64,000 nucleotides of DNA from a virus. Below, in pieces: positions 1 through 64,000 of this stretch. The notes under the pieces were generated by a model. That model saw only the letters and a program-made list of their open reading frames with translations. It was not told the DNA's origin and made no database searches. The DNA lies in the IMG/VR virus record IMGVR_UViG_3300037156_000189, positions 10,764 to 74,763 of that record; one strand, 5' to 3'. The number at the start of each line of letters is the position of its first letter. Position 1 is the first letter of the stretch. The position numbers were made by a program, and so were the translations under genes.

Positions 1-280
1 CTTCCGTTTCCAATTGGAAGAGAGTCGCATCTCCTCTCTTACCGTCTTTTACGTCAACGTCTACGACCGTGAGGATTCCGCCCTCGCCGAGATGTCCGGT
101 CGACACCGCAACGTTTTTCGGCTTTCCATTCCACCATACTGCAACCTGCGCCGGGTCAGTAGTCGCTCTCTCGGGATAATTTTTAATCGCGGGCAATTTA
201 CCGTTGACTTCGCACGGGAATACCGGCAGACCGCTCTTGGCCAGGAGTGCCGCGAATTCCGATTGAGAGGTGGTGGTCAC
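1..280 (-). CDS. Bifunctional DNA primase/polymerase (prim-pol) N-terminal domain; partial, runs off the window
   Basis: Not in the ORF track. GTG at 280 overlaps the methylase stop. Translates MTTTSQSEFAALLAKSGLPVFPCEVNGKLPAIKNYPERATTDPAQVAVWWNGKPKNVAVSTG...VVDVDVKDG, with prim-pol motifs VFPC, ATTD, WW and DxD. Confidence 0.85.
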   Translation of the reverse strand, partial: MTTTSQSEFAALLAKSGLPVFPCEVNGKLPAIKNYPERATTDPAQVAVWWNGKPKNVAVSTGHLGEGGILTVVDVDVKDGKRGDATLFQLETE

Positions 281-1494
281 GAGAGAACCTCTGCAAGGAG
301 GCGACGATTCGCCATTGCGATGTAATCCGCGTTCAATTCTATGCCGATGAAATCCCGCTGGTGGCGCAAAGCGACAACACCCGTCGTTCCTGATCCCGCG
401 AAAGGATCGAGAACGACTCCCCCAATTGGGGATCCGGCGAGGACGCAAGGCTCGATCAACTTGGGCGGGAAGGTAGCGAAGTGAGCTTCTTTGAAGGGCT
501 GCGTAGCGACAGTCCACACATCGCGTTTGTTGCGAGTCTCTTTCGCAGGAATCCCCAAAGACGATCGCTCGGTGCCCCCGCTTATTAAGCCGCCTGTACG
601 TGCAATAGCCTGCTCCGCCAGTTTGCGCGAAGATGGGCCACCAACCGCTTTCATCGGCCCGTTCGTCTTTCCCGGTACACGGTCAGAACCCTTTTGATTC
701 TCGATGTCCTGATCCCAGCGGGCCAAAGAAGAAGAAGCGCAAGGTTCCTTGATCGCTTCATGATCGAAATAATACTTCTCTGATTTCGTCAACAGGAACA
801 GATACTCATGGCTCTTGGTGCAGCGGTCGGTCACGCTCTCGGGCATCGGGTTTGGCTTGGCCCAGATGATGTCCTGCCGCAGATACCAGCCATCGGTGCG
901 GAGAGCGAAGGCGAGCATCCAGGGAATACCTACAAGGTCTTTGTGCTTCAATCCGTATTTAGTACAATCACGTTTTGGATTGTAGTCTGACCTATCGCCA
1001 CGGCCCCGGTGTGAACTTTCGTCTCCGTGTCCCCCAACTCCTCCAGCGAGCGTTTCAGCAGGCATCCCGGTTCCGCCGCGCGCAGCGGCGTAAGAATCCC
1101 CAATATTCAACCACAACGTTCCGTCATCTCGCAGTGTTCGCCTGACTCCACGGAATATTTCAACGGCGTGCTCGACGTACAATTCGGGTGTCGGTTCCAA
1201 CCCAAACGATCCGAGCCACGCGCCGCAGTTTATGCAAAATCTTCCACGTGCTGCGTCTCTTCCATAACCCTCGCCGCGGCCATTCTTATCGGTTGGAGTA
1301 CCGCTTCCGCCACGGTTGCTACCGGGAATTGTTGCGCCCCATTCGTGTTTGCAAGACAACTCGCCACCCCAAATTTGTGGCTCGGATTTATAGTCCCGCA
1401 AACCCCAATAAGGAGGCGACGTAATGCAGCATTGAATGGACTCGCTTTCCATCTCTCGCAACCTATCGAGTACGTTCCCTTGCAGCATTTTCAT
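277..1494 (-). CDS. DNA methyltransferase, N4-C/N6-A beta class
   Basis: TSPPYW (motif IV), IIWAKPNPMPESV, HFATFP and VLDPFAGSGTT (motif I). ATGA coupling at 1494. Confidence 0.93.
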   Translation of the reverse strand: MKMLQGNVLDRLREMESESIQCCITSPPYWGLRDYKSEPQIWGGELSCKHEWGATIPGSNRGGSGTPTDKNGRGEGYGRDAARGRFCINCGAWLGSFGLEPTPELYVEHAVEIFRGVRRTLRDDGTLWLNIGDSYAAARGGTGMPAETLAGGVGGHGDESSHRGRGDRSDYNPKRDCTKYGLKHKDLVGIPWMLAFALRTDGWYLRQDIIWAKPNPMPESVTDRCTKSHEYLFLLTKSEKYYFDHEAIKEPCASSSLARWDQDIENQKGSDRVPGKTNGPMKAVGGPSSRKLAEQAIARTGGLISGGTERSSLGIPAKETRNKRDVWTVATQPFKEAHFATFPPKLIEPCVLAGSPIGGVVLDPFAGSGTTGVVALRHQRDFIGIELNADYIAMANRRLLAEVLS

Positions 1495-2006
1495 CGTTCT
1501 TTCCAAGGCTGGCCCGGTGATTCGCGCGCGGCCTGCGCCTGCTCACGTTGAGCGAAAACGCATTCCAGCATGCAGTTGAAAGCCGCGGCGGCCAGATGCG
1601 CCTGCAAAGTCCCCAGCTTGTCGTGCGGAATCTCGTCCTCGTACTGCAACAAGTGCTTCCGGGCATGCCTCAGAATCTCTTCCTTCTGGTGGCGCCCAAT
1701 CTTCCGCACACTGCCAGCGGCCTCGAAAGCATCGGCGCCGAACTTCTCATGGCCTAAGCGGCCGATGTCGTTCATCAGGGTGAGGAAGTCACTATGAAGA
1801 AAGGGGAACGGAGGCGTCACTATGATGGTTCTGTCTTGTTTGAGCACGGCAATTTCTTCTGCCATTGCGTTGAACACCTTGACCAGGGCTTCACCAACAG
1901 CATAGTCCTCAACTCGGCCAACGTATGCCCCGTCCAAACGGAGAACTCTGTAACCGCCGGCATCAGCGCCATAGTCACTATGCCTCGATTCAATTTCCAG
2001 TTTCAT
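1491..2006 (-). CDS. Putative dATP/dGTP diphosphohydrolase-like (DUF5664-type) protein
   Basis: C-terminal GHEKFGAD...ILRHARKHLLQY...D...AHLAAAAFN resembles the family pattern GAxKYG..W...RHL...D.ESGL.HLAHAA.N. Confidence 0.55.
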   Translation of the reverse strand: MKLEIESRHSDYGADAGGYRVLRLDGAYVGRVEDYAVGEALVKVFNAMAEEIAVLKQDRTIIVTPPFPFLHSDFLTLMNDIGRLGHEKFGADAFEAAGSVRKIGRHQKEEILRHARKHLLQYEDEIPHDKLGTLQAHLAAAAFNCMLECVFAQREQAQAARESPGQPWKER

Positions 2007-2164
2007 TGGAACCCTTTCCCCTTCGGATCAGGCTTGATCCGTTCCCCGCACTTGCTGCAACGAGCTTCGCGCTCCTCGAAGTCAAACAGGATGCGCTCGC
2101 CCTCGTCGATGTTACGGGTGCATTGGACGCACTCGCCCTTGAATTTTGCTGTCATCCAGTTCAC
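2003..2164 (-). CDS. Small zinc-finger protein (53 aa)
   Basis: MNWMTAKFKGECVQCTRNIDEGERILFDFEEREARCSKCGE...; two CxxC; coupled at both ends. Confidence 0.7.
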   Translation of the reverse strand: MNWMTAKFKGECVQCTRNIDEGERILFDFEEREARCSKCGERIKPDPKGKGFQ

Positions 2165-2421
2165 ATGGCCCTCTCTTTCTCGATCTTCGCCTTCGTCGCC
2201 TGATACTGCTCTTTATTCCAAACGAGCAGGCACAAATGAAGCTCGTTGTTCATGACAGCGCCGATCACGTTGCCCGCGACGCCGATGGTGATATCGGTGT
2301 CCTTGCCTTTGTGGACTGCATTCATGTGGCGCAGGTTTTCACTCGTTGAAAGACGAATGTCAAGGTTGTCATCGCACATCCGTTTCAAGATGTCGAAAGA
2401 ACTGATTTTGGTTTCACTCAC
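2161..2421 (-). CDS. Hypothetical protein
   Basis: Translationally coupled ORF in the operon. Confidence 0.7.
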   Translation of the reverse strand: MSETKISSFDILKRMCDDNLDIRLSTSENLRHMNAVHKGKDTDITIGVAGNVIGAVMNNELHLCLLVWNKEQYQATKAKIEKERAM

Positions 2422-2699
2422 CGCTGTTTCCTCTCTTCAATCCTGCGCACTAATTCGCCAGCGATATCTTCCTCGTTCAAGTGCTTCCATGGGTTCGGCT
2501 CACCTGCAGATCGAACAATCTGGATGGCCGCATCGCACCACTCTACGGCAGAACGAAAGCCGGCTGAAATATTCTCCCCCTTGGAAAGAAAGGTCAACGC
2601 CGCTGACAGTCCTTCTCCATCTGGCACAGCGTCCTTGGCCATCTTGAGAAATACAAACTTTTTGAAGTTTGGCCCCAACGGACGTTTCGGATCACTCAT
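2418..2699 (-). CDS. Hypothetical protein
   Basis: Starts MSDPKRP after a GAGG ribosome-binding site; fills the gap after the polymerase. Confidence 0.7.
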   Translation of the reverse strand: MSDPKRPLGPNFKKFVFLKMAKDAVPDGEGLSAALTFLSKGENISAGFRSAVEWCDAAIQIVRSAGEPNPWKHLNEEDIAGELVRRIEERKQR

Positions 2700-2709
2700 C
2701 TCAAATACC

Positions 2710-4755
2710 TCAGTTCTTGCGATATCGTTTTGCGTGATATCCCTCCGCGGCCAACGGCAATCCTGGTGCGTAACTTGGTGTAGTGGACATGATCGCCACC
2801 ATGCGCTCAAGCGCGTACTGCGCGCGGAACTTCTGGACTTCAGCCACGGGCTCATCGTGGACGTGCATTACGATTGGTATACCTTCAGCCTCAATCGTGG
2901 TCATCGCAGTGGCCAGGAGATCACGGCAGAAGCCTTGCGTTGCGTTCTCAGCAAGCGGGCCTCCGTGAGTTGACACACGCATCCACCTGCCCTTGGAATT
3001 CGGATCGGGGAGGACTTTCTTTTTCTGAGCGAAATCGACGATCGTCATGAACGTGAGAGCTTCCTTCTCCGCTCCCCACGGTGTCATGACTGTGCGAATT
3101 TCCGGATACGGATAGCAGAGAGCGCGATTGCTTGGCAGCAGCATCCACAGGAAAGATCCGGCCTTGCGGAACTTCACTTGACGGCCTGGGAGGCCAACTG
3201 CGAAGACCCCGCTCGACTCCATAGAGTCCATTGCTGCCCGCTCAAGGGCGTACCAGTAAGAAACCGTCTTTCGATTGGCTTCGCGCCAGGCCGTTTTGAT
3301 TGTGTCAGCCTCGGCATCAGGAACCTTGACATTGTAATTTTTGGCCATGGATTGAAAGGCACCTACTGAACCTCCATAACCCAGAGCCAAAATCGAAACC
3401 TTGCCTATCAATCTTTGAAACCAATTCACTTCATCCATCGGTACGTGATAGATACCAGACGCCGCGTGCTCATAAATCTTGCCATGAGTGCGGAATACTT
3501 CAAGCACGTTGTCCTGTCCTGCGAGCCACGGGAGCGCGCGGGCCTCGACCTGGGAGAAGTCGCAAGCTACTAACTCATTCCCTTCGGAGGCGACCAGCAT
3601 CCCACGAAGACAATCGGAGATAGCCGTCATGCTTGGACCGTAAAAGAAGTCGAGCATCTCCTTGTTGTCGAATAGCTCGAACATCGCGTCAACATCTTTT
3701 TGCTTCGTCTCCAGGCGGGGCCTAGGAAGATTTTGACATTGTACTCCGCGTCCGGCCCAACGGCCCGTAGATGCCGCATGGAACTGGTGCATATTGCGCA
3801 TGCGACCGTCAGTGGACGCCTTCTCCCGCATAGTAACCAGCTTCGCTGTGGAGGACTTGGCCGCTTCCTGGCGGAGTTCCAACGCGCGGCGCACGGCAGG
3901 CGGGAGGCCAATCGGAACAGTCTGCCCGTCGTCATCGATTCCGTCGCTTTCTTCTTCGGCCAAAGCATCCAGCACATCTGCCTTGGCCAGCCCGTCCATC
4001 TCGACGCCCTGGGATTTAATCCACTTGCCGAGCATCTGGACCTCGGTGCAAGCGCCAACCACACCTCCGGTGACCTTGAGCATCTCAGCGTTCAGCCTCT
4101 TCTGTTCGGACTGGATAATCGCAATCGCCTTGTCGGCGCTCGTGAGATCACACATGACGCCGCGGTTGTTGATCTTGTAGTCCAGTTCCCACAAAGCGCA
4201 TTCGGACGGAGACAATTCCATCAGACGCTCAAGACAGGAAAGCTCGGTGCGCACGTCCTGCGCGTTGTATTCGTAGAGCCTGAGAAATTTGTCGAGGGAT
4301 TCCGGAGTGCGGCGCCACATGCTGCCGTCTTTCTTCGGTTTGCTTAGCTGCAGCATGATCCGGTGGCCTGCAGCGTCCTTGCGCTGGTCGACGCCCAGGG
4401 CAGGTGCGGCGTCGTCCAGGGCTCCCGGCAGGGCCATCGCGTAGGCCCGCACCATGGAGCAGCGGACCTGACGGATGGGGAGGGGAATCCAGCCATACTT
4501 ACGGACGCAACAGAGATTCCAGATCGCTAGTTCGAACTGAGCGTTCCAGGCGGTGAGGATGCCACCGGCCGCGATGTGGGCTGCGAGGTCTGCGGGGAAC
4601 AAATCGTTTTCAAACCAAGTCTTGATGTGGTCGGGATCGGGGCCATAAGAGAGGCAATGAACGCCGGTAGATGGGTCTGTGGCGTAGTTGTGCAAGCCTG
4701 ATTTCTTCAGGTCTATTCGGGAAAAAGTTTCATAGTCAATTCCAAAAGAGGGCAT
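2710..4755 (-). CDS. polA: Phage family A DNA polymerase (APSE/Xp10-like) with 3'-5' exonuclease
   Basis: ExoI IDYETFS, STGRW, motif A ACDFSQVEAR, motif B RLIGKVSILALGYG, motif C HVHDE. Confidence 0.95.
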   Translation of the reverse strand: MPSFGIDYETFSRIDLKKSGLHNYATDPSTGVHCLSYGPDPDHIKTWFENDLFPADLAAHIAAGGILTAWNAQFELAIWNLCCVRKYGWIPLPIRQVRCSMVRAYAMALPGALDDAAPALGVDQRKDAAGHRIMLQLSKPKKDGSMWRRTPESLDKFLRLYEYNAQDVRTELSCLERLMELSPSECALWELDYKINNRGVMCDLTSADKAIAIIQSEQKRLNAEMLKVTGGVVGACTEVQMLGKWIKSQGVEMDGLAKADVLDALAEEESDGIDDDGQTVPIGLPPAVRRALELRQEAAKSSTAKLVTMREKASTDGRMRNMHQFHAASTGRWAGRGVQCQNLPRPRLETKQKDVDAMFELFDNKEMLDFFYGPSMTAISDCLRGMLVASEGNELVACDFSQVEARALPWLAGQDNVLEVFRTHGKIYEHAASGIYHVPMDEVNWFQRLIGKVSILALGYGGSVGAFQSMAKNYNVKVPDAEADTIKTAWREANRKTVSYWYALERAAMDSMESSGVFAVGLPGRQVKFRKAGSFLWMLLPSNRALCYPYPEIRTVMTPWGAEKEALTFMTIVDFAQKKKVLPDPNSKGRWMRVSTHGGPLAENATQGFCRDLLATAMTTIEAEGIPIVMHVHDEPVAEVQKFRAQYALERMVAIMSTTPSYAPGLPLAAEGYHAKRYRKN

Positions 4756-4780
4756 GGGGATTCTTTCTGAGAGTGCCTAT

Positions 4781-5113
4781 TTATTCGATTGGGTAAAGTG
4801 CGTCAGCAATAATCTTCCGTGGCACTTCATGAGCGCGCTGGCGCATCATCCACAACGGATCGTTGGTGTCAGTCCCCTGGAGCGCCTCGAACCATGCTGC
4901 GAGTTTCTTCAACCCATCCTCAAGTGCCGCAGTACGCTGCTCCGCTAAAAGTAAATCGATCGCGAGGTCCATCCCCACGAGAGTTTCCGTGTCTTTTCCT
5001 TCATTCATCAATCGCAGGCCCATGTCCTCGGAACTGTCGATTAGTTCCACACACCGGCTATTCCAGAGATTGATTCCGTCGTTCTTCAATTCCTCGCGAG
5101 TCTTCATTTTCAT
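4781..5113 (-). CDS. Hypothetical protein
   Basis: GAGGGAG ribosome-binding site; fits the operon. Confidence 0.7.
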   Translation of the reverse strand: MKMKTREELKNDGINLWNSRCVELIDSSEDMGLRLMNEGKDTETLVGMDLAIDLLLAEQRTAALEDGLKKLAAWFEALQGTDTNDPLWMMRQRAHEVPRKIIADALYPIE

Positions 5114-5128
5114 TTCTCCCTCTTAAAT

Positions 5129-5223
5129 TACGTGGGGCTTCTCATTCACGGATCAATGCCATCGCCGCTGATCTTGCCACCTTTTCGAAGGGTAGCTCTG
5201 CGTGTAACACGCCGCCCCACGTA
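5129..5223 (-). ncRNA. Candidate structured intergenic RNA (four-way junction)
   Basis: 10-bp closing stem TACGTGGGGC/GCCCCACGTA enclosing three hairpins: GCGTG/CACGC, GCTACC/GGTGGC and GATCA/TGATC. Confidence 0.5.
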
Positions 5224-5235
5224 TCAAATTGAGAC

Positions 5236-5808
5236 TTAGCCGAAGATCGACGTTGCGGTCTTCCCGTTCGCCGCCCCGGCAGGCACGTCGACGGGCTCGA
5301 ATGCCTTGGATGCGGGGATGCGGCCGGAACCGAGCGGATCGTCGTCGCGCAGCTTCTGCACGTTCTGCAGGCCGAACGACACGCCCTTGTTGCCGGCGTT
5401 CTCGTAGGCAAAGGCGCGCACCTGGGCGCGGTACCACGCGCCAGAGTACACGTCAGCGTCGTCGATAATGTCCTGCAGCTTGGCGTCGACGATGCCGGGC
5501 CGGCGATCTTCGTTGGCGGAGAAGCTCATGATCACCCAGTCGTCACCGATGCCGACGATGGGGTTTTCGAGTTCCTCGTTCAAACGAAACGGGCTGCGGA
5601 GGGTCTTCGGGATTTTGTCACCCCATTTTTCCTGTGCGGCGGCCTGGGCTTCCTTCTTGAGCGCGTCGAGCTTTGCCCCGGGCGGGAACACGGCGCGGAT
5701 GGAATACTTGGGCTTGTTGGTTGTGCCGTCAGCATTCTTCATGCTGGTGGCGCGAAATACGCTGATGAACGCAGCGCGAAATTCAGGGGTCAAAAGGTTC
5801 TCGGACAT
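5236..5808 (-). CDS. Single-stranded DNA-binding protein (DUF2815 / gp2.5-like)
   Basis: PKYSIRAVF, RPGIVD and VYSGAWYRAQVRAFAYENAGNKGVSFGLQNVQKLRDDDPL; lies between Pol A and DUF2800. Confidence 0.9.
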   Translation of the reverse strand: MSENLLTPEFRAAFISVFRATSMKNADGTTNKPKYSIRAVFPPGAKLDALKKEAQAAAQEKWGDKIPKTLRSPFRLNEELENPIVGIGDDWVIMSFSANEDRRPGIVDAKLQDIIDDADVYSGAWYRAQVRAFAYENAGNKGVSFGLQNVQKLRDDDPLGSGRIPASKAFEPVDVPAGAANGKTATSIFG

Positions 5809-5885
5809 TTATTGCTCTCCTTGATGTTGTCGGTTGATAGCTGTGGTTGTCGGATATCGGCTTGGGGAGCGTAATGCTCTTGGCC

Positions 5886-7103
5886 TTACGAAAGTAAATC
5901 TTGAATGACTGGGCCCGCGAAAGCCGCCTTCGCGTCGATCCTTACTGGATCGCGCTTGTCCGAGATGTGAACCAGGGTGTGGCCGCTGGACTTCCGTTCC
6001 ACAAATGGTTCCAGCATCGCGGCGCGCTCCTTGGCGTTCTTGCCCGGAGCCAGTTTCTCAGCATCGCCTACGTTGATGAGTTCCTTGGGCTTCCAAACAT
6101 CTTTCTCATCGCAGCCGAGGTGCTTCGCCAGAGCGTAACCCGGATCCGGAAGACCTTCTTTCCACTTGCGGACAGCCAGCTTCTCGACCAACTTATAGTC
6201 GGGAATCTCAACGCCCTTCTCGGCCTCCTGGTAGGCAAACTCGCGGGTGTTTTTGATCCAAGCTTCCAAAATCGGAAGAAAATCGAGAGCGCGCGCGAGT
6301 TCCAGTGGATCGTAGGTAGGCACGGGAGGCAGGATCTCGCCGCTTGTCGGGACGATTGCAAATACCTGCTTCGCCAATGCCTGAGCCCTGTTTTTGATCG
6401 CAGGACATTTGGGAGACGCGGCACACCACCGGCAGCCCTTCTCGGAAGGTTTGAGAAAGTTGTCTTCCCACCCCTTCGAGCCTTTCGCCTGTTCAGCCGT
6501 GGCGGCGCGGCCTACCGCGTCCACCACATCTGCGTGCAAGTCCAGAAGATCGGCAACGTCGAAGTCCACGCTGCGGATCGGGCCGTCGGGATGATCGTAC
6601 CGCGGCTGGACGATGCCGATGTTGATCGTGCGGGCCGGCAGCTTCATGGTGATCAGCGTCGCCAGGGCGTAAATGCGGAGCTGGATGTTGCGCTCCACAT
6701 TGACGACCACCCCGGCGCCGTACTTCAGATCCCGCACGTAGAGGGTATGGGTATCCGGGTGCCAAGTGATGAAATCAGCGGTCCCGTATACCTCATTGTT
6801 GACCGCTACCTGCTTTTCCACATAGACCTTGGAGCCCTTAATCCGAATGCATTCATCGATGTAGATTTTGACGTGGTTGTGGATCTCGATCTCTTCACCA
6901 GGAAGCGGGGTTGGTATCGAGCCGTGCTGCGCGAAGTGCAGCAGCAGCCACTTCTCCGCGTAGGCGTGGGCTCGCGTGCCCTCATCAGCGTATTCGGATT
7001 CGCTCTCCGGCATGCCTTCGGAGAGCACGACTGAGCCGGGGCAGGTCATCCAGCGTTCTGCCCCTGACGGCGGGAGTTTGGAGTGAAGACTGGGGCTACC
7101 CAT
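5886..7103 (-). CDS. DUF2800 / Cas4-like PD-(D/E)XK exonuclease
   Basis: HSKLPPSGAERWMTCPGS, EGTRAH, GTADF, DLKYG, QLRIYA and CRWC..SPKCP. Confidence 0.9.
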   Translation of the reverse strand: MGSPSLHSKLPPSGAERWMTCPGSVVLSEGMPESESEYADEGTRAHAYAEKWLLLHFAQHGSIPTPLPGEEIEIHNHVKIYIDECIRIKGSKVYVEKQVAVNNEVYGTADFITWHPDTHTLYVRDLKYGAGVVVNVERNIQLRIYALATLITMKLPARTINIGIVQPRYDHPDGPIRSVDFDVADLLDLHADVVDAVGRAATAEQAKGSKGWEDNFLKPSEKGCRWCAASPKCPAIKNRAQALAKQVFAIVPTSGEILPPVPTYDPLELARALDFLPILEAWIKNTREFAYQEAEKGVEIPDYKLVEKLAVRKWKEGLPDPGYALAKHLGCDEKDVWKPKELINVGDAEKLAPGKNAKERAAMLEPFVERKSSGHTLVHISDKRDPVRIDAKAAFAGPVIQDLLS

Positions 7104-7254
7104 TGGCTGTCCCCCGTTCCGCGCGCGCTCTACGAACCGCTTCGGCATACGAAGCCTTGTCCCGTCTACCACGGCGCACGACATCAATACCTATGGTCGC
7201 GAGGTTGCAAGCGAGGCACACGAGAAGCGCCCCGAGTGTGATGTACCCAATCAT
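7096..7254 (-). CDS. Small membrane protein
   Basis: MIGYITLGALLVCLACNLATIGI followed by a basic tail. Confidence 0.6.
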   Translation of the reverse strand: MIGYITLGALLVCLACNLATIGIDVVRRGRRDKASYAEAVRRARAERGTANG

Positions 7255-7526
7255 TTCTTTACTCCTGTCTTGGCGAGCGCGTCTACTGCCCAAGCGGCTA
7301 CTGAAGCCCATGCGTGTTGGTTGCCGAGGCTTACGGGGTACTCGCGATAGGCAAGATCCCGTATTTTAACCAGTGCCGCATGGAGTTCCGGCGCCGCCGC
7401 CATCAAACGGGCGTCTGCTTCGATAAAATTCTCATTGCCGTAGCTCGGGGGCTTTGGACCGTCTATATTCCAATCGTTGTTGCATATCCAGCGCGCTGTC
7501 CACGGCCCCGGCGTGAAGCTACCCAT
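7251..7526 (-). CDS. Conserved small phage protein (TPGPW...ARLxAAAPEL family)
   Basis: FTPGPW and ADARLMAAAPELHAAL. Confidence 0.75.
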   Translation of the reverse strand: MGSFTPGPWTARWICNNDWNIDGPKPPSYGNENFIEADARLMAAAPELHAALVKIRDLAYREYPVSLGNQHAWASVAAWAVDALAKTGVKK

Positions 7527-8124
7527 TGAGAGTAGCTGCAAGTTCGTTCAACTTGACAGCCTCCAAGGCGAGGGCCTCGGTAACCCGGTTGCAGCCGAAG
7601 GCGCGCAGCTTCTCGATCGCCTCTTCCATGCTGTGCCTCGCAATGTAGCCGTTCAGCAAGGCGCGTAGCTCGTCCGCGGAGAGCTTTGCGGCTCCGTTGA
7701 CGGCTTGTGCGGCTGGAGTGGCTGTGGTGGCCTGAGCAGCCTCAGCAGCAGCGGCCTTCCGCGCGGCCTCGGCGGCCATGAGCTGATCTCCGGTGGTGGG
7801 AGGCCTGTCAGCCTGCGCAGCAGCATCGGCAGCCATCTCGGCCTTGGTGCGACGCTTGCGCGTGGTGGTCTCGGCTGTAGGTACGGGATCGGATTGGACG
7901 AGAGTGGGGCCGGTGGGAAGGTTATCACTGACAGCGGTGACGGCGGTCACAGGTTCGGATTGGAGGGGAACGCCGAAGATGGCTTCCTGCTCATTCTTTG
8001 GCGCTGGCGCTGGAAGGTTGGAATCAGTCCGACCGCAGAGAACGGACAAGAGCGCGATGAGGGCCTGCCCGTCTCGTTTGTTCGTGGAAGTGGTGTCGAA
8101 ATTGATGTCGAAATTGATGATCAT
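7519..8124 (-). CDS. Ala/Pro-rich phage protein of the Pol A-SSB-DUF2800 module
   Basis: RKRRTKAEM motif and C-terminal helical domain (LRAFGCNRVTE); syntenic position. Confidence 0.7.
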   Translation of the reverse strand: MIINFDINFDTTSTNKRDGQALIALLSVLCGRTDSNLPAPAPKNEQEAIFGVPLQSEPVTAVTAVSDNLPTGPTLVQSDPVPTAETTTRKRRTKAEMAADAAAQADRPPTTGDQLMAAEAARKAAAAEAAQATTATPAAQAVNGAAKLSADELRALLNGYIARHSMEEAIEKLRAFGCNRVTEALALEAVKLNELAATLNG

Positions 8125-8214
8125 TTGTTTGTAGCCTTTCTGATGTGAAGTTAACTGTAGATCACGTTGGTTGGGATTGCAAGTGGAAAATTTAGAGAAT
8201 TTTGGCACCAGATT

Positions 8215-8424
8215 CTACGGCTCAAATCCAGGCTGTAACTGGTACTCGGAATCAACAACTTTCCAAAACCGAGTTGCGTGGTCGTCCTTGCAAAGTTCCG
8301 CATTGATAGCATCCGCTACACGTTGCGCGCTTTTCTGACTCCAGAAAGTCAGTGGCAAAAAAGACTCTTCCGGGTAATCGCTACCGAAGTTATCGGTGTT
8401 GACTATCTTGAATAACTTTGTCAT
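8215..8424 (-). CDS. Small phage protein
   Basis: KIVNTDNFGSDYPEE...YQLQPGFEP. Confidence 0.7.
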   Translation of the reverse strand: MTKLFKIVNTDNFGSDYPEESFLPLTFWSQKSAQRVADAINAELCKDDHATRFWKVVDSEYQLQPGFEP

Positions 8425-8425
8425 C

Positions 8426-8530
8426 TCATTTCATCCTCTCTATAATATCTTTGCAAGCTTGGTGAGTATCCGAAAGCTGAAGGCGCAATGCAAGCGCGAC
8501 CGAATCTTTCCCGCCGACAACGTGTCTCAT
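8426..8530 (-). pseudogene. 34-aa remnant of a PAPS-reductase/PP-loop family gene
   Basis: MRHVVGGKDSVALALRL resembles a PP-loop start (xxVVxxSGGKDSxAL), then stops. Confidence 0.45.
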
Positions 8531-9882
8531 AGGATTTTTGAAAGCTCGCGGGTTTTACGAACCAGAACTTCAGAAATTCTCTCATCGACCGAGTTGAAGA
8601 GGCTGAACACGCGGACCCGGACAGAGTTTTTCTGATTGACTCCCTGCAGCCGTGCCACAGCTTGTTGGTTGTCTCCGGGTACAAAGGAGCATTCGAGGAG
8701 TACGCATTCGGAACAGTGCGCAAGATCGATGCCTACGCCCGCGGCCACCAAATTTCCCACGAACACGCGGACGTTAGGACTGGTGCGAAAAGAATCGATG
8801 TTCTCCTGACGCTGTTTGGATGGTGTATCTCCGTTGAGGGTCACCACCCCAAATTTCTCAAGACGTTTAGCCATATAGTCCACGCCAATTTTGAACACAC
8901 AGAACACCACAATTTTATCAATACCGCCGGTCGATAAATCTTCCTCCAACTGGTCTCCGATGGCGGGGAGTTTACTCGCGAGAATGAACCGGCGTAGTGT
9001 CGTCACACTGCTCGCGGTCTTTTCTAACATCGAAACTTGCGATGCTTGGCCCATGGATGAGAGCGCCGCCTGAAGTTCCGCATCGGCTTGAATGAGTTGA
9101 GGAAACTGATCGCGGAACTCGGGGCTCAGGAAGGCATCAGATCGCGGCACGGTGACAGTCTCGAATGTGACCGGGGGAAGCTGTGGCATCACATCTTGAA
9201 GAGTACGTCTCAGCACGAAGCCGGAGAGACGCTGCTTGAGTTCCTCGACGTTCTTGGAGCCTGTACAAACATATCCGTAAGCTGACTCCCAACCCGTTGT
9301 GTATTTCAATGTGAAGTCCCAGTAACTTTCGTCGGCTAACCCGGCCGCGTGAAGGTGGACCCAGAGTTCTGACGCATTATTTGGAGCTATTGTACCCGAG
9401 AGTCCCCAAAATCTTTTGCAAGTGGAAGCTATGCCCGCCGATCTTCGGCCACACCCATACACCGTTTTTGCACGACGGCTAGTCCTAGATTTTAGAAAAT
9501 GTACTTCGTCGCATATAAGGGTCTGGAACCCAACCGATTGAAGAATTTCCTTGTGCTTGACCGCTCCTTCATAACTGACTATCGTAACTCCGACTCCGGA
9601 AATGCGCGGGATTTCATTCGGCATCACCGCTTGAGTAACACGGTCCATTGGTGAAAATCGCTGGAATTCCCTCAGCCAATTGATTCTCAGATTCGCCGGA
9701 CAAATCACAAGAATTTTCTCCAAGCCAAGCATGTCACAAGCTCTGATCGCACTGGGCGTTTTCCCAACCCTCATGCCGTCCCCCAACACGCAAAACGTCT
9801 TCGACGCCATCCATTCAGCCGCAACGATCTGGAAGGGAAAAGGCTGGACGAATTCGGGACGGAAGCCGGCGGCGAAGATCAT
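8527..9882 (-). CDS. SNF2-family (SF2) helicase
   Basis: MRVGKT, ICDEVH, LSGT, GVGIDL and QAVARLQ. Confidence 0.92.
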   Translation of the reverse strand: MIFAAGFRPEFVQPFPFQIVAAEWMASKTFCVLGDGMRVGKTPSAIRACDMLGLEKILVICPANLRINWLREFQRFSPMDRVTQAVMPNEIPRISGVGVTIVSYEGAVKHKEILQSVGFQTLICDEVHFLKSRTSRRAKTVYGCGRRSAGIASTCKRFWGLSGTIAPNNASELWVHLHAAGLADESYWDFTLKYTTGWESAYGYVCTGSKNVEELKQRLSGFVLRRTLQDVMPQLPPVTFETVTVPRSDAFLSPEFRDQFPQLIQADAELQAALSSMGQASQVSMLEKTASSVTTLRRFILASKLPAIGDQLEEDLSTGGIDKIVVFCVFKIGVDYMAKRLEKFGVVTLNGDTPSKQRQENIDSFRTSPNVRVFVGNLVAAGVGIDLAHCSECVLLECSFVPGDNQQAVARLQGVNQKNSVRVRVFSLFNSVDERISEVLVRKTRELSKIL

Positions 9883-10433
9883 CTGTTGCTGCCCCAGTAT
9901 ATGTCTTCTGCGAGCAAGCGCGCTGCTTTGGCGGCTTCGATGTTCTTGAATAAGTAAAAACGCCCGATCAAATACGCTTCCGCGCGATCCGCGTTTTTAA
10001 CTTTCTCAAACTTGTCTGCGCATTTTGGCAGAAGCTTCGAAGCTAATTGACGCGCTCGGCTTTTGGTATCGCTTTGAGATTCGTTAACCGCTCGGCCTAA
10101 ACCCATCGCCGGTTTCCATTGGGAGGCCGAAACCAAACTATAGGGTACGCCAGCGGCTTCGAGAATTCCCAAAACTTTTCCGAAGCCTGTTCCAAACGCG
10201 AAAGAATGAGCTTGACCTGGACGACTTGAAACGTTCTCAACTGCGGCGTGAAGCCCTCCCGATCCTACCTGGACCAAACACATTTCTACAATTGCCGCAA
10301 GGCGCGCACCATCGACCTTACCATCTTTGGCCGGCATATCGAAAAACTCCACAGGAACCGCGGACGAATCCATGAGGCAGAGAGCGCCCTTTATCCCTGG
10401 ATCGATTGACAGGATATATCGTGGCGGAGTCAC
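9879..10433 (-). CDS. RuvC-like Holliday junction resolvase
   Basis: ILSIDPGIKGAL, AVENV, SFAFG, QWK and DRAEAYLI; GTG at 10433 overlaps the upstream stop. Confidence 0.85.
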   Translation of the reverse strand: MTPPRYILSIDPGIKGALCLMDSSAVPVEFFDMPAKDGKVDGARLAAIVEMCLVQVGSGGLHAAVENVSSRPGQAHSFAFGTGFGKVLGILEAAGVPYSLVSASQWKPAMGLGRAVNESQSDTKSRARQLASKLLPKCADKFEKVKNADRAEAYLIGRFYLFKNIEAAKAARLLAEDIYWGSNR

Positions 10434-10684
10434 GGACGCGGCTCCAAAGTTTTGGCGATTTGAAGAGGGATACTGGCCTTCAGCCCGGACTCTCCGGTCA
10501 GAATGAATTTTTCCCAACAGCTTACATGCTGCCAACCCGCAACATACTCTTCGTTGATGTGCCCGTTAACATAATGCGCGCGCGAACCTTGCTCGACAAC
10601 TTGAGGGCACAAATCACAAGCGTGGTCGGTCATGGTGGGATTCACATATTTACCCCAAAAGCTAATGCTGAACAAATTCGCCAT
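10430..10684 (-). CDS. Hypothetical Cys/His protein
   Basis: CDLC...HVSC. Confidence 0.65.
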   Translation of the reverse strand: MANLFSISFWGKYVNPTMTDHACDLCPQVVEQGSRAHYVNGHINEEYVAGWQHVSCWEKFILTGESGLKASIPLQIAKTLEPRP

Positions 10685-10689
10685 TGGCC

Positions 10690-10887
10690 TCACTTTTTCT
10701 TCACCCAAAGAAGTTGATAGCCGAGCCCCGCGGCGACCTTCTGGCTGATCGACCGGCCGCCGGATTTCATTTCCCTCAAATGCCTCGGCTCCACGCCCAA
10801 CTCCCGCGCCGCGCGTTCTCCGTTGCCGTGACCGGCCATGCGCCGGTCCAGTTCGTGGAGAACCTCTTCATCATTGACAGGGCGCAT
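10690..10887 (-). CDS. Cro-like helix-turn-helix protein
   Basis: GERAARELGVEPRHLREMKSGGRSISQKVAAGLG. Confidence 0.75.
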   Translation of the reverse strand: MRPVNDEEVLHELDRRMAGHGNGERAARELGVEPRHLREMKSGGRSISQKVAAGLGYQLLWVKKK

Positions 10888-11084
10888 CAGCGGCCTTCGA
10901 TCCAGTCGCGCTTGGCTTGTGGGGTGTCGGTAAGAACATCGAGGAAAACCAGCAAGTCGGCCACACACAACTTCCGCTCCCAGGACCACTCGTCGCGATG
11001 GTTGCTACCGAGAGACCTGACTACAGCCAGCGCCAGTCTTTCCAATTCCTGCTCGGCGATCTGCTGCCTTGACAATGTGATCAT
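10887..11084 (-). CDS. Hypothetical protein
   Basis: Coupled ORF starting MITLSRQQ. Confidence 0.6.
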   Translation of the reverse strand: MITLSRQQIAEQELERLALAVVRSLGSNHRDEWSWERKLCVADLLVFLDVLTDTPQAKRDWIEGR

Positions 11085-11386
11085 AAAACCCCCAACCATT
11101 TCAAAATTGCGTATGTGATTCCGAGCACGAAGCCGATGACGATCGTGCCGTTACGAAGGCCAATCCAGAACTTTCCCCACTCATCGTCCTCGGTGTGGCT
11201 CACGTTCGGACCTTCGCCCAGGATGCCGGCTTGCGGGTAGGGCGGCAGGAGGTCGATGTTCTGCTCAAGAGATTCAGGCAGGTGCGACCGGTCGTAGGCC
11301 TGATTCGGAAAGCTGATGCCCATGTCTTCGTATCCCGTCTCTTCCCAGAGGTTGTCGAGCGTGATCTTCGTGCGGTCGTTCGTCAT
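11081..11386 (-). CDS. Tail-anchored membrane protein
   Basis: C-terminal hydrophobic helix TIVIGFVLGITYAILKWLGVL. Confidence 0.7.
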   Translation of the reverse strand: MTNDRTKITLDNLWEETGYEDMGISFPNQAYDRSHLPESLEQNIDLLPPYPQAGILGEGPNVSHTEDDEWGKFWIGLRNGTIVIGFVLGITYAILKWLGVL

Positions 11387-12060
11387 TTTGCGGCCTCTTT
11401 CTCAACCCATTGCGGTTCAGGTAATTCGCGCCGGACGATCGCCGCGCACTCCGCGAGCGCTATCGCGCGAGCGTCGGCGGCGTCGGCGGCCCAGGCGGCG
11501 GCGGCGGCGGCGACGGCGGCGGCGGCGACGGCGGCGGCGACGGATGTGGCGGCGGCGGATGTGGCGGCGGCGGCGGCGGCGGCGACGGACTTGCGGCGCG
11601 CCGCGTGCAGCTTGTCCACCCGCTCGTCGACGACGTGGGTGGCGGCGGCGGCGGCGTAGGCGGCGGTGGTGGCGGTGGTGGCGGCGTCGGCGTCGGCGGC
11701 GTCGGCGTAGGCGGCGTAGGTGGCGGTTCTAGCTCGGCGAACATCTTCGATGTTCACCTCGCCGCGTGCCCACGCGCGGGCCGTTTCGATGGCCAGGCGC
11801 GGCCGATCTTCTCCCACCTTGACATATTTCAACGCGGTTTCAGCGCACGCGCAGGCGGCCAGAACAATCTGTTGGCGCGTATGCCATCCGGGCGCTCCGC
11901 ACATGCGACCAGCGAGCCACAACCCCCAATCGCCGCGATCGCAGGTTGTCCAAACTTCGTGCAGGTCTTTGCCTTCCGCCCAGCGAGTCGCTTCGGCGCA
12001 GGCGCTCAGATCGTGCAGCAAGTCGTGGAATCGTTGTGCGTTCATGGAGCTATCTTTCAT
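11383..12060 (-). CDS. Imm5-like domain protein with Ala-rich low-complexity tract
   Basis: VLAACACAETAL...EDRPRLAIETARAWARGE, then GCC-codon Ala runs. Confidence 0.7.
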   Translation of the reverse strand: MKDSSMNAQRFHDLLHDLSACAEATRWAEGKDLHEVWTTCDRGDWGLWLAGRMCGAPGWHTRQQIVLAACACAETALKYVKVGEDRPRLAIETARAWARGEVNIEDVRRARTATYAAYADAADADAATTATTAAYAAAAATHVVDERVDKLHAARRKSVAAAAAAATSAAATSVAAAVAAAAVAAAAAAWAADAADARAIALAECAAIVRRELPEPQWVEKEAAK

Positions 12061-12248
12061 TTCGCGGCTTCCCTCATCTCAACGCCGTCAAAGCCAGTGA
12101 AATAATTACCGCGCTTCGCCAGCACCGTATTGACGGCCCGCGCAAGTTCTTCTTCGTCCAGTACGATGTACTCATAGCTGTATACAAAATAAAGATCGCG
12201 CATCTCGGTAGCTTCTGTGAGCGTGACAGGGGTAAAAGTAGCGTTCAT
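12057..12248 (-). CDS. Hypothetical protein
   Basis: MNATFTP...EAAK, coupled at both ends. Confidence 0.7.
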   Translation of the reverse strand: MNATFTPVTLTEATEMRDLYFVYSYEYIVLDEEELARAVNTVLAKRGNYFTGFDGVEMREAAK

Positions 12249-12388
12249 TTCGCGGCCTCTTTCTGACGGCGGGCAGTCTGCCAGTAAGGCGTCTTGCACT
12301 TCCCGCAGCGGATTGGCGCAAGCAAGCGCGAGGTAAAGCTTTTCGCGCACCGCTTGCACTTGTGCTCATACATCGTGATCTGTTTCAT
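12245..12388 (-). CDS. Zinc-ribbon protein, probably from a leaderless mRNA
   Basis: HKCKRC...PIRCGKCKTPYW; ATG 6 nt after a -10 box. Confidence 0.75.
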   Translation of the reverse strand: MKQITMYEHKCKRCAKSFTSRLLAPIRCGKCKTPYWQTARRQKEAAK

Positions 12389-12394
12389 ATATGC

Positions 12395-12424
12395 ACCATA
12401 GAGTACCCGCAAGGTGTATGTCAA
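12395..12424 (-). promoter_or_regulatory. sigma70-type promoter
   Basis: TTGACA-N18-TATGGT-N6-ATG. Confidence 0.7.
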
Positions 12425-12469
12425 GAAAAATTTGAGGGCACTCGAAAATAATATGTGGGCTGATGCAGG

Positions 12470-12504
12470 AAAACGGCCAGCTCTCACTGCTTGAGATCTG
12501 GCCG
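12470..12504 (-). terminator. Intrinsic terminator
   Basis: CGGCCAG-c-TCTCA/TGAGA-t-CTGGCCG stem followed by a U tract on the minus strand. Confidence 0.6.
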
Positions 12505-12590
12505 CTTTGTTTGGTGGGATGTGCGGCGGGCGTCCATCGGTTGTGCGCGTAACGTTCCCGGTACGCCAATGTGGACGGGTGACGGTGGGC

Positions 12591-12758
12591 TTAGTGGAAG
12601 ATCATACAAAGTGCACCGAGAATGAGCGTCACAATGCAGAAAATAGAAGTGTAGTTCATTCGCCGGCAGCTCTTGTTTGCCCCTTCGCCGAGGATGTTGG
12701 CATGGTCGTAGAGCGGTTCGTCAATGTAACGAGCGAGTGATTCAGGCAGGTCATTCAT
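12591..12758 (-). CDS. Small tail-anchored membrane protein (55 aa), paralog of 11081-11386
   Basis: MNDLPESLARYIDEPLYDHANILGEGAN...IFCIVTLILGALCMIFH; not in the ORF track. Confidence 0.65.
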   Translation of the reverse strand: MNDLPESLARYIDEPLYDHANILGEGANKSCRRMNYTSIFCIVTLILGALCMIFH

Positions 12759-12901
12759 GGCTTCCTCCGGTCTGCGCCCTTGCGCCGCTCTTCCCCAAAC
12801 CAGCGATAGGCTGTGACCAGTTTGTAAATCTCAAACGCGAGCCAAACCAGCAGCCCGGCGATCATGCCCACGAGCAGAAAAATCAAGTCGCGATCTACCA
12901 C
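12755..12901 (-). CDS. Small membrane protein
   Basis: LIFLLVGMIAGLLVWLAF helix. Confidence 0.6.
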   Translation of the reverse strand: MVDRDLIFLLVGMIAGLLVWLAFEIYKLVTAYRWFGEERRKGADRRKP

Positions 12902-13152
12902 GGCATGCCTGCTCTCTGGGCAAAGAAAACAACAGCCCAGATCAGGACCACGGCAATGATGGCGACGAGAGCTACCAGACTCCAATCCTCTTTCTGCAGC
13001 TGCTCATCCTGCTTGAAGCTGGCCATGATGCTTTTAACGTCAGTGGCCCGCATCTGAGATTCGAGCGCGAGGGCTTCAAGAAGGTCCAGTCGGTTGGCTT
13101 CCTCGACGCCGGTGGTGTCAATCGCTGTTTGGTGATATGTGGTTGTCAGCAT
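12895..13152 (-). CDS. Small membrane protein
   Basis: AAGGAAGG ribosome-binding site; LVALVAIIAVVLIWAVVFF helix. Confidence 0.65.
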   Translation of the reverse strand: MLTTTYHQTAIDTTGVEEANRLDLLEALALESQMRATDVKSIMASFKQDEQLQKEDWSLVALVAIIAVVLIWAVVFFAQRAGMPW

Positions 13153-13196
13153 GGCCTTCCTTTGTACCGAGGGTGGGATGGGCGGGATCGCGCGAT

Positions 13197-13505
13197 TCAT
13201 TTTATGTACACCTTCCCGGCGCCAGTGTAAGAGTCTTGTTTTTTGGGGGTTGGGGTTTTGAGGGGTAGCTTGCCTATGACTGTGACTTTCAGCCACGGTC
13301 CTTCCTCATCGATTCGGACGGTGAAGCCGGCCTCAATAGCTCCCGCGTGGATCTGCTTAGGAGTGAACCTGGCCTTTGGGGTGCGGAAGATTCCACCAAT
13401 GCCCATCAGCTTATAGTTGCCCTTGAGAAAGGCTGTGCTTTCCTTGGGGCCTTTCAGCGGATCCGTCTCATTATCAAAGTGCCAGTGTCTGTTTTGTACG
13501 AGCAT
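13197..13505 (-). CDS. Hypothetical protein, possibly DNA-binding
   Basis: GAGG ribosome-binding site; weak similarity to the next gene (MG.G.......Q...A...G). Confidence 0.6.
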   Translation of the reverse strand: MLVQNRHWHFDNETDPLKGPKESTAFLKGNYKLMGIGGIFRTPKARFTPKQIHAGAIEAGFTVRIDEEGPWLKVTVIGKLPLKTPTPKKQDSYTGAGKVYIK

Positions 13506-13519
13506 GGGATTGGTCCTCT

Positions 13520-13948
13520 CTATTCAAAAATGGTGTCTTCAGTAACCGGGACGGCATCGAGGTCATCGGTCCAAAAACGAGAGCTCCATTGATTCGTCCG
13601 GTAGTAGCCCGAGCGCTTCGGTGACTTGAGAGTCGTGGGTGGGGCCGGGGCTGCGGTCGGAGTTGGAGCGTCGTCAAAGATCGAGGTTGGGACTGAGGTT
13701 GGGGCCACGGCGGGGCTTACCGCTGCGGAGCCCGAACCCGCAGCCGAATCTGTCCTCCAGACGGTCACAGTCCCATCTCCGTTGCCGCGAGTCTTCACCC
13801 TGGCGCCGACGGATCGCGCGCAAGAATGAACGCTCATCTGTTGCGCGGCAGGTATATCGATGCAGTCCCCATGACCCATAGATTTGATGGCGCCCGACAA
13901 ACCTTTGGATCGAGGAATCGGAACGCCTCTGCGTATTGTGTATTGCAT
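13520..13948 (-). CDS. Putative small phage DNA-binding protein
   Basis: IRRGVPIP...MGHGDCI...GTVTVWR, a common phage motif pattern. Confidence 0.7.
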   Translation of the reverse strand: MQYTIRRGVPIPRSKGLSGAIKSMGHGDCIDIPAAQQMSVHSCARSVGARVKTRGNGDGTVTVWRTDSAAGSGSAAVSPAVAPTSVPTSIFDDAPTPTAAPAPPTTLKSPKRSGYYRTNQWSSRFWTDDLDAVPVTEDTIFE

Positions 13949-13968
13949 GGAAACACCTCTTATTGTGC

Positions 13969-13997
13969 ATGGTATAGGATAGGCGCGGGAATGTCAA
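13969..13997 (-). promoter_or_regulatory. sigma70-type promoter
   Basis: TTGACA-N17-TACCAT. Confidence 0.75.
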
Positions 13998-14814
13998 TGT
14001 AAAATGGATGGATACAAGGGGTATACGCGAAGGAAGCCATGCAAGGGTTGTGTAAAATCCTTTTAACGCTGGGGGAGAATGTGTGTGATGTTTTTGTAAA
14101 AAACCGGACGAAGCACTTATTTTTACACAAAACATGTATTGTCACTGTGGGATCGTTGCGAGATTGTTGCGCTGTCCGCGCAAAAACGACCGGTGGTCTC
14201 CTGTACCAAGGTGGTGGAAGACTGGCGATCCCAGGGGCGGGACCGCTCCGCAAAACCACAAACATCTCTGTGTCAAAAACCCCTGTAGGTGCGCAAGGTT
14301 GGAAAGGCCGCGGCTGAGGGTGCCGTAGGCTGTCACAGGCTCACGGCGGCCCCGCAGAGACCTCAGACAACCCCCACAAGAGGGGGGCTCACGGAGCGGT
14401 CCAGATGGCTTTTCCAGGCAATTCCATGCTGACCTGGTGATTCCCTGTCATTCTGAGTGAAAAAAACAGGGGATATACGTCTGATTCCACAAGAGATACT
14501 AACCGCCGAAAGGTCGAAACGCGTCGGTTCAGATCAGCCATGAAAAACGCATTATCATGAATACAATGTATTGCAGTGAAAATACACGGTATACAACATT
14601 TCAATCCCCTATTATTTATTATTGAATTGATTTTCTACCTAGAATATAAAGAAAGCTTAGAAAAGAGGTGCTAAACGCTTTGTTTTCAACAGTGATTTTT
14701 TCTACGTGAAGATGAGGCTTTCTATGTAGCAGATAGAACGAAAGCTCCCACCTCTGCCGCTGGGCCTCAACTGTCTCTCTGTCTGTTGATTCTAAAGGGG
14801 TTGCATGAAAATAG

Positions 14815-14845
14815 AAAAGGCTCCCCCGATGAAGAGGAGCCTTTT
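14815..14845. terminator. Bidirectional intrinsic terminator
   Basis: AAAAGGCTCC-N11-GGAGCCTTTT. Confidence 0.8.
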
Positions 14846-14864
14846 AGACGCCGTGCGGCGAAGA

Positions 14865-15359
14865 TCAGAGCCCAACCAGGTCGGAACGACCCTCGGCAAT
14901 AGAGGCCATCATTGTGCTGATCGCATCCTGAACGTGGGCCTCCCATTTGTCGGCGTTGATGTGCTCCACGAGCCAAGCAATCTCAGCGTCAGTTGCAGCC
15001 ACATCAGAGCAGAGGATTGCTTTGGCCCAACCCTTATCTGGCCGTGCCATCAAATTCAAAAAACCGCGCGACACTGTGTACTCGCCAAAACGGTAGCCAC
15101 GGGCCTTAAGCATATCCTTGATCGGATAAGTGGAGCGCGTAAACACGATCTCCAAGGTACGCTTTACGCCATCGCCATACACGCGGGATGTGATGAGTGG
15201 CCCTTTGGCCTCATCATCTGCGCGCTTGGCTTTGCCCCAGCACTGTGGGCAATCTTGAGAGGCGCGATAAGCTACGGTACGATCCCGCTCTTTGCCGGGG
15301 CCATACAGTTGGACGGTTGAGGTGTGTCCACAGGAGTGATTGATTGTAGTCCAAGCCAT
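14865..15359 (-). CDS. Conserved phage protein with an N-terminal zinc site
   Basis: HSCGH...QLYG..KER...DCPQC. Confidence 0.75.
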   Translation of the reverse strand: MAWTTINHSCGHTSTVQLYGPGKERDRTVAYRASQDCPQCWGKAKRADDEAKGPLITSRVYGDGVKRTLEIVFTRSTYPIKDMLKARGYRFGEYTVSRGFLNLMARPDKGWAKAILCSDVAATDAEIAWLVEHINADKWEAHVQDAISTMMASIAEGRSDLVGL

Positions 15360-15376
15360 TTCGGGTCGTCCTTTCC

Positions 15377-15432
15377 GTTGTCTGTTGTCTGCTGTCTGTT
15401 GTCTGTTGTCTGTTGTCTGTTGTCTGTTGTCT
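15377..15432. repeat. Tandem heptamer (GTTGTCT)x8
   Basis: Eight units, one variant GCTGTCT; intergenic. Confidence 0.95.
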
Positions 15433-15530
15433 CACTCGACGGCTAGGGCCAGTACTGCGCACACCAAGGCTATGATCAGCCAGCCGAAAGCGCGCAGGAG
15501 GTGAGAGTGGTCAGAGGATGAGGGGGTCAT
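15432..15530 (-). CDS. 32-aa membrane peptide
   Basis: MTPSSSDHSHLLRAFGWLIIALVCAVLALAVE; GGAGG ribosome-binding site and ATGA coupling. Confidence 0.6.
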   Translation of the reverse strand: MTPSSSDHSHLLRAFGWLIIALVCAVLALAVE

Positions 15531-16096
15531 AAATTGGCCTCCTGTTTTGCTTTCAATAACCATTCTCCCAACACGGGGAACCGTTCTGCGATCTCGCCCC
15601 AGGTCGGATACTTACCACACGCTTTGCTGTATTCGGCTGGCCATTGAGTGCTCGTTTTGTATCCCCGCTGGTATCTCTTCCGAGCGGTCAGCAGATTCAG
15701 GAAGTAGGCGTCCAGCTCGCGTAAGGGGGTGCTGATCCCCCAGGCAGGTTCGCAGGCTGTCAAGCTTGGGTAGCCGTACCCGCCGGTTCCCACCACTGGA
15801 ACTTTCCTTGGCAGCTCGACCCTGAAGGCTTCGCGGTATTTGGCGATGTCGTCTGTGTCGGCGTCATAAATCCGGACGTTGCAATGGTCGTGCCAGGCGA
15901 TGCAGTTGTACCGGGCCAGGACTTCGAAGTCAGCCGGTGGGATAAGGGCCTCAAAATGCCGCGTGATGGCCTCTGTGACCTCCGCCTGGCGTTCCGGGGA
16001 CGCGATCCGGTCTGAATAGTCCTGCCATGCCTCTTGCACCAGTCGGGACAGCAGCCCGGCCTCGGCGCGTGGTTTGAATCTTGCTTTTAGGTTCAT
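15527..16096 (-). CDS. Hypothetical protein
   Basis: Coupled to the resolvase stop; GGAGG ribosome-binding site. Confidence 0.7.
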   Translation of the reverse strand: MNLKARFKPRAEAGLLSRLVQEAWQDYSDRIASPERQAEVTEAITRHFEALIPPADFEVLARYNCIAWHDHCNVRIYDADTDDIAKYREAFRVELPRKVPVVGTGGYGYPSLTACEPAWGISTPLRELDAYFLNLLTARKRYQRGYKTSTQWPAEYSKACGKYPTWGEIAERFPVLGEWLLKAKQEANL

Positions 16097-16668
16097 GCCG
16101 CGACCTCCTCTTTTGCTTGGTTTTTCAGCCACGAATACACCGTTTGCCTTGAAACGCCCACGGCGCGTGCCATCTCCGCCACACCTTTGCCCTCGGCCGC
16201 GAGTTTGGTCAGTTGGTCGAGCTTGCCGTTGTTTGAGCGGATGGCGGGCGCTCTGCCCTTGTAGACCCCTTTGGCGCGAGCGATTGCGACGCCTTCCCGT
16301 TGCCGGGACAGTATCATCGCTCTTTCCAGTTCTGCGAACGAGCCCATGATGTTTAGCATGAATTGGGCCATAGGCGTGGAATCGTTTGTGAAGACCATAT
16401 TTTCTTTAATGAACTCCACTGCGACTCCGCGAGACGTGAGGTTTTTCACAATGTCTCGCAAGTCGCCCAGGTTGCGACAAAGCCTGTCCATGCTGTGGAC
16501 AATCAGCCGGTCACCCTCGCGAGCCCACTCAAGCGCCGCCTGTAGCTGGGGCCTTTGGATATCCTTACCTGACAGATGGTCTTCGAAAATTTTATCAACT
16601 TGCACGCCTTCGAGCTGGCGAGCTGTGTTCTGGTCGATTGAAGAGACGCGCTTATATCCGATTTTCAT
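16093..16668 (-). CDS. Small serine recombinase (resolvase/invertase) with C-terminal HTH
   Basis: GYKRVSSIDQ (catalytic Ser), SGKD..RPQL, MDRL.R, FAELER and GVSRQTVY. Confidence 0.95.
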   Translation of the reverse strand: MKIGYKRVSSIDQNTARQLEGVQVDKIFEDHLSGKDIQRPQLQAALEWAREGDRLIVHSMDRLCRNLGDLRDIVKNLTSRGVAVEFIKENMVFTNDSTPMAQFMLNIMGSFAELERAMILSRQREGVAIARAKGVYKGRAPAIRSNNGKLDQLTKLAAEGKGVAEMARAVGVSRQTVYSWLKNQAKEEVAA

Positions 16669-17198
16669 AAGTTTTTCTTTCTTGCTTCGGCTTCGGTTGC
16701 TTCCAGTTGTTCGATAGCTGCGGCGGATGGCCAGCGGTGATAATCATCTCGGCAGTCTCCGTTAAATCCAGCTGGATGGTAGCCATCGCATTGGCCACAC
16801 TCTTCCCAATCGTCAGGCGGGTTTTTAACGTAAAAACCGGCGTGTTTCAAGGCCGGCGCCCAAGTGCCGGCCGCCTTTGTTTTCGCCATGATGGCCCGGT
16901 ACCTATCACCATCTTCAGAGCAGCTATAGCAGGTGATGAGATCCCGGCCTTTCATGCCGTATTCGTTTGCGTGGTAGAGGTTCATGCAGTGTTCGGGCGG
17001 AATGATGCCGCGCGGGTCCGGGCTGGAGGCTACTGTGTCTCCGCACGGTTTCGCCCCTTGGCAGCCGTGCGAATAGACGGATCGGTTGCAAGCCTCGCAG
17101 GTTCCCATGAAGCGAATAACGTGAACCTGGCCGCATCCGAAGGATTGAAAGAATTGAGCTTGTTTGGTGCGCCAAGATAGGCGCTTGGTAAGTTCCAT
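16665..17198 (-). CDS. Cys-rich hypothetical protein
   Basis: Several CxxC motifs; ECGQCDGYHP..F.GDCRDD. Confidence 0.7.
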   Translation of the reverse strand: MELTKRLSWRTKQAQFFQSFGCGQVHVIRFMGTCEACNRSVYSHGCQGAKPCGDTVASSPDPRGIIPPEHCMNLYHANEYGMKGRDLITCYSCSEDGDRYRAIMAKTKAAGTWAPALKHAGFYVKNPPDDWEECGQCDGYHPAGFNGDCRDDYHRWPSAAAIEQLEATEAEARKKNL

Positions 17199-17243
17199 TG
17201 TGATCCTCGTTTTTCTCGTCCTGAGTGCCGGACGTTGGGTGTT

Positions 17244-17399
17244 TTAGTATTTGTTGGAACGGCGGACAGTGATACTCACGTCGTAGCCGTCGTGATTGAT
17301 GAGACTCCGCCGAACGTCCCCGGCGTCGTCTGTTGGGCTGCAGAAAACGGTGTCGATTTTCTTGCCGTGTAAGTAAACGTTCCATGCTTGGTGGGCCAT
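17244..17399 (-). CDS. Small phage protein (51 aa)
   Basis: MAHQAWNVYLHGKKIDTVFC...VRRSLINHDGYD; first gene after the promoter; not in the ORF track. Confidence 0.75.
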   Translation of the reverse strand: MAHQAWNVYLHGKKIDTVFCSPTDDAGDVRRSLINHDGYDVSITVRRSNKY

Positions 17400-17420
17400 T
17401 TTGTCCGTCTCCGTTCTTAA

Positions 17421-17487
17421 ATCCTATTACACTTTCATCCTCTTGTCAATATGCTATTTTGACAAAAGATCCAATTTTCGTTACCCT
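17421..17487. promoter_or_regulatory. Back-to-back sigma70 promoters
   Basis: Minus strand TTGACA-N17-TAGGAT; plus strand TTGACA-N17-TACCCT-N6-ATG. Confidence 0.75.
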
Positions 17488-17493
17488 CTACCC

Positions 17494-17889
17494 ATGTCCG
17501 CATCTGCCCATCCGACGCGTAAGCCGGCAAGCGCTAAAGCTAACGGCCGTATTGACGTGCTGCGGGCTGCTCGGAAGAATTCTGTTGAATTGACTTGGGA
17601 ACAGCAAAAAGTTGCAGAGCAATGGCTTTTCAAGTTCTGTGCGAGATGGGGCAACGATTTGCCCCAGTGGCGGGTCAACATTCTTAAGGGCGTAGCTCGG
17701 CGATTGGCTGTCCATCCGGTTCCCGCTGGATTCGGTCTGTCTTTGCTTAATCATCGTGGCGCGAATGCCCTTGCTTGCCGATGCCGCGCGGAAGGCGTAC
17801 AGCATCCCCATATCGCCGCAATGTGGCGTGGGCAGGCGTGGAAGCGGGCAGGCCGGCCGGTATTGCCTGCCTGCCAACTTCTGGTTTAG
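17494..17889 (+). CDS. Basic hypothetical protein, leaderless; lone plus-strand gene in the left arm
   Basis: ATG at the predicted transcription start. Confidence 0.65.
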   Translation: MSASAHPTRKPASAKANGRIDVLRAARKNSVELTWEQQKVAEQWLFKFCARWGNDLPQWRVNILKGVARRLAVHPVPAGFGLSLLNHRGANALACRCRAEGVQHPHIAAMWRGQAWKRAGRPVLPACQLLV

Positions 17890-17890
17890 G

Positions 17891-18409
17891 CTACATCTCT
17901 TTTATTGCTGCAGAGATGGCCCGCTTTGAGAATCCTATTTCGTGCAGTACCCCACGCAATTCTGATATCTGCTCTTGCTCGACTTCCGCCAGGTAACTGG
18001 CGTCTGAGTCTGATTCGATTCCCCAGAGCCCGCCCGATGTGACTTTTTGGCAGATGTTGCCAATGACAATCTCAGCTTTGGCGCCGATACCGATAAATTC
18101 AAATTCTCCATCGTTTAGCGCGCACATCCGTTTATAGTCCTGCTCAGCATTCTTCAGCATGGCGTCATGCCAGTATTGGCGCCGTTCTTGTGCAGTCCGG
18201 CCCTTGATCCAGTCCGCATCCGGCCGGAAGTCTTCGACCGTACCGGGATTAAACCATTGTTTTACCCTGTTCGATCCGGTTCGCTCTTGATGGTCGATTG
18301 CGAATTGAGTGTCCGCGTGGTTCGAGAACTCGCCCATCCAAGACGTATCGGGGGATTCGTCAAACATCCGTTTAACTTCGATCTTGAGAATGCGTTTCGT
18401 TTGTTTCAT
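17891..18409 (-). CDS. Conserved phage hypothetical protein
   Basis: DESPDTSWMGE...SGGLWGIESDSD..YL.EV. Confidence 0.75.
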   Translation of the reverse strand: MKQTKRILKIEVKRMFDESPDTSWMGEFSNHADTQFAIDHQERTGSNRVKQWFNPGTVEDFRPDADWIKGRTAQERRQYWHDAMLKNAEQDYKRMCALNDGEFEFIGIGAKAEIVIGNICQKVTSGGLWGIESDSDASYLAEVEQEQISELRGVLHEIGFSKRAISAAIKEM

Positions 18410-18481
18410 GGCGTCTTTTCTCTTCTTTTGTGCTCGGCATCTCCGCCGGCCGGTAAAACATGCGTAAACGAGTCTGAGTTT

Positions 18482-18549
18482 TATTCTCATTTCGATGACC
18501 ATCGAACTATCGTTTAAACGACATTTCGATAACCATCGAAATGAGAATA
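18482..18549. repeat. 68-bp near-perfect loop-less palindrome
   Basis: 16-bp perfect outer arms and 12-bp perfect core TCGTTTAAACGA; 29 of 34 pairs match. Confidence 0.95.
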
Positions 18550-18567
18550 GGCTTTAAATCTCTCAAA

Positions 18568-18960
18568 CTAAGCAACTTGCTCTCTGTTCAGTTCCAATCG
18601 CTGCAGTTCGACCGCATGAAAGTACAGCGCTTGAAACTTGCTTGTGACCGTCTGAGAGTCGAAGGAATGGCCTTCATACGCGCGTGCGATGTCCGCCAGG
18701 TAAAAGCAACGGACTGTTTTATCTCCGTTCACTCGGCTGGCGAATGTTTCCATGATGACAGCATCGTGCATGCGTGGGGTAAAGGCCATTTGCCACACCC
18801 AAGAGTCGCCTTCGTGATAAACGGAGCCAACACGCTGCAGAGTTCCCCACTTGCCAGGTCCGGTTACCATCGCGGACAGGATGAAATGATACGCAAGGCG
18901 CTCCCGCTCGGTCGCGCGATAGGCGTCGACCTGGGCCTGATGTGCCGCACTGAGTTTCAT
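18568..18960 (-). CDS. Hypothetical protein
   Basis: GAGG ribosome-binding site; starts MKLSAAHQ. Confidence 0.65.
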   Translation of the reverse strand: MKLSAAHQAQVDAYRATERERLAYHFILSAMVTGPGKWGTLQRVGSVYHEGDSWVWQMAFTPRMHDAVIMETFASRVNGDKTVRCFYLADIARAYEGHSFDSQTVTSKFQALYFHAVELQRLELNREQVA

Positions 18961-19055
18961 AGTTTCCTCATTCGTGCCGTCCATACCCGCGGCTGGTTAG
19001 CTTACCGGGTCGACCGCGCGCCAAATACGCGCGGTCATTCTCTTCTTTCGAATTC

Positions 19056-19202
19056 TCACATTTTTGGTACAGCGTGAACCGCGGCGCGCGTGCAATCGCG
19101 CGCCGCGCGCCCCTGTTGTTTGGTTTGGGTCTTCGGATCGTAGGAATAACCCCCATGGCGGAGGAAAAACAGATAGGCTTGCTGTTTGGCAGTGGTGGAC
19201 AT
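19056..19202 (-). CDS. Short, possibly truncated phage protein
   Basis: MSTTAKQQAYLFFLRHGGYSYDPKTQTKQQGR... Confidence 0.5.
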   Translation of the reverse strand: MSTTAKQQAYLFFLRHGGYSYDPKTQTKQQGRAARDCTRAAVHAVPKM

Positions 19203-19231
19203 ATCTCTCACCTTTCTTTGGTTGGATTGGA

Positions 19232-19753
19232 TTAAACGGTTGTGCAGACTTCCCATTTGCGGATGACTTCATTCCGTTCCATTTGGAAGTCAAACAAGTA
19301 AACAGTCATGCGCAGTTCCGAATTGATGCGCGCGTCGACGAATCCATGGAATCTACGCTCGCCATTGGCGCAATAGCAGATGAGCATTCCCATGTCCTTA
19401 TTGATAGGACCGTCGCCATCTGTGCGCATCTGCTTCGGAACCCAGACGGATTTGACGATAGAAGACCAGCCTTTAGTGGTCATTGTTTCTTGGGGCAGAT
19501 AGCGCCACGGCTTAAGGTTGCGCGCGTACACTGTGCGGCCGTTGAAACGCGCGGTAAACTTACACGTGCCATACTGCAGGCGCGACGTGCACTCTACGCG
19601 GCCGTCCGCAAAGCATCTCATCTCACGTTCGATCACGTCGCCACGGCCATACAGCCAGTTCAATCGCTGAATAGCTGTGAAGAGCTCAGCGCGCGTCAAA
19701 CGGCCATGCTCAGGCGATAGACCGTTAGCCAGATGCGTTAGTTGATTGTTCAT
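19232..19753 (-). CDS. Hypothetical protein
   Basis: GAGGTG ribosome-binding site; fits the operon. Confidence 0.7.
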   Translation of the reverse strand: MNNQLTHLANGLSPEHGRLTRAELFTAIQRLNWLYGRGDVIEREMRCFADGRVECTSRLQYGTCKFTARFNGRTVYARNLKPWRYLPQETMTTKGWSSIVKSVWVPKQMRTDGDGPINKDMGMLICYCANGERRFHGFVDARINSELRMTVYLFDFQMERNEVIRKWEVCTTV

Positions 19754-19780
19754 CGGATCACCTCAGGTGATGGGTTTGGA

Positions 19781-19999
19781 TTAGTCAAACATGTAAAAGC
19801 CGAACCAGGTGCGGCGTGGCGTCTTTGTTCCGAGCTGGTACAGCGCGTGCTTCCAATCGTGGCAACCAGCGAGGACAATCGGCAAACCCTTATAGGTTCC
19901 GATGATCCTATCGGTGGCGCATTCCACGTATGCGGTCGGATCAGCAAGTATGATGTGTGCTTCACATTCTGCAGGCGTCATTAGTTCAAAGGCAGTCAT
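19781..19999 (-). CDS. Hypothetical protein, first gene of the leftward early operon
   Basis: Downstream of the promoter at 20027-20056. Confidence 0.65.
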   Translation of the reverse strand: MTAFELMTPAECEAHIILADPTAYVECATDRIIGTYKGLPIVLAGCHDWKHALYQLGTKTPRRTWFGFYMFD

Positions 20000-20026
20000 A
20001 ATCAAACCTTTCATGATGCTGGTATC

Positions 20027-20056
20027 ACTCTAAACGCCGTTCCATTCTCTTGTCAA
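20027..20056 (-). promoter_or_regulatory. sigma70-type promoter
   Basis: TTGACA-N18-TAGAGT. Confidence 0.65.
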
Positions 20057-20118
20057 TAGCCTCTATGAATTTATTTTGACTTGCTAGTCCATCAAGGCTA
20101 CACCGTATAGGGCCATGA

Positions 20119-20390
20119 GTTTAGACATACAGATACGTTCGGCTAGATTCCTTTTCACCTCTAGTTAGACAGTTAGGGGAGTTCCTAAGAGTCTAGTTAG
20201 ACAATTGGACGCTCGCCAGGTCGACCAGATTCAGCGTCGACCCCCGTTGACTCCCTTGGGGGGTCCAATGCGGAACGTCGAGCCCCCCGTTCGCCGGCTG
20301 GATACGGGATGGTTGTCCTTGTCTAAGCTCGTGTAGAAATCAGGGCGGCTTTTGTTATTTGCAAACTAAGTACATGTTTAGGGGGTTCCT
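20119..20390. repeat. Repeat-rich non-coding divergence region
   Basis: TCTAGTTAGACA x2, TTAGGGG(A)GTTCCT x2 and CGTCGA(GC)CCCCCGTT x2. Confidence 0.6.
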
Positions 20391-20433
20391 GCCGAATAAA
20401 AAATTTTAGTTGGATTTCTACCCACAAGTCTAG

Positions 20434-20503
20434 TAGAATAAAGGGGTCAGGAGGCTGTAACCTCCGGCAAGCCTAATCTCCCCAAGGAGGAGACCATGAC
20501 CCC
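20434..20503 (+). promoter_or_regulatory. -10 box plus start-codon-sequestering leader, copy 1
   Basis: TAGAAT, then GGGGTCA...TGACCCC stem with internal hairpins. Confidence 0.75.
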
Positions 20504-21284
20504 AGAACCAGCATACATCGAATTGTCCACCAGCCGTGGCATCAGATTTTGGGTTGACATCGAGGACTACCCCAAGATTAGGTGCCGGCCGTGGTGGGCG
20601 CAAGCGACAGACCAAGGTACTTTCTACTTGACCAGCAGAGATACTGGGCTTGATGAGGACGGGCACAAGTGGCAGCGTTCTGTGCAGATCGCTCGCCTGA
20701 TCATGGGCTTGGAGTCGGGTAACCCACTTGTTGTAGGCCACATTAACGGCGAGCCCCGCGATAACAGGAAGATCAATCTGCGCGTCTGCACTCAGCGCGA
20801 TAATGCGCGGAACAGACGGATATCTTGCATCAATACGTCGGGGTTTAAGGGTGTATCGCAGCTAGGCTTGGATTGTTGGGCAGCCGTGATAAGGGTGAAC
20901 GGCCACGCATACCATTTGGGCACATTCGATTCCGCGGAGAAGGCATACCAGGCTTATTGCGAAGCGGCAGCATGGGCTTTCGGGCAGTTTGCTAACTTCG
21001 GGGAGGTTCGTGACGATAATTTCCGATTGCCTTCAGTACCGCGTTCTGTCGTGATGCCGCCAAGACTGGCGGATAAGAAGCCCATGCGGCGTAGGCTGGC
21101 CGAATGGACTCCTGGAATAAGGGAAGAGGTCCCTGCCGATTTTGCGGGGCACCGACACGAAGAGTTCTGTTCGGTTGCGTCTTCGGTTCTCAAGCCTCGC
21201 ACTCAGAGAGCAAGAGCGGGCCTTGGAGTTTGGGGTTTGTCCAAGAGCCCATTGGCCATCAGGAGCCACTTCATTTTCTCCTAG
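20496..21284 (+). CDS. HNH endonuclease with AP2 domain
   Basis: VGHINGEPRDNRKINLR, NTSGFKGV and LGTFDSAEKAYQAYCEAA..FG.FA. Confidence 0.9.
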   Translation: MTPEPAYIELSTSRGIRFWVDIEDYPKIRCRPWWAQATDQGTFYLTSRDTGLDEDGHKWQRSVQIARLIMGLESGNPLVVGHINGEPRDNRKINLRVCTQRDNARNRRISCINTSGFKGVSQLGLDCWAAVIRVNGHAYHLGTFDSAEKAYQAYCEAAAWAFGQFANFGEVRDDNFRLPSVPRSVVMPPRLADKKPMRRRLAEWTPGIREEVPADFAGHRHEEFCSVASSVLKPRTQRARAGLGVWGLSKSPLAIRSHFIFS

Positions 21285-21368
21285 CGCCTGTTCACGTTTT
21301 AATGTTTGCAATTTATTATTGCTTCGGTTTATAATCCGTAATGCGTGAGGATCTAGGAGGTCGCCAAC

Positions 21369-21620
21369 ATGCTGACTGATTCAGAATTTTGCTGCCCTCT
21401 CTGCGGTCTCGTCCTCACTTCCCTCCATGCTTTCCACCAACATCTCGCCAAAGTTCACAACTCTCGGTCTCAGCAGGCGGCTGTGGGACCGGGACCCACA
21501 GCGGAGCCCGGACCCGCCGCTGCTGTGGGACCGGGGCCTGCGGCGGAGCCCGCAGCTGCCGCAGCCAGTTATGTCAATGGCTGCCCAATCCTGGACGACA
21601 AGATCGAGGTTTGGTCATGA
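21369..21620 (+). CDS. C2H2 zinc-finger protein with a duplicated AAVGPGP.AEP repeat
   Basis: CPLC...FHQHLAKVH; GGAGG ribosome-binding site. Confidence 0.65.
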   Translation: MLTDSEFCCPLCGLVLTSLHAFHQHLAKVHNSRSQQAAVGPGPTAEPGPAAAVGPGPAAEPAAAAASYVNGCPILDDKIEVWS

Positions 21621-21813
21621 GCAAGGATTCTTTTCCTATCGTTGACCATTGTTTTGAGCCTCCCCAAGTACGATTCGAAAGTTCCTGATTTGGGGAGGGT
21701 ATCTTGAGCGGCAAGGTGTATCGTGTGTGCCCGAGGTGCGGTCGTAGGGTTGGTGTGAAAAAAGATGGTCGTCAGGTTTGCGGGGGTAAGTTGGGTTGTG
21801 GTTGGAGGACAAA

Positions 21814-22215
21814 ATGAGCAAGTATGTGGTTCCTGAAGGTATGCTGAAGGCGGTAGACAAGGCAATCGGTGAGATGCGACTTGGACAGGCCAGCCGGTTA
21901 GCCCCACGCAATGGCGAACTTTGGCCGAACGAGTTGAAGCAGGTAGCTTTGGAGGCGGCTATCGGATGGCTGGACGGGAAACTAACCGAATTCGACCAGC
22001 CCGGGGCCTTCGATCAGTACCGGAATGGTTACAACGCGGCTATCAGATGTGTGCGCCGGATGTTTCTTGCTCCCGAGCCGGAAGTACCAGAAGCGATCAA
22101 AGACTTGATGTGGAGTCAACCGCTCTATAAATGCGACACGGAGTTCTACGAGGCGATACCAAATGCCAACGCCTCTGTCCTCGAAGCCTACCGGCGCGGC
22201 AAGGCCGGAAAGTGA
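21814..22215 (+). CDS. Hypothetical protein
   Basis: GGAGG ribosome-binding site; VVPEGMLKA...PEVPEAIKDL. Confidence 0.75.
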   Translation: MSKYVVPEGMLKAVDKAIGEMRLGQASRLAPRNGELWPNELKQVALEAAIGWLDGKLTEFDQPGAFDQYRNGYNAAIRCVRRMFLAPEPEVPEAIKDLMWSQPLYKCDTEFYEAIPNANASVLEAYRRGKAGK

Positions 22216-22313
22216 GTTCCTCGTCCTCTGCTGGATGGGGTGGGTGCCGGTTCCATGCCTGGCCGGTTGTTTCCGTGGGGAGCGCATTCGGAGAACCCAA
22301 GACGCTTAGAATT

Positions 22314-22331
22314 TAGTGCGATATCGCACCT
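22314..22331 (+). promoter_or_regulatory. Palindromic 18-bp motif, copy 1
   Basis: TAGTGCGATATCGCACCT upstream of the RNA ligase. Confidence 0.55.
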
Positions 22332-22346
22332 TTTGGAGAGAAAGAC

Positions 22347-23276
22347 ATGCCGGAATTTAGAGAGTTCCCGTCTATTGAGCAGTACAGGAATGTCGTAAAA
22401 CTCGTCCGTGAGAGAGCGCAGTTCGACGGAAAGCCTCTGCCTACGATCTTGTTTTACGGGTCCGTCAAGCTCCACGGCACGAACGCGGCTGTTGGATTCG
22501 ATGAAGACGGTGAATTGTTCACCCAGTCCAGAAGCCAGATCATCACTCCGGATAATGACAATGCCGGGTTTGCGAAGTGGGTGCGGGCCAACGATCAGAT
22601 GTTCCCGAAACTCAAGTCGGCTGTGATCTACGGGGAGTGGTGCGGGCAGGGCATTCAGAAGAACGTTGGAATTAGCCAACTCCCAAAGATGTTCGTCCCT
22701 TTCGCCATCAAGTCGGGAGACAGGTGGTGGTCCCCGGAAGAAATGAAGACGTTCTTCTTCCACTCCGGCTTGCGTTGCATCTACGATTTCCCGTCATGGT
22801 CGATGCTGATTGATTTCAGCCGGCCAGAAGAGTTTCAGAACGATCTTGTCGATCTGACCGTAAAAGTGGAGCAGCAGTGCCCCGTGGCTCTCGCGCACGG
22901 CGTTGAGGGTATCGGTGAGGGCATCGTGTGGTGGGCGGCTCCCTGTGACGGGTTTAACACTGAGGGGCTGGTATTCAAGGTGAAGGGCGAGAAGCACAGC
23001 GAAACCAAAGTCAAAACCCTTGCCGCCGTCGATGTGGAGAAGATTGGAAATATCCGGGAGCTGGTAGCGACGATTGCTACCCCTCACCGCATGGAGAAGA
23101 AACTAGAAGGGATTCCGGTGGATATCAAGAACACAGGAACCTTCCTAAAAGCGGTCACGGAAGACGTGATGAAGGAAGAGGCCGACACCATCGACGCCAG
23201 CGGGTTGCCGAAAACGGACGTGATGAAAGGCATTGCAATGGCTGCAAAGAAGTTCTTCATGGAACAGGTAAAGTAA
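22347..23276 (+). CDS. RNA ligase, Rnl2-type
   Basis: Motif I KLHGTN, III YGEWCG, IV GEGIV and V FKVK. Confidence 0.88.
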   Translation: MPEFREFPSIEQYRNVVKLVRERAQFDGKPLPTILFYGSVKLHGTNAAVGFDEDGELFTQSRSQIITPDNDNAGFAKWVRANDQMFPKLKSAVIYGEWCGQGIQKNVGISQLPKMFVPFAIKSGDRWWSPEEMKTFFFHSGLRCIYDFPSWSMLIDFSRPEEFQNDLVDLTVKVEQQCPVALAHGVEGIGEGIVWWAAPCDGFNTEGLVFKVKGEKHSETKVKTLAAVDVEKIGNIRELVATIATPHRMEKKLEGIPVDIKNTGTFLKAVTEDVMKEEADTIDASGLPKTDVMKGIAMAAKKFFMEQVK

Positions 23277-23285
23277 GCCCAACTC

Positions 23286-23303
23286 TAGTGAGATATCGCA
23301 CCT
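23286..23303 (+). promoter_or_regulatory. 18-bp motif, copy 2
   Basis: TAGTGAGATATCGCACCT, 17 of 18 identical to copy 1. Confidence 0.55.
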
Positions 23304-23316
23304 CCCGGGAGCAAGC

Positions 23317-23541
23317 GTGAAAAGCATCAAGCGTGACACCAGAAAGCCGAGAATGCGTCAAAGGGATCGTGTGAACGCCCGCGAACAGTACGAGGAGTAC
23401 AAGCGCCTGGAGGCCGAGTACCTGGCCGCGAGATGTGAGGATTCCTGCGACTACGGGTTTTCGGAGCTGCGGGACCGGGACCCGCAGCGCCTGACGCCCT
23501 ATGACCGTATGTTCCTGCGGGCTTTGAAGATCAAAACCTGA
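23317..23541 (+). CDS. Hypothetical protein
   Basis: C-terminal LTPYDRMFLRALKI. Confidence 0.7.
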   Translation: MKSIKRDTRKPRMRQRDRVNAREQYEEYKRLEAEYLAARCEDSCDYGFSELRDRDPQRLTPYDRMFLRALKIKT

Positions 23542-23606
23542 GAAAGTTCAAAATAGCTCATCCACTTGTATCCGCCCTGGCGTACTATTCCTAGTGGAGA
23601 TTCATC

Positions 23607-24158
23607 ATGCACGAACGTTACCGTTATCTTCTCGAAGTTCTCGAAACGACCCTCAAGACCGTCGAGCGCGTCACTCGCCGCATGGATAAGGAGGCCGCGG
23701 AGGACCGGGAGACCCTGGGCTTCCTGCTCCACGAGCTGAGAAACATCGAGCACGACCTGCACCCGCCCACCCCTCCCCCGCCACCTCCCCCTCCCCCTCC
23801 CTCTCCAACTTTCGCAACCAGCATCAGCTTCACGGAGACTTCAATGAACCCGACTCAAGCAGGCAACACCCAAGTATTTACCGGCACGCTCGTTCCCGCC
23901 GGCGCAACTTACCCCGCGGACACCACGTTTACTCTGACGTCCAACGATCCGGCGGTAAGCCCCACTGTGGATTCAACAGGGCTGGTGGTCAGCGTTACCT
24001 ATCCCGACGGATGGGTTGAGAGCACCAGCACACCCCTCGCGTTCTCCTATGGCGCTGCCAGCGTCAGCGAGAACGGAGCCATCAGCGCGACCATTACCCC
24101 CTCGGCTCCCGTCGGCGGCGCGTTCCCCAGCGGAATTTCCTTTCAACAGTCTCAGTAG
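23607..24158 (+). CDS. Coiled coil - polyproline - Ig-like protein
   Basis: Helical N-terminus, a run of ten Pro, and a Thr/Ser-rich beta domain; second in-frame ribosome-binding site plus ATG at 23844. Confidence 0.75.
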   Translation: MHERYRYLLEVLETTLKTVERVTRRMDKEAAEDRETLGFLLHELRNIEHDLHPPTPPPPPPPPPPSPTFATSISFTETSMNPTQAGNTQVFTGTLVPAGATYPADTTFTLTSNDPAVSPTVDSTGLVVSVTYPDGWVESTSTPLAFSYGAASVSENGAISATITPSAPVGGAFPSGISFQQSQ

Positions 24159-24181
24159 TCAGCGGCTTCCCATCACTAAAG

Positions 24182-24215
24182 AAGGCCTCGGCCCTAACCA
24201 GGACCGGGGCCTTTT
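24182..24215 (+). terminator. Intrinsic terminator
   Basis: GGCCTCGG...CCGGGGCC followed by TTTT. Confidence 0.7.
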
Positions 24216-24262
24216 CTGCACCAATAGTTGACAACATAATCTAATCGTGGCGGTATTATTGA

Positions 24263-24923
24263 ATGAGCGCGCGCGATCCCATCCCCCATCTTCCGTCTGC
24301 CCCGCCTCTCGCTCTCTCCCTTTCTACTCTCCCCACCGCGCGCGATCTTCTCTCCATCCAGGATTTCCGCCTGCGCCTGCGCAGGACTCTTCTCGACTGT
24401 CCCACCCTGACTCTCAAACAGGTTGCTCAAGCCCTCGGCGTCACCAGGCAGTACGTCGGAGCCCTCGTTGGCTCCCTCGGCCGCCCCACATGTGCTCGTC
24501 ACGACAAGCCGGGGGCCGAAGCGTGATCAAGCCCAATCCCACCTCAAGGAACTGACCGTACGGGTGGCCAGGGGCGAATCAGCGGAGCAGGCCGCCCGCG
24601 CTCTCGGCATCTCCCTCCCTGCTGCGGCGAAACTTGGCTTTAGAACCAAAGCCATTCGCCCCTCTCATGGCGGCGGGCGAAAGGATTGTTTTTGTTGGCG
24701 ATGTAAGAAGGCTCAGGGACTTGTCACGCCGAGAGGGCCAAAGAGCGGAGCGGCGACAAGGGCCGAGGTCGAAGACTGGTTGGCGTGGACAGATCCCTAT
24801 GACGGAACTCAGCTAACACAGGCAACGATTGGGCGCCTGGCGGGAACGCATCAGGGCGCAGTGTCCAGGATTGCGAGGAGAAGAGGAAGGTTCGCGCTAC
24901 TTGACGAAGTTACCGATCAATAG
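24263..24923 (+). pseudogene. Multi-HTH protein split by a frameshift at a G5 tract (24511-24515)
   Basis: ORFs 24263-24526 and 24423-24923 join as ...KPGPKRDQ... if one G is removed; three HTH motifs. Confidence 0.6.
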
Positions 24924-25147
24924 GCTGAGGCACCAGAATGCCATTCCTGCCCATCCAAGGTTGACTCGTGGAGACGATGGGACATTCAATGCGGCTAGGG
25001 CCAACAGCACAAACGCGAAAACCAGAAGGATTGTTCCGAGCACAGACTACCTCCAAGACTAGATCATTGGATGCCTCACCCGCCCATCCACGCTGTACTC
25101 TTTGGATCACCCCTTAAATTTTCCTCTTGATAGTTGCTATTATTTGG

Positions 25148-25222
25148 TATACTGGGGGTGTCTCCAGTTGCATCTGGAGGTCCCACACTCAAGCGCCTTG
25201 GAGGACGATCGGTGACACCCCC
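25148..25222 (+). promoter_or_regulatory. -10 box plus start-sequestering leader, divergent copy
   Basis: TGgTATACT, then GGGGGTGTC...GACACCCCC stem and TCCAG/CTGGA hairpin. Confidence 0.65.
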
Positions 25223-25922
25223 GAAGAAAAGTCTAGTGCAGATTCGCGCAGAGCGCGAGCAACGTTGTGCTGAGATGCGAAGGTTATCAGGTCAAGGAAA
25301 AAATCAGACAGAGATTGCAGAATTGTTTGGGCTTACGCCTCAACGTGTAAGCCAGTTGGTGGGGAAGGCCCGCGGCCCTGGGTGTAACTATCCCAGGACT
25401 GTATCAGAGCGCATAGATGCCGATCAAAAAGCGTATTTAGAAATTCAAATGTGCAGCGGCGAGAAGTTTCTTTTGGACCCAGAAGAATTGGAGAAGGTCA
25501 GCGGATTCGGTTGGCGTACGCGCTCAAACCGTTCTGCACAAGCTCGTTACGTAGTTGCCCCGCTGGTTGAAATTGTGGATGGAAAGAAGTTATCCACTAC
25601 CTTGCAACTTGGTCGTGTGATCATGGGGCTGGGTCGAGGCGACCCGCGCGTTATCGATCACATTAACGGGGACACTTTGGATAATCGTAAGGCTAATTTG
25701 AGGGTGTGTACTAACGCGGAGAATATTAGAAACAGGTGCAGGGACAAAGACAACGCTTCTGGATTTAAAGGGGTTACATGTGAGGGCAAGAAATGGTTAG
25801 CCCAAATATTTCACAATGGGCGGGGGTACCGTTTAGGTAGGTTTTCTACTCCGGAAGAGGCGCACGCTGCGTATTGCGCGGCGGCCGTGCGTTTCTACGG
25901 TAAGTTTGCGAATTTTGGTTGA
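25212..25922 (+). CDS. HTH-HNH-AP2 endonuclease
   Basis: NQTEIAELFGLTPQRVSQL, IDHINGDTLDNRKANLR and SGFKGV...YGKFANFG; GTG start. Confidence 0.9.
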   Translation: MTPPKKSLVQIRAEREQRCAEMRRLSGQGKNQTEIAELFGLTPQRVSQLVGKARGPGCNYPRTVSERIDADQKAYLEIQMCSGEKFLLDPEELEKVSGFGWRTRSNRSAQARYVVAPLVEIVDGKKLSTTLQLGRVIMGLGRGDPRVIDHINGDTLDNRKANLRVCTNAENIRNRCRDKDNASGFKGVTCEGKKWLAQIFHNGRGYRLGRFSTPEEAHAAYCAAAVRFYGKFANFG

Positions 25923-25970
25923 AAAAGATTTATTGCAAACCTTCGACTTTATGTTATGCTTTGTCCTGTT

Positions 25971-26345
25971 ATGTCAGACAAGTCCCCCACTACCGTAGCT
26001 GAGAAGCGCCTGCTCTGGCTGATCCGTGATATCGTGGCGCAGTCCTGCGCTGACTACAAGAAAAGCGCTACCCCCGCTTACGATGATCCCATCCATGTCT
26101 TCTCTGGTTTCATCGGCATCCATGCCGAGGCGATCGCGCTGCTTGCCGAGTATGGGTTGGTAAAGGACCTGGCCGACAACGGCGGCCGAGTGGTCAGAGG
26201 GAAGCTGTTGCCGGTGGGCGAGGCAGCCAAAGTGCTGAAGACGGGGCCATTCCGTCCGAAGGAGGATGTGAATCCTCTCCCATCCGCCGCGGACCTCGAT
26301 GCCGTGGCGCAAGAAGACTCAGCGCGGGAGGCCACGCAGAAATGA
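25971..26345 (+). CDS. Hypothetical protein
   Basis: Promoter-like TTGCAA-N16-TATGCT upstream. Confidence 0.7.
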   Translation: MSDKSPTTVAEKRLLWLIRDIVAQSCADYKKSATPAYDDPIHVFSGFIGIHAEAIALLAEYGLVKDLADNGGRVVRGKLLPVGEAAKVLKTGPFRPKEDVNPLPSAADLDAVAQEDSAREATQK

Positions 26346-26713
26346 CCGACAAGCCCCCCATCATTCGGATCGATCCCTGCAGAAGCCGTGTTTTTGCTTG
26401 GATCGAGTTCAACTCCGATGCCTCTGAGGTGAGGGACGAAGTCACAAATCGTTTGGTTCAGCCGGCGGGGCCTGCGATCACAGCGAGATATCGAACCACT
26501 GGCATGGAGATGACGGCGTGGCCGATCACAGAGGAAGAGGCGAGGCGCATCATGCAGCCCGGCGCCGAGTTCGACTACTCCTCCGGCCGCGCCTGGTCCC
26601 AGATCGTGATGCCTTACAAATCCAAGAGAACGGTCAAATCAGGCCAAAGACAAGAGACGGTCAAACAACGTACCGAGATCGAGCAGCGCGCGGGAAGGCG
26701 GTGGTTGGCGTGA
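26342..26713 (+). CDS. KTSC-like domain protein
   Basis: SRVFAWIEFN...ARYRTTG...PITEEEARRIM...SSGRAWSQIV follows the KTSC pattern. Confidence 0.5.
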   Translation: MTDKPPIIRIDPCRSRVFAWIEFNSDASEVRDEVTNRLVQPAGPAITARYRTTGMEMTAWPITEEEARRIMQPGAEFDYSSGRAWSQIVMPYKSKRTVKSGQRQETVKQRTEIEQRAGRRWLA

Positions 26714-28425
26714 GACAATCTCTCCGAATCAGCGAGTCCCTCTCTCTTCCTTCCAACGCGGTGACTCAGACCTTCGCGTGCATTGGTCGCAAAGGTGCCG
26801 GGAAAACATACCTCGCGTCTATGCTGGCTGAGCAGATGCTCGATCTCGGTGCGCAGGTAGTCATCATTGATCCTGTCGGAAATTGGTGGGGGCTACGTGT
26901 AGATGCCGATGGGAAATCCAAAGGCAAAGACATCTTCATTGCCGGCGGTGAGCGCGGAGACGTGCCAGTCCTGCCTGAATCCGGTGCGCGGTTCGCGCGG
27001 CTGGTTGTCGAGCGCAATGTTTCGATGGTGTTGGACGTTTCTGGTTTTCGTCAGGGCGAGCGCAAGCGATTTGCTGCCGATTTTGCTGAGGAGTTTTTTC
27101 ATCTCAAGAAGACTCAACGTAGTGCTGTTCATCTGTTCGTTGAGGAAGCGCAATTGTTTGTTCCTCAGCGGTGCGGTCCTGAAGAAGCGCGAATGCTCGG
27201 TGCGTTTGAGAACATCATTCGACTTGGCAGGAATTACGGAGTGGGTGCGACTTTAATTTCCCAACGGCCGCAATCGGTCAATAAGGAAGTTCTCTCCCAG
27301 GTCGAATGCCTTTGCGTGCTTCAGGTCAACGGTTCGCACGAGCGAAAGGCTCTGGAAGAATGGGTGCAGGAAGCCGGTGCAGACCGAAAGCTCGTCGGCG
27401 AGTTGCCGGGGTTGTCGCAAGGTCAAGGCTATGTCTGGTCGCCTTCTTGGCTCAGGGTATTCGAGCGGGTCAAGTTCGCTAAGAAAGTTACGTTCGATGC
27501 CTCGGCGACTCCGGAAGTCGGTAAGGCGACGAAGGCCGCGTTGTTGACTGCTGTCGATGTTGAAGCGCTAAAGGCCGATCTCCAGTCGGTGATCGCCAGT
27601 GCTGAGAAAGACGATCCGAAAGTTCTGCGGCGAAAGATTGCAGAATTGGAGCGTGCTGTGAATCAGACGGCTCCTAAAGATTCTGAAGAGACAAAACGGC
27701 GGTTGGCAGTAGCCGAGGAAGATGTTCGCAAGCTTGCACAGTCGTTGTCGGAGGCACAACTTCGCTGTAACACGCTTCAGGGCTACATGGCTGCGTTGCA
27801 GAAGATTCAGGCGGCAGCAGAAACGATGCAGCCCCTGGAGTCTGTCGTAGTCACGCGATCTGAATATCGAAGCCCTGTGACCCCTAAGTTGAAGCCACAG
27901 CGAGAATGGCCGAAGCCGTTCAAGTCTGTTGCGGCTTCGTCGAACGGTCATCTTCGCGCCGGAGCACGCCGCATGCTCGCGTGTCTGTGCCAGTGGCTTC
28001 CTGCCGGTCGCACTGAGTCTCAGGTTGCTGCGCAGGTGCAGATGAAGAAAACCGGAGGTACGTGGTCGGCTTACAAATCCGATCTGCGCAATGGCGGTTA
28101 CATCGAGATTGGTGGTGGCGGCCTCTGGTACGCTACCGATCAGGGACGCAATTATTTAGGCGCGGATGTTCCCGATACACCTACCACTACTAATGAGGTT
28201 GTTGAACTCTGGGGTCAGAAACTTCGCCTTGGTGCGCGGAATATGCTGGATGTACTCGTGCGGCACAAAGGCCGGGCGATTGCCAAGGATGAATTGGGCC
28301 AGGCTGTGAACATGGAGTCGAGCGGCGGAACATTCTCCGCTTACCTCTCTGATCTCAAGCAGGCGGGACTGATTGTAGTGGACCGTGACGGCGTGCGTGC
28401 GAATACGGAGACATTGTTGCTATGA
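26710..28425 (+). CDS. HerA/FtsK-like ATPase with coiled coil and two C-terminal winged helices
   Basis: Walker A GRKGAGKT, Walker B LFVEEAQ and RLGR.YG....ISQRP; repeated GGT(W/F)SAY.SDL. Confidence 0.85.
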   Translation: MRQSLRISESLSLPSNAVTQTFACIGRKGAGKTYLASMLAEQMLDLGAQVVIIDPVGNWWGLRVDADGKSKGKDIFIAGGERGDVPVLPESGARFARLVVERNVSMVLDVSGFRQGERKRFAADFAEEFFHLKKTQRSAVHLFVEEAQLFVPQRCGPEEARMLGAFENIIRLGRNYGVGATLISQRPQSVNKEVLSQVECLCVLQVNGSHERKALEEWVQEAGADRKLVGELPGLSQGQGYVWSPSWLRVFERVKFAKKVTFDASATPEVGKATKAALLTAVDVEALKADLQSVIASAEKDDPKVLRRKIAELERAVNQTAPKDSEETKRRLAVAEEDVRKLAQSLSEAQLRCNTLQGYMAALQKIQAAAETMQPLESVVVTRSEYRSPVTPKLKPQREWPKPFKSVAASSNGHLRAGARRMLACLCQWLPAGRTESQVAAQVQMKKTGGTWSAYKSDLRNGGYIEIGGGGLWYATDQGRNYLGADVPDTPTTTNEVVELWGQKLRLGARNMLDVLVRHKGRAIAKDELGQAVNMESSGGTFSAYLSDLKQAGLIVVDRDGVRANTETLLL

Positions 28426-28589
28426 CCCATGAAATCCCCCACACTTGCCACAGTCTTACCCCCACCGAGCGCCAACAGATCCTAAGGCGCCTCAAGTACG
28501 GCCCCGCTCTTCCGCGAGAGGAACTGGCTGAATACGCGAACAAGCTGAAGCGGGATGTGTTGGACAAACGAGAGGGAGTGAAGAAGTGA
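28422..28589 (+). CDS. Small hypothetical protein
   Basis: Coupled ORF starting MTHEIPH. Confidence 0.55.
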   Translation: MTHEIPHTCHSLTPTERQQILRRLKYGPALPREELAEYANKLKRDVLDKREGVKK

Positions 28590-28726
28590 GCGCCAGTACC
28601 CAATTCCTAGTTGCGTTTGTTGCAGGCGGCGTTCTCATGTTGCTCGGCCGTATAGTCGGCGAATGGATGAGCGAGCGCAAGTTTAACAGAGAAAGGCTCG
28701 CAGCGAAAGAGAAGGTGCAGAAGTGA
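28586..28726 (+). CDS. Small membrane protein
   Basis: FLVAFVAGGVLMLLG helix; coupled. Confidence 0.55.
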   Translation: MSASTQFLVAFVAGGVLMLLGRIVGEWMSERKFNRERLAAKEKVQK

Positions 28727-29070
28727 GCCCCCGCCCCCGACTTCCCAAAACGCAGTGGGCCAACGACAGTATCCGGGTGGACGTGAAGGCCGCCGGACTG
28801 GTTGACGAGCCGGCCAATCAAGAGGTTTTCAACGCCTGTCTCAATGAGATGGGTTCTGTGAGATTCAGAATCATGCTGGGCTGTTACGGCCCTGGGACAG
28901 AAACTGCTCCGAAGCCCAAGTACCACTGGATTCTCGGGGAGTCGGCGACAATTCTATGCCGCGATCTTGAAACTGCCGAATGGTTCAGGGAGTCTCTTCT
29001 CTCCTGGCTGAAGTCTCTTGACGGCATTCGTCTAGAGGCCGTCGACGACGGAGCGGAGGACGCGCAATGA
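28723..29070 (+). CDS. Hypothetical protein
   Basis: Coupled ORF. Confidence 0.65.
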   Translation: MSPRPRLPKTQWANDSIRVDVKAAGLVDEPANQEVFNACLNEMGSVRFRIMLGCYGPGTETAPKPKYHWILGESATILCRDLETAEWFRESLLSWLKSLDGIRLEAVDDGAEDAQ

Positions 29071-29627
29071 AACTCGAACGCGCTCTCGCTTGTGCAGGCT
29101 GGATGTCCGAAGCTGAGTTGGCCTACATCGCCGGTCTTGCTCCTCGCAGCAAGATCGTTGTTGAACTCGGCTCGTGGCGCGGGCGCTCCGCGATCGCATG
29201 GGCCGAGAACGGGGCCAAGGTTGTCTACTGCGTGGATACCTGGGATGACTCCGCATTTGGTTGCGAGAATTTCCCCGGCGATGCTCCTGATCTCAAGCAG
29301 CGGCCCGAGTGGCTTTGGAATGAGTTCCTGCGCAATACCGTGGGCCTCCCCAACATTTTCCCTTTGCGCATGACCACGGCGGAGGCGGCTGGATTCTTAG
29401 CCCCCCTGGGGATCAAAGCCGATGTGGTTTTTATCGACGCCGGGCATCTCGCGCATGAAGTTGTTGCCGACATCGAAGCGTGGCGGCCGTTGCTGAGGGA
29501 TGAGAATTCAGTTCTTTGTGGCCATGATTACAATTTCTCAGGATGGCCTGACGTGAAGACCGTAGTAGACCAGATGATTCCCAAATTCAGTGTGATTGGG
29601 ACGATCTGGACCACGGAGGGCGTCTGA
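29067..29627 (+). CDS. Class I SAM methyltransferase (Methyltransf_24-like)
   Basis: VELGSWRGRS, CVDTW, VFIDAGH and LCGHDY. Confidence 0.88.
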   Translation: MKLERALACAGWMSEAELAYIAGLAPRSKIVVELGSWRGRSAIAWAENGAKVVYCVDTWDDSAFGCENFPGDAPDLKQRPEWLWNEFLRNTVGLPNIFPLRMTTAEAAGFLAPLGIKADVVFIDAGHLAHEVVADIEAWRPLLRDENSVLCGHDYNFSGWPDVKTVVDQMIPKFSVIGTIWTTEGV

Positions 29628-30211
29628 TGCCTCCCACTTTCACGATTATTACTGCCACGATTCAAAGAGAGTCCCTTGTTCGCTGCTGCGCCTCTGTGAA
29701 TGCTCAGTCTCTTACTGATTGGCAGCATCTGATCGTCATGGACTGCGCGATAGAGGATGTGAATTCAGAGTTGATGTTTTCCCTGGCGCATCCTCGCCGC
29801 CGATTCTACTGCTGTGGTCAGCGCTACAACGATTTCGGTAACTCACCGAGGCATCAGGCTTACGAGTTCGCCACGGGAGATTTTGTATACTTCTTGGACG
29901 ATGATAACGAGTTTGCGGATTCCGACGCGCTGCAGCGCATGTCCGACGCGCTTGCCAAAGCGGGTTGTCCTCTGGTTTCCATCTTTCCAATCATCCGTGA
30001 TGGCCAGAGGTTCTTCAATGACCCTCCCGGCCTTTGCCTGACCGACACTGCCAACTTCTGCCTGCGCCGCCAGATTGCGCAGTGGCTTGCGGGGCCGGAG
30101 TACGAAATGGATGGGATCTTGATCGAGCGGTTGGTCAAGAAGTGCGGATACGAAGCGTTCCCCGACGTCGAACCGATCGCTATCATGGAGAAATCGAATC
30201 ATGGAAAATAG
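29627..30211 (+). CDS. Glycosyltransferase family 2
   Basis: TIITAT..R.SL..C..SV.AQ and YFLDDDN. Confidence 0.88.
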   Translation: MPPTFTIITATIQRESLVRCCASVNAQSLTDWQHLIVMDCAIEDVNSELMFSLAHPRRRFYCCGQRYNDFGNSPRHQAYEFATGDFVYFLDDDNEFADSDALQRMSDALAKAGCPLVSIFPIIRDGQRFFNDPPGLCLTDTANFCLRRQIAQWLAGPEYEMDGILIERLVKKCGYEAFPDVEPIAIMEKSNHGK

Positions 30212-31052
30212 TCCCCGCATTTTACTTGGCTTCCTTTCGGCTTACCACCCATCGCGTTGGCACCGTCGTCAGATCTTGCGTGAGCAGTGCCTCAAGAATT
30301 CTCCGCTCCCTTGGAAGTTCGTTTTCGGGGACGAGCCCTATCCAGGGGATCGTGAGCGTTGTGGAATCCCTGACGATGAAATTCTTCACGCGTCAGGATC
30401 GGACGCGAAGAAGTATCTTCATCTTAAGGATGTCGCGCTGTTCAAATATGCGCTTGATAATGGGTTCGACTACTGCTTAAGAGGGTGCGACGACTCATGG
30501 GTTTTCCCCGACCGCATCGTCCGCGCCGGCTTGGAGCCTTTCGATTATGCCGGCAATTTTCCGTGCAAGTTCAAACTGGGTGGAACTTTTGATGTTCCCA
30601 TGGCGAGAATGAATTACGCGCACGGCGGGTGTGGAATCTGGCTCTCGCGTAAGGCCATGCAGATGATCGTGGATACTCCCTGGGATGAGCATTATTTGGA
30701 CTCGTGGCCTGAGAAGCTCGATGTGGGGTTTGGGATCAAATTTCCCAAGATGCCCTGGTATTGGGACGACCATTTTCTGGGGGAGGTCTTGCAAGGGAAT
30801 TTGGGTTATTTCGATCCTCTGCGCGACCAGCCGTGGCAATCCTACGCGGCCAATGGAATTGCCTGTTACGAAGACTCGGACTTGTTCTTCAACGACGAAC
30901 CCCAACGGCCCCTCACGATCCATGATCCCGGCGTGCACAAGCCAAACTCACGTGAGATGGATGAAGTTGTTGAGCAAGCGAGAGCAAGGAACATCGCGGC
31001 GATGATGATTGGTCAGCCAGTCGATGTGGAATTGGAGCCCACCCATGGTTGA
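30201..31052 (+). CDS. GT31/Fringe-like glycosyltransferase
   Basis: RRQILREQ, FDYCLRGCDDSWV, YAHGGCGIWLSRKAM and WDDHFLG. Confidence 0.75.
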   Translation: MENSPRILLGFLSAYHPSRWHRRQILREQCLKNSPLPWKFVFGDEPYPGDRERCGIPDDEILHASGSDAKKYLHLKDVALFKYALDNGFDYCLRGCDDSWVFPDRIVRAGLEPFDYAGNFPCKFKLGGTFDVPMARMNYAHGGCGIWLSRKAMQMIVDTPWDEHYLDSWPEKLDVGFGIKFPKMPWYWDDHFLGEVLQGNLGYFDPLRDQPWQSYAANGIACYEDSDLFFNDEPQRPLTIHDPGVHKPNSREMDEVVEQARARNIAAMMIGQPVDVELEPTHG

Positions 31053-31566
31053 TTTCAATCTCTTTCAAAGAGTCGGCAGTTTCTTCGAGCAGCGTCGTGA
31101 GTACAGAGCCCAAGCTCTCAAGAACCTCCGTAAGCGCGAGGGACTTCCTTCCCCAGTTGACGAGAACGGTTCTCCTCTCGAAACTCGCATGGATGACTAC
31201 GGCAACGCGACATATCACAATGCTGCGGGAGAGAAGGTCGACCGAGTTCTCTTCGCCGGGGCCGGCAAGGACGGCAAGCCCGGATCGTTCGCTGTCGGCC
31301 AGCGCCGCGGTGATCCGCTCGACGAGGCAACTCGGAACTGGGCCAGTGGCCACTCAGCTTTTGAAATCCTCGACGTCGCAGAAGACGGTCGTCGCCTTTC
31401 CGATGAGCTGAACGATCTCGACCGGGATTCCAGCACCTTCGCCATGGCTGAAACTGTGTCCCACGGCGTCGAGTCCGAGCAGGCGCCGGGATTTGAGATC
31501 ACTGGGACTTCGGACGAAGAGATCGACCAACGGCTGCAGGAGTTTTTGAAGAGAGGTCCGCGGTGA
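31045..31566 (+). CDS. Acidic hypothetical protein
   Basis: GGAG ribosome-binding site; starts MVDFNLF. Confidence 0.7.
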   Translation: MVDFNLFQRVGSFFEQRREYRAQALKNLRKREGLPSPVDENGSPLETRMDDYGNATYHNAAGEKVDRVLFAGAGKDGKPGSFAVGQRRGDPLDEATRNWASGHSAFEILDVAEDGRRLSDELNDLDRDSSTFAMAETVSHGVESEQAPGFEITGTSDEEIDQRLQEFLKRGPR

Positions 31567-32015
31567 TGAGCGATAGGCCAAAGATTGTGTGTCTCTGCGG
31601 GTCCACGCGGTTTCGCGATCAGTTTGCTCAAGCGAACTATCGTGAAACGCTGAAAGGGAGCATAGTCCTGAGTGTGGGCTTTTATGTCCATGCCGCAGAT
31701 GAGTGCCCGAACTGCGATGCGTCGCAGAGCTTCGCGAAAGAGCAGAATGCTGAGGGTCCGCAAGGAAAGTGTTGGCAGTGCGGTGCAGACCTCGGCTGTA
31801 CGTCGGAGCAGAAGATCGCTTTGGATGAACTTCACAAGCGCAAGATTGATTTGGCCGACGAGATTTTGGTGGTTACCGTTCAAAGATATATCGGCGAGTC
31901 TACGTTTTCTGAGATAGAATATGCTCGGCAGTGTGGTAAGTCTGTCCGATGGCTAGAGCCTACTGCTGAGGAGCGATTTCATGAGTTGGCCGAAAGGCGT
32001 GCCGCGCGCACCTGA
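31563..32015 (+). CDS. Nucleoside-deoxyribosyltransferase/TIR-like fold protein with a zinc-ribbon insert
   Basis: CLCGSTRF...LHKRKIDLADEILV...YIGEST..EI.YA; CPNC/CWQC insertion. Confidence 0.65.
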   Translation: MMSDRPKIVCLCGSTRFRDQFAQANYRETLKGSIVLSVGFYVHAADECPNCDASQSFAKEQNAEGPQGKCWQCGADLGCTSEQKIALDELHKRKIDLADEILVVTVQRYIGESTFSEIEYARQCGKSVRWLEPTAEERFHELAERRAART

Positions 32016-32595
32016 AACGATTGCAAAAATGAAGGCGTCTTCTCCGCGCAGATCAGGATGGCGCCATTCGGAAGAGACAAAGTTGAAAATAGCAGCGGCT
32101 CGTCAAGCGCGCGAAGCGTTAAAGCCGCCGAAGGCTGCATGTAAAAAACGAGGTCGAAATGGGTGGAAGTGGACTGATGAGCAGAGGGAAAAATACAGTG
32201 CAAGTCGCAAAGGACGCCATTTTAGCGACGAGGCAAGAGCACGGCTTGCTGACAATAGGCGTATGTTTTGGGATAGTCTCCCCTCTGAAGATCGAGAACG
32301 ACGATTGGTGCGTTGGCGAGGGTACGGTTCTGAAGGTGTGCGTTCACGACGCCCTAGCGGCGCTTGTCAAAAGTGTGGAGTTTATCGTCAGTCTCTTCAT
32401 CGTGAGCACATTATTCCGCGTTGGAAGGGTGGAAAGGACGATAGCGAGAATATCCAATGGCTTTGTGCAAATTGCCACGAGGATAAGACTCGCGAGGATC
32501 TCCGTGGTATACCGGGACCGAACAGAGGTAAAAAACCAAGCGAGGAGACACGAGTTAAAATGCGTGCGGCCGCGCTTCGTCGTTTGAGTCGCTAA
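31981..32595 (+). CDS. HNH endonuclease with NUMOD3 repeats
   Basis: HSEETKLKI repeats; CQKC..LHREHIIP..GG.D..ENIQWLCANCH. Confidence 0.88.
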   Translation: MSWPKGVPRAPETIAKMKASSPRRSGWRHSEETKLKIAAARQAREALKPPKAACKKRGRNGWKWTDEQREKYSASRKGRHFSDEARARLADNRRMFWDSLPSEDRERRLVRWRGYGSEGVRSRRPSGACQKCGVYRQSLHREHIIPRWKGGKDDSENIQWLCANCHEDKTREDLRGIPGPNRGKKPSEETRVKMRAAALRRLSR

Positions 32596-32667
32596 CAGTG
32601 GTAGTACGAATATTGAAATTGAGTATCCAGTAACGAGAGGTAAACCTGTGCGATATACGGAGTCAGT

Positions 32668-32946
32668 ATGAGTAACACGGCTGACACTCGTCCTGATCTT
32701 ATTCACCCGTTCCAGTTCCAACCGGGGCGTGAGTCTGAATGCAGCCACTTTTACCCGTGGCTCGGCGGATACGTCAAGTGCAACGCGAAGGAATCCAGTC
32801 CAATTCATCGCAATGGCCCACATCTGCTGACGGCGAAAAACGGCGAGCAGGCTTATTGCCTTGGCGATCCTGCTGTTTGTCAGTTTTGTGCGGAAGGCCG
32901 TCCCGCAACATTTTACAACTGGAAGGCGGCTGAAGATGCCCGCTGA
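32668..32946 (+). CDS. Cys/His-rich hypothetical protein
   Basis: GGAG ribosome-binding site. Confidence 0.65.
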   Translation: MSNTADTRPDLIHPFQFQPGRESECSHFYPWLGGYVKCNAKESSPIHRNGPHLLTAKNGEQAYCLGDPAVCQFCAEGRPATFYNWKAAEDAR

Positions 32947-33160
32947 CTTTTTCCTCTGTCCCGGTTGCGAACTGCCGGTAGCCGAAGAAGGTTCTCTTTG
33001 CGAGTCCTGTGCTGCATGGCAGGCACAGAAGTTGGCAGCTATGAATTCCGAGTATCAGGATAGCTTGGCGAGGCAAGTGCGTCGCCGTATGAGCCCTGGC
33101 GCGCGATTCGCCGAAGACTTGTCGGATATGGCGAAGGCCGTGGAACGGAGTCGGAGATGA
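32936..33160 (+). CDS. Zinc-finger hypothetical protein
   Basis: CPGC...CESC. Confidence 0.65.
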   Translation: MPADFFLCPGCELPVAEEGSLCESCAAWQAQKLAAMNSEYQDSLARQVRRRMSPGARFAEDLSDMAKAVERSRR

Positions 33161-33366
33161 ACATAACCGGTGTCTACCAGTTCCCGCAGAATCGGTGTAT
33201 TTGCTCCATCTGCAACTTCATGTGCTGGACGGAGCAGAAGAGCGGAAAAGTGGTGGTGTCGCATCCGACTCACCCGACTTGTCCCAATTCGCATCAGGCT
33301 TTCGAAGTGCCTGTGACTGAGTGCAAACCACTACCGCCAGAGTTTTTCTCGGACCAGATAGGATAG
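33157..33366 (+). CDS. Hypothetical protein
   Basis: CSIC...HP...CPN. Confidence 0.65.
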   Translation: MNITGVYQFPQNRCICSICNFMCWTEQKSGKVVVSHPTHPTCPNSHQAFEVPVTECKPLPPEFFSDQIG

Positions 33367-33368
33367 CA

Positions 33369-34124
33369 ATGACTCAAGAAATCGAATCCATCAAGCCCGC
33401 CCTGTCGGTCATTCTTGACGACGGTGACTTCATCGTCAATTCCACCGGCCCGGTCGGCAAGGCAATGGCGCAGGCAATCTTACCTCTCGCCGCCGGTGCG
33501 AGGAAAGTGACGATCATCACAGATGGTGAGATGAAGGTGATGAAGCGGAATGGGAACGGGACTAACGCGGGACAAGCGCCGCAGACAGCGGCTCAGGCGA
33601 TGGCTCAGCGCCGGCCTGCGCTCCCCGATGGTCCCGATGTCCAGGATTCTTTTGTCTCCGATATCGAAACTGGAGTTACGGGCGAGCAGGCCATGGGTGA
33701 AACTCCTGCCCCTACTCCCGGCCCGTCCGAGCCAGTCAAGATCCCAACTAAGCGCAAACCAGTCATTTTCCAGGATGCTGCCGCCCCACCGGCTCCCGAG
33801 CTGGCTGAGGAGGAGATGGACCGGCTTATGGCCGAGGCGCAGCAGGCGGAAGCGGAAGCGGCCAAGGTGGCCGAGGATCAGCGGTTCCAGCGGCAGCAGG
33901 CTGTGCAGGCTAATCAGGAGCCCTCTGATGTTCCTGCCGAGCAGCCCGCTGAGGCCGCCAAGCCACGGCGTCGTGAGCGCCAGCTTGCCACCACGGGCCG
34001 GCCCTGCGGCCGCTGCGGCGGTGGCGGGAAGGTCATGGGGGACGCCGGGTTCACCGGAGCCTGTCCCGTGTGCCATGGTGAGGGCCAGGTGAAGACCTGG
34101 GACCGGTCGTTGAAGGTTCGATAG
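33369..34124 (+). CDS. Protein with a C-terminal DnaJ-type zinc finger
   Basis: CGRCGGGG...CPVCHGEG. Confidence 0.75.
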   Translation: MTQEIESIKPALSVILDDGDFIVNSTGPVGKAMAQAILPLAAGARKVTIITDGEMKVMKRNGNGTNAGQAPQTAAQAMAQRRPALPDGPDVQDSFVSDIETGVTGEQAMGETPAPTPGPSEPVKIPTKRKPVIFQDAAAPPAPELAEEEMDRLMAEAQQAEAEAAKVAEDQRFQRQQAVQANQEPSDVPAEQPAEAAKPRRRERQLATTGRPCGRCGGGGKVMGDAGFTGACPVCHGEGQVKTWDRSLKVR

Positions 34125-34167
34125 GCTGAATCTGTAGTATGGTAATGTTGCAAACCAAGGATACCTG

Positions 34168-34770
34168 ATGGCTCACATGCCCGATTCCGCGCTTCCTCTC
34201 TGCAACAATCCGCAGCATCCTGCGGGTCTCCCGAGGCGTATGATCTATCTTCAGACCAAGGACCAGGCCCATGTCTTTGGCTGCCAGGCCTGTCGCGACG
34301 TTAATCGTAAGCTCTCTGTCCGCGTGATTACCGATCAGTTCTACCGGCGCGAGGTCAGGAAGTCCCTGGCCGCATCCGGCCAGTTGCTGAAGGGTCCGAT
34401 GCGCCGTCGTGAACGCTCTCCCATGGAACTTGGCCTGATGCGGGAGATGAGTCTCGATGCCGCTCGCCGCGACACTCGCTCTCGCACGATCGATTGGGAT
34501 TCCGAGCATCGGCGTTCCCGCGACGGCAAGTACGAATTGGTTCGCTACGAGAGCCTGGGCAACGGCAGCCTGCGAATCCAGATGGCGATCAACGGCAAGC
34601 TCTGCCCTCAGATGGATGATCATGTAGCCAGCCGGGAAGAGTTCAAGACTGAGGAAGCATACTGGAGCCGGGTCGCGCGAGGCAGCGAGCTTATCCTGCA
34701 CCTCTACGGCGATCCTAGAAATCCGTTGACGCCGGAAGAAAGCGCGCAGCGGGAAAGTGAAACTTACTAA
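34168..34770 (+). CDS. Hypothetical protein
   Basis: Long ORF with GC-rich third positions; CNNPQH and CQAC. Confidence 0.75.
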   Translation: MAHMPDSALPLCNNPQHPAGLPRRMIYLQTKDQAHVFGCQACRDVNRKLSVRVITDQFYRREVRKSLAASGQLLKGPMRRRERSPMELGLMREMSLDAARRDTRSRTIDWDSEHRRSRDGKYELVRYESLGNGSLRIQMAINGKLCPQMDDHVASREEFKTEEAYWSRVARGSELILHLYGDPRNPLTPEESAQRESETY

Positions 34771-34790
34771 GTCAGAACGGAGAACCAATC

Positions 34791-35024
34791 GTGAATTTTC
34801 AAATTACCTACGCTCAAGTCGATCCTGCGAATAACAGCATCAACAGGCAGCAGACTTTGTACAACTGCATTATCGACGGCAGCGTTGTGCGCTCCGATCT
34901 TGTTGTATTCCGGGACGAGGCCAACACCGGCTCGGTAGTCGCAGTAGTTCCGCTTGCCGGGGTGCTGATGATAGTGGAGAGCGAGCATTTGACTGCCCCG
35001 GCCGCTCCTGCTCCGGCCGTCTGA
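34791..35024 (+). CDS. Hypothetical protein
   Basis: GGAG ribosome-binding site. Confidence 0.65.
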   Translation: MNFQITYAQVDPANNSINRQQTLYNCIIDGSVVRSDLVVFRDEANTGSVVAVVPLAGVLMIVESEHLTAPAAPAPAV

Positions 35025-35071
35025 GCGGGAATCTCTTAACAGGTCCAACCAGAATCGAAAGGATTACACAG

Positions 35072-35599
35072 ATGTCTCGACTTGCCGCAGTCCGCACCGG
35101 TCAACCAACTCAAGGTTTAGGCACAGTTCCTAACGGAAAGCATCTGCCTGCCGGCATTGATGATCTTGAACCGCCTGTGACTATAAACCCTCGCTCCGCG
35201 CATTCCGCCGCGGCTGCGACTGTGACGGCCGCCTGGCTGTCGCTGACCGCAACCGAGCTGGAGGTCCGGAAGTATTTCAAGTCGATCCCGGTTCCTTCCG
35301 GCTTGGAGGCTCTGGCAAAGATGCGCCACCAATGCGACCTGGCGGCCGAGACTCTTCAGGGCCGGATGGACGAATCAAATACCGAACGCTGCACTGGCTG
35401 TGGGAAGACGCTTGAGGAGACGCATAAGAACCAGTGGCTGATGATCGGGGCGGATGTTGACGCTGAGACAGGCGTGCCGATGCCGTACCGCTTCTGCGGC
35501 CCGTTATGTATTCGTGAGCGCAATCGCGAGAAGATGCTTCCGAAGGAACTGCGCGATCAGAAGCGGTTTGATGGCGCCGACATGGGCGAGGTGCGGTGA
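35072..35599 (+). CDS. Protein with a TRASH/MYM-like zinc finger
   Basis: CTGC...FCGPLC. Confidence 0.7.
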   Translation: MSRLAAVRTGQPTQGLGTVPNGKHLPAGIDDLEPPVTINPRSAHSAAAATVTAAWLSLTATELEVRKYFKSIPVPSGLEALAKMRHQCDLAAETLQGRMDESNTERCTGCGKTLEETHKNQWLMIGADVDAETGVPMPYRFCGPLCIRERNREKMLPKELRDQKRFDGADMGEVR

Positions 35600-35913
35600 T
35601 GTCTCAAAAATACGAAGACATCCTCAAAAACTCCGTCGAGAAGCTCTCCCTCGGTCCGAATGACATCCTTATTGTGAAGTCTCAGGAAGCGATGTCGACG
35701 TTTCTGGAGATGACCCAGGCCGGTGTCGGCTTCTCCAAATATGCGAACCCGATTCTCCTTGTCCCCGGCGGCCTGGAGAAGGCAACACGGGACGATCTTC
35801 TCGACGCGATCAGGATTCTGGATGAGAAGATCGCGAACGAAGGAAAGCCGGAGGAAGCGGTCAGCCGGATCATTACTGATTTGCATGCGCCGCTTGTAAG
35901 GAGAGTCCAATGA
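35599..35913 (+). CDS. Hypothetical protein
   Basis: VEKLSLGPNDILIVK. Confidence 0.7.
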   Translation: MSQKYEDILKNSVEKLSLGPNDILIVKSQEAMSTFLEMTQAGVGFSKYANPILLVPGGLEKATRDDLLDAIRILDEKIANEGKPEEAVSRIITDLHAPLVRRVQ

Positions 35914-36095
35914 GCCACACCTACTCCATCTTGAATCCGCGAGTCCCTTGCTGCGCGCAGATATTTCTTGATCTTTCCAACCGGTCCAACACCTATTGCC
36001 AACGCGAACTGGGCCATCCGGATGAGGCCGTGAAGGAATTTCCCGGCGGGCACAACATTGTCGACGAGCCTCCTGTGGCGAAGGTACAGAAATGA
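35910..36095 (+). CDS. Small hypothetical protein
   Basis: Coupled ORF with C..ELGH....H. Confidence 0.6.
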   Translation: MSHTYSILNPRVPCCAQIFLDLSNRSNTYCQRELGHPDEAVKEFPGGHNIVDEPPVAKVQK

Positions 36096-36373
36096 CCCGT
36101 CCCCTGAGCCCGATTCATGCGCCGCTCGACGCCGACCCGCCGTCGAGCCCGCCACCGATTCCGCGCATCGCCCGCCTTGCCAAGCTCGATTCGCGCCCGC
36201 TGTCCGGTTTGCCGCGTTCGCTCGGCCCCGGCGGAGCATCCTCCGCGTTCGCGCGGGCAGTGGACAAGGCGCTGGTCGATGAGATGGCGGATCAGTTGCG
36301 AGGATTAGACACGGGCGAGAGTGAGATCGGCGATTGGGCCGGTGAGATCATCGCTGCGTTTTGTGAGGAGTAA
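36092..36373 (+). CDS. Hypothetical protein
   Basis: Coupled ORF. Confidence 0.6.
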   Translation: MTRPLSPIHAPLDADPPSSPPPIPRIARLAKLDSRPLSGLPRSLGPGGASSAFARAVDKALVDEMADQLRGLDTGESEIGDWAGEIIAAFCEE

Positions 36374-36663
36374 TGGACTCCATTTCTCCGGTTCTGACAG
36401 AACTCGAAGTGCCCGCTGAGCAGGTCGTCGCGCTCGGGCAAGATGGGTTCTACCCGATCGTTGTTGCGCGCGTCAGTTGGCGAGATAAAGACGAGAAGCT
36501 CATGGCGGTGTGCTCCTACACTCGCTACCGCTTCACCGCCGCGGAGAGGGAGTTGATTTTGAAAGGGGCGGACTTGATCCTGGGGCAGCCGCATCATGGT
36601 CAGATGATGCCGGTATCGCTGCAGTTGGCGATGCCAGGAGAGTATCCGGTACAGGAGAAATAA
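36373..36663 (+). CDS. Hypothetical protein
   Basis: TRYRFTAAERELILKGADL; GAGGAG ribosome-binding site. Confidence 0.7.
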   Translation: MDSISPVLTELEVPAEQVVALGQDGFYPIVVARVSWRDKDEKLMAVCSYTRYRFTAAERELILKGADLILGQPHHGQMMPVSLQLAMPGEYPVQEK

Positions 36664-36689
36664 AGTATCCAGTTGGAGGGTAAATAAAG

Positions 36690-36759
36690 TACACTTATGG
36701 GGTCAGGAAGTTGTAGCTTCCGGCAAGCCTAATCATTCTGGAGGAATGATCATGACCCC
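36690..36759 (+). promoter_or_regulatory. -10 box plus start-sequestering leader, copy 2
   Basis: TACACT, GGGGTCA...TGACCCC, GGAAG/CTTCC and ATCATTC/GAATGAT. Confidence 0.75.
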
Positions 36760-37465
36760 GCCCCAAGGATACTACAAAGATTTGACCGGACAGACGTTCG
36801 GCCTGTGGACAGTGCTCTCTTTTTGCGAATGCACCGCAAGAGGCACAGTCTGGTTATGCAAATGCGGGTGCGGAAAAGTACAGCGCGTCAGAAGCAGAAA
36901 CATGCAGGATGGAATAAGTAAATCCTGCGGGTGCGCGGCTATTCGCAAGGGTAAAGGATGGATCAAGGGATATGTTGGATATATTCCATTGACTAAAGGT
37001 ATGGTAGCCGCTGTCAGTGTGCATAGGGTTGCTGATTTGCAGCGATGGAATTGGTATGTGGTAAAGAAGAAAGGGCTGTATTACGCGTACCGAAACGGCG
37101 ACCGAAGCAAAGGCGAGGGGAAAATATCAATGGCTCGGTACATTCTTGGAATGGACTATACTGATAAACGAGAAGGCGACCATCGGAATCGCTGCACGCT
37201 CGATAACAGGGATCGTAATCTTCGGCCAGCCACGCGCAATCAAAGCCAGACCAACAAAGGAGTGCGTCGGGATAGCTACACAGGATTCAAGGGCATACGC
37301 CGTTGTAAGGCAAAGGGATCTTTTGTAGGAAGATTTCAGGTGCGGCTAACGCACATGGGCGTATGTCTGCATTTAGGAACGTACGACACGATTGAAGAGG
37401 CGGTAAAGGCCCGCGATGAAGTAGCTTTGAAATTGCACGGAGAGTTCGCTACGACTGGCGAGTAA
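36752..37465 (+). CDS. HNH-AP2 endonuclease with an N-terminal CxCG/SCGC domain, free-standing before terL
   Basis: DLTGQTFGLWTV...WLCKCGCG...SKSCGC, DHRNRCTLDNR..NLR and LHGEFA. Confidence 0.9.
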   Translation: MTPPQGYYKDLTGQTFGLWTVLSFCECTARGTVWLCKCGCGKVQRVRSRNMQDGISKSCGCAAIRKGKGWIKGYVGYIPLTKGMVAAVSVHRVADLQRWNWYVVKKKGLYYAYRNGDRSKGEGKISMARYILGMDYTDKREGDHRNRCTLDNRDRNLRPATRNQSQTNKGVRRDSYTGFKGIRRCKAKGSFVGRFQVRLTHMGVCLHLGTYDTIEEAVKARDEVALKLHGEFATTGE

Positions 37466-37479
37466 GTAGGAGGTCTGTT

Positions 37480-39291
37480 TCGCCGCTCGATCTTCAGCAC
37501 GTTGAAAAATTCTTCACCCGTCTGCACATAAGGGATAGGGACGACGGGAATTTTGTTCCTTTTACGCTTCGGCCTCAGCAACAAGAAGTATTTCAGATGG
37601 CCAAGGATCATCTCGCGCGGCGTCGTAGACTATTTATTATTTTTCTGAAGGCACGGCGTTTAGGAATTTCTACGATTGCGACCGGGCTCGGTCAAGCCCA
37701 TTGTATTGCACATCCTGGGTCGATGGCTCGTTGTATTGCGCAGAACGCCAAAGTGGCATCCGCTAATTTTGAGATGGCCAGTAGCTTTTTTAAAGACTGT
37801 AGAGAACTTTATCCAGGTGCGACTAAACCAACCAAGTCTCTTCTCACTTGGCCTCATTCTGACGGTCCTGATTCAACTTTCGAGCATCACACTGCAGCTA
37901 CAGTTCACGGTCAGCGCGGGCTAACTTCGTCATTCCTTCACATGACCGAAGCAGCCTTCTATCCGTATGAAAATGTGTTCACTAGTTTGATGAACACTTT
38001 AAGTATGGACAAGAACAACATTTGCTTGGTGGAAACGACCGCCAACGGCCAAGAAGGCCCCGGTGAAGCCTACTATCAGTATTGGGAAGGGGCTATGTCG
38101 GGGGAGAATGAGTTTCTTCCTATCTTCCTTCCTTGGTGGGACGACCCAGCTTACGTTCTCCCCGGCGAGTTAGCGATGGACGCTCCGAGGGACGAGTACG
38201 AAAAGTTCTTGATGAATGACATTAAGCATTGGAAGACAGGAAAACGAGTCCGCCTCGGTAAAGATCGCATAGCATGGTTCCGTGAAACTTTGGCAACCAA
38301 GTGCGAAAACGTGATCGAGAAGTGGAGGGCCGAAATGCCTTCTACTCCAGAAGAAGCTTTTGTCGCTACTGGCAACCCCGCGTTCACCATTGAAGAGATT
38401 CAGTTCGCGGAGAATTCGTGCGTCAAAATTCCTCCGTTCCGGGGCCGCTGCGTTCTGTCTTCAGACCTCAAGCATGGTGAATTGCAAAAAGGTACGGATG
38501 GCCCCTTGGTGGTTTACGAGACTCCACAAAAAGGGGCTCATTATTTTGCGGGGGTCGATTCGGCAAGAGGTGAAGAAAACACGATGGCTCCTGGCGATTA
38601 CGCGGCCATCGTAATGTGGAACGCGGAGACCGGAGATATGGCGGCCCGCTATATGTCTCGTGTTTCTCCGGAGGATCTTGCACCCGCAGCCGCCGCCCTT
38701 GGGTATTACTTCAACGGGGCCATGCTCAATGTTGAGTTGAATAACATTGGGTATGTGACCATGAAGGAACTCCGTGACCGGCTCTATTATCCTAACCAGT
38801 ACATCTGGAAGGGCCGTGATGACCGAGTAGATCGCTCGAAGCAGGGAGTAGCTTACGGATTTGAGACTAGTGACCGTTACCGCAAGATGATGTTCTCTAT
38901 GTTTCGCATGTCTTTGTACAAAAAAGAAGTCGTGCCGAAGGACCGGATATTCATTGACCAAATGAAGAAGGCGAAGATGGAGATGGCCTGGCGGTGGAAC
39001 GTTGCGGTTGGGCACGATGATGTTTTAATGGCGGGCTTCCTCGGTTGGATAGCTCGTGAGCAAAACCACCCCACTGCGTGTCAGCATCGCGCTTCTAAAA
39101 ACATCATGCTCACCAAAGAAGAACTCGAAACCGCAGGGTTCTCTCCCGCACGAGGTCAGATGCCTCAGTGGCTGAAATCGCCAGAGGTGACGGGCATGGG
39201 TACATTGATCACGACTGGCAACGATCATCTTCGCAAGTTAGAACTCTATGCAAAAAACAAGCAAAAACTAAAACGCTTGGAGTGGGTATGA
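37480..39291 (+). CDS. terL: Terminase large subunit (5' end uncertain; first ATG at 37597)
   Basis: LKARRLGIST (Walker A), LHMTEAAFY (Walker B), ETTANG, GVDSARG and HDDVLMA. Confidence 0.93.
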   Translation, partial: SPLDLQHVEKFFTRLHIRDRDDGNFVPFTLRPQQQEVFQMAKDHLARRRRLFIIFLKARRLGISTIATGLGQAHCIAHPGSMARCIAQNAKVASANFEMASSFFKDCRELYPGATKPTKSLLTWPHSDGPDSTFEHHTAATVHGQRGLTSSFLHMTEAAFYPYENVFTSLMNTLSMDKNNICLVETTANGQEGPGEAYYQYWEGAMSGENEFLPIFLPWWDDPAYVLPGELAMDAPRDEYEKFLMNDIKHWKTGKRVRLGKDRIAWFRETLATKCENVIEKWRAEMPSTPEEAFVATGNPAFTIEEIQFAENSCVKIPPFRGRCVLSSDLKHGELQKGTDGPLVVYETPQKGAHYFAGVDSARGEENTMAPGDYAAIVMWNAETGDMAARYMSRVSPEDLAPAAAALGYYFNGAMLNVELNNIGYVTMKELRDRLYYPNQYIWKGRDDRVDRSKQGVAYGFETSDRYRKMMFSMFRMSLYKKEVVPKDRIFIDQMKKAKMEMAWRWNVAVGHDDVLMAGFLGWIAREQNHPTACQHRASKNIMLTKEELETAGFSPARGQMPQWLKSPEVTGMGTLITTGNDHLRKLELYAKNKQKLKRLEWV

Positions 39292-40253
39292 CCAATGATC
39301 ACTCAGCACCAGAACGTACTCACACTGACCTTCCTGACGGAAGCTTCAGCGACGACCTTCGCAGCTTTCTTGGGCAGCCTGCTGACGAGCCAAAACCCGC
39401 CACCCGCACCCGAAATCTCCGAACCTCCTTCCGAGCCGTCCCAGCAGCGTTCGCACCACGTCCTGTTGACGGACGACCGGCTGGAGCAACTCTCGAACCA
39501 GCGCGCCCAGGGCCTGACCGCGCACCAGCGGCTCCTGCGCGCGCAAAGTTCTTTAAGGGATGGCGTGCTCCCGTTCAGCAAGCCGGGGCAGGCGCCTCAA
39601 CCGACAAACCAGTCCAGCCCGCGGATGCGAGCCCAGCAGGAGGGCGGGTTCGCGGATGGGGGCGCGGTCGCAGTGCGACCAACAGCGCCGCAGTTACGGA
39701 GCCCGGACCCGCAGCCGCAGGCCGACCTCGTGGCCGTCCACCAGGAAGCGGGAAGAAGGCCAAGCAAGCTGCGGCCAGTGACGCCAAGCCAGATCTCCCC
39801 AAAGACATAGCGAAGCTGGTTGGCAAGGTAGAACCGTCCGCGCCTCGTGCGATCATTCCCACTGAGTCCGAGCGGTCGAGCGCCACCCGTCTCTTCCGCC
39901 AGATCGGCGAGACTTTCAACACCAACCGGAAGAAGTCAAAGACTGCAGCTTATGCCGCCTTCCGTCACGACCTGATGGCGAATCTCGACACCCTGATCAT
40001 GGGTGGCGCGATCGATCTCAAGGAAGCGACAACCATCATCACCAACTTGGAGCAGTACACCAAGGAGACTGAGGCCGAGTCGACAGAGACGCCGGCGACG
40101 ATCCTGGGCCGCTGGCTCAGGATGGACGCTGCGGAAGTGGCTGGGTTGTCGGTGGGCGAGCCCGGCGAGTTGGTTGCGAACGAACCGGATGAAGAGGACG
40201 AAGAGGAAGTGTCGGCTGAAGCGGATCCGGACGGAGAACTAGAGAGCGCTTAG
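39288..40253 (+). CDS. Hypothetical protein after terL, overlapping a second frame at 39295-39810
   Basis: The C-terminal half is clearly coding; the 5' half has better codon bias in the 39295 frame. Confidence 0.6.
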   Translation: MTNDHSAPERTHTDLPDGSFSDDLRSFLGQPADEPKPATRTRNLRTSFRAVPAAFAPRPVDGRPAGATLEPARPGPDRAPAAPARAKFFKGWRAPVQQAGAGASTDKPVQPADASPAGGRVRGWGRGRSATNSAAVTEPGPAAAGRPRGRPPGSGKKAKQAAASDAKPDLPKDIAKLVGKVEPSAPRAIIPTESERSSATRLFRQIGETFNTNRKKSKTAAYAAFRHDLMANLDTLIMGGAIDLKEATTIITNLEQYTKETEAESTETPATILGRWLRMDAAEVAGLSVGEPGELVANEPDEEDEEEVSAEADPDGELESA

Positions 40254-40330
40254 TGTTGTGGCCCGAATTTCCCAAACCATCTTTTTTTCGACTATCCTTC
40301 CCGGTAGTAACGTTTTGAGGAGGAACTCCT

Positions 40331-40531
40331 TTGTCTACCGCCCGTGCGAAATACCAGACGACCGCTCCTGCCGAGTTCTCCTCCGATCTTCCTCGGAACC
40401 CGCGCCGGGAATTCAACTCCCCTTCGGCCCGGCCTTCCGGCCGCTCCGGCGGTGGCCCCGCCGTTTCCACCCCCCACCGCGTTTCATCCTCGATTCGTAA
40501 GGGGAAGAAAGCGAGCCGCCGCCGTGGATGA
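40331..40531 (+). CDS. Small basic Ser/Arg-rich protein
   Basis: GAGGAGG ribosome-binding site with TTG start; ends RKGKKASRRRG. Confidence 0.65.
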   Translation: MSTARAKYQTTAPAEFSSDLPRNPRREFNSPSARPSGRSGGGPAVSTPHRVSSSIRKGKKASRRRG

Positions 40532-40874
40532 CGACCAGGCCCCTCCGGAAGTCACCATTGAGCCAGCCGACAATGGTCATGTCGTCCGTTGGCATCAGCG
40601 CTCGACCAAGAAGGATCAGTCTGGCCGCACAGTTCGCCGCGTGGCTTCGACTGTTGACGAAGCCCTGGGCCACGCTAAGGCCGCGCTCAGCGGTGGGCCA
40701 ACCAAGTCGTCCAAAAAGAAATCATCCAGGGATGGGCAATCTGGCGCCGGGCTTGGCTCGGATGCTGAGGGGGAGTCAGGTTCGGCCTCCTCCCCCGCTG
40801 CCCATTCTTTTGGAGGCAAGTCGCGTAACAGTGCGCGTCGTCGCCGTCCCAGAGTCGGAAGCCGGCGGGCATAG
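40524..40874 (+). CDS. Small protein with a basic tail
   Basis: VTIEPADNGHVV domain; ends ARRRRPRVGSRRA. Confidence 0.65.
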   Translation: MDDDQAPPEVTIEPADNGHVVRWHQRSTKKDQSGRTVRRVASTVDEALGHAKAALSGGPTKSSKKKSSRDGQSGAGLGSDAEGESGSASSPAAHSFGGKSRNSARRRRPRVGSRRA

Positions 40875-40911
40875 CATCGGCTCAAACCAGTTTCCCTACA
40901 GGAGGATCATC

Positions 40912-41484
40912 ATGGAAAAATTCGTAGCAGTAACCAAATCTTCGCCGCAGGATATCGCCGCTGTTCAGTTCAAAGGCAAGCCCGACAACGCTACGGATGG
41001 CACATTCGCAGGCTTTCCTACTCGCGAAGATCCTTCTCGCAATCCGGTCGAGGTTGCTGTACTCGTTCCTACAGCGCACGGCGGAACACCGGCTTTCCCT
41101 GGCGATTGGATTGTGAGCGACGCCGATGGCAAGTTGTCGGTCGTCTCCGATTCGCATTTTGGCACGCACTACAAATCATCGGCGCCGTCTAAGCCTTTTG
41201 TCCCGGCTCCGCAGCTCACGTCGGAGCAGCTTGCGGCCCGGCAGGCCGGGGCTTCGCCCGTTCCTCCGCTTGTCCCGGCTGTCCCCACGCTCACGCCGCA
41301 GCAGCTCGCTGCGCAGCAGGCCGCCGGCGTCGTGTCTGCCCCAGCGCTTACGCCACAGCAGATTGCTGCGCAGCATGCTGTGCCGCCGGTTCCACAGGTC
41401 CCATCGGTTCCGCCAGCTCCGCAGTTAACGCCGCAGCAGCTTGCCGCACAAAAGGCTGAAGCGGCCAAAAACGTGATGAAATAA
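40912..41484 (+). CDS. PGDW-motif phage protein with four P.LT.QQ.AA repeats
   Basis: AVQF...T.HG...FPGDWIV; GGAGG ribosome-binding site. Confidence 0.75.
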   Translation: MEKFVAVTKSSPQDIAAVQFKGKPDNATDGTFAGFPTREDPSRNPVEVAVLVPTAHGGTPAFPGDWIVSDADGKLSVVSDSHFGTHYKSSAPSKPFVPAPQLTSEQLAARQAGASPVPPLVPAVPTLTPQQLAAQQAAGVVSAPALTPQQIAAQHAVPPVPQVPSVPPAPQLTPQQLAAQKAEAAKNVMK

Positions 41485-41507
41485 CGATTGCAAGTAGGAG
41501 GCAGTAG

Positions 41508-41654
41508 ATGGAGAAGAGTCAAAGTTGTGGCGTTCCAGAGAGTCAGGAATCGCCTGCTTTTGAGGCGAAAAATCACTCTACTGCTTTCCTGCGCAAGGCC
41601 GTCCGCGCATCCGAGAAGAAGCCGGGCAGGCGTGCGGCGAAGAAACGGGGCTGA
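41508..41654 (+). CDS. 48-aa protein with a basic C-terminus
   Basis: GGAGG ribosome-binding site; MEKSQ...KKPGRRAAKKRG. Confidence 0.6.
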   Translation: MEKSQSCGVPESQESPAFEAKNHSTAFLRKAVRASEKKPGRRAAKKRG

Positions 41655-41656
41655 TC

Positions 41657-41866
41657 ATGCCTTGGGCGCCGAAAGAATCTTCCCGGTTTACGAAGAAGGC
41701 CAAGTCGCCGAAGCGCAAGCGCCAGTGGGCTCATGTCGCGGACTCCATGTTTGAGCGAACCGGTGATGAGGGAGCCGCGATCCGTGCGGCCAATGGCGTG
41801 GTTCGCAAGTCTCGGTCCAAATCCTCTGCCCATCATCGTGCCCCCAGAAGGAGTTATCGCTCGTGA
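41657..41866 (+). CDS. ChaB-like small basic protein
   Basis: MPW...RQWAHVA......DEGAAIRAANGVV. Confidence 0.7.
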   Translation: MPWAPKESSRFTKKAKSPKRKRQWAHVADSMFERTGDEGAAIRAANGVVRKSRSKSSAHHRAPRRSYRS

Positions 41867-44295
41867 AGGTTCATCTGTTGACTCGTGTCTTTCTTCTCTC
41901 CGTAATTCTCTTCCTGCCTTCCGTCGCTCTCGCCTCTCCTCCCTCTGGTGGATACTGCATGAATCCCTCTGGCGCGTGGATACCTATCGCCACGCCGTCC
42001 GGTATCGCCTTCCCCGGCGCCCCTCCCTCGACAGGTCTCTACGGCAGTTCCGACGGTGGCGCGACTTGGTTCCCTCTTCAGTGCGATGCCAGCGGGAATC
42101 TGGCCGCGCTTCCCGCAGGTTGGACGGTAACAGGCACAGGATCATCGCAGGTAGTTACAGCGCCGGGAAGCCTCAAGATACCCTACTATCTGGCGGTCGG
42201 TACGCCATTCAATCTGACCAATTACCCAGGCACGGGTTTTTCGGTAAGTGAAGCGGCAGCCAGCGGAGGTTACGAACAGGCGATTATGCAAGACCAAACC
42301 CCCAGCGGGCAAGGGTGCTGGATCGCGCAGTCGGACGACGGCACGAATGCAACACATTACGCCGAGTTCTGCATGAACAACAGCGTTGCTCCCAACCCGG
42401 CGAACGTGTATTTCACCAATCCGCATGCTGCGACGGTATACAACGCAGACGGAGAATTCGATATCGCGGCGGGCTTGGTAACAGGGGGAACACCTGCCGG
42501 GGCGATAAATTTCTACGTCGATAACACGTCGCCGCAAGGGACGGGGCCGGTTGCGAAGATCACGTCCTCCGGAATTGCGGCCGTGAACCAGCGCGACGTG
42601 AGCAACCCGCTGCTGCAAACCTACAACGCCGCCTTGCACAATGCCGCCAACGCACCAGTTTCCATCGTGTTTATGATGGACAGCTACGCCAACTGCGGGG
42701 GACTCACGCTTTACGTGAACTGCGACATCACCCAGGTGCAGCGGTACCTGCAGACGAAGTTTGGATCGCACGGAACTGGATTGATTACTCCGGTTGCCGC
42801 TGGCGGAATTATTGGAGCGCTGACAGTTTGGACAACTAATCCTGCTATGGGACCGACACAGACCGGGTACGGAACCAACTTCAACACCCTCTACGACGGG
42901 ACAGTTGCTTCAAATTCGATGTGCACGACCACAGCGCAGTACACCGACCATTGGAACATCTACTACGCGACGTTCACAGACACGGCATCGGGTTTCGGTG
43001 TGACGGTGGATGGCGGCGGCGCAACGACCTATGGGGCGACGACCAGCGGCAGTTACACGGCGGCGGTGCAGAACATCTCCGTGGCGGCAGGCTACCACAA
43101 CATCTGCGTGGTCCCGCCCGCCTCTGGGAAGGTCCACATATATGCGTTGCAGGGCATCGTGGGCACGACGGGCGTCGAAGTAAGCATCCTCGGCAACGGC
43201 GGCGCGGTCTCGGCATCCCTTGCAACCGCTCCAGCCGCGCAGATGGCGTTCCTGAGCGTGATGACTCCAGTCCCTCAGTTGTTCATCGTTACGGACAACG
43301 TCAATGAAGCTGGCAACTCGGTTCCGGTGGCGACCTACACGGCGAATATGGGCACGATCCTGACGCAGTTGGCAACGCTCTCAACGCCGGGGCCGTCTGT
43401 GCTGATGTTGGATGAGGCGAATGCTTCGACCGGGGAAAGCGGCAGCGTGAAACAATCGGCTCTGCGGGTGGCGGAAGAGTCTATCGCGCAGTTGAACAAC
43501 CTGGCCTTTGTATCGATGGCGCAGCGGTGGGGAACCTACGCGAATGCGAGCTCACTCGCCTTGATGAACGGAGACGGTATTCACCCCTCAGACAAGGGGC
43601 ATCTGGACACAGCCGCGATGATTCTGGAGCGTATCGACGAGAACGCGAACAACTATCAGTACCGCGATGGAGCATCGAATCTGTTCATAGGGAGCATTCC
43701 GAATTTCATCAATAACTACATGAACACAGGGCTTGGGCTGGGGGGCTCTGGTGGGACTGGAAACAGCACGAACTACCAGAACACATGGGCTGGGTATCAG
43801 TCCTGCTCTGCGATCACTACCGGCCACAACAATGTGTGTATCGGAAGGTTCGCGGGTGGCAACAACCTGAGCAGCGGCAGCAGCAACGTGGCAATCGGCG
43901 ATGGGTCGGGATTGAAAACCGCAGGCGACGGTAATGAGGATGTGATCGGCTCGGGTGCAGTTGGAAACGGCTCCAACACCGCAACCATCGGCAACTCTTC
44001 CCTCATTGGAACGTGGCTCAAGGGCACGATGCACTTTACCGGGACCGCCCCAACTGCTAGTGCGGGTAGCGTCACAGGCTCAAACGCTGGCGGGACGATT
44101 GCCAGTCTGACCGCTGCCACTACAACCACGTTGACATTCAACACCGCATCGCCGTGGACGGTCTGGAGTTCATGTACAGCCTCCGCCAGTGCCGCGGCTA
44201 CCCCGGTGCAGGTGAGCGCGATCAGCTTGACGGCGGTGACGTTTACGTTTGCGGCGCTGACGGGTAGCGTCTACTATCAGTGCAATGGGAACTGA
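41863..44295 (+). CDS. Tailspike-like protein with signal peptide, SGNH esterase domain and beta-roll repeats
   Basis: MKVHLLTRVFLLSVILFLPSVALA|S; SGNH blocks MDS, GNGG, NVNE and DGIHP; NVCIG/NVAIG repeats; 12 Cys. Confidence 0.8.
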   Translation: MKVHLLTRVFLLSVILFLPSVALASPPSGGYCMNPSGAWIPIATPSGIAFPGAPPSTGLYGSSDGGATWFPLQCDASGNLAALPAGWTVTGTGSSQVVTAPGSLKIPYYLAVGTPFNLTNYPGTGFSVSEAAASGGYEQAIMQDQTPSGQGCWIAQSDDGTNATHYAEFCMNNSVAPNPANVYFTNPHAATVYNADGEFDIAAGLVTGGTPAGAINFYVDNTSPQGTGPVAKITSSGIAAVNQRDVSNPLLQTYNAALHNAANAPVSIVFMMDSYANCGGLTLYVNCDITQVQRYLQTKFGSHGTGLITPVAAGGIIGALTVWTTNPAMGPTQTGYGTNFNTLYDGTVASNSMCTTTAQYTDHWNIYYATFTDTASGFGVTVDGGGATTYGATTSGSYTAAVQNISVAAGYHNICVVPPASGKVHIYALQGIVGTTGVEVSILGNGGAVSASLATAPAAQMAFLSVMTPVPQLFIVTDNVNEAGNSVPVATYTANMGTILTQLATLSTPGPSVLMLDEANASTGESGSVKQSALRVAEESIAQLNNLAFVSMAQRWGTYANASSLALMNGDGIHPSDKGHLDTAAMILERIDENANNYQYRDGASNLFIGSIPNFINNYMNTGLGLGGSGGTGNSTNYQNTWAGYQSCSAITTGHNNVCIGRFAGGNNLSSGSSNVAIGDGSGLKTAGDGNEDVIGSGAVGNGSNTATIGNSSLIGTWLKGTMHFTGTAPTASAGSVTGSNAGGTIASLTAATTTTLTFNTASPWTVWSSCTASASAAATPVQVSAISLTAVTFTFAALTGSVYYQCNGN

Positions 44296-44445
44296 GCTGA
44301 TGACACTGTGGCGCAAGGGACGCGATCGATGTCTTGCTGGTGCAGCAGGCTGAAGCGGTGCTATTGTGGGAAGAGGAAAGCCAATGCCAGTTCCGAATAG
44401 AGTCGAGGGACGTAGCGGGTCACAAGCTCTTCAAGGAGCCGTTCA

Positions 44446-53204: not shown

Positions 53205-54560
53205 ATGAGTCAGTGGAGTCTAGTCGGGGATGTTCTGATGGCCCTGCGCGAGCAGGCCGGAGATCCACCTTCTGCCCTTCCTGCGCCTACGCTCACTTCC
53301 GTCACCCCATTCCCGACTGGCTCTACGAATATCTGGTTCACGGTCACCCAGCTCACCCCCTGGGGCGAGTCCCCGACTTCGGTTGAGACGGTCGTGGCCA
53401 ATGGGTCTATTGGTGCGGCTTTCACCCTCGCCGGAACTTGCTCGTTCGCCGCGACGGCCCTGCGCGTTTACTTCACTCTCTCGGGAACTGGGCAGGAAGA
53501 TCGGTACTCCTCCTACACGATCGCCTCTGGCGGAACAGGCTCATTTTCTCTCGCATTCAATCTCTCCGGTACAGGCACTGGACAGGGAGCGATCACACCC
53601 GGATTCGCGCCTTCGCGCAGCTCAGCTTGGCTGCCTGACACCGATGGGACGGCGCTAAGCGCGGCGGCTTTGTACCGATGGATTAACGAAGGGCTCGACG
53701 TAATTACAGCGATCACAGAAGGTATCCGTGACGTGACTGGAATTCCTTCAACTGCCGGCCAAGCTCAGTACCAAGTCATATCCAACTGGCGCTCGCTGAC
53801 CTCAGGGTTCTACGACGGCTGGAATATAACCTTCGGCAACAAGTCCGATATCTTCCGCCACAGCAATGTGACTGGCATTTCAGGCACGGCGGTCATGAAC
53901 CAGGATTCGGTGGTTCAACAGATCGAGCTTTATCCGCAGTCTTCGCGGACTTCAGGTGTGGGCGTTCTATCCGCTCCGCTCTCCGCTACAGCAACCGTAG
54001 TTCCTTACACTCTTGGCGCCACGGGCTGGGTTCTGGGATTCGGACTTGCCTTGCTCGGTCCGTATCCCGCCGACCCTTCCCTCTCAGAACTGGTTTATTA
54101 CTCAGGGAACGTTTCTAACCAGCTTTCTCCTGTTACCCGAGGTATGGGAGGCACAATCGCTCAGGCATGGCCCGCGGGGACTCTTGTCTCCGAGTGCAAT
54201 ATCTACCTCTCTGGCATCCGTTACCCAATTCACTACTCGCGTGGCCAAGCGAACATCCAATTGAACCTTCCTCCGGCCTGGATCGACGCTTTGAAGGACT
54301 ACTTATCCTCGCGGTTCCGCGGCGCCGAACAAGATATCGAAGCTCAGCAAGCGTTGTTGAAATCCTGCGAGCAGAAGTGCCAGGCGATCAAGGGAAACAG
54401 GCAGGTGATGAGCCCCAGGAGGGTTCAAGCCGGCGGAGTTGCGGGACCCGAAACCGTAAATTCTGCGGGCGGATTTTTCGGCGGCGTGATTCTTCCCCTT
54501 TTGTTCGCCTGCGCCGCGCTAAGCCCGCGCCTTCTTCAACTGCTTTCCGGAGTTTGTTGA
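53205..54560 (+). CDS. Head-tail adaptor / tail tubular A-like protein
   Basis: LYRWINEG, TAGQAQY, IELYP and LPPAWIDAL..Y; position. Confidence 0.65.
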   Translation: MSQWSLVGDVLMALREQAGDPPSALPAPTLTSVTPFPTGSTNIWFTVTQLTPWGESPTSVETVVANGSIGAAFTLAGTCSFAATALRVYFTLSGTGQEDRYSSYTIASGGTGSFSLAFNLSGTGTGQGAITPGFAPSRSSAWLPDTDGTALSAAALYRWINEGLDVITAITEGIRDVTGIPSTAGQAQYQVISNWRSLTSGFYDGWNITFGNKSDIFRHSNVTGISGTAVMNQDSVVQQIELYPQSSRTSGVGVLSAPLSATATVVPYTLGATGWVLGFGLALLGPYPADPSLSELVYYSGNVSNQLSPVTRGMGGTIAQAWPAGTLVSECNIYLSGIRYPIHYSRGQANIQLNLPPAWIDALKDYLSSRFRGAEQDIEAQQALLKSCEQKCQAIKGNRQVMSPRRVQAGGVAGPETVNSAGGFFGGVILPLLFACAALSPRLLQLLSGVC

Positions 54561-54561
54561 G

Positions 54562-57282
54562 ATGGCTGCTAAGATTCTGAGTCAAAAGAAGTTTTCGAAG
54601 TTGGTTAGCTCCACCGGCTCTCTCTCCCAGCCGCCCGGTGCATTGGCGCGTCTTTCCAACCTCATTTTTACGACCCGCGGGTCTCTTCAGATTGCTTCTG
54701 GCTCCAAAGCCATTGGCCAGCTTCCCCCACCCTCCACAGCCGCTGTGTGGATCGCTTCGTTCGATAAATACTCTTCCGGTCAGTACCCTTTTTACCCGGC
54801 GCTCGCTTTTCCTCCTGCCGGGTATCTCGTTCCCAATGTTACCAACTTCTCCGCCGGGCCGAACCTGGGAGCGGCGACAAATGCTCCTGGGATATACTAT
54901 TTCGCCATTGTCGCCAATAATGGCGCGTACAACTCCGCGCCTGTGATCGCCTATCTATCGACCGCACTGCCGTTCCCCGGAGTGACCTTCCTCTGGTCTG
55001 CCGCGCCTGGCGCCGCGACCTACGACATTTACTACATCGCGAGCCCCGGTGCTGGAGTAGGAAACAAGATCATTGCGGCAACCGCCGGTACGCCGTCCGG
55101 CGGGTCCCTGGGGGTCAACTTCACCGGGGCACTGGCACCCGACACGACCGTTATTCCCCAGGTCAACAACAGCTTCCTGTTGGAATTTCTTATCGGATCT
55201 GTCGCTCCGCCGTCGCAGTTGGTCAATTTTGTCCCTGTTACCAATTTTCTCTCAATTCCTCCTCAGCCTGCGCAACTGGCCCCTGGCGATCCCAACTTCA
55301 CCTTCAACACCATCAACACCAGTATTCAGACCCTGCTTCCCTCCAGCTCCGGAGGAACGGCGAGCGCGACGTCCAATAGCGGCAGCCCAACCAATACCCA
55401 GACGACTGTCGTAGCGACCGGATGGGCCGCGAGTCCCACCACCGCGGGCCAATCGATCACGGTCAACATGCAGGTCAGCGGCAGCGCGTCGATCTCGACC
55501 ACGATTCCGCCCACCCAGGGGGGCGGCGCGGCCACTTACGAGTATTCCGCCGATGGCGGTACGACCTGGACCACCATCGGTGCATTTTCCACCAATATCG
55601 GAACGTGGAGCCTGGCGCTGCCATTCACCGTTCCGGCATCGGTTCTGACCGATCTGTCCAATCTTCAAATTCGTATCGTGGCCATTGCACAGTGGGGGTA
55701 TGGATCTGGCAGCATCAACATCAGCGGATCGGCGACGGCTGGAATCTCAATCACGACTTCTACGTCGTCATCGTTCTCGCCTTATGGCGGAATACCCGGC
55801 CTGGCGTGTGTAATCCCGATGGAGGTCCAGTTCGCTTCCAAGGAGATATTGATCCTTGGTAACGGATATGCCCCTCAGCAATGCGATCCTTCCCTTCTCG
55901 GGGCTGCGACTCTTACCGCTCTGGCCAATACCTTCACCGCTGCGTATCCAACATGGCAGCCTTCGGTGGACTGGATCACCGGGGCGCAACTGTCCGCTCT
56001 CTACGGATCAGTCAATTACCTCTTCACCGCGACCCAAGGAGGAGTTTCGGGCTCAGGTTCGACCCCCTTCACCGGCACGCCGCCAGCTCAGGGGTCCGCT
56101 GTCGCCGATGGATCGGTTATCTGGACCTCGCAGGGGCCGATCGCTTCCTCGGTTGCTCCCCGCGGTGCCGCGCACGCCGTTGCCTATGCTGGTTCACTCT
56201 GGTTGGCCAACACGTCTCCACAGACCACCTCCGATGGAATCGACGGGCCAACCTGTATCAAGATGTCTGATTCCAATAACCCGAACTCGTGGAACCCATT
56301 GAACACCGCGTTCATCGGCCGGGACGACGGAACGCAGATCACAGGGCTGCAGCCTTTCACGATCGCCGCGCTGGGAATATCTCCCACTGGCTCTCTGTGC
56401 GTATTCAAGGAGTTTCAGACCTACCAGGTTATCGGCGTGTTTGGGTCGACGTCATTCGATATCCAGCCTGCGCAGACCAACTTGGGGTGTATCGCCGCGC
56501 GGTCGATCCAATTTCTCCCCGGCTTTGGCGTGGTCCGGTATACCCACCTCGGGTTCGCGGTGTTCGATGGAATCAATGACCGGCTAATTTCCGAAGACAT
56601 CCGGCCTTACTTGTTCGGCGGAGTGGATTCCGAAGCCGATTTGGTTCCTGTGGACCCCAGTTACGTTTATCTCTCGAAGTCGGCTCAGACTATCTCCCCA
56701 CCGATGTACCTATGTGCGATGCCATTGGCGGGCCAGTCCGGTGCTCTGACCCGGCTGTTCGCCTACGATCTGGTAATGAAGTCCTGGGCAATACTCGATC
56801 TGCCGTGGGCAATCAGTTCCTTGAACGCGATGTCAACCGGGGAAGGCTATCCCCTGGTTCTCGCCGGCAAGATCGATGGCGCGGTCCAGCGTCTGCAATC
56901 CGGAGACTTGAACTGGGACCAGGGAGCGACGGATCAGTCTACCGTCCAGTGGTCGTTCCGGAGTCCCGATGTCTTCGGCGAAGGAAGTTCTCAAAAACTG
57001 TTCTACGAGATGGCGACGATTCGCGGTTATGGCTCCTCGGCAATGGTGGCGTCCATTGTTGCAAATCTTTGGCTGGATGGCCAATTGCTCGGTGCGCAGG
57101 CCATCGATGTTGTTCCTCAAGGCGGATCCAATCTGTTCGAAGCACGGGTAAAGATGTTCCACTCTGGTTATCGCGCGCACATCGATTTCTCAGGTAACAA
57201 CGGCGGCGCGGCAGGGGTAATTGACGCAATTGACTGGGCTATCGTGCCAAAAAGCAGTTTGGCGAGGAGGATCATCTCGTGA
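54562..57282 (+). CDS. Tail nozzle / stabilisation (tubular B-like) protein
   Basis: SDSNNPNSW, ITGL, LCVFKE and LGCIAARSI beta-propeller pattern. Confidence 0.7.
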   Translation: MAAKILSQKKFSKLVSSTGSLSQPPGALARLSNLIFTTRGSLQIASGSKAIGQLPPPSTAAVWIASFDKYSSGQYPFYPALAFPPAGYLVPNVTNFSAGPNLGAATNAPGIYYFAIVANNGAYNSAPVIAYLSTALPFPGVTFLWSAAPGAATYDIYYIASPGAGVGNKIIAATAGTPSGGSLGVNFTGALAPDTTVIPQVNNSFLLEFLIGSVAPPSQLVNFVPVTNFLSIPPQPAQLAPGDPNFTFNTINTSIQTLLPSSSGGTASATSNSGSPTNTQTTVVATGWAASPTTAGQSITVNMQVSGSASISTTIPPTQGGGAATYEYSADGGTTWTTIGAFSTNIGTWSLALPFTVPASVLTDLSNLQIRIVAIAQWGYGSGSINISGSATAGISITTSTSSSFSPYGGIPGLACVIPMEVQFASKEILILGNGYAPQQCDPSLLGAATLTALANTFTAAYPTWQPSVDWITGAQLSALYGSVNYLFTATQGGVSGSGSTPFTGTPPAQGSAVADGSVIWTSQGPIASSVAPRGAAHAVAYAGSLWLANTSPQTTSDGIDGPTCIKMSDSNNPNSWNPLNTAFIGRDDGTQITGLQPFTIAALGISPTGSLCVFKEFQTYQVIGVFGSTSFDIQPAQTNLGCIAARSIQFLPGFGVVRYTHLGFAVFDGINDRLISEDIRPYLFGGVDSEADLVPVDPSYVYLSKSAQTISPPMYLCAMPLAGQSGALTRLFAYDLVMKSWAILDLPWAISSLNAMSTGEGYPLVLAGKIDGAVQRLQSGDLNWDQGATDQSTVQWSFRSPDVFGEGSSQKLFYEMATIRGYGSSAMVASIVANLWLDGQLLGAQAIDVVPQGGSNLFEARVKMFHSGYRAHIDFSGNNGGAAGVIDAIDWAIVPKSSLARRIIS

Positions 57283-57701
57283 TCCGCGTCCGCAATCTTC
57301 GAGAGGGCGAAGCGGTTAACCTCCCTGTCACTTTGCTTGACCACGGAATGCCTTACCTCGTTCCGGAATGGGTGTGGGCTGTCGAGGCCGAGGGTCACTC
57401 TAAGCCCTTCGCCATCATCGTCGCTTCTTTTTCCCATGGCTGGCTAGTGTTGTGGCGAATTTTGGCTCTTTCCCCCCTTCCTCCCGGAATACCCTTAAAC
57501 TGGTTCCTAGAGGCCCATCCGCAGGTCTTCGCCGAAGCGCGTTCCCGTGGTTGCGTCGGATTCCTGACTCTCCTGGCCGACGACCGCCCCGCCGAGGCCC
57601 AGATGGCCCGGATCGCAGTGCGGCTGGCCGGGGGGACGATCCTGCCGTTTCACGGCTCAATGTGCGTGGGGCCGTTGATTGGAGAGGGAGGACCGCGATG
57701 A
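57279..57701 (+). CDS. GNAT-like tail assembly protein
   Basis: Starts MIRVRNLREGE; position. Confidence 0.5.
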   Translation: MIRVRNLREGEAVNLPVTLLDHGMPYLVPEWVWAVEAEGHSKPFAIIVASFSHGWLVLWRILALSPLPPGIPLNWFLEAHPQVFAEARSRGCVGFLTLLADDRPAEAQMARIAVRLAGGTILPFHGSMCVGPLIGEGGPR

Positions 57702-58162
57702 TCGCCGAAGACATTCAAATCACGATTCTCCCTGTCCCCGTCGCCACGGTTTTTGATGCGCCCAACTCCGAGGCCCTGCTCCAGGCCTACGCGGAAGATT
57801 GTCTGGTTCCCGATGCCAAGCCCCAACGGGCGATGTACGAAGCGATGGAGCGTGTGGGTGCGCTTCAGTGTTTTGCAGCCTATTCAGGTCGGTTGCTTGT
57901 CGGAATAGTCTCGGTCGTCTCCGCTGTCGTGCCCCATCTCGGCAAGCGCATCGCAACCATCGAGAGTGTATTTGTAGACCCAGCGTACCGCAGCACCGGA
58001 GCAGGGGACTCGCTTCTTGAAGCTGCTGAGCACTACGCCACGGGCGTAAAGTGCCTGGCCATAACCGGGTCACCGCGAATCGACAGCGCATTTGAGAAGG
58101 TTCTTTCCCGGCGCCCTGGATACCAGCGGACGCATTCTATGTTTACGAGGTGGCTGGCATGA
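57698..58162 (+). CDS. GNAT acetyltransferase
   Basis: ESVFVDPAYRSTGAGDSLLEAAE. Confidence 0.85.
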   Translation: MIAEDIQITILPVPVATVFDAPNSEALLQAYAEDCLVPDAKPQRAMYEAMERVGALQCFAAYSGRLLVGIVSVVSAVVPHLGKRIATIESVFVDPAYRSTGAGDSLLEAAEHYATGVKCLAITGSPRIDSAFEKVLSRRPGYQRTHSMFTRWLA

Positions 58163-58629
58163 GCGCGTTAGCCCAGACTCTCCCGCCAAATGCTGTCCTC
58201 ATGCCTCCATCCCCGGCCATGCTCGACCGGTTGGCCGAGGCGCACTCGATCATGCTGACTCTACCGCAGGTTCCGCTCACCACCGGGCATCTCTTCCACG
58301 GTGGGATGTACGCAAGGACAATCAAGCTTCAAGCGGGGGTGTGGATGCTGGGATCGTTGATCCTTCGCGCCACCATTCTTATCGTTCACGGCGATTGTTC
58401 AGTCATCTCCGGTGAGCAACGTCTTGACCTAACCGGGTACAACGTCCTCCCCGGCTCGGCCGGGCGCAAGCAGCTATTTCTGACTCACGGGCCGGTTGAG
58501 ATGACCATGCTTTTTCCAACCAGCACTTGCTCTGTCGAGGAAGTGGAGAACGAAGTGTTTGCCGAGGCCGGTCAACTGCAATCGCGCAAAGACGACAGTC
58601 GGGACACAGTTGTAATTACCGGCCAGTAG
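58159..58629 (+). CDS. Cupin-like phage protein
   Basis: HLFHGGMYARTI...GSAGRKQ. Confidence 0.7.
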   Translation: MSALAQTLPPNAVLMPPSPAMLDRLAEAHSIMLTLPQVPLTTGHLFHGGMYARTIKLQAGVWMLGSLILRATILIVHGDCSVISGEQRLDLTGYNVLPGSAGRKQLFLTHGPVEMTMLFPTSTCSVEEVENEVFAEAGQLQSRKDDSRDTVVITGQ

Positions 58630-58650
58630 GCCAAGAAAGGGGTATCCCGC

Positions 58651-59208
58651 ATGGCAGGAACTCTATCGACAGTGCTCTCCATCGCTGGAATCGCCTCCGG
58701 CTTGACTGCAACCGGCGTTGGCGCATATGAAGGCGTTGCGAACCGCGATGCCCAATCCGATGCCCAGAAGGCGAACCAGCAGGCTCTGCTCAAGCAACAG
58801 CAGTCTCAGGCCAACCAGGCCAATCTGACTAAGCAGCAGGCAGTCCTCAGTCAACAAGGCCAGGCCCAGCAGCAGACCGGGGGATCCCTCACCGACGACG
58901 GGACTACGGCGCTGACTGACTTATTGGCCGGGTATCCAGGGTTTCAGGGCGGAGCAGGTACAAACTCAGCTCCCGGCGCAGGGATAGGCGCCAGTGGGGC
59001 CAATGGCGGCACGGCAGCACCGGCTGCAGCGGGCTCAGGTGGCGGAACAGGAACTCCCGATATCGCTGCGATCCTTGCCTCCTTGCGTGGAGGCGGCACA
59101 GGCGGCCAATTCGGCGGTGGCTCTGGTAACCTCTCCGGCGGCAACTGGCAGTCTCAGCCCAGCCAGCCCCAATCGTCTTTTGAACTTTCCAACCCGCCGC
59201 TAACGTAG
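58651..59208 (+). CDS. Probable internal virion (ejection) protein
   Basis: Gly/Ala/Gln-rich with a hydrophobic N-terminus. Confidence 0.6.
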   Translation: MAGTLSTVLSIAGIASGLTATGVGAYEGVANRDAQSDAQKANQQALLKQQQSQANQANLTKQQAVLSQQGQAQQQTGGSLTDDGTTALTDLLAGYPGFQGGAGTNSAPGAGIGASGANGGTAAPAAAGSGGGTGTPDIAAILASLRGGGTGGQFGGGSGNLSGGNWQSQPSQPQSSFELSNPPLT

Positions 59209-59222
59209 GAAGGAGTCACTCC

Positions 59223-59861
59223 ATGGACGGAATTACGCAGGCACTTCAGGCGATCCAGCCTGAACTCAAAGCAGGTACGGAGGTCGCCGGCCTTGGCTCC
59301 ACCGCGTATAACCTTTATAATCAGTATCAAAATCAACAGTATCAGAACCAGCTTCGATCCATGGCGCAGGATCCGGCGAAGATGAATGCCTACGCGGCGA
59401 AGTTCACTCAGCCTTTGACCGCTGGGCTGACCACTGGGGTCGCCAACCAGGCTCAGGCCGATCTCGCCACGCGCGGCCTGACCGATTCGCCTGAGATATC
59501 ACAGCAGGTTTACGCGCAGGCCATCGCACCATACATCCAGCAGAACCAGCAAAACGGGTATCAGAATGCGCTGCAAGCGCTCCAGGTTGGCGGCGGTGCA
59601 GTCAATCCGAACTCGCAATCGGCAAATACAATATCGTCGCTAGCCAAGGCCTTTTCACAATTGGGGGGATCAGGGAGCGAAGGTTCCCTACAACAACTCT
59701 TGCGACTAGCTAATGCAAGCCCAACTCCGCAAACCGCTTCGCCCGATCTGAGCAGTATTTCGATCCCTTACGAGCCTACACAGAATGTTGATCTGAGCGG
59801 TGCGTACCAACCGGATTATTCGTCGGCGGCTGGAGATTCCGGCGCAGGATGGGGAGAATAA
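59223..59861 (+). CDS. Probable ejection protein
   Basis: Gln-rich; LATRGL motif. Confidence 0.6.
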   Translation: MDGITQALQAIQPELKAGTEVAGLGSTAYNLYNQYQNQQYQNQLRSMAQDPAKMNAYAAKFTQPLTAGLTTGVANQAQADLATRGLTDSPEISQQVYAQAIAPYIQQNQQNGYQNALQALQVGGGAVNPNSQSANTISSLAKAFSQLGGSGSEGSLQQLLRLANASPTPQTASPDLSSISIPYEPTQNVDLSGAYQPDYSSAAGDSGAGWGE

Positions 59862-59864
59862 GTC

Positions 59865-61394
59865 ATGGGATTCTGGAACGCGCTTTCGGCACTTGCACCC
59901 GTCGCGCCGGCCATGTCGGACGCCAAGGATCTGCGCACCTCGCGGGAGCAAGACGCGACCAAGTTTACATCGGACCAAGCTCTCGCGCAAGCGCAACTGA
60001 CAACACGGAAACTGGCCGCGCAGGCAGAGCAGCAACGGATTACCGCAGGAAATTGGGCCATTCCCCGCGGCGATCCCTATTGGGATGGCACCAAAATGGT
60101 ACAGCCGGTGCTAGATCCCGTAAAAGGAATGACGATGCAGGATGCACCGTGGGCCGAGACACCGCAAAGTAAGGTCAAGAAATTTGCCGATGAGTACCAA
60201 CAAGTGTACGGGAAGCCTATGCCTAACGACACCCAGAGGCAGGTGATCTCGCAAGTTTATGGCTTTCCTTTGCCAAAAACCGAGTTCAAACAGTATTCCG
60301 GGGATGCTGGAAAGCCGCGAAAAGACCCCGCTGACGGAAATTACTATGTCTATGGCACGGACGAAAAAGGCGCGCAGACACGGCAAAATATGGGAACCTC
60401 GCCGACAACATCCACCACTGAAATAAGCGCGGATGAGGCTGCCCAACTGAACAAGCTCTACAAGTCCGATCCCAAAACTCCCTATTTCACGGAGGGCATG
60501 AGCCGAGTTGAAGCAAACAGCACTAGAAAGGGTATCGATGATCGAAATACCGCGGATCGCCAAGCGAATTCCGAGGCCATGGCGAATAAGCGGTTCGACC
60601 TGTCAGACCGGAGGATGGAATTGGCGCTGAAGAACTCCACTACAGGACCGGCGCAGGGTGACCCGAATCTATCTGGCGCCGCTTATCTTGCAACGCTTCC
60701 GGACTCAGAACGCTCGCTGGTGCAATCGATCGGGACAGGAAAGATGGGAATCCAGCAGCTTGGTTATGTCGTGGCTCGCAACCAACGGCTAGCCGACGAA
60801 GTGGTAAAGGCATATCCTGACTTCGACTCATCCAGGATTCAGAGTTATATCGCCCAATACCACAATTTCACTGGCGGTAAGGCGGCGGAACAGTTGAAAG
60901 CCGGAGCGAATGCAATCCAGCACCTTTATCAACTGAAGGCGATCAACGACGCTCACCCGCTGATGGTGCATGCGGGTGTCGGACGCTACGCTCCCGATGC
61001 CGCCAAACAATATGACGCCATCTTGAACGTCGTTACAGGAGAACTATCGAAATTCTACGGGACGCCTCAAACAAATGAGGAGCGGGCTAAATTAAGCAAC
61101 CCTCTCGTGGGGATCAATCGTAATGCCGGCATCCTCGGCCAAGCCTCCGCGATGGGAACCGCGCTTAATGATCTGAAAAATCAGTGGGAGCAAGCCAAAC
61201 CCAGTGCGTCCTATGGAAAGCCCATGCCTGGGCTAAACACTGGGGCGTTGACTGCGCTCAAGGAATTGGCTCCAGATCAGTACCTGACGTTCGTGGGCGG
61301 AAGCGGGAGTGGAACCGCGCCTGCCGCTACTTCGCCCCCCACAAAGAGCGTGGCGCCTAAAACGGCTGAGGATTACATGGGAAGCCCGCAATGA
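59865..61394 (+). CDS. Probable ejection / DNA-transfer protein
   Basis: Position and composition. Confidence 0.6.
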   Translation: MGFWNALSALAPVAPAMSDAKDLRTSREQDATKFTSDQALAQAQLTTRKLAAQAEQQRITAGNWAIPRGDPYWDGTKMVQPVLDPVKGMTMQDAPWAETPQSKVKKFADEYQQVYGKPMPNDTQRQVISQVYGFPLPKTEFKQYSGDAGKPRKDPADGNYYVYGTDEKGAQTRQNMGTSPTTSTTEISADEAAQLNKLYKSDPKTPYFTEGMSRVEANSTRKGIDDRNTADRQANSEAMANKRFDLSDRRMELALKNSTTGPAQGDPNLSGAAYLATLPDSERSLVQSIGTGKMGIQQLGYVVARNQRLADEVVKAYPDFDSSRIQSYIAQYHNFTGGKAAEQLKAGANAIQHLYQLKAINDAHPLMVHAGVGRYAPDAAKQYDAILNVVTGELSKFYGTPQTNEERAKLSNPLVGINRNAGILGQASAMGTALNDLKNQWEQAKPSASYGKPMPGLNTGALTALKELAPDQYLTFVGGSGSGTAPAATSPPTKSVAPKTAEDYMGSPQ

Positions 61395-63289
61395 CTCCAA
61401 AAGCTCAACAGACCCTTGCCGACCCCAAGTTCTATCAATTGCCCCCCGCCGAACAGCAACGCGCTCTGGCGATGATGGACGCAGATTATGCTGGACTACC
61501 GCTGGAGGAACGCAACAAGGTGCTTCAGATGGGCCAGCAGAGATTAGGCTCTGCTTCTACAGTCCCTGCGCCCACCAATACCATCCGTCCCTTAGCCGAC
61601 CAAGAACGTTTCTCCGATCTCAATCTTTACCCAGTTGGCGTCAAGGGTGAAGGCGTTGGAGAGAATCTCAAGAACCTAGCGCAACGGGGAGGAGTTGGAA
61701 TTTATCAACTTGCCCAAGCGGCTATGAACCCCGGCGCTACCGTCCGTGGCATGGTGAGTTCCGTTCTTCCCGATCCGATAATCAATTTATTGAATAAGCT
61801 CCCTGGCCCGGCAAGCGGCAAGAGCCAACCGATTCCGACCGGCACACCCAATCCGCTTGAGCAAGCTTACAAGGCACTTCAGCCCGGCGGTTGGCAGGCA
61901 GCGGGGAATGTCGCTCCTGTGGCTGGCCAAGCTCTTGCTACTGCAGGCGTGGGCGAGGCCGCCCCCGCCATCGCATTGGACATCCTAAAATACGCCAAGG
62001 CAGTCGCGCCCAAGCTAGCTGATGCTGCGGCCGCTACTGCACGCGCGCCCGTTTCTCTCCTGCGTATAGGAATGCAGGATCTCGGTGGGGCGGGCAAGGA
62101 GCCTGTCGCCAGGGCTATTCGTAAAGACGCAGCCAATTCTGTCGAAGCCCAGAAATCCTATGAAGACGCTCTCAGCGGAGTGCAAGGTAAGAACAAAGAT
62201 ACTCGTGCCGACTATGTAGGCAAGGAGATAGCCGCACGCCGGTCGGAGGCCACGCAAGCCGCAGCTAAGGCGCAGAAGCAAGTCATTGAGCGCGGTCAGG
62301 AGGCATACGTTACCCGCGCTATGGCCAACGCGCGTGAGACTTTCAAAACCGTCAAGGCAAGACTCGACGCTCGGTTCAATGTGCTTCGTGACAAAATCGG
62401 TGACCAGTCTATTGGCGACGGCAGCGTCAAAGGGAAGCCTATCGGCAGTGATGCCATCGAGCAATCTATCGAGCAGGCTAAGGATAAGTTCTTGATGGGA
62501 TCTCCGGAAAGCCTTGCCCAGTTCAACAATCTTATGAACACGATGACCGAGGAAACACCCCCGTCCATTCCATTCGGTAAGCCTGAGGTGAAAATCCGTC
62601 CCCTCTCATGGCAGGAAGCGCGAGTTCACTACACGGCGTTGGGGGACAAACTCTACTCCGGTGGCCTGGATGCGCTTCCCGGCAACGTCCGCAAAGCCAT
62701 TGGTATGGTTCGGGATACGATCGACGAACAACTTGAAAGAGTAGCCAAGGCCAATAAACTCGACAAATTCTATCGCTCGGCACAAGACGACTGGGGACAG
62801 TTCAAAAAAGACTGGGACGACATGAGCAATCTCTCCTATTCCAAAGGCGCGATGAACGAAGCAGGATCGCCGCTGGCTCGATTGGTTCGTGCGGCTGACC
62901 CTAAGACTGCCGCTCGCGCGCTTGCCAACGACCGTATCATGGAACAATTGGCACGTTATCGGGCGCATGGATCGAATCTTAATCTAGCTAAGGGTTTCCG
63001 AGCACTCGACTCGCGATTGGATGGCATCGACAAAGTGACTCTGAGTAAACACCCACCCAAATTTGAACCTGATCCTGAGCCCACCCCGCCCGACACCAGC
63101 GCATCGAAGTCCCCGGCCCAAATCCGCTACGAGAAATTGGAACAGTATGCCGGCCGCCCGTGGCGTTGGTACGACGTTGTGCCATTTAATCTTTTTGAGC
63201 GTTTGTTGTTGAAGTCTAATGATATCCGCCAATGGGTGGCCGAGCAGCCGCGCAATGAAATTCCTATCGAAAGGCAGATCACCAAATGA
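61391..63289 (+). CDS. Probable large ejection protein
   Basis: LADPKFYQLPPAEQ N-terminus; helical composition. Confidence 0.6.
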   Translation: MTPKAQQTLADPKFYQLPPAEQQRALAMMDADYAGLPLEERNKVLQMGQQRLGSASTVPAPTNTIRPLADQERFSDLNLYPVGVKGEGVGENLKNLAQRGGVGIYQLAQAAMNPGATVRGMVSSVLPDPIINLLNKLPGPASGKSQPIPTGTPNPLEQAYKALQPGGWQAAGNVAPVAGQALATAGVGEAAPAIALDILKYAKAVAPKLADAAAATARAPVSLLRIGMQDLGGAGKEPVARAIRKDAANSVEAQKSYEDALSGVQGKNKDTRADYVGKEIAARRSEATQAAAKAQKQVIERGQEAYVTRAMANARETFKTVKARLDARFNVLRDKIGDQSIGDGSVKGKPIGSDAIEQSIEQAKDKFLMGSPESLAQFNNLMNTMTEETPPSIPFGKPEVKIRPLSWQEARVHYTALGDKLYSGGLDALPGNVRKAIGMVRDTIDEQLERVAKANKLDKFYRSAQDDWGQFKKDWDDMSNLSYSKGAMNEAGSPLARLVRAADPKTAARALANDRIMEQLARYRAHGSNLNLAKGFRALDSRLDGIDKVTLSKHPPKFEPDPEPTPPDTSASKSPAQIRYEKLEQYAGRPWRWYDVVPFNLFERLLLKSNDIRQWVAEQPRNEIPIERQITK

Positions 63290-64000
63290 CAATGACAATG
63301 AAAAGGATTTTCATCTATCTGTTCCTAACCTTCATTGTCGCCCCTATCTTCGCTCAAATTCCCTCTGGCTTCGTGCAGACCACCGCTACCGTTCCTTCTC
63401 TGGCCAATGGTACTTACGGCGCCGCCTGGACTAACCTCTCTTCTTCGCCGCAGCTTGGCCTGCTCGGCTGCGTTTCAACTTTCCAGACCACCGTCAACGG
63501 AGCGATCGACTCCAAGGGCTATTTTTCAACTCTCTTGGCTGACACCGCGCAAATTTGTCCCACGCCTTCGACCTGGACGTTCACTCTGACCTTTGCCTGT
63601 CCCGGCTCGGCATCTTCCGGCGCGTTTCAGGTCGCTGTTCCTGTAACCGGTGGCGGCGGAACCGAGGACATCACCTCGCAGATCACTGCCGCGCTGCCGG
63701 CCAATCCCTGCGGAGGCGGCTCAGGCGGCCCGGTGTTTTACCCCAGCGCTGTCCAAGGGGCCATCCCCTTTGTTTTGCAAGCTTACCCAACCGTAAAGCT
63801 CGGCAACTCCGGCATAATACAGACTGGTATCCCTGGGACTGCATCACAGACGGATACTTTTCCAGGCACCGTCGCGGCTAGCATTGTCAACACGGTCTAT
63901 TACTCAAACATGTACGCCTCTCTTTCGGCGGGTGTGTCTGCGGCTTGCAACGGTACCGCGCCCGGCAAGCTGGTAGTTCCGGTCGGGACCACCCAAATAT
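63286..64000 (+). CDS. Fibre/spike-like protein with signal peptide; partial
   Basis: Not in the ORF track. MTMTMKRIFIYLFLTFIVAPIFA|QIPSG...; N-terminal domain resembles that of 44446-45714. Confidence 0.8.
   Translation, partial: MTMTMKRIFIYLFLTFIVAPIFAQIPSGFVQTTATVPSLANGTYGAAWTNLSSSPQLGLLGCVSTFQTTVNGAIDSKGYFSTLLADTAQICPTPSTWTFTLTFACPGSASSGAFQVAVPVTGGGGTEDITSQITAALPANPCGGGSGGPVFYPSAVQGAIPFVLQAYPTVKLGNSGIIQTGIPGTASQTDTFPGTVAASIVNTVYYSNMYASLSAGVSAACNGTAPGKLVVPVGTTQI

Follow-up and report, generated by a model that had tools for sequence, protein, structure and literature searches.

In the 64,000-nucleotide stretch of viral DNA analysed here (the window), two genes for HNH-AP2 proteins, c1 and c2, begin with closely related 61-nt elements. 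We propose that the element, conserved in front of phage HNH endonuclease genes (mostly of the HNH-AP2 kind), serves their mRNA as a cis-regulatory leader, and we give this explanation as a whole, with the mode of action set out below, a probability of roughly 0.6. Judged from sequence, the c1 and c2 leaders belong to a real, selected and uncatalogued family, which would represent control of the T4 I-TevI/mobE type in an altered form. Its carriers are uncultured phages from peat and freshwater. Most likely, the leader would prevent selfish nuclease genes from being expressed from long read-through transcripts.

Homing endonuclease genes need to be expressed in a way that is harmless to their phage. 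To our knowledge, the sole worked-out solution for controlling this expression is the promoter-in-hairpin arrangement of T4, a handful of unrelated hairpins. If our proposal is true, homing endonuclease genes would here be seen for the first time under the control of a conserved, covarying RNA family, one that lies outside T4-like phages.

Two leaders and a doubtful third copy

Both leaders consist of a 7-bp closing stem, P1, formed by the GGGGTCA arm and the UGACCCC of the start region, and of three inner hairpins, the last of which (P4) contains the GGAGG site. Their features, together with those of the genes they precede, are the following (SD, Shine-Dalgarno sequence; R1 and R2, the two models used for scoring).

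20434-20439, + strand: c1 -10-like hexamer TAGAAT, 3 nt 5′ of P1
20443-20503, + strand: c1 leader, 61 nt (R1 75.9 bits, E = 6e-19)
20443-20449 with 20497-20503, + strand: c1 P1, GGGGTCA paired with TGACCCC, 7 bp
20450-54 with 20461-65, + strand: c1 P2
20466-73, + strand: c1 P3, GGCAAGCC
20477-81 with 20489-93, + strand: c1 P4
20486-90, + strand: c1 SD GGAGG, with the AUG (ATG) at 20496
20496-21284, + strand: HNH-AP2 gene c1, 262 aa, starting MTPEPAY
36690-36695, + strand: c2 -10-like hexamer TACACT, 3 nt 5′ of P1, without a -35
36699-36759, + strand: c2 leader, 61 nt (R1 85.9 bits, E = 1e-21)
36699-36705 with 36753-36759, + strand: c2 P1, GGGGTCA paired with TGACCCC, 7 bp
36706-10 with 36717-21, + strand: c2 P2
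36722-29, + strand: c2 P3
36732-38 with 36744-50, + strand: c2 P4
36740-44, + strand: c2 SD GGAGG, with the AUG (ATG) at 36752
36752-37465, + strand: HNH-AP2 gene c2, 237 aa, starting MTPPQGY
37597-39291: large terminase gene (TerL), directly 3′ of gene c2

The true start of c2 is the ATG at 36752, 7 nt past GGAGG; the ORF lister had put it two codons earlier, at 36746. The four-helix structure is the minimum free energy (MFE) fold of c2, the only copy for which this is so. The MFE fold of c1 has P1 with a differently paired centre, and its inner helices are taken from the family consensus. The c1 protein matches Pfam HNH_3 at 27.7 bits (cut-off 24.8) and AP2 at 24.9 bits, under the cut-off of 33.3. 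The c2 protein has no Pfam HNH_3 match and only AP2 at 22.4 bits, also under cut-off; it aligns with the conserved H...DN..NLR HNH motif of its relatives.

The two genes differ in their surroundings. The c2-type gene is syntenic beside TerL in G001, G003 and G004; with this position kept in four phages, it looks resident and not mobile. Gene c1 is preceded by a divergent promoter region. It has syntenic homologues with the same leader at two other loci (L136, L220), and G001 is without a c1-type copy. A contig from another peat run joins 20306 to 21392, skipping the c1 leader and gene, with the intervening part given as ‘not known’, so leader and gene may form one insertion/deletion unit.

The third candidate, c3, is probably a diverged relative.

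25148-25222, + strand: c3 element (R2 11.1 bits, E = 1.5 window-wide)
25148-25153, + strand: c3 hexamer TATACT, preceded by TGg (extended -10)
25154-25162 with 25214-25222, + strand: c3 P1, GGGGGTGTC paired with GACACCCCC, 9 bp
25163-67 with 25174-78, + strand: c3 P2
25200-04, + strand: c3 SD, with the GTG at 25212
25212-25922, + strand: HTH-HNH-AP2 gene c3, 236 aa, starting VTPPKK

Among new plus-strand matches in the window this element ranks first, and its position coincides exactly with the start of the third HNH gene. With 7.6 bits (R1) and 11.1 bits (R2), it is statistically not a clean copy. Its single-sequence fold includes P1, the four-helix shape is not the MFE, and a homologue search found no close relatives. 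The c3 protein matches Pfam HNH_3 (33.8 bits, cut-off 24.8), Sigma70_r4 (25.2 bits) and AP2 (25.5 bits, cut-off 33.3).

An earlier, sequence-only reading had described three copies of a covarying four-helix leader whose last hairpin holds GGAGG. All the strings and positions it quoted are found where it placed them, and all three proteins do begin (M/V)TP. The helices, including the P4 that holds GGAGG, stand for c1 and c2, which are 61-nt homologues, but c3 has no counterpart of P3 or P4 and its 11 bits leave it doubtful. The string said to be identical in two copies, GGCAAGCCTAATC, is an exact match confined to c1 and c2.

Membership, covariation and divergence of the proteins

The homologue search yielded 16 members in addition to c1 and c2, on 13 viral contigs, 2 metagenome contigs and 1 MAG contig. 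All 18 lie directly 5′ of an HNH gene. No leader was found beside a non-HNH gene in the five whole phage records searched, and a search of about 180 loci from other relatives (HNH-AP2 or N-terminal-domain) added none. At least five HNH protein architectures share the leader, in phages that are not T4-like, which suggests that the leader is itself part of a portable unit. The supposed tie to AP2-HNH genes holds for HNH but does not require AP2: at L049 (leader score 60 bits) the gene has HNH_3 without AP2. The AP2 match at L018 reaches 39 bits (Pfam cut-off 33.3).

Across the 17 model-aligned members, 91.8% of the cells are paired, against 35-55% in slid-alignment controls. Ten of the 21 pairs are altered on both sides (40 cells), a result equalled by none of 500 shuffles. 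These compensatory changes fall in P2, P4 and one P1 pair, and RNAalifold, run independently, recovers the identical four helices. Single-sequence folds have z-scores of -2.3 (c1), -2.7 (c2) and -1.7 (c3), with P1 present in all three. The arrangement GGGGTCA-N(35-60)-TGACCCC occurs twice in the window, for 0.00 expected.

Several departures from the P1 consensus are informative. The stem of L061 is GGGGCCA/UGGCCCC, a U-A to C-G change that turns the protein start from MTP into MAP; in L222 the basal pair of P1 is G-U; and three members with a GUG start retain the stem. On these grounds P1 appears to be selected as a pair and not for its codons. An RNA structure would here dictate the first residues of a protein, usually MTP, and MAP where the stem covaries. 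The near-invariance of P1 is in part a matter of ascertainment, since a small number of related phages supply most members and the searches were seeded on P1 or P3.

The leaders of c1 and c2 are 74% identical and their proteins 29%, over 142 aa of the C-terminal halves. Between the c2 and L049 proteins similarity is undetectable (E = 0.85). When G000 is compared with its relatives, the leader is the best-conserved DNA of a 5-kb region (79% vs 65% in the gene). Among diverged genes, leader identity ranges from 60 to 85%, with compensatory pair changes. By these comparisons the leader outlasts the proteins it precedes, and the reported sharing between dissimilar proteins is borne out. A similarity without function, due only to common descent or to recent copying of the 5′ ends of duplicated HNH genes, would fit the occurrence of copies in related phages and the synteny of c2-type genes. 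We disfavour it as scarcely credible in view of the contrast between protein and leader conservation, of the compensatory changes, and of a further occurrence in a phage whose TerL shows just 27% identity.

The element could also act as DNA, its inverted repeats and G/C runs forming either an AP2 operator or homing-site mimic that lies over the promoter, or a signal for recombination or for the end of a mobile cassette. The possible behaviour of c1 as one insertion/deletion unit would suit this, as would the reported preference of the AP2 domains of HNH-AP2 proteins for GC-rich DNA (Magnani 2004, as cited in PMC10448857) and the repression by I-TevI of its own late promoter via a homing-site-like operator (PMC2988022). 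We consider it very unlikely: compensatory changes in three helices, with SD and AUG fixed within them, indicate RNA, and L049 keeps the element without an AP2 domain.

The promoter-like box and a proposed translational control

A TAnAnT hexamer stands exactly 3 nt 5′ of P1 in 18/18 members. T1, A2 and T6 never change, whereas positions 3-5 and the 3-nt spacer do, and in most members a purine and then a G precede the hexamer. What had been noticed as a -10 hexamer in three copies is thus a constant of every homologue. A conserved -35 is absent across the 18 members; c1 has a weak -35-like TTGGAT 18 nt 5′ of TAGAAT. For lack of a -35 box, a sigma-70 scan did not call c1, c2 or c3 promoters. The hexamer-plus-GGGG motif is found nowhere else in the window, hence it defines no independent promoter class. 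Standard spacing from the hexamer would place +1 inside the G arm, at P1 nt 3-4. Closely packed ORFs on the same strand form a long array around c2 and c3, with only weak terminator-like sites 5′ of the two genes.

We infer promoter activity for TAnAnT, the position of +1 and an effect on translation, and suppose that they combine as follows. On a read-through transcript, the complete 61-nt element would fold into a four-way junction in which P4 sequesters the GGAGG sequence, and the 5′ GGGGUCA arm of P1 pairs with the UG of AUG and with ACCCC, the five coding bases that follow. Ribosome loading would be blocked on this RNA and no nuclease made. The -10-only promoter TAnAnT, 3 nt 5′ of P1, would initiate at about the third or fourth G of the arm. 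The resulting short transcripts would be without most of the 5′ arm, so that P1 could not close and the start codon would be free, with the SD still partly held in P4. Nuclease synthesis would in this way be coupled to the TAnAnT promoter, as for T4 I-TevI, I-TevII, I-TevIII, segB and Aeh1 mobE.

In modelling, opening the region from SD to AUG costs on average 10.3-10.7 kcal/mol in full or read-through RNA and 7.1 kcal/mol in RNA starting at P1 nt 4, for a genome median of 7.35. A full-length cost of 10-12 kcal/mol is high, not extreme, the genome 90th percentile being 12.3. The modelled release is only partial (about 3.5 kcal/mol) because P4 keeps the SD in the short RNA. This retention of the SD in truncated RNA, like the missing -35 and promoter call, would also suit a constitutive attenuator or insulator on all HNH transcripts, holding down nuclease translation and separating it from that of upstream ORFs. 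The TAnAnT box would then be no promoter, or transcripts would start 5′ of the arm. Structure and covariation fit this equally well, but it leaves unexplained why T1, A2 and T6 are invariant at a fixed 3 nt in 18/18 members amid variable neighbours, and we regard it as a minor possibility.

The read-through silencing model, for its part, leaves the conserved P2 and P3 unexplained, as a simple occluding hairpin would suffice. Alternatively, a protein or small ligand could bind the junction, P2 or P3 and open or lock P1; the binder might be the HNH-AP2 enzyme or a phage or host translational repressor, serving autoregulation or timing. Such an operator would account for the conservation or covariation of helices needless for simple occlusion, and for GGCAAGCC-UAAUC being the same in 10/18 members; moreover, I-TevI autoregulates, albeit at the DNA level (PMC2988022). 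Nevertheless, an invariant pocket is lacking: the P3 loop varies (CAAG, CGAA, CCAAGA, UUCUCA) or is missing (L222), and P2 loops and junction bases are variable or deleted among the 18 members. The element also serves HNH proteins with unrelated N-terminal domains, one of them without AP2, and matches neither a riboswitch nor another Rfam family, so that we judge this reading unlikely. Rather doubtful, too, is the broader idea that the junction is a portable sensor module accompanying HNH genes and that its opening or locking depends on a factor acting in trans. This might, for instance, be a phage timing factor, or the HNH-AP2 protein bound to the mRNA or promoter DNA of its own gene. If true, selfish nucleases would have in the junction a self-contained autoregulatory cassette, which leaves the MTP N-terminus as its mark on the protein.

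Relation to known systems

The leader is absent from the Rfam catalogue, as had been anticipated. Rfam 15 gives no match at gathering score over the window, and at E ≤ 10 the two leader regions return nothing but an opposite-strand fragment of whalefall-1 at 9.8 bits. The element lacks the mark of a riboswitch, its unpaired nucleotides being variable and no invariant binding pocket appearing in the 18 members. As to tRNA-like RNA or tmRNA, ARAGORN finds none in the window, and a tRNA has its helices in another order and loops of other sizes. HEARO, the IscB omega-RNA, is likewise a structured RNA adjoining an HNH-domain gene, but it is a large guide RNA and not a 61-nt translational leader. 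The element is a candidate new Rfam family, small and suited to direct reporter, toeprint and probing tests.

The genes here resemble those of HNH-AP2 homing endonucleases (Magnani et al. 2004; the ‘IPA-HNH’ HEGs of ICP1-like phages, PMC10448857) in joining HNH_3 to a putative C-terminal AP2 domain, in occurring as several copies per phage genome, and in a possible presence/absence variation between strains. The difference lies in the leader RNA, unreported in these papers (a word search of PMC10448857 returned no promoter, hairpin or UTR), and in the one leader-bearing gene here without AP2. Hairpins sequestering the ribosome-binding site (RBS) also precede the T4 late genes e, soc, 39, 25 and 26, as cited in PMC2988022. 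There too, promoter-proximal transcripts are active whereas the long early or middle ones stay silent; but these are non-nuclease genes with idiosyncratic structures and no conserved family.

The closest parallel is offered by T4 I-TevI, I-TevII, I-TevIII, segB and Aeh1 mobE, in which an RBS-sequestering hairpin has a late promoter inside it (PMC2988022, which cites Gibb & Edgell 2009), and the analogy drawn to I-TevI by the sequence-only reading is accurate. Both concern HNH or other homing endonuclease genes that lie, here presumably, within a longer unit of transcription, on whose full-length RNA pairing takes up the SD and the start region (here computationally). In both, a -10-type box without -35 would give transcripts lacking the 5′ pairing arm. 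The box is TAnAnT here and TATAAATA in T4 late promoters. Instead of a single hairpin, we find a four-helix junction of about 61 nt, whose closing stem covers the AUG and the first coding bases and fixes the N-terminus as MTP. Finally, it forms a covarying sequence family spread over at least five HNH architectures, in phages unlike T4.

Leader copies and family members

The three sites that the sequence-only reading had named, each at the start of an HNH gene (c1, c2 and c3), are all present at their positions:

20443-20503, + strand: c1 leader; TAGAAT at 20434, AAA, then GGGGTCA ... ATGACCCC; ATG at 20496
36699-36759, + strand: c2 leader; TACACT at 36690, TAT, then GGGGTCA ... ATGACCCC; ATG at 36752
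25148-25222, + strand: c3 leader; TATACT at 25148, then directly GGGGGTGTC ... GTGACACCCCC; GTG at 25212

From the first G of the GGGGTCA arm to the last C, the c1 and c2 leaders each measure exactly 61 nt, and the pattern GGGGTCA-N35-60-TGACCCC finds these two sites only in the window (expected 0.00). The 13-mer GGCAAGCCTAATC, described earlier as identical in two copies, is indeed exact in c1 and c2 only. The idea of a leader common to three HNH genes holds for these two and, for c3, in part. All three ORFs display HNH_3 and/or AP2 matches, with AP2 scores below the Pfam cut-off. The c2 protein has no HNH_3 match, yet it aligns with the H...DN..NLR motif of relatives, and the c3 N-terminus also carries a sigma-70 region-4-type HTH.

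The c3 copy shows the hexamer, a 9-bp closing stem (P1) over its GUG start and, directly after P1, a 5-bp P2 helix with a 6-nt loop; it has no counterpart of the inner helices P3 or P4. Its score is 7.6 bits with the first covariance model and 11.1 bits with the second (E = 1.5 over the window), which is not significant genome-wide. It is the best new + strand match in 64 kb and falls exactly at the pre-specified third HNH start, and from its sequence c3 is probably a diverged relative of the leader family. No close full-length homologue of the c3 protein was found. At the c3 locus, a related phage (G004) encodes an HTH-only gene of 201 aa (L512:1449-2054 versus window 25212-25922) weakly similar to the c3 N-terminus (E = 0.008) and with its own TTGACA...TATAGT promoter-like site. 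From this likeness, c3 may have arisen when an HNH-AP2 module fused to a resident HTH gene.

The family counts 18 members including c1 and c2, c3 being extra. Thirteen further members come from IMG/VR (pattern scans, protein-guided fetches and a covariance-model search of five whole phage records), two from a protein-guided metagenome scan, and one, from a genome-contig scan, lies on a contig of 3.6 kb placed in the bin of an Alphaproteobacteria MAG. Pattern scans alone were little specific: a 15-mer gave 38 loci, 4 of them real, a pattern of P3 plus the GGAGG site (SD) gave one new member among the matches listed, and the genome-contig pattern gave 23 loci with one real, the others reaching ~20 bits only through the P1 and P3 that the pattern itself prescribed. 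All members are directly upstream of an HNH gene. With the covariance model, no copy was seen beside other kinds of genes in the five whole phage records, nor further copies in ~180 loci encoding other HNH-AP2 or N-terminal-domain relatives; the leader is therefore confined to HNH genes in a narrow group of phages. The carrier phages comprise three close relatives (TerL 78-84% identical) and a distant one (27%). The leader has no match in Rfam 15; ARAGORN saw no tRNA-like gene, and full-text literature searches did not find a description of such a leader.

RNA structure and covariation

In single-sequence folds, P1 belongs to the minimum free energy structure of all three copies and the complete four-helix shape appears in c2 only, with modest z-scores (-2.3, -2.7 and -1.7 for c1, c2 and c3). 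As the c1 minimum pairs the centre differently, its four-helix anatomy rests on the family consensus. It is the comparative evidence from the aligned sequences, not single folds, that we consider decisive for the structure.

Helices of the leader family
P1: 7 bp; GGGGUCA with UGACCCC
P2: 4-5 bp, loop of 5-7 nt; strong covariation (GGAGG/CCUCC, GGAAG/CUUCC, GGGUG/CACCC, AGCG/CGCU, GACGC/GCGUC)
P3: tiny GG-loop-CC hairpin; GGA-CGAA-UCC in three members, missing in L222
P4: 5-7 bp; GGAG(G) in the loop and 3′ strand

When 17 sequences are aligned to the model, 91.8% of cells hold standard pairs and 10 of the 21 pairs (40 cells) have changed on both sides. None of 500 column shuffles attains these pairing and covariation values, pairing is only 35-55% once the 3′ partners are shifted by 1-3 columns, and RNAalifold independently returns the same four helices. 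Compensatory changes in P2 and P4 among these sequences bear out the proposed covariation of the inner hairpins, those of P4 including UCUCC/GGAGA, AUCAUUC/GAAUGAU, UCGUUC/GAACGA, GCUAC/GUAGC and UCGUC/GACGA. The last hairpin holds the ribosome-binding site, as had been claimed. The strand test carried no information: it counts 5 sense G-U cells and 18 A-C cells, 13 of the latter sitting in a single doubtful end column of P4 and 2 more coming from shifts in the alignment.

P1 shows almost no variation, in part since several searches were seeded on it. In L061, a protein-guided match, the stem reads GGGGCCA/UGGCCCC, a compensatory change from U-A to C-G by which the protein begins with MAP in place of MTP; in L222 the basal pair of P1 is G-U, and three members with GUG starts retain the stem. 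These variants show that the pairing of P1, not the codons, is under selection, which explains the MTP start shared, as remarked earlier, by proteins with unrelated N-termini.

That the leader could be a riboswitch is weakened by the lack of any invariant unpaired position outside the SD. Examination by eye of the P2 and P3 loops gave no consistent pattern of kissing complementarity. Of the interpretation, the structural and evolutionary parts have good support.

Promoter-like box and the proposed switch

A hexamer of the form TAnAnT lies exactly 3 nt upstream of P1 in 18 of 18 members (TAGAAT, TACACT, TATACT, TATAAT, TAAAAT, TATGAT, TAAACT). T1, A2 and T6 are the same in all 18, variation is free at positions 3-5 and in the 3-nt spacer, and most members have a purine then G in front of the hexamer. 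Sigma-70 -10 elements have a conservation signature of this kind, and by this pattern the hexamer is a candidate -10 element. There is no conserved -35, TTGGAT or TTGCAA at 17-18 nt being found in the c1 type only, and a consensus sigma-70 scan calls none of the three hexamers. If it is a promoter, it would be of the -10-only type, as are T4 late promoters. A loose RGTAnRnT scan of the window reveals no other site with hexamer and GGGG, so no promoter class is defined.

Given the usual 7-nt distance, +1 would be the third or fourth G of the GGGGUCA arm. The complete arm would be needed to close P1 and the box would start the RNA inside this arm; since both are conserved, the simplest reading would be two transcript classes with different fates, the long RNA off and the short RNA on. 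The ensemble mean cost of opening SD to AUG is 10.3 kcal/mol if the RNA extends 60 nt upstream, 10.7 when RNA starts at P1 nucleotide 1 and 7.1 kcal/mol from nucleotide 4. SD-bearing ORFs genome-wide have a median of 7.35 and a 90th percentile of 12.3 kcal/mol, a crude background that includes spurious and coupled ORFs. The full leader is thus predicted to be clearly, not extremely, occluding, and the truncated RNA would keep about an average cost because P4 still holds the SD. The calculated energetics fit the switch model qualitatively, and the switch would be partial. A local promoter with a long-versus-short transcript switch is consistent with every test run, has precedent and is plausible. 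We give this simple promoter-in-hairpin model a probability of about 0.6, not higher mainly because P2 and P3 could instead serve as a protein operator.

Around c1, two copies of TCTAGTTAGACA, 28 nt apart (20160-20205), lie in the ~500-bp divergent intergenic region upstream of the gene, and a related GTCTAGTAGAAT overlaps the c1 hexamer; by sequence, they look operator-like. Directly after the c1 stop, at 21306-21335, TTGCAA-18-TATAAT matches the sigma-70 consensus at 10/12 positions, the best such promoter prediction in the region. This predicted site recalls the arrangement in T4, in which inserted nuclease genes contain or adjoin promoters that serve genes further downstream (PMC2988022).

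Evolution, genome setting and comparison with known systems

HNH proteins bearing the leader exhibit at least five architectures:

c2 type: Cys-rich N-terminus, HNH and AP2
c1 type
CxC-rich type: phage G002 and the MAG contig
L049: 163 aa, HNH_3 only, without AP2
L327: 366 aa, double-HNH

Over 142 residues the c1 and c2 proteins are 29% identical, against 74% identity of their leaders; c2 and L049 proteins have no detectable similarity (E = 0.85), and the L049 leader scores 60 bits. When relatives are compared over a 5-kb region, no stretch is better conserved than the leader, with 79% identity versus 65% in the gene. Leaders group by gene type, not by genome: the nearest to c1 is its orthologue L220 and the nearest to c2 are L057 and L060. 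This pattern is one of conservation over the long term and not of recent homogenisation. In a contig from another peat sample, 20306 connects to 21392 (intervening letters not given), which leaves out the c1 leader together with its gene as a block. The c2-type gene of phage G001 (L008:1104), 62% identical and otherwise full length in one frame, has an intact leader and a TGA at the codon of a conserved Trp (RWN*H versus RWNWY): either a nonsense mutation arose, the sequence is in error or the codon is recoded.

The phage, whose record spans 74.8 kb (roughly 97% complete) with 64 kb of it in the window, is uncultured; it comes from peat and freshwater metagenomes and encodes DNA polymerase, helicase, RNA ligase and large terminase. 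Megablast against cultured phages gave no match to the region, the nearest cultured TerL is ~25% identical, too far to name a host, and neighbouring ORFs obtained almost no PHROG annotation. In contigs from three further peat runs, only 5 other letters separate 26713 from 28458, so related strains lack most of a 635-aa ORF (26518-28425) with a partial terminase-large-subunit PHROG match; 26714-28457, just downstream of c3, looks like an optional or mobile insert. In contigs from three runs, 27 other letters likewise stand in place of 21612-23477, between 21611 and 23478, so related strains lack the RNA ligase gene (22347-23276) together with the ORF upstream of it. AGGAGG follows the c2 stop (37465) at 37468-73, and the listed TerL ORF starts only at ATG 37597. 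In G003, residues 3-479 and 478-564 of the TerL homologue (G003:C1:22097-24853, locus L500) match ~1.07 kb apart within a single open frame of 965 aa without stops, and this gap may be an intein or other in-frame insert.

The analogy with the T4 I-TevI hairpin drawn in the sequence-only reading is well founded, the published work describing exactly that logic. For I-TevI, I-TevII, I-TevIII, segB and Aeh1 mobE, the RBS of early and middle transcripts is locked in a stable structure, which transcripts from a late promoter just ahead of the nuclease gene are too short to form (review PMC2988022). The proposed working of our leader would echo this I-TevI/segB/mobE control. The leader differs from the T4 type by its four-helix junction, its closing stem over the start codon, its conservation, in sequence and in structure, as one family shared by several types of HNH gene, and its occurrence in non-T4 phages. 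It is an uncatalogued form of the known translational control of HNH/homing nucleases, of which the switch part is plausible.
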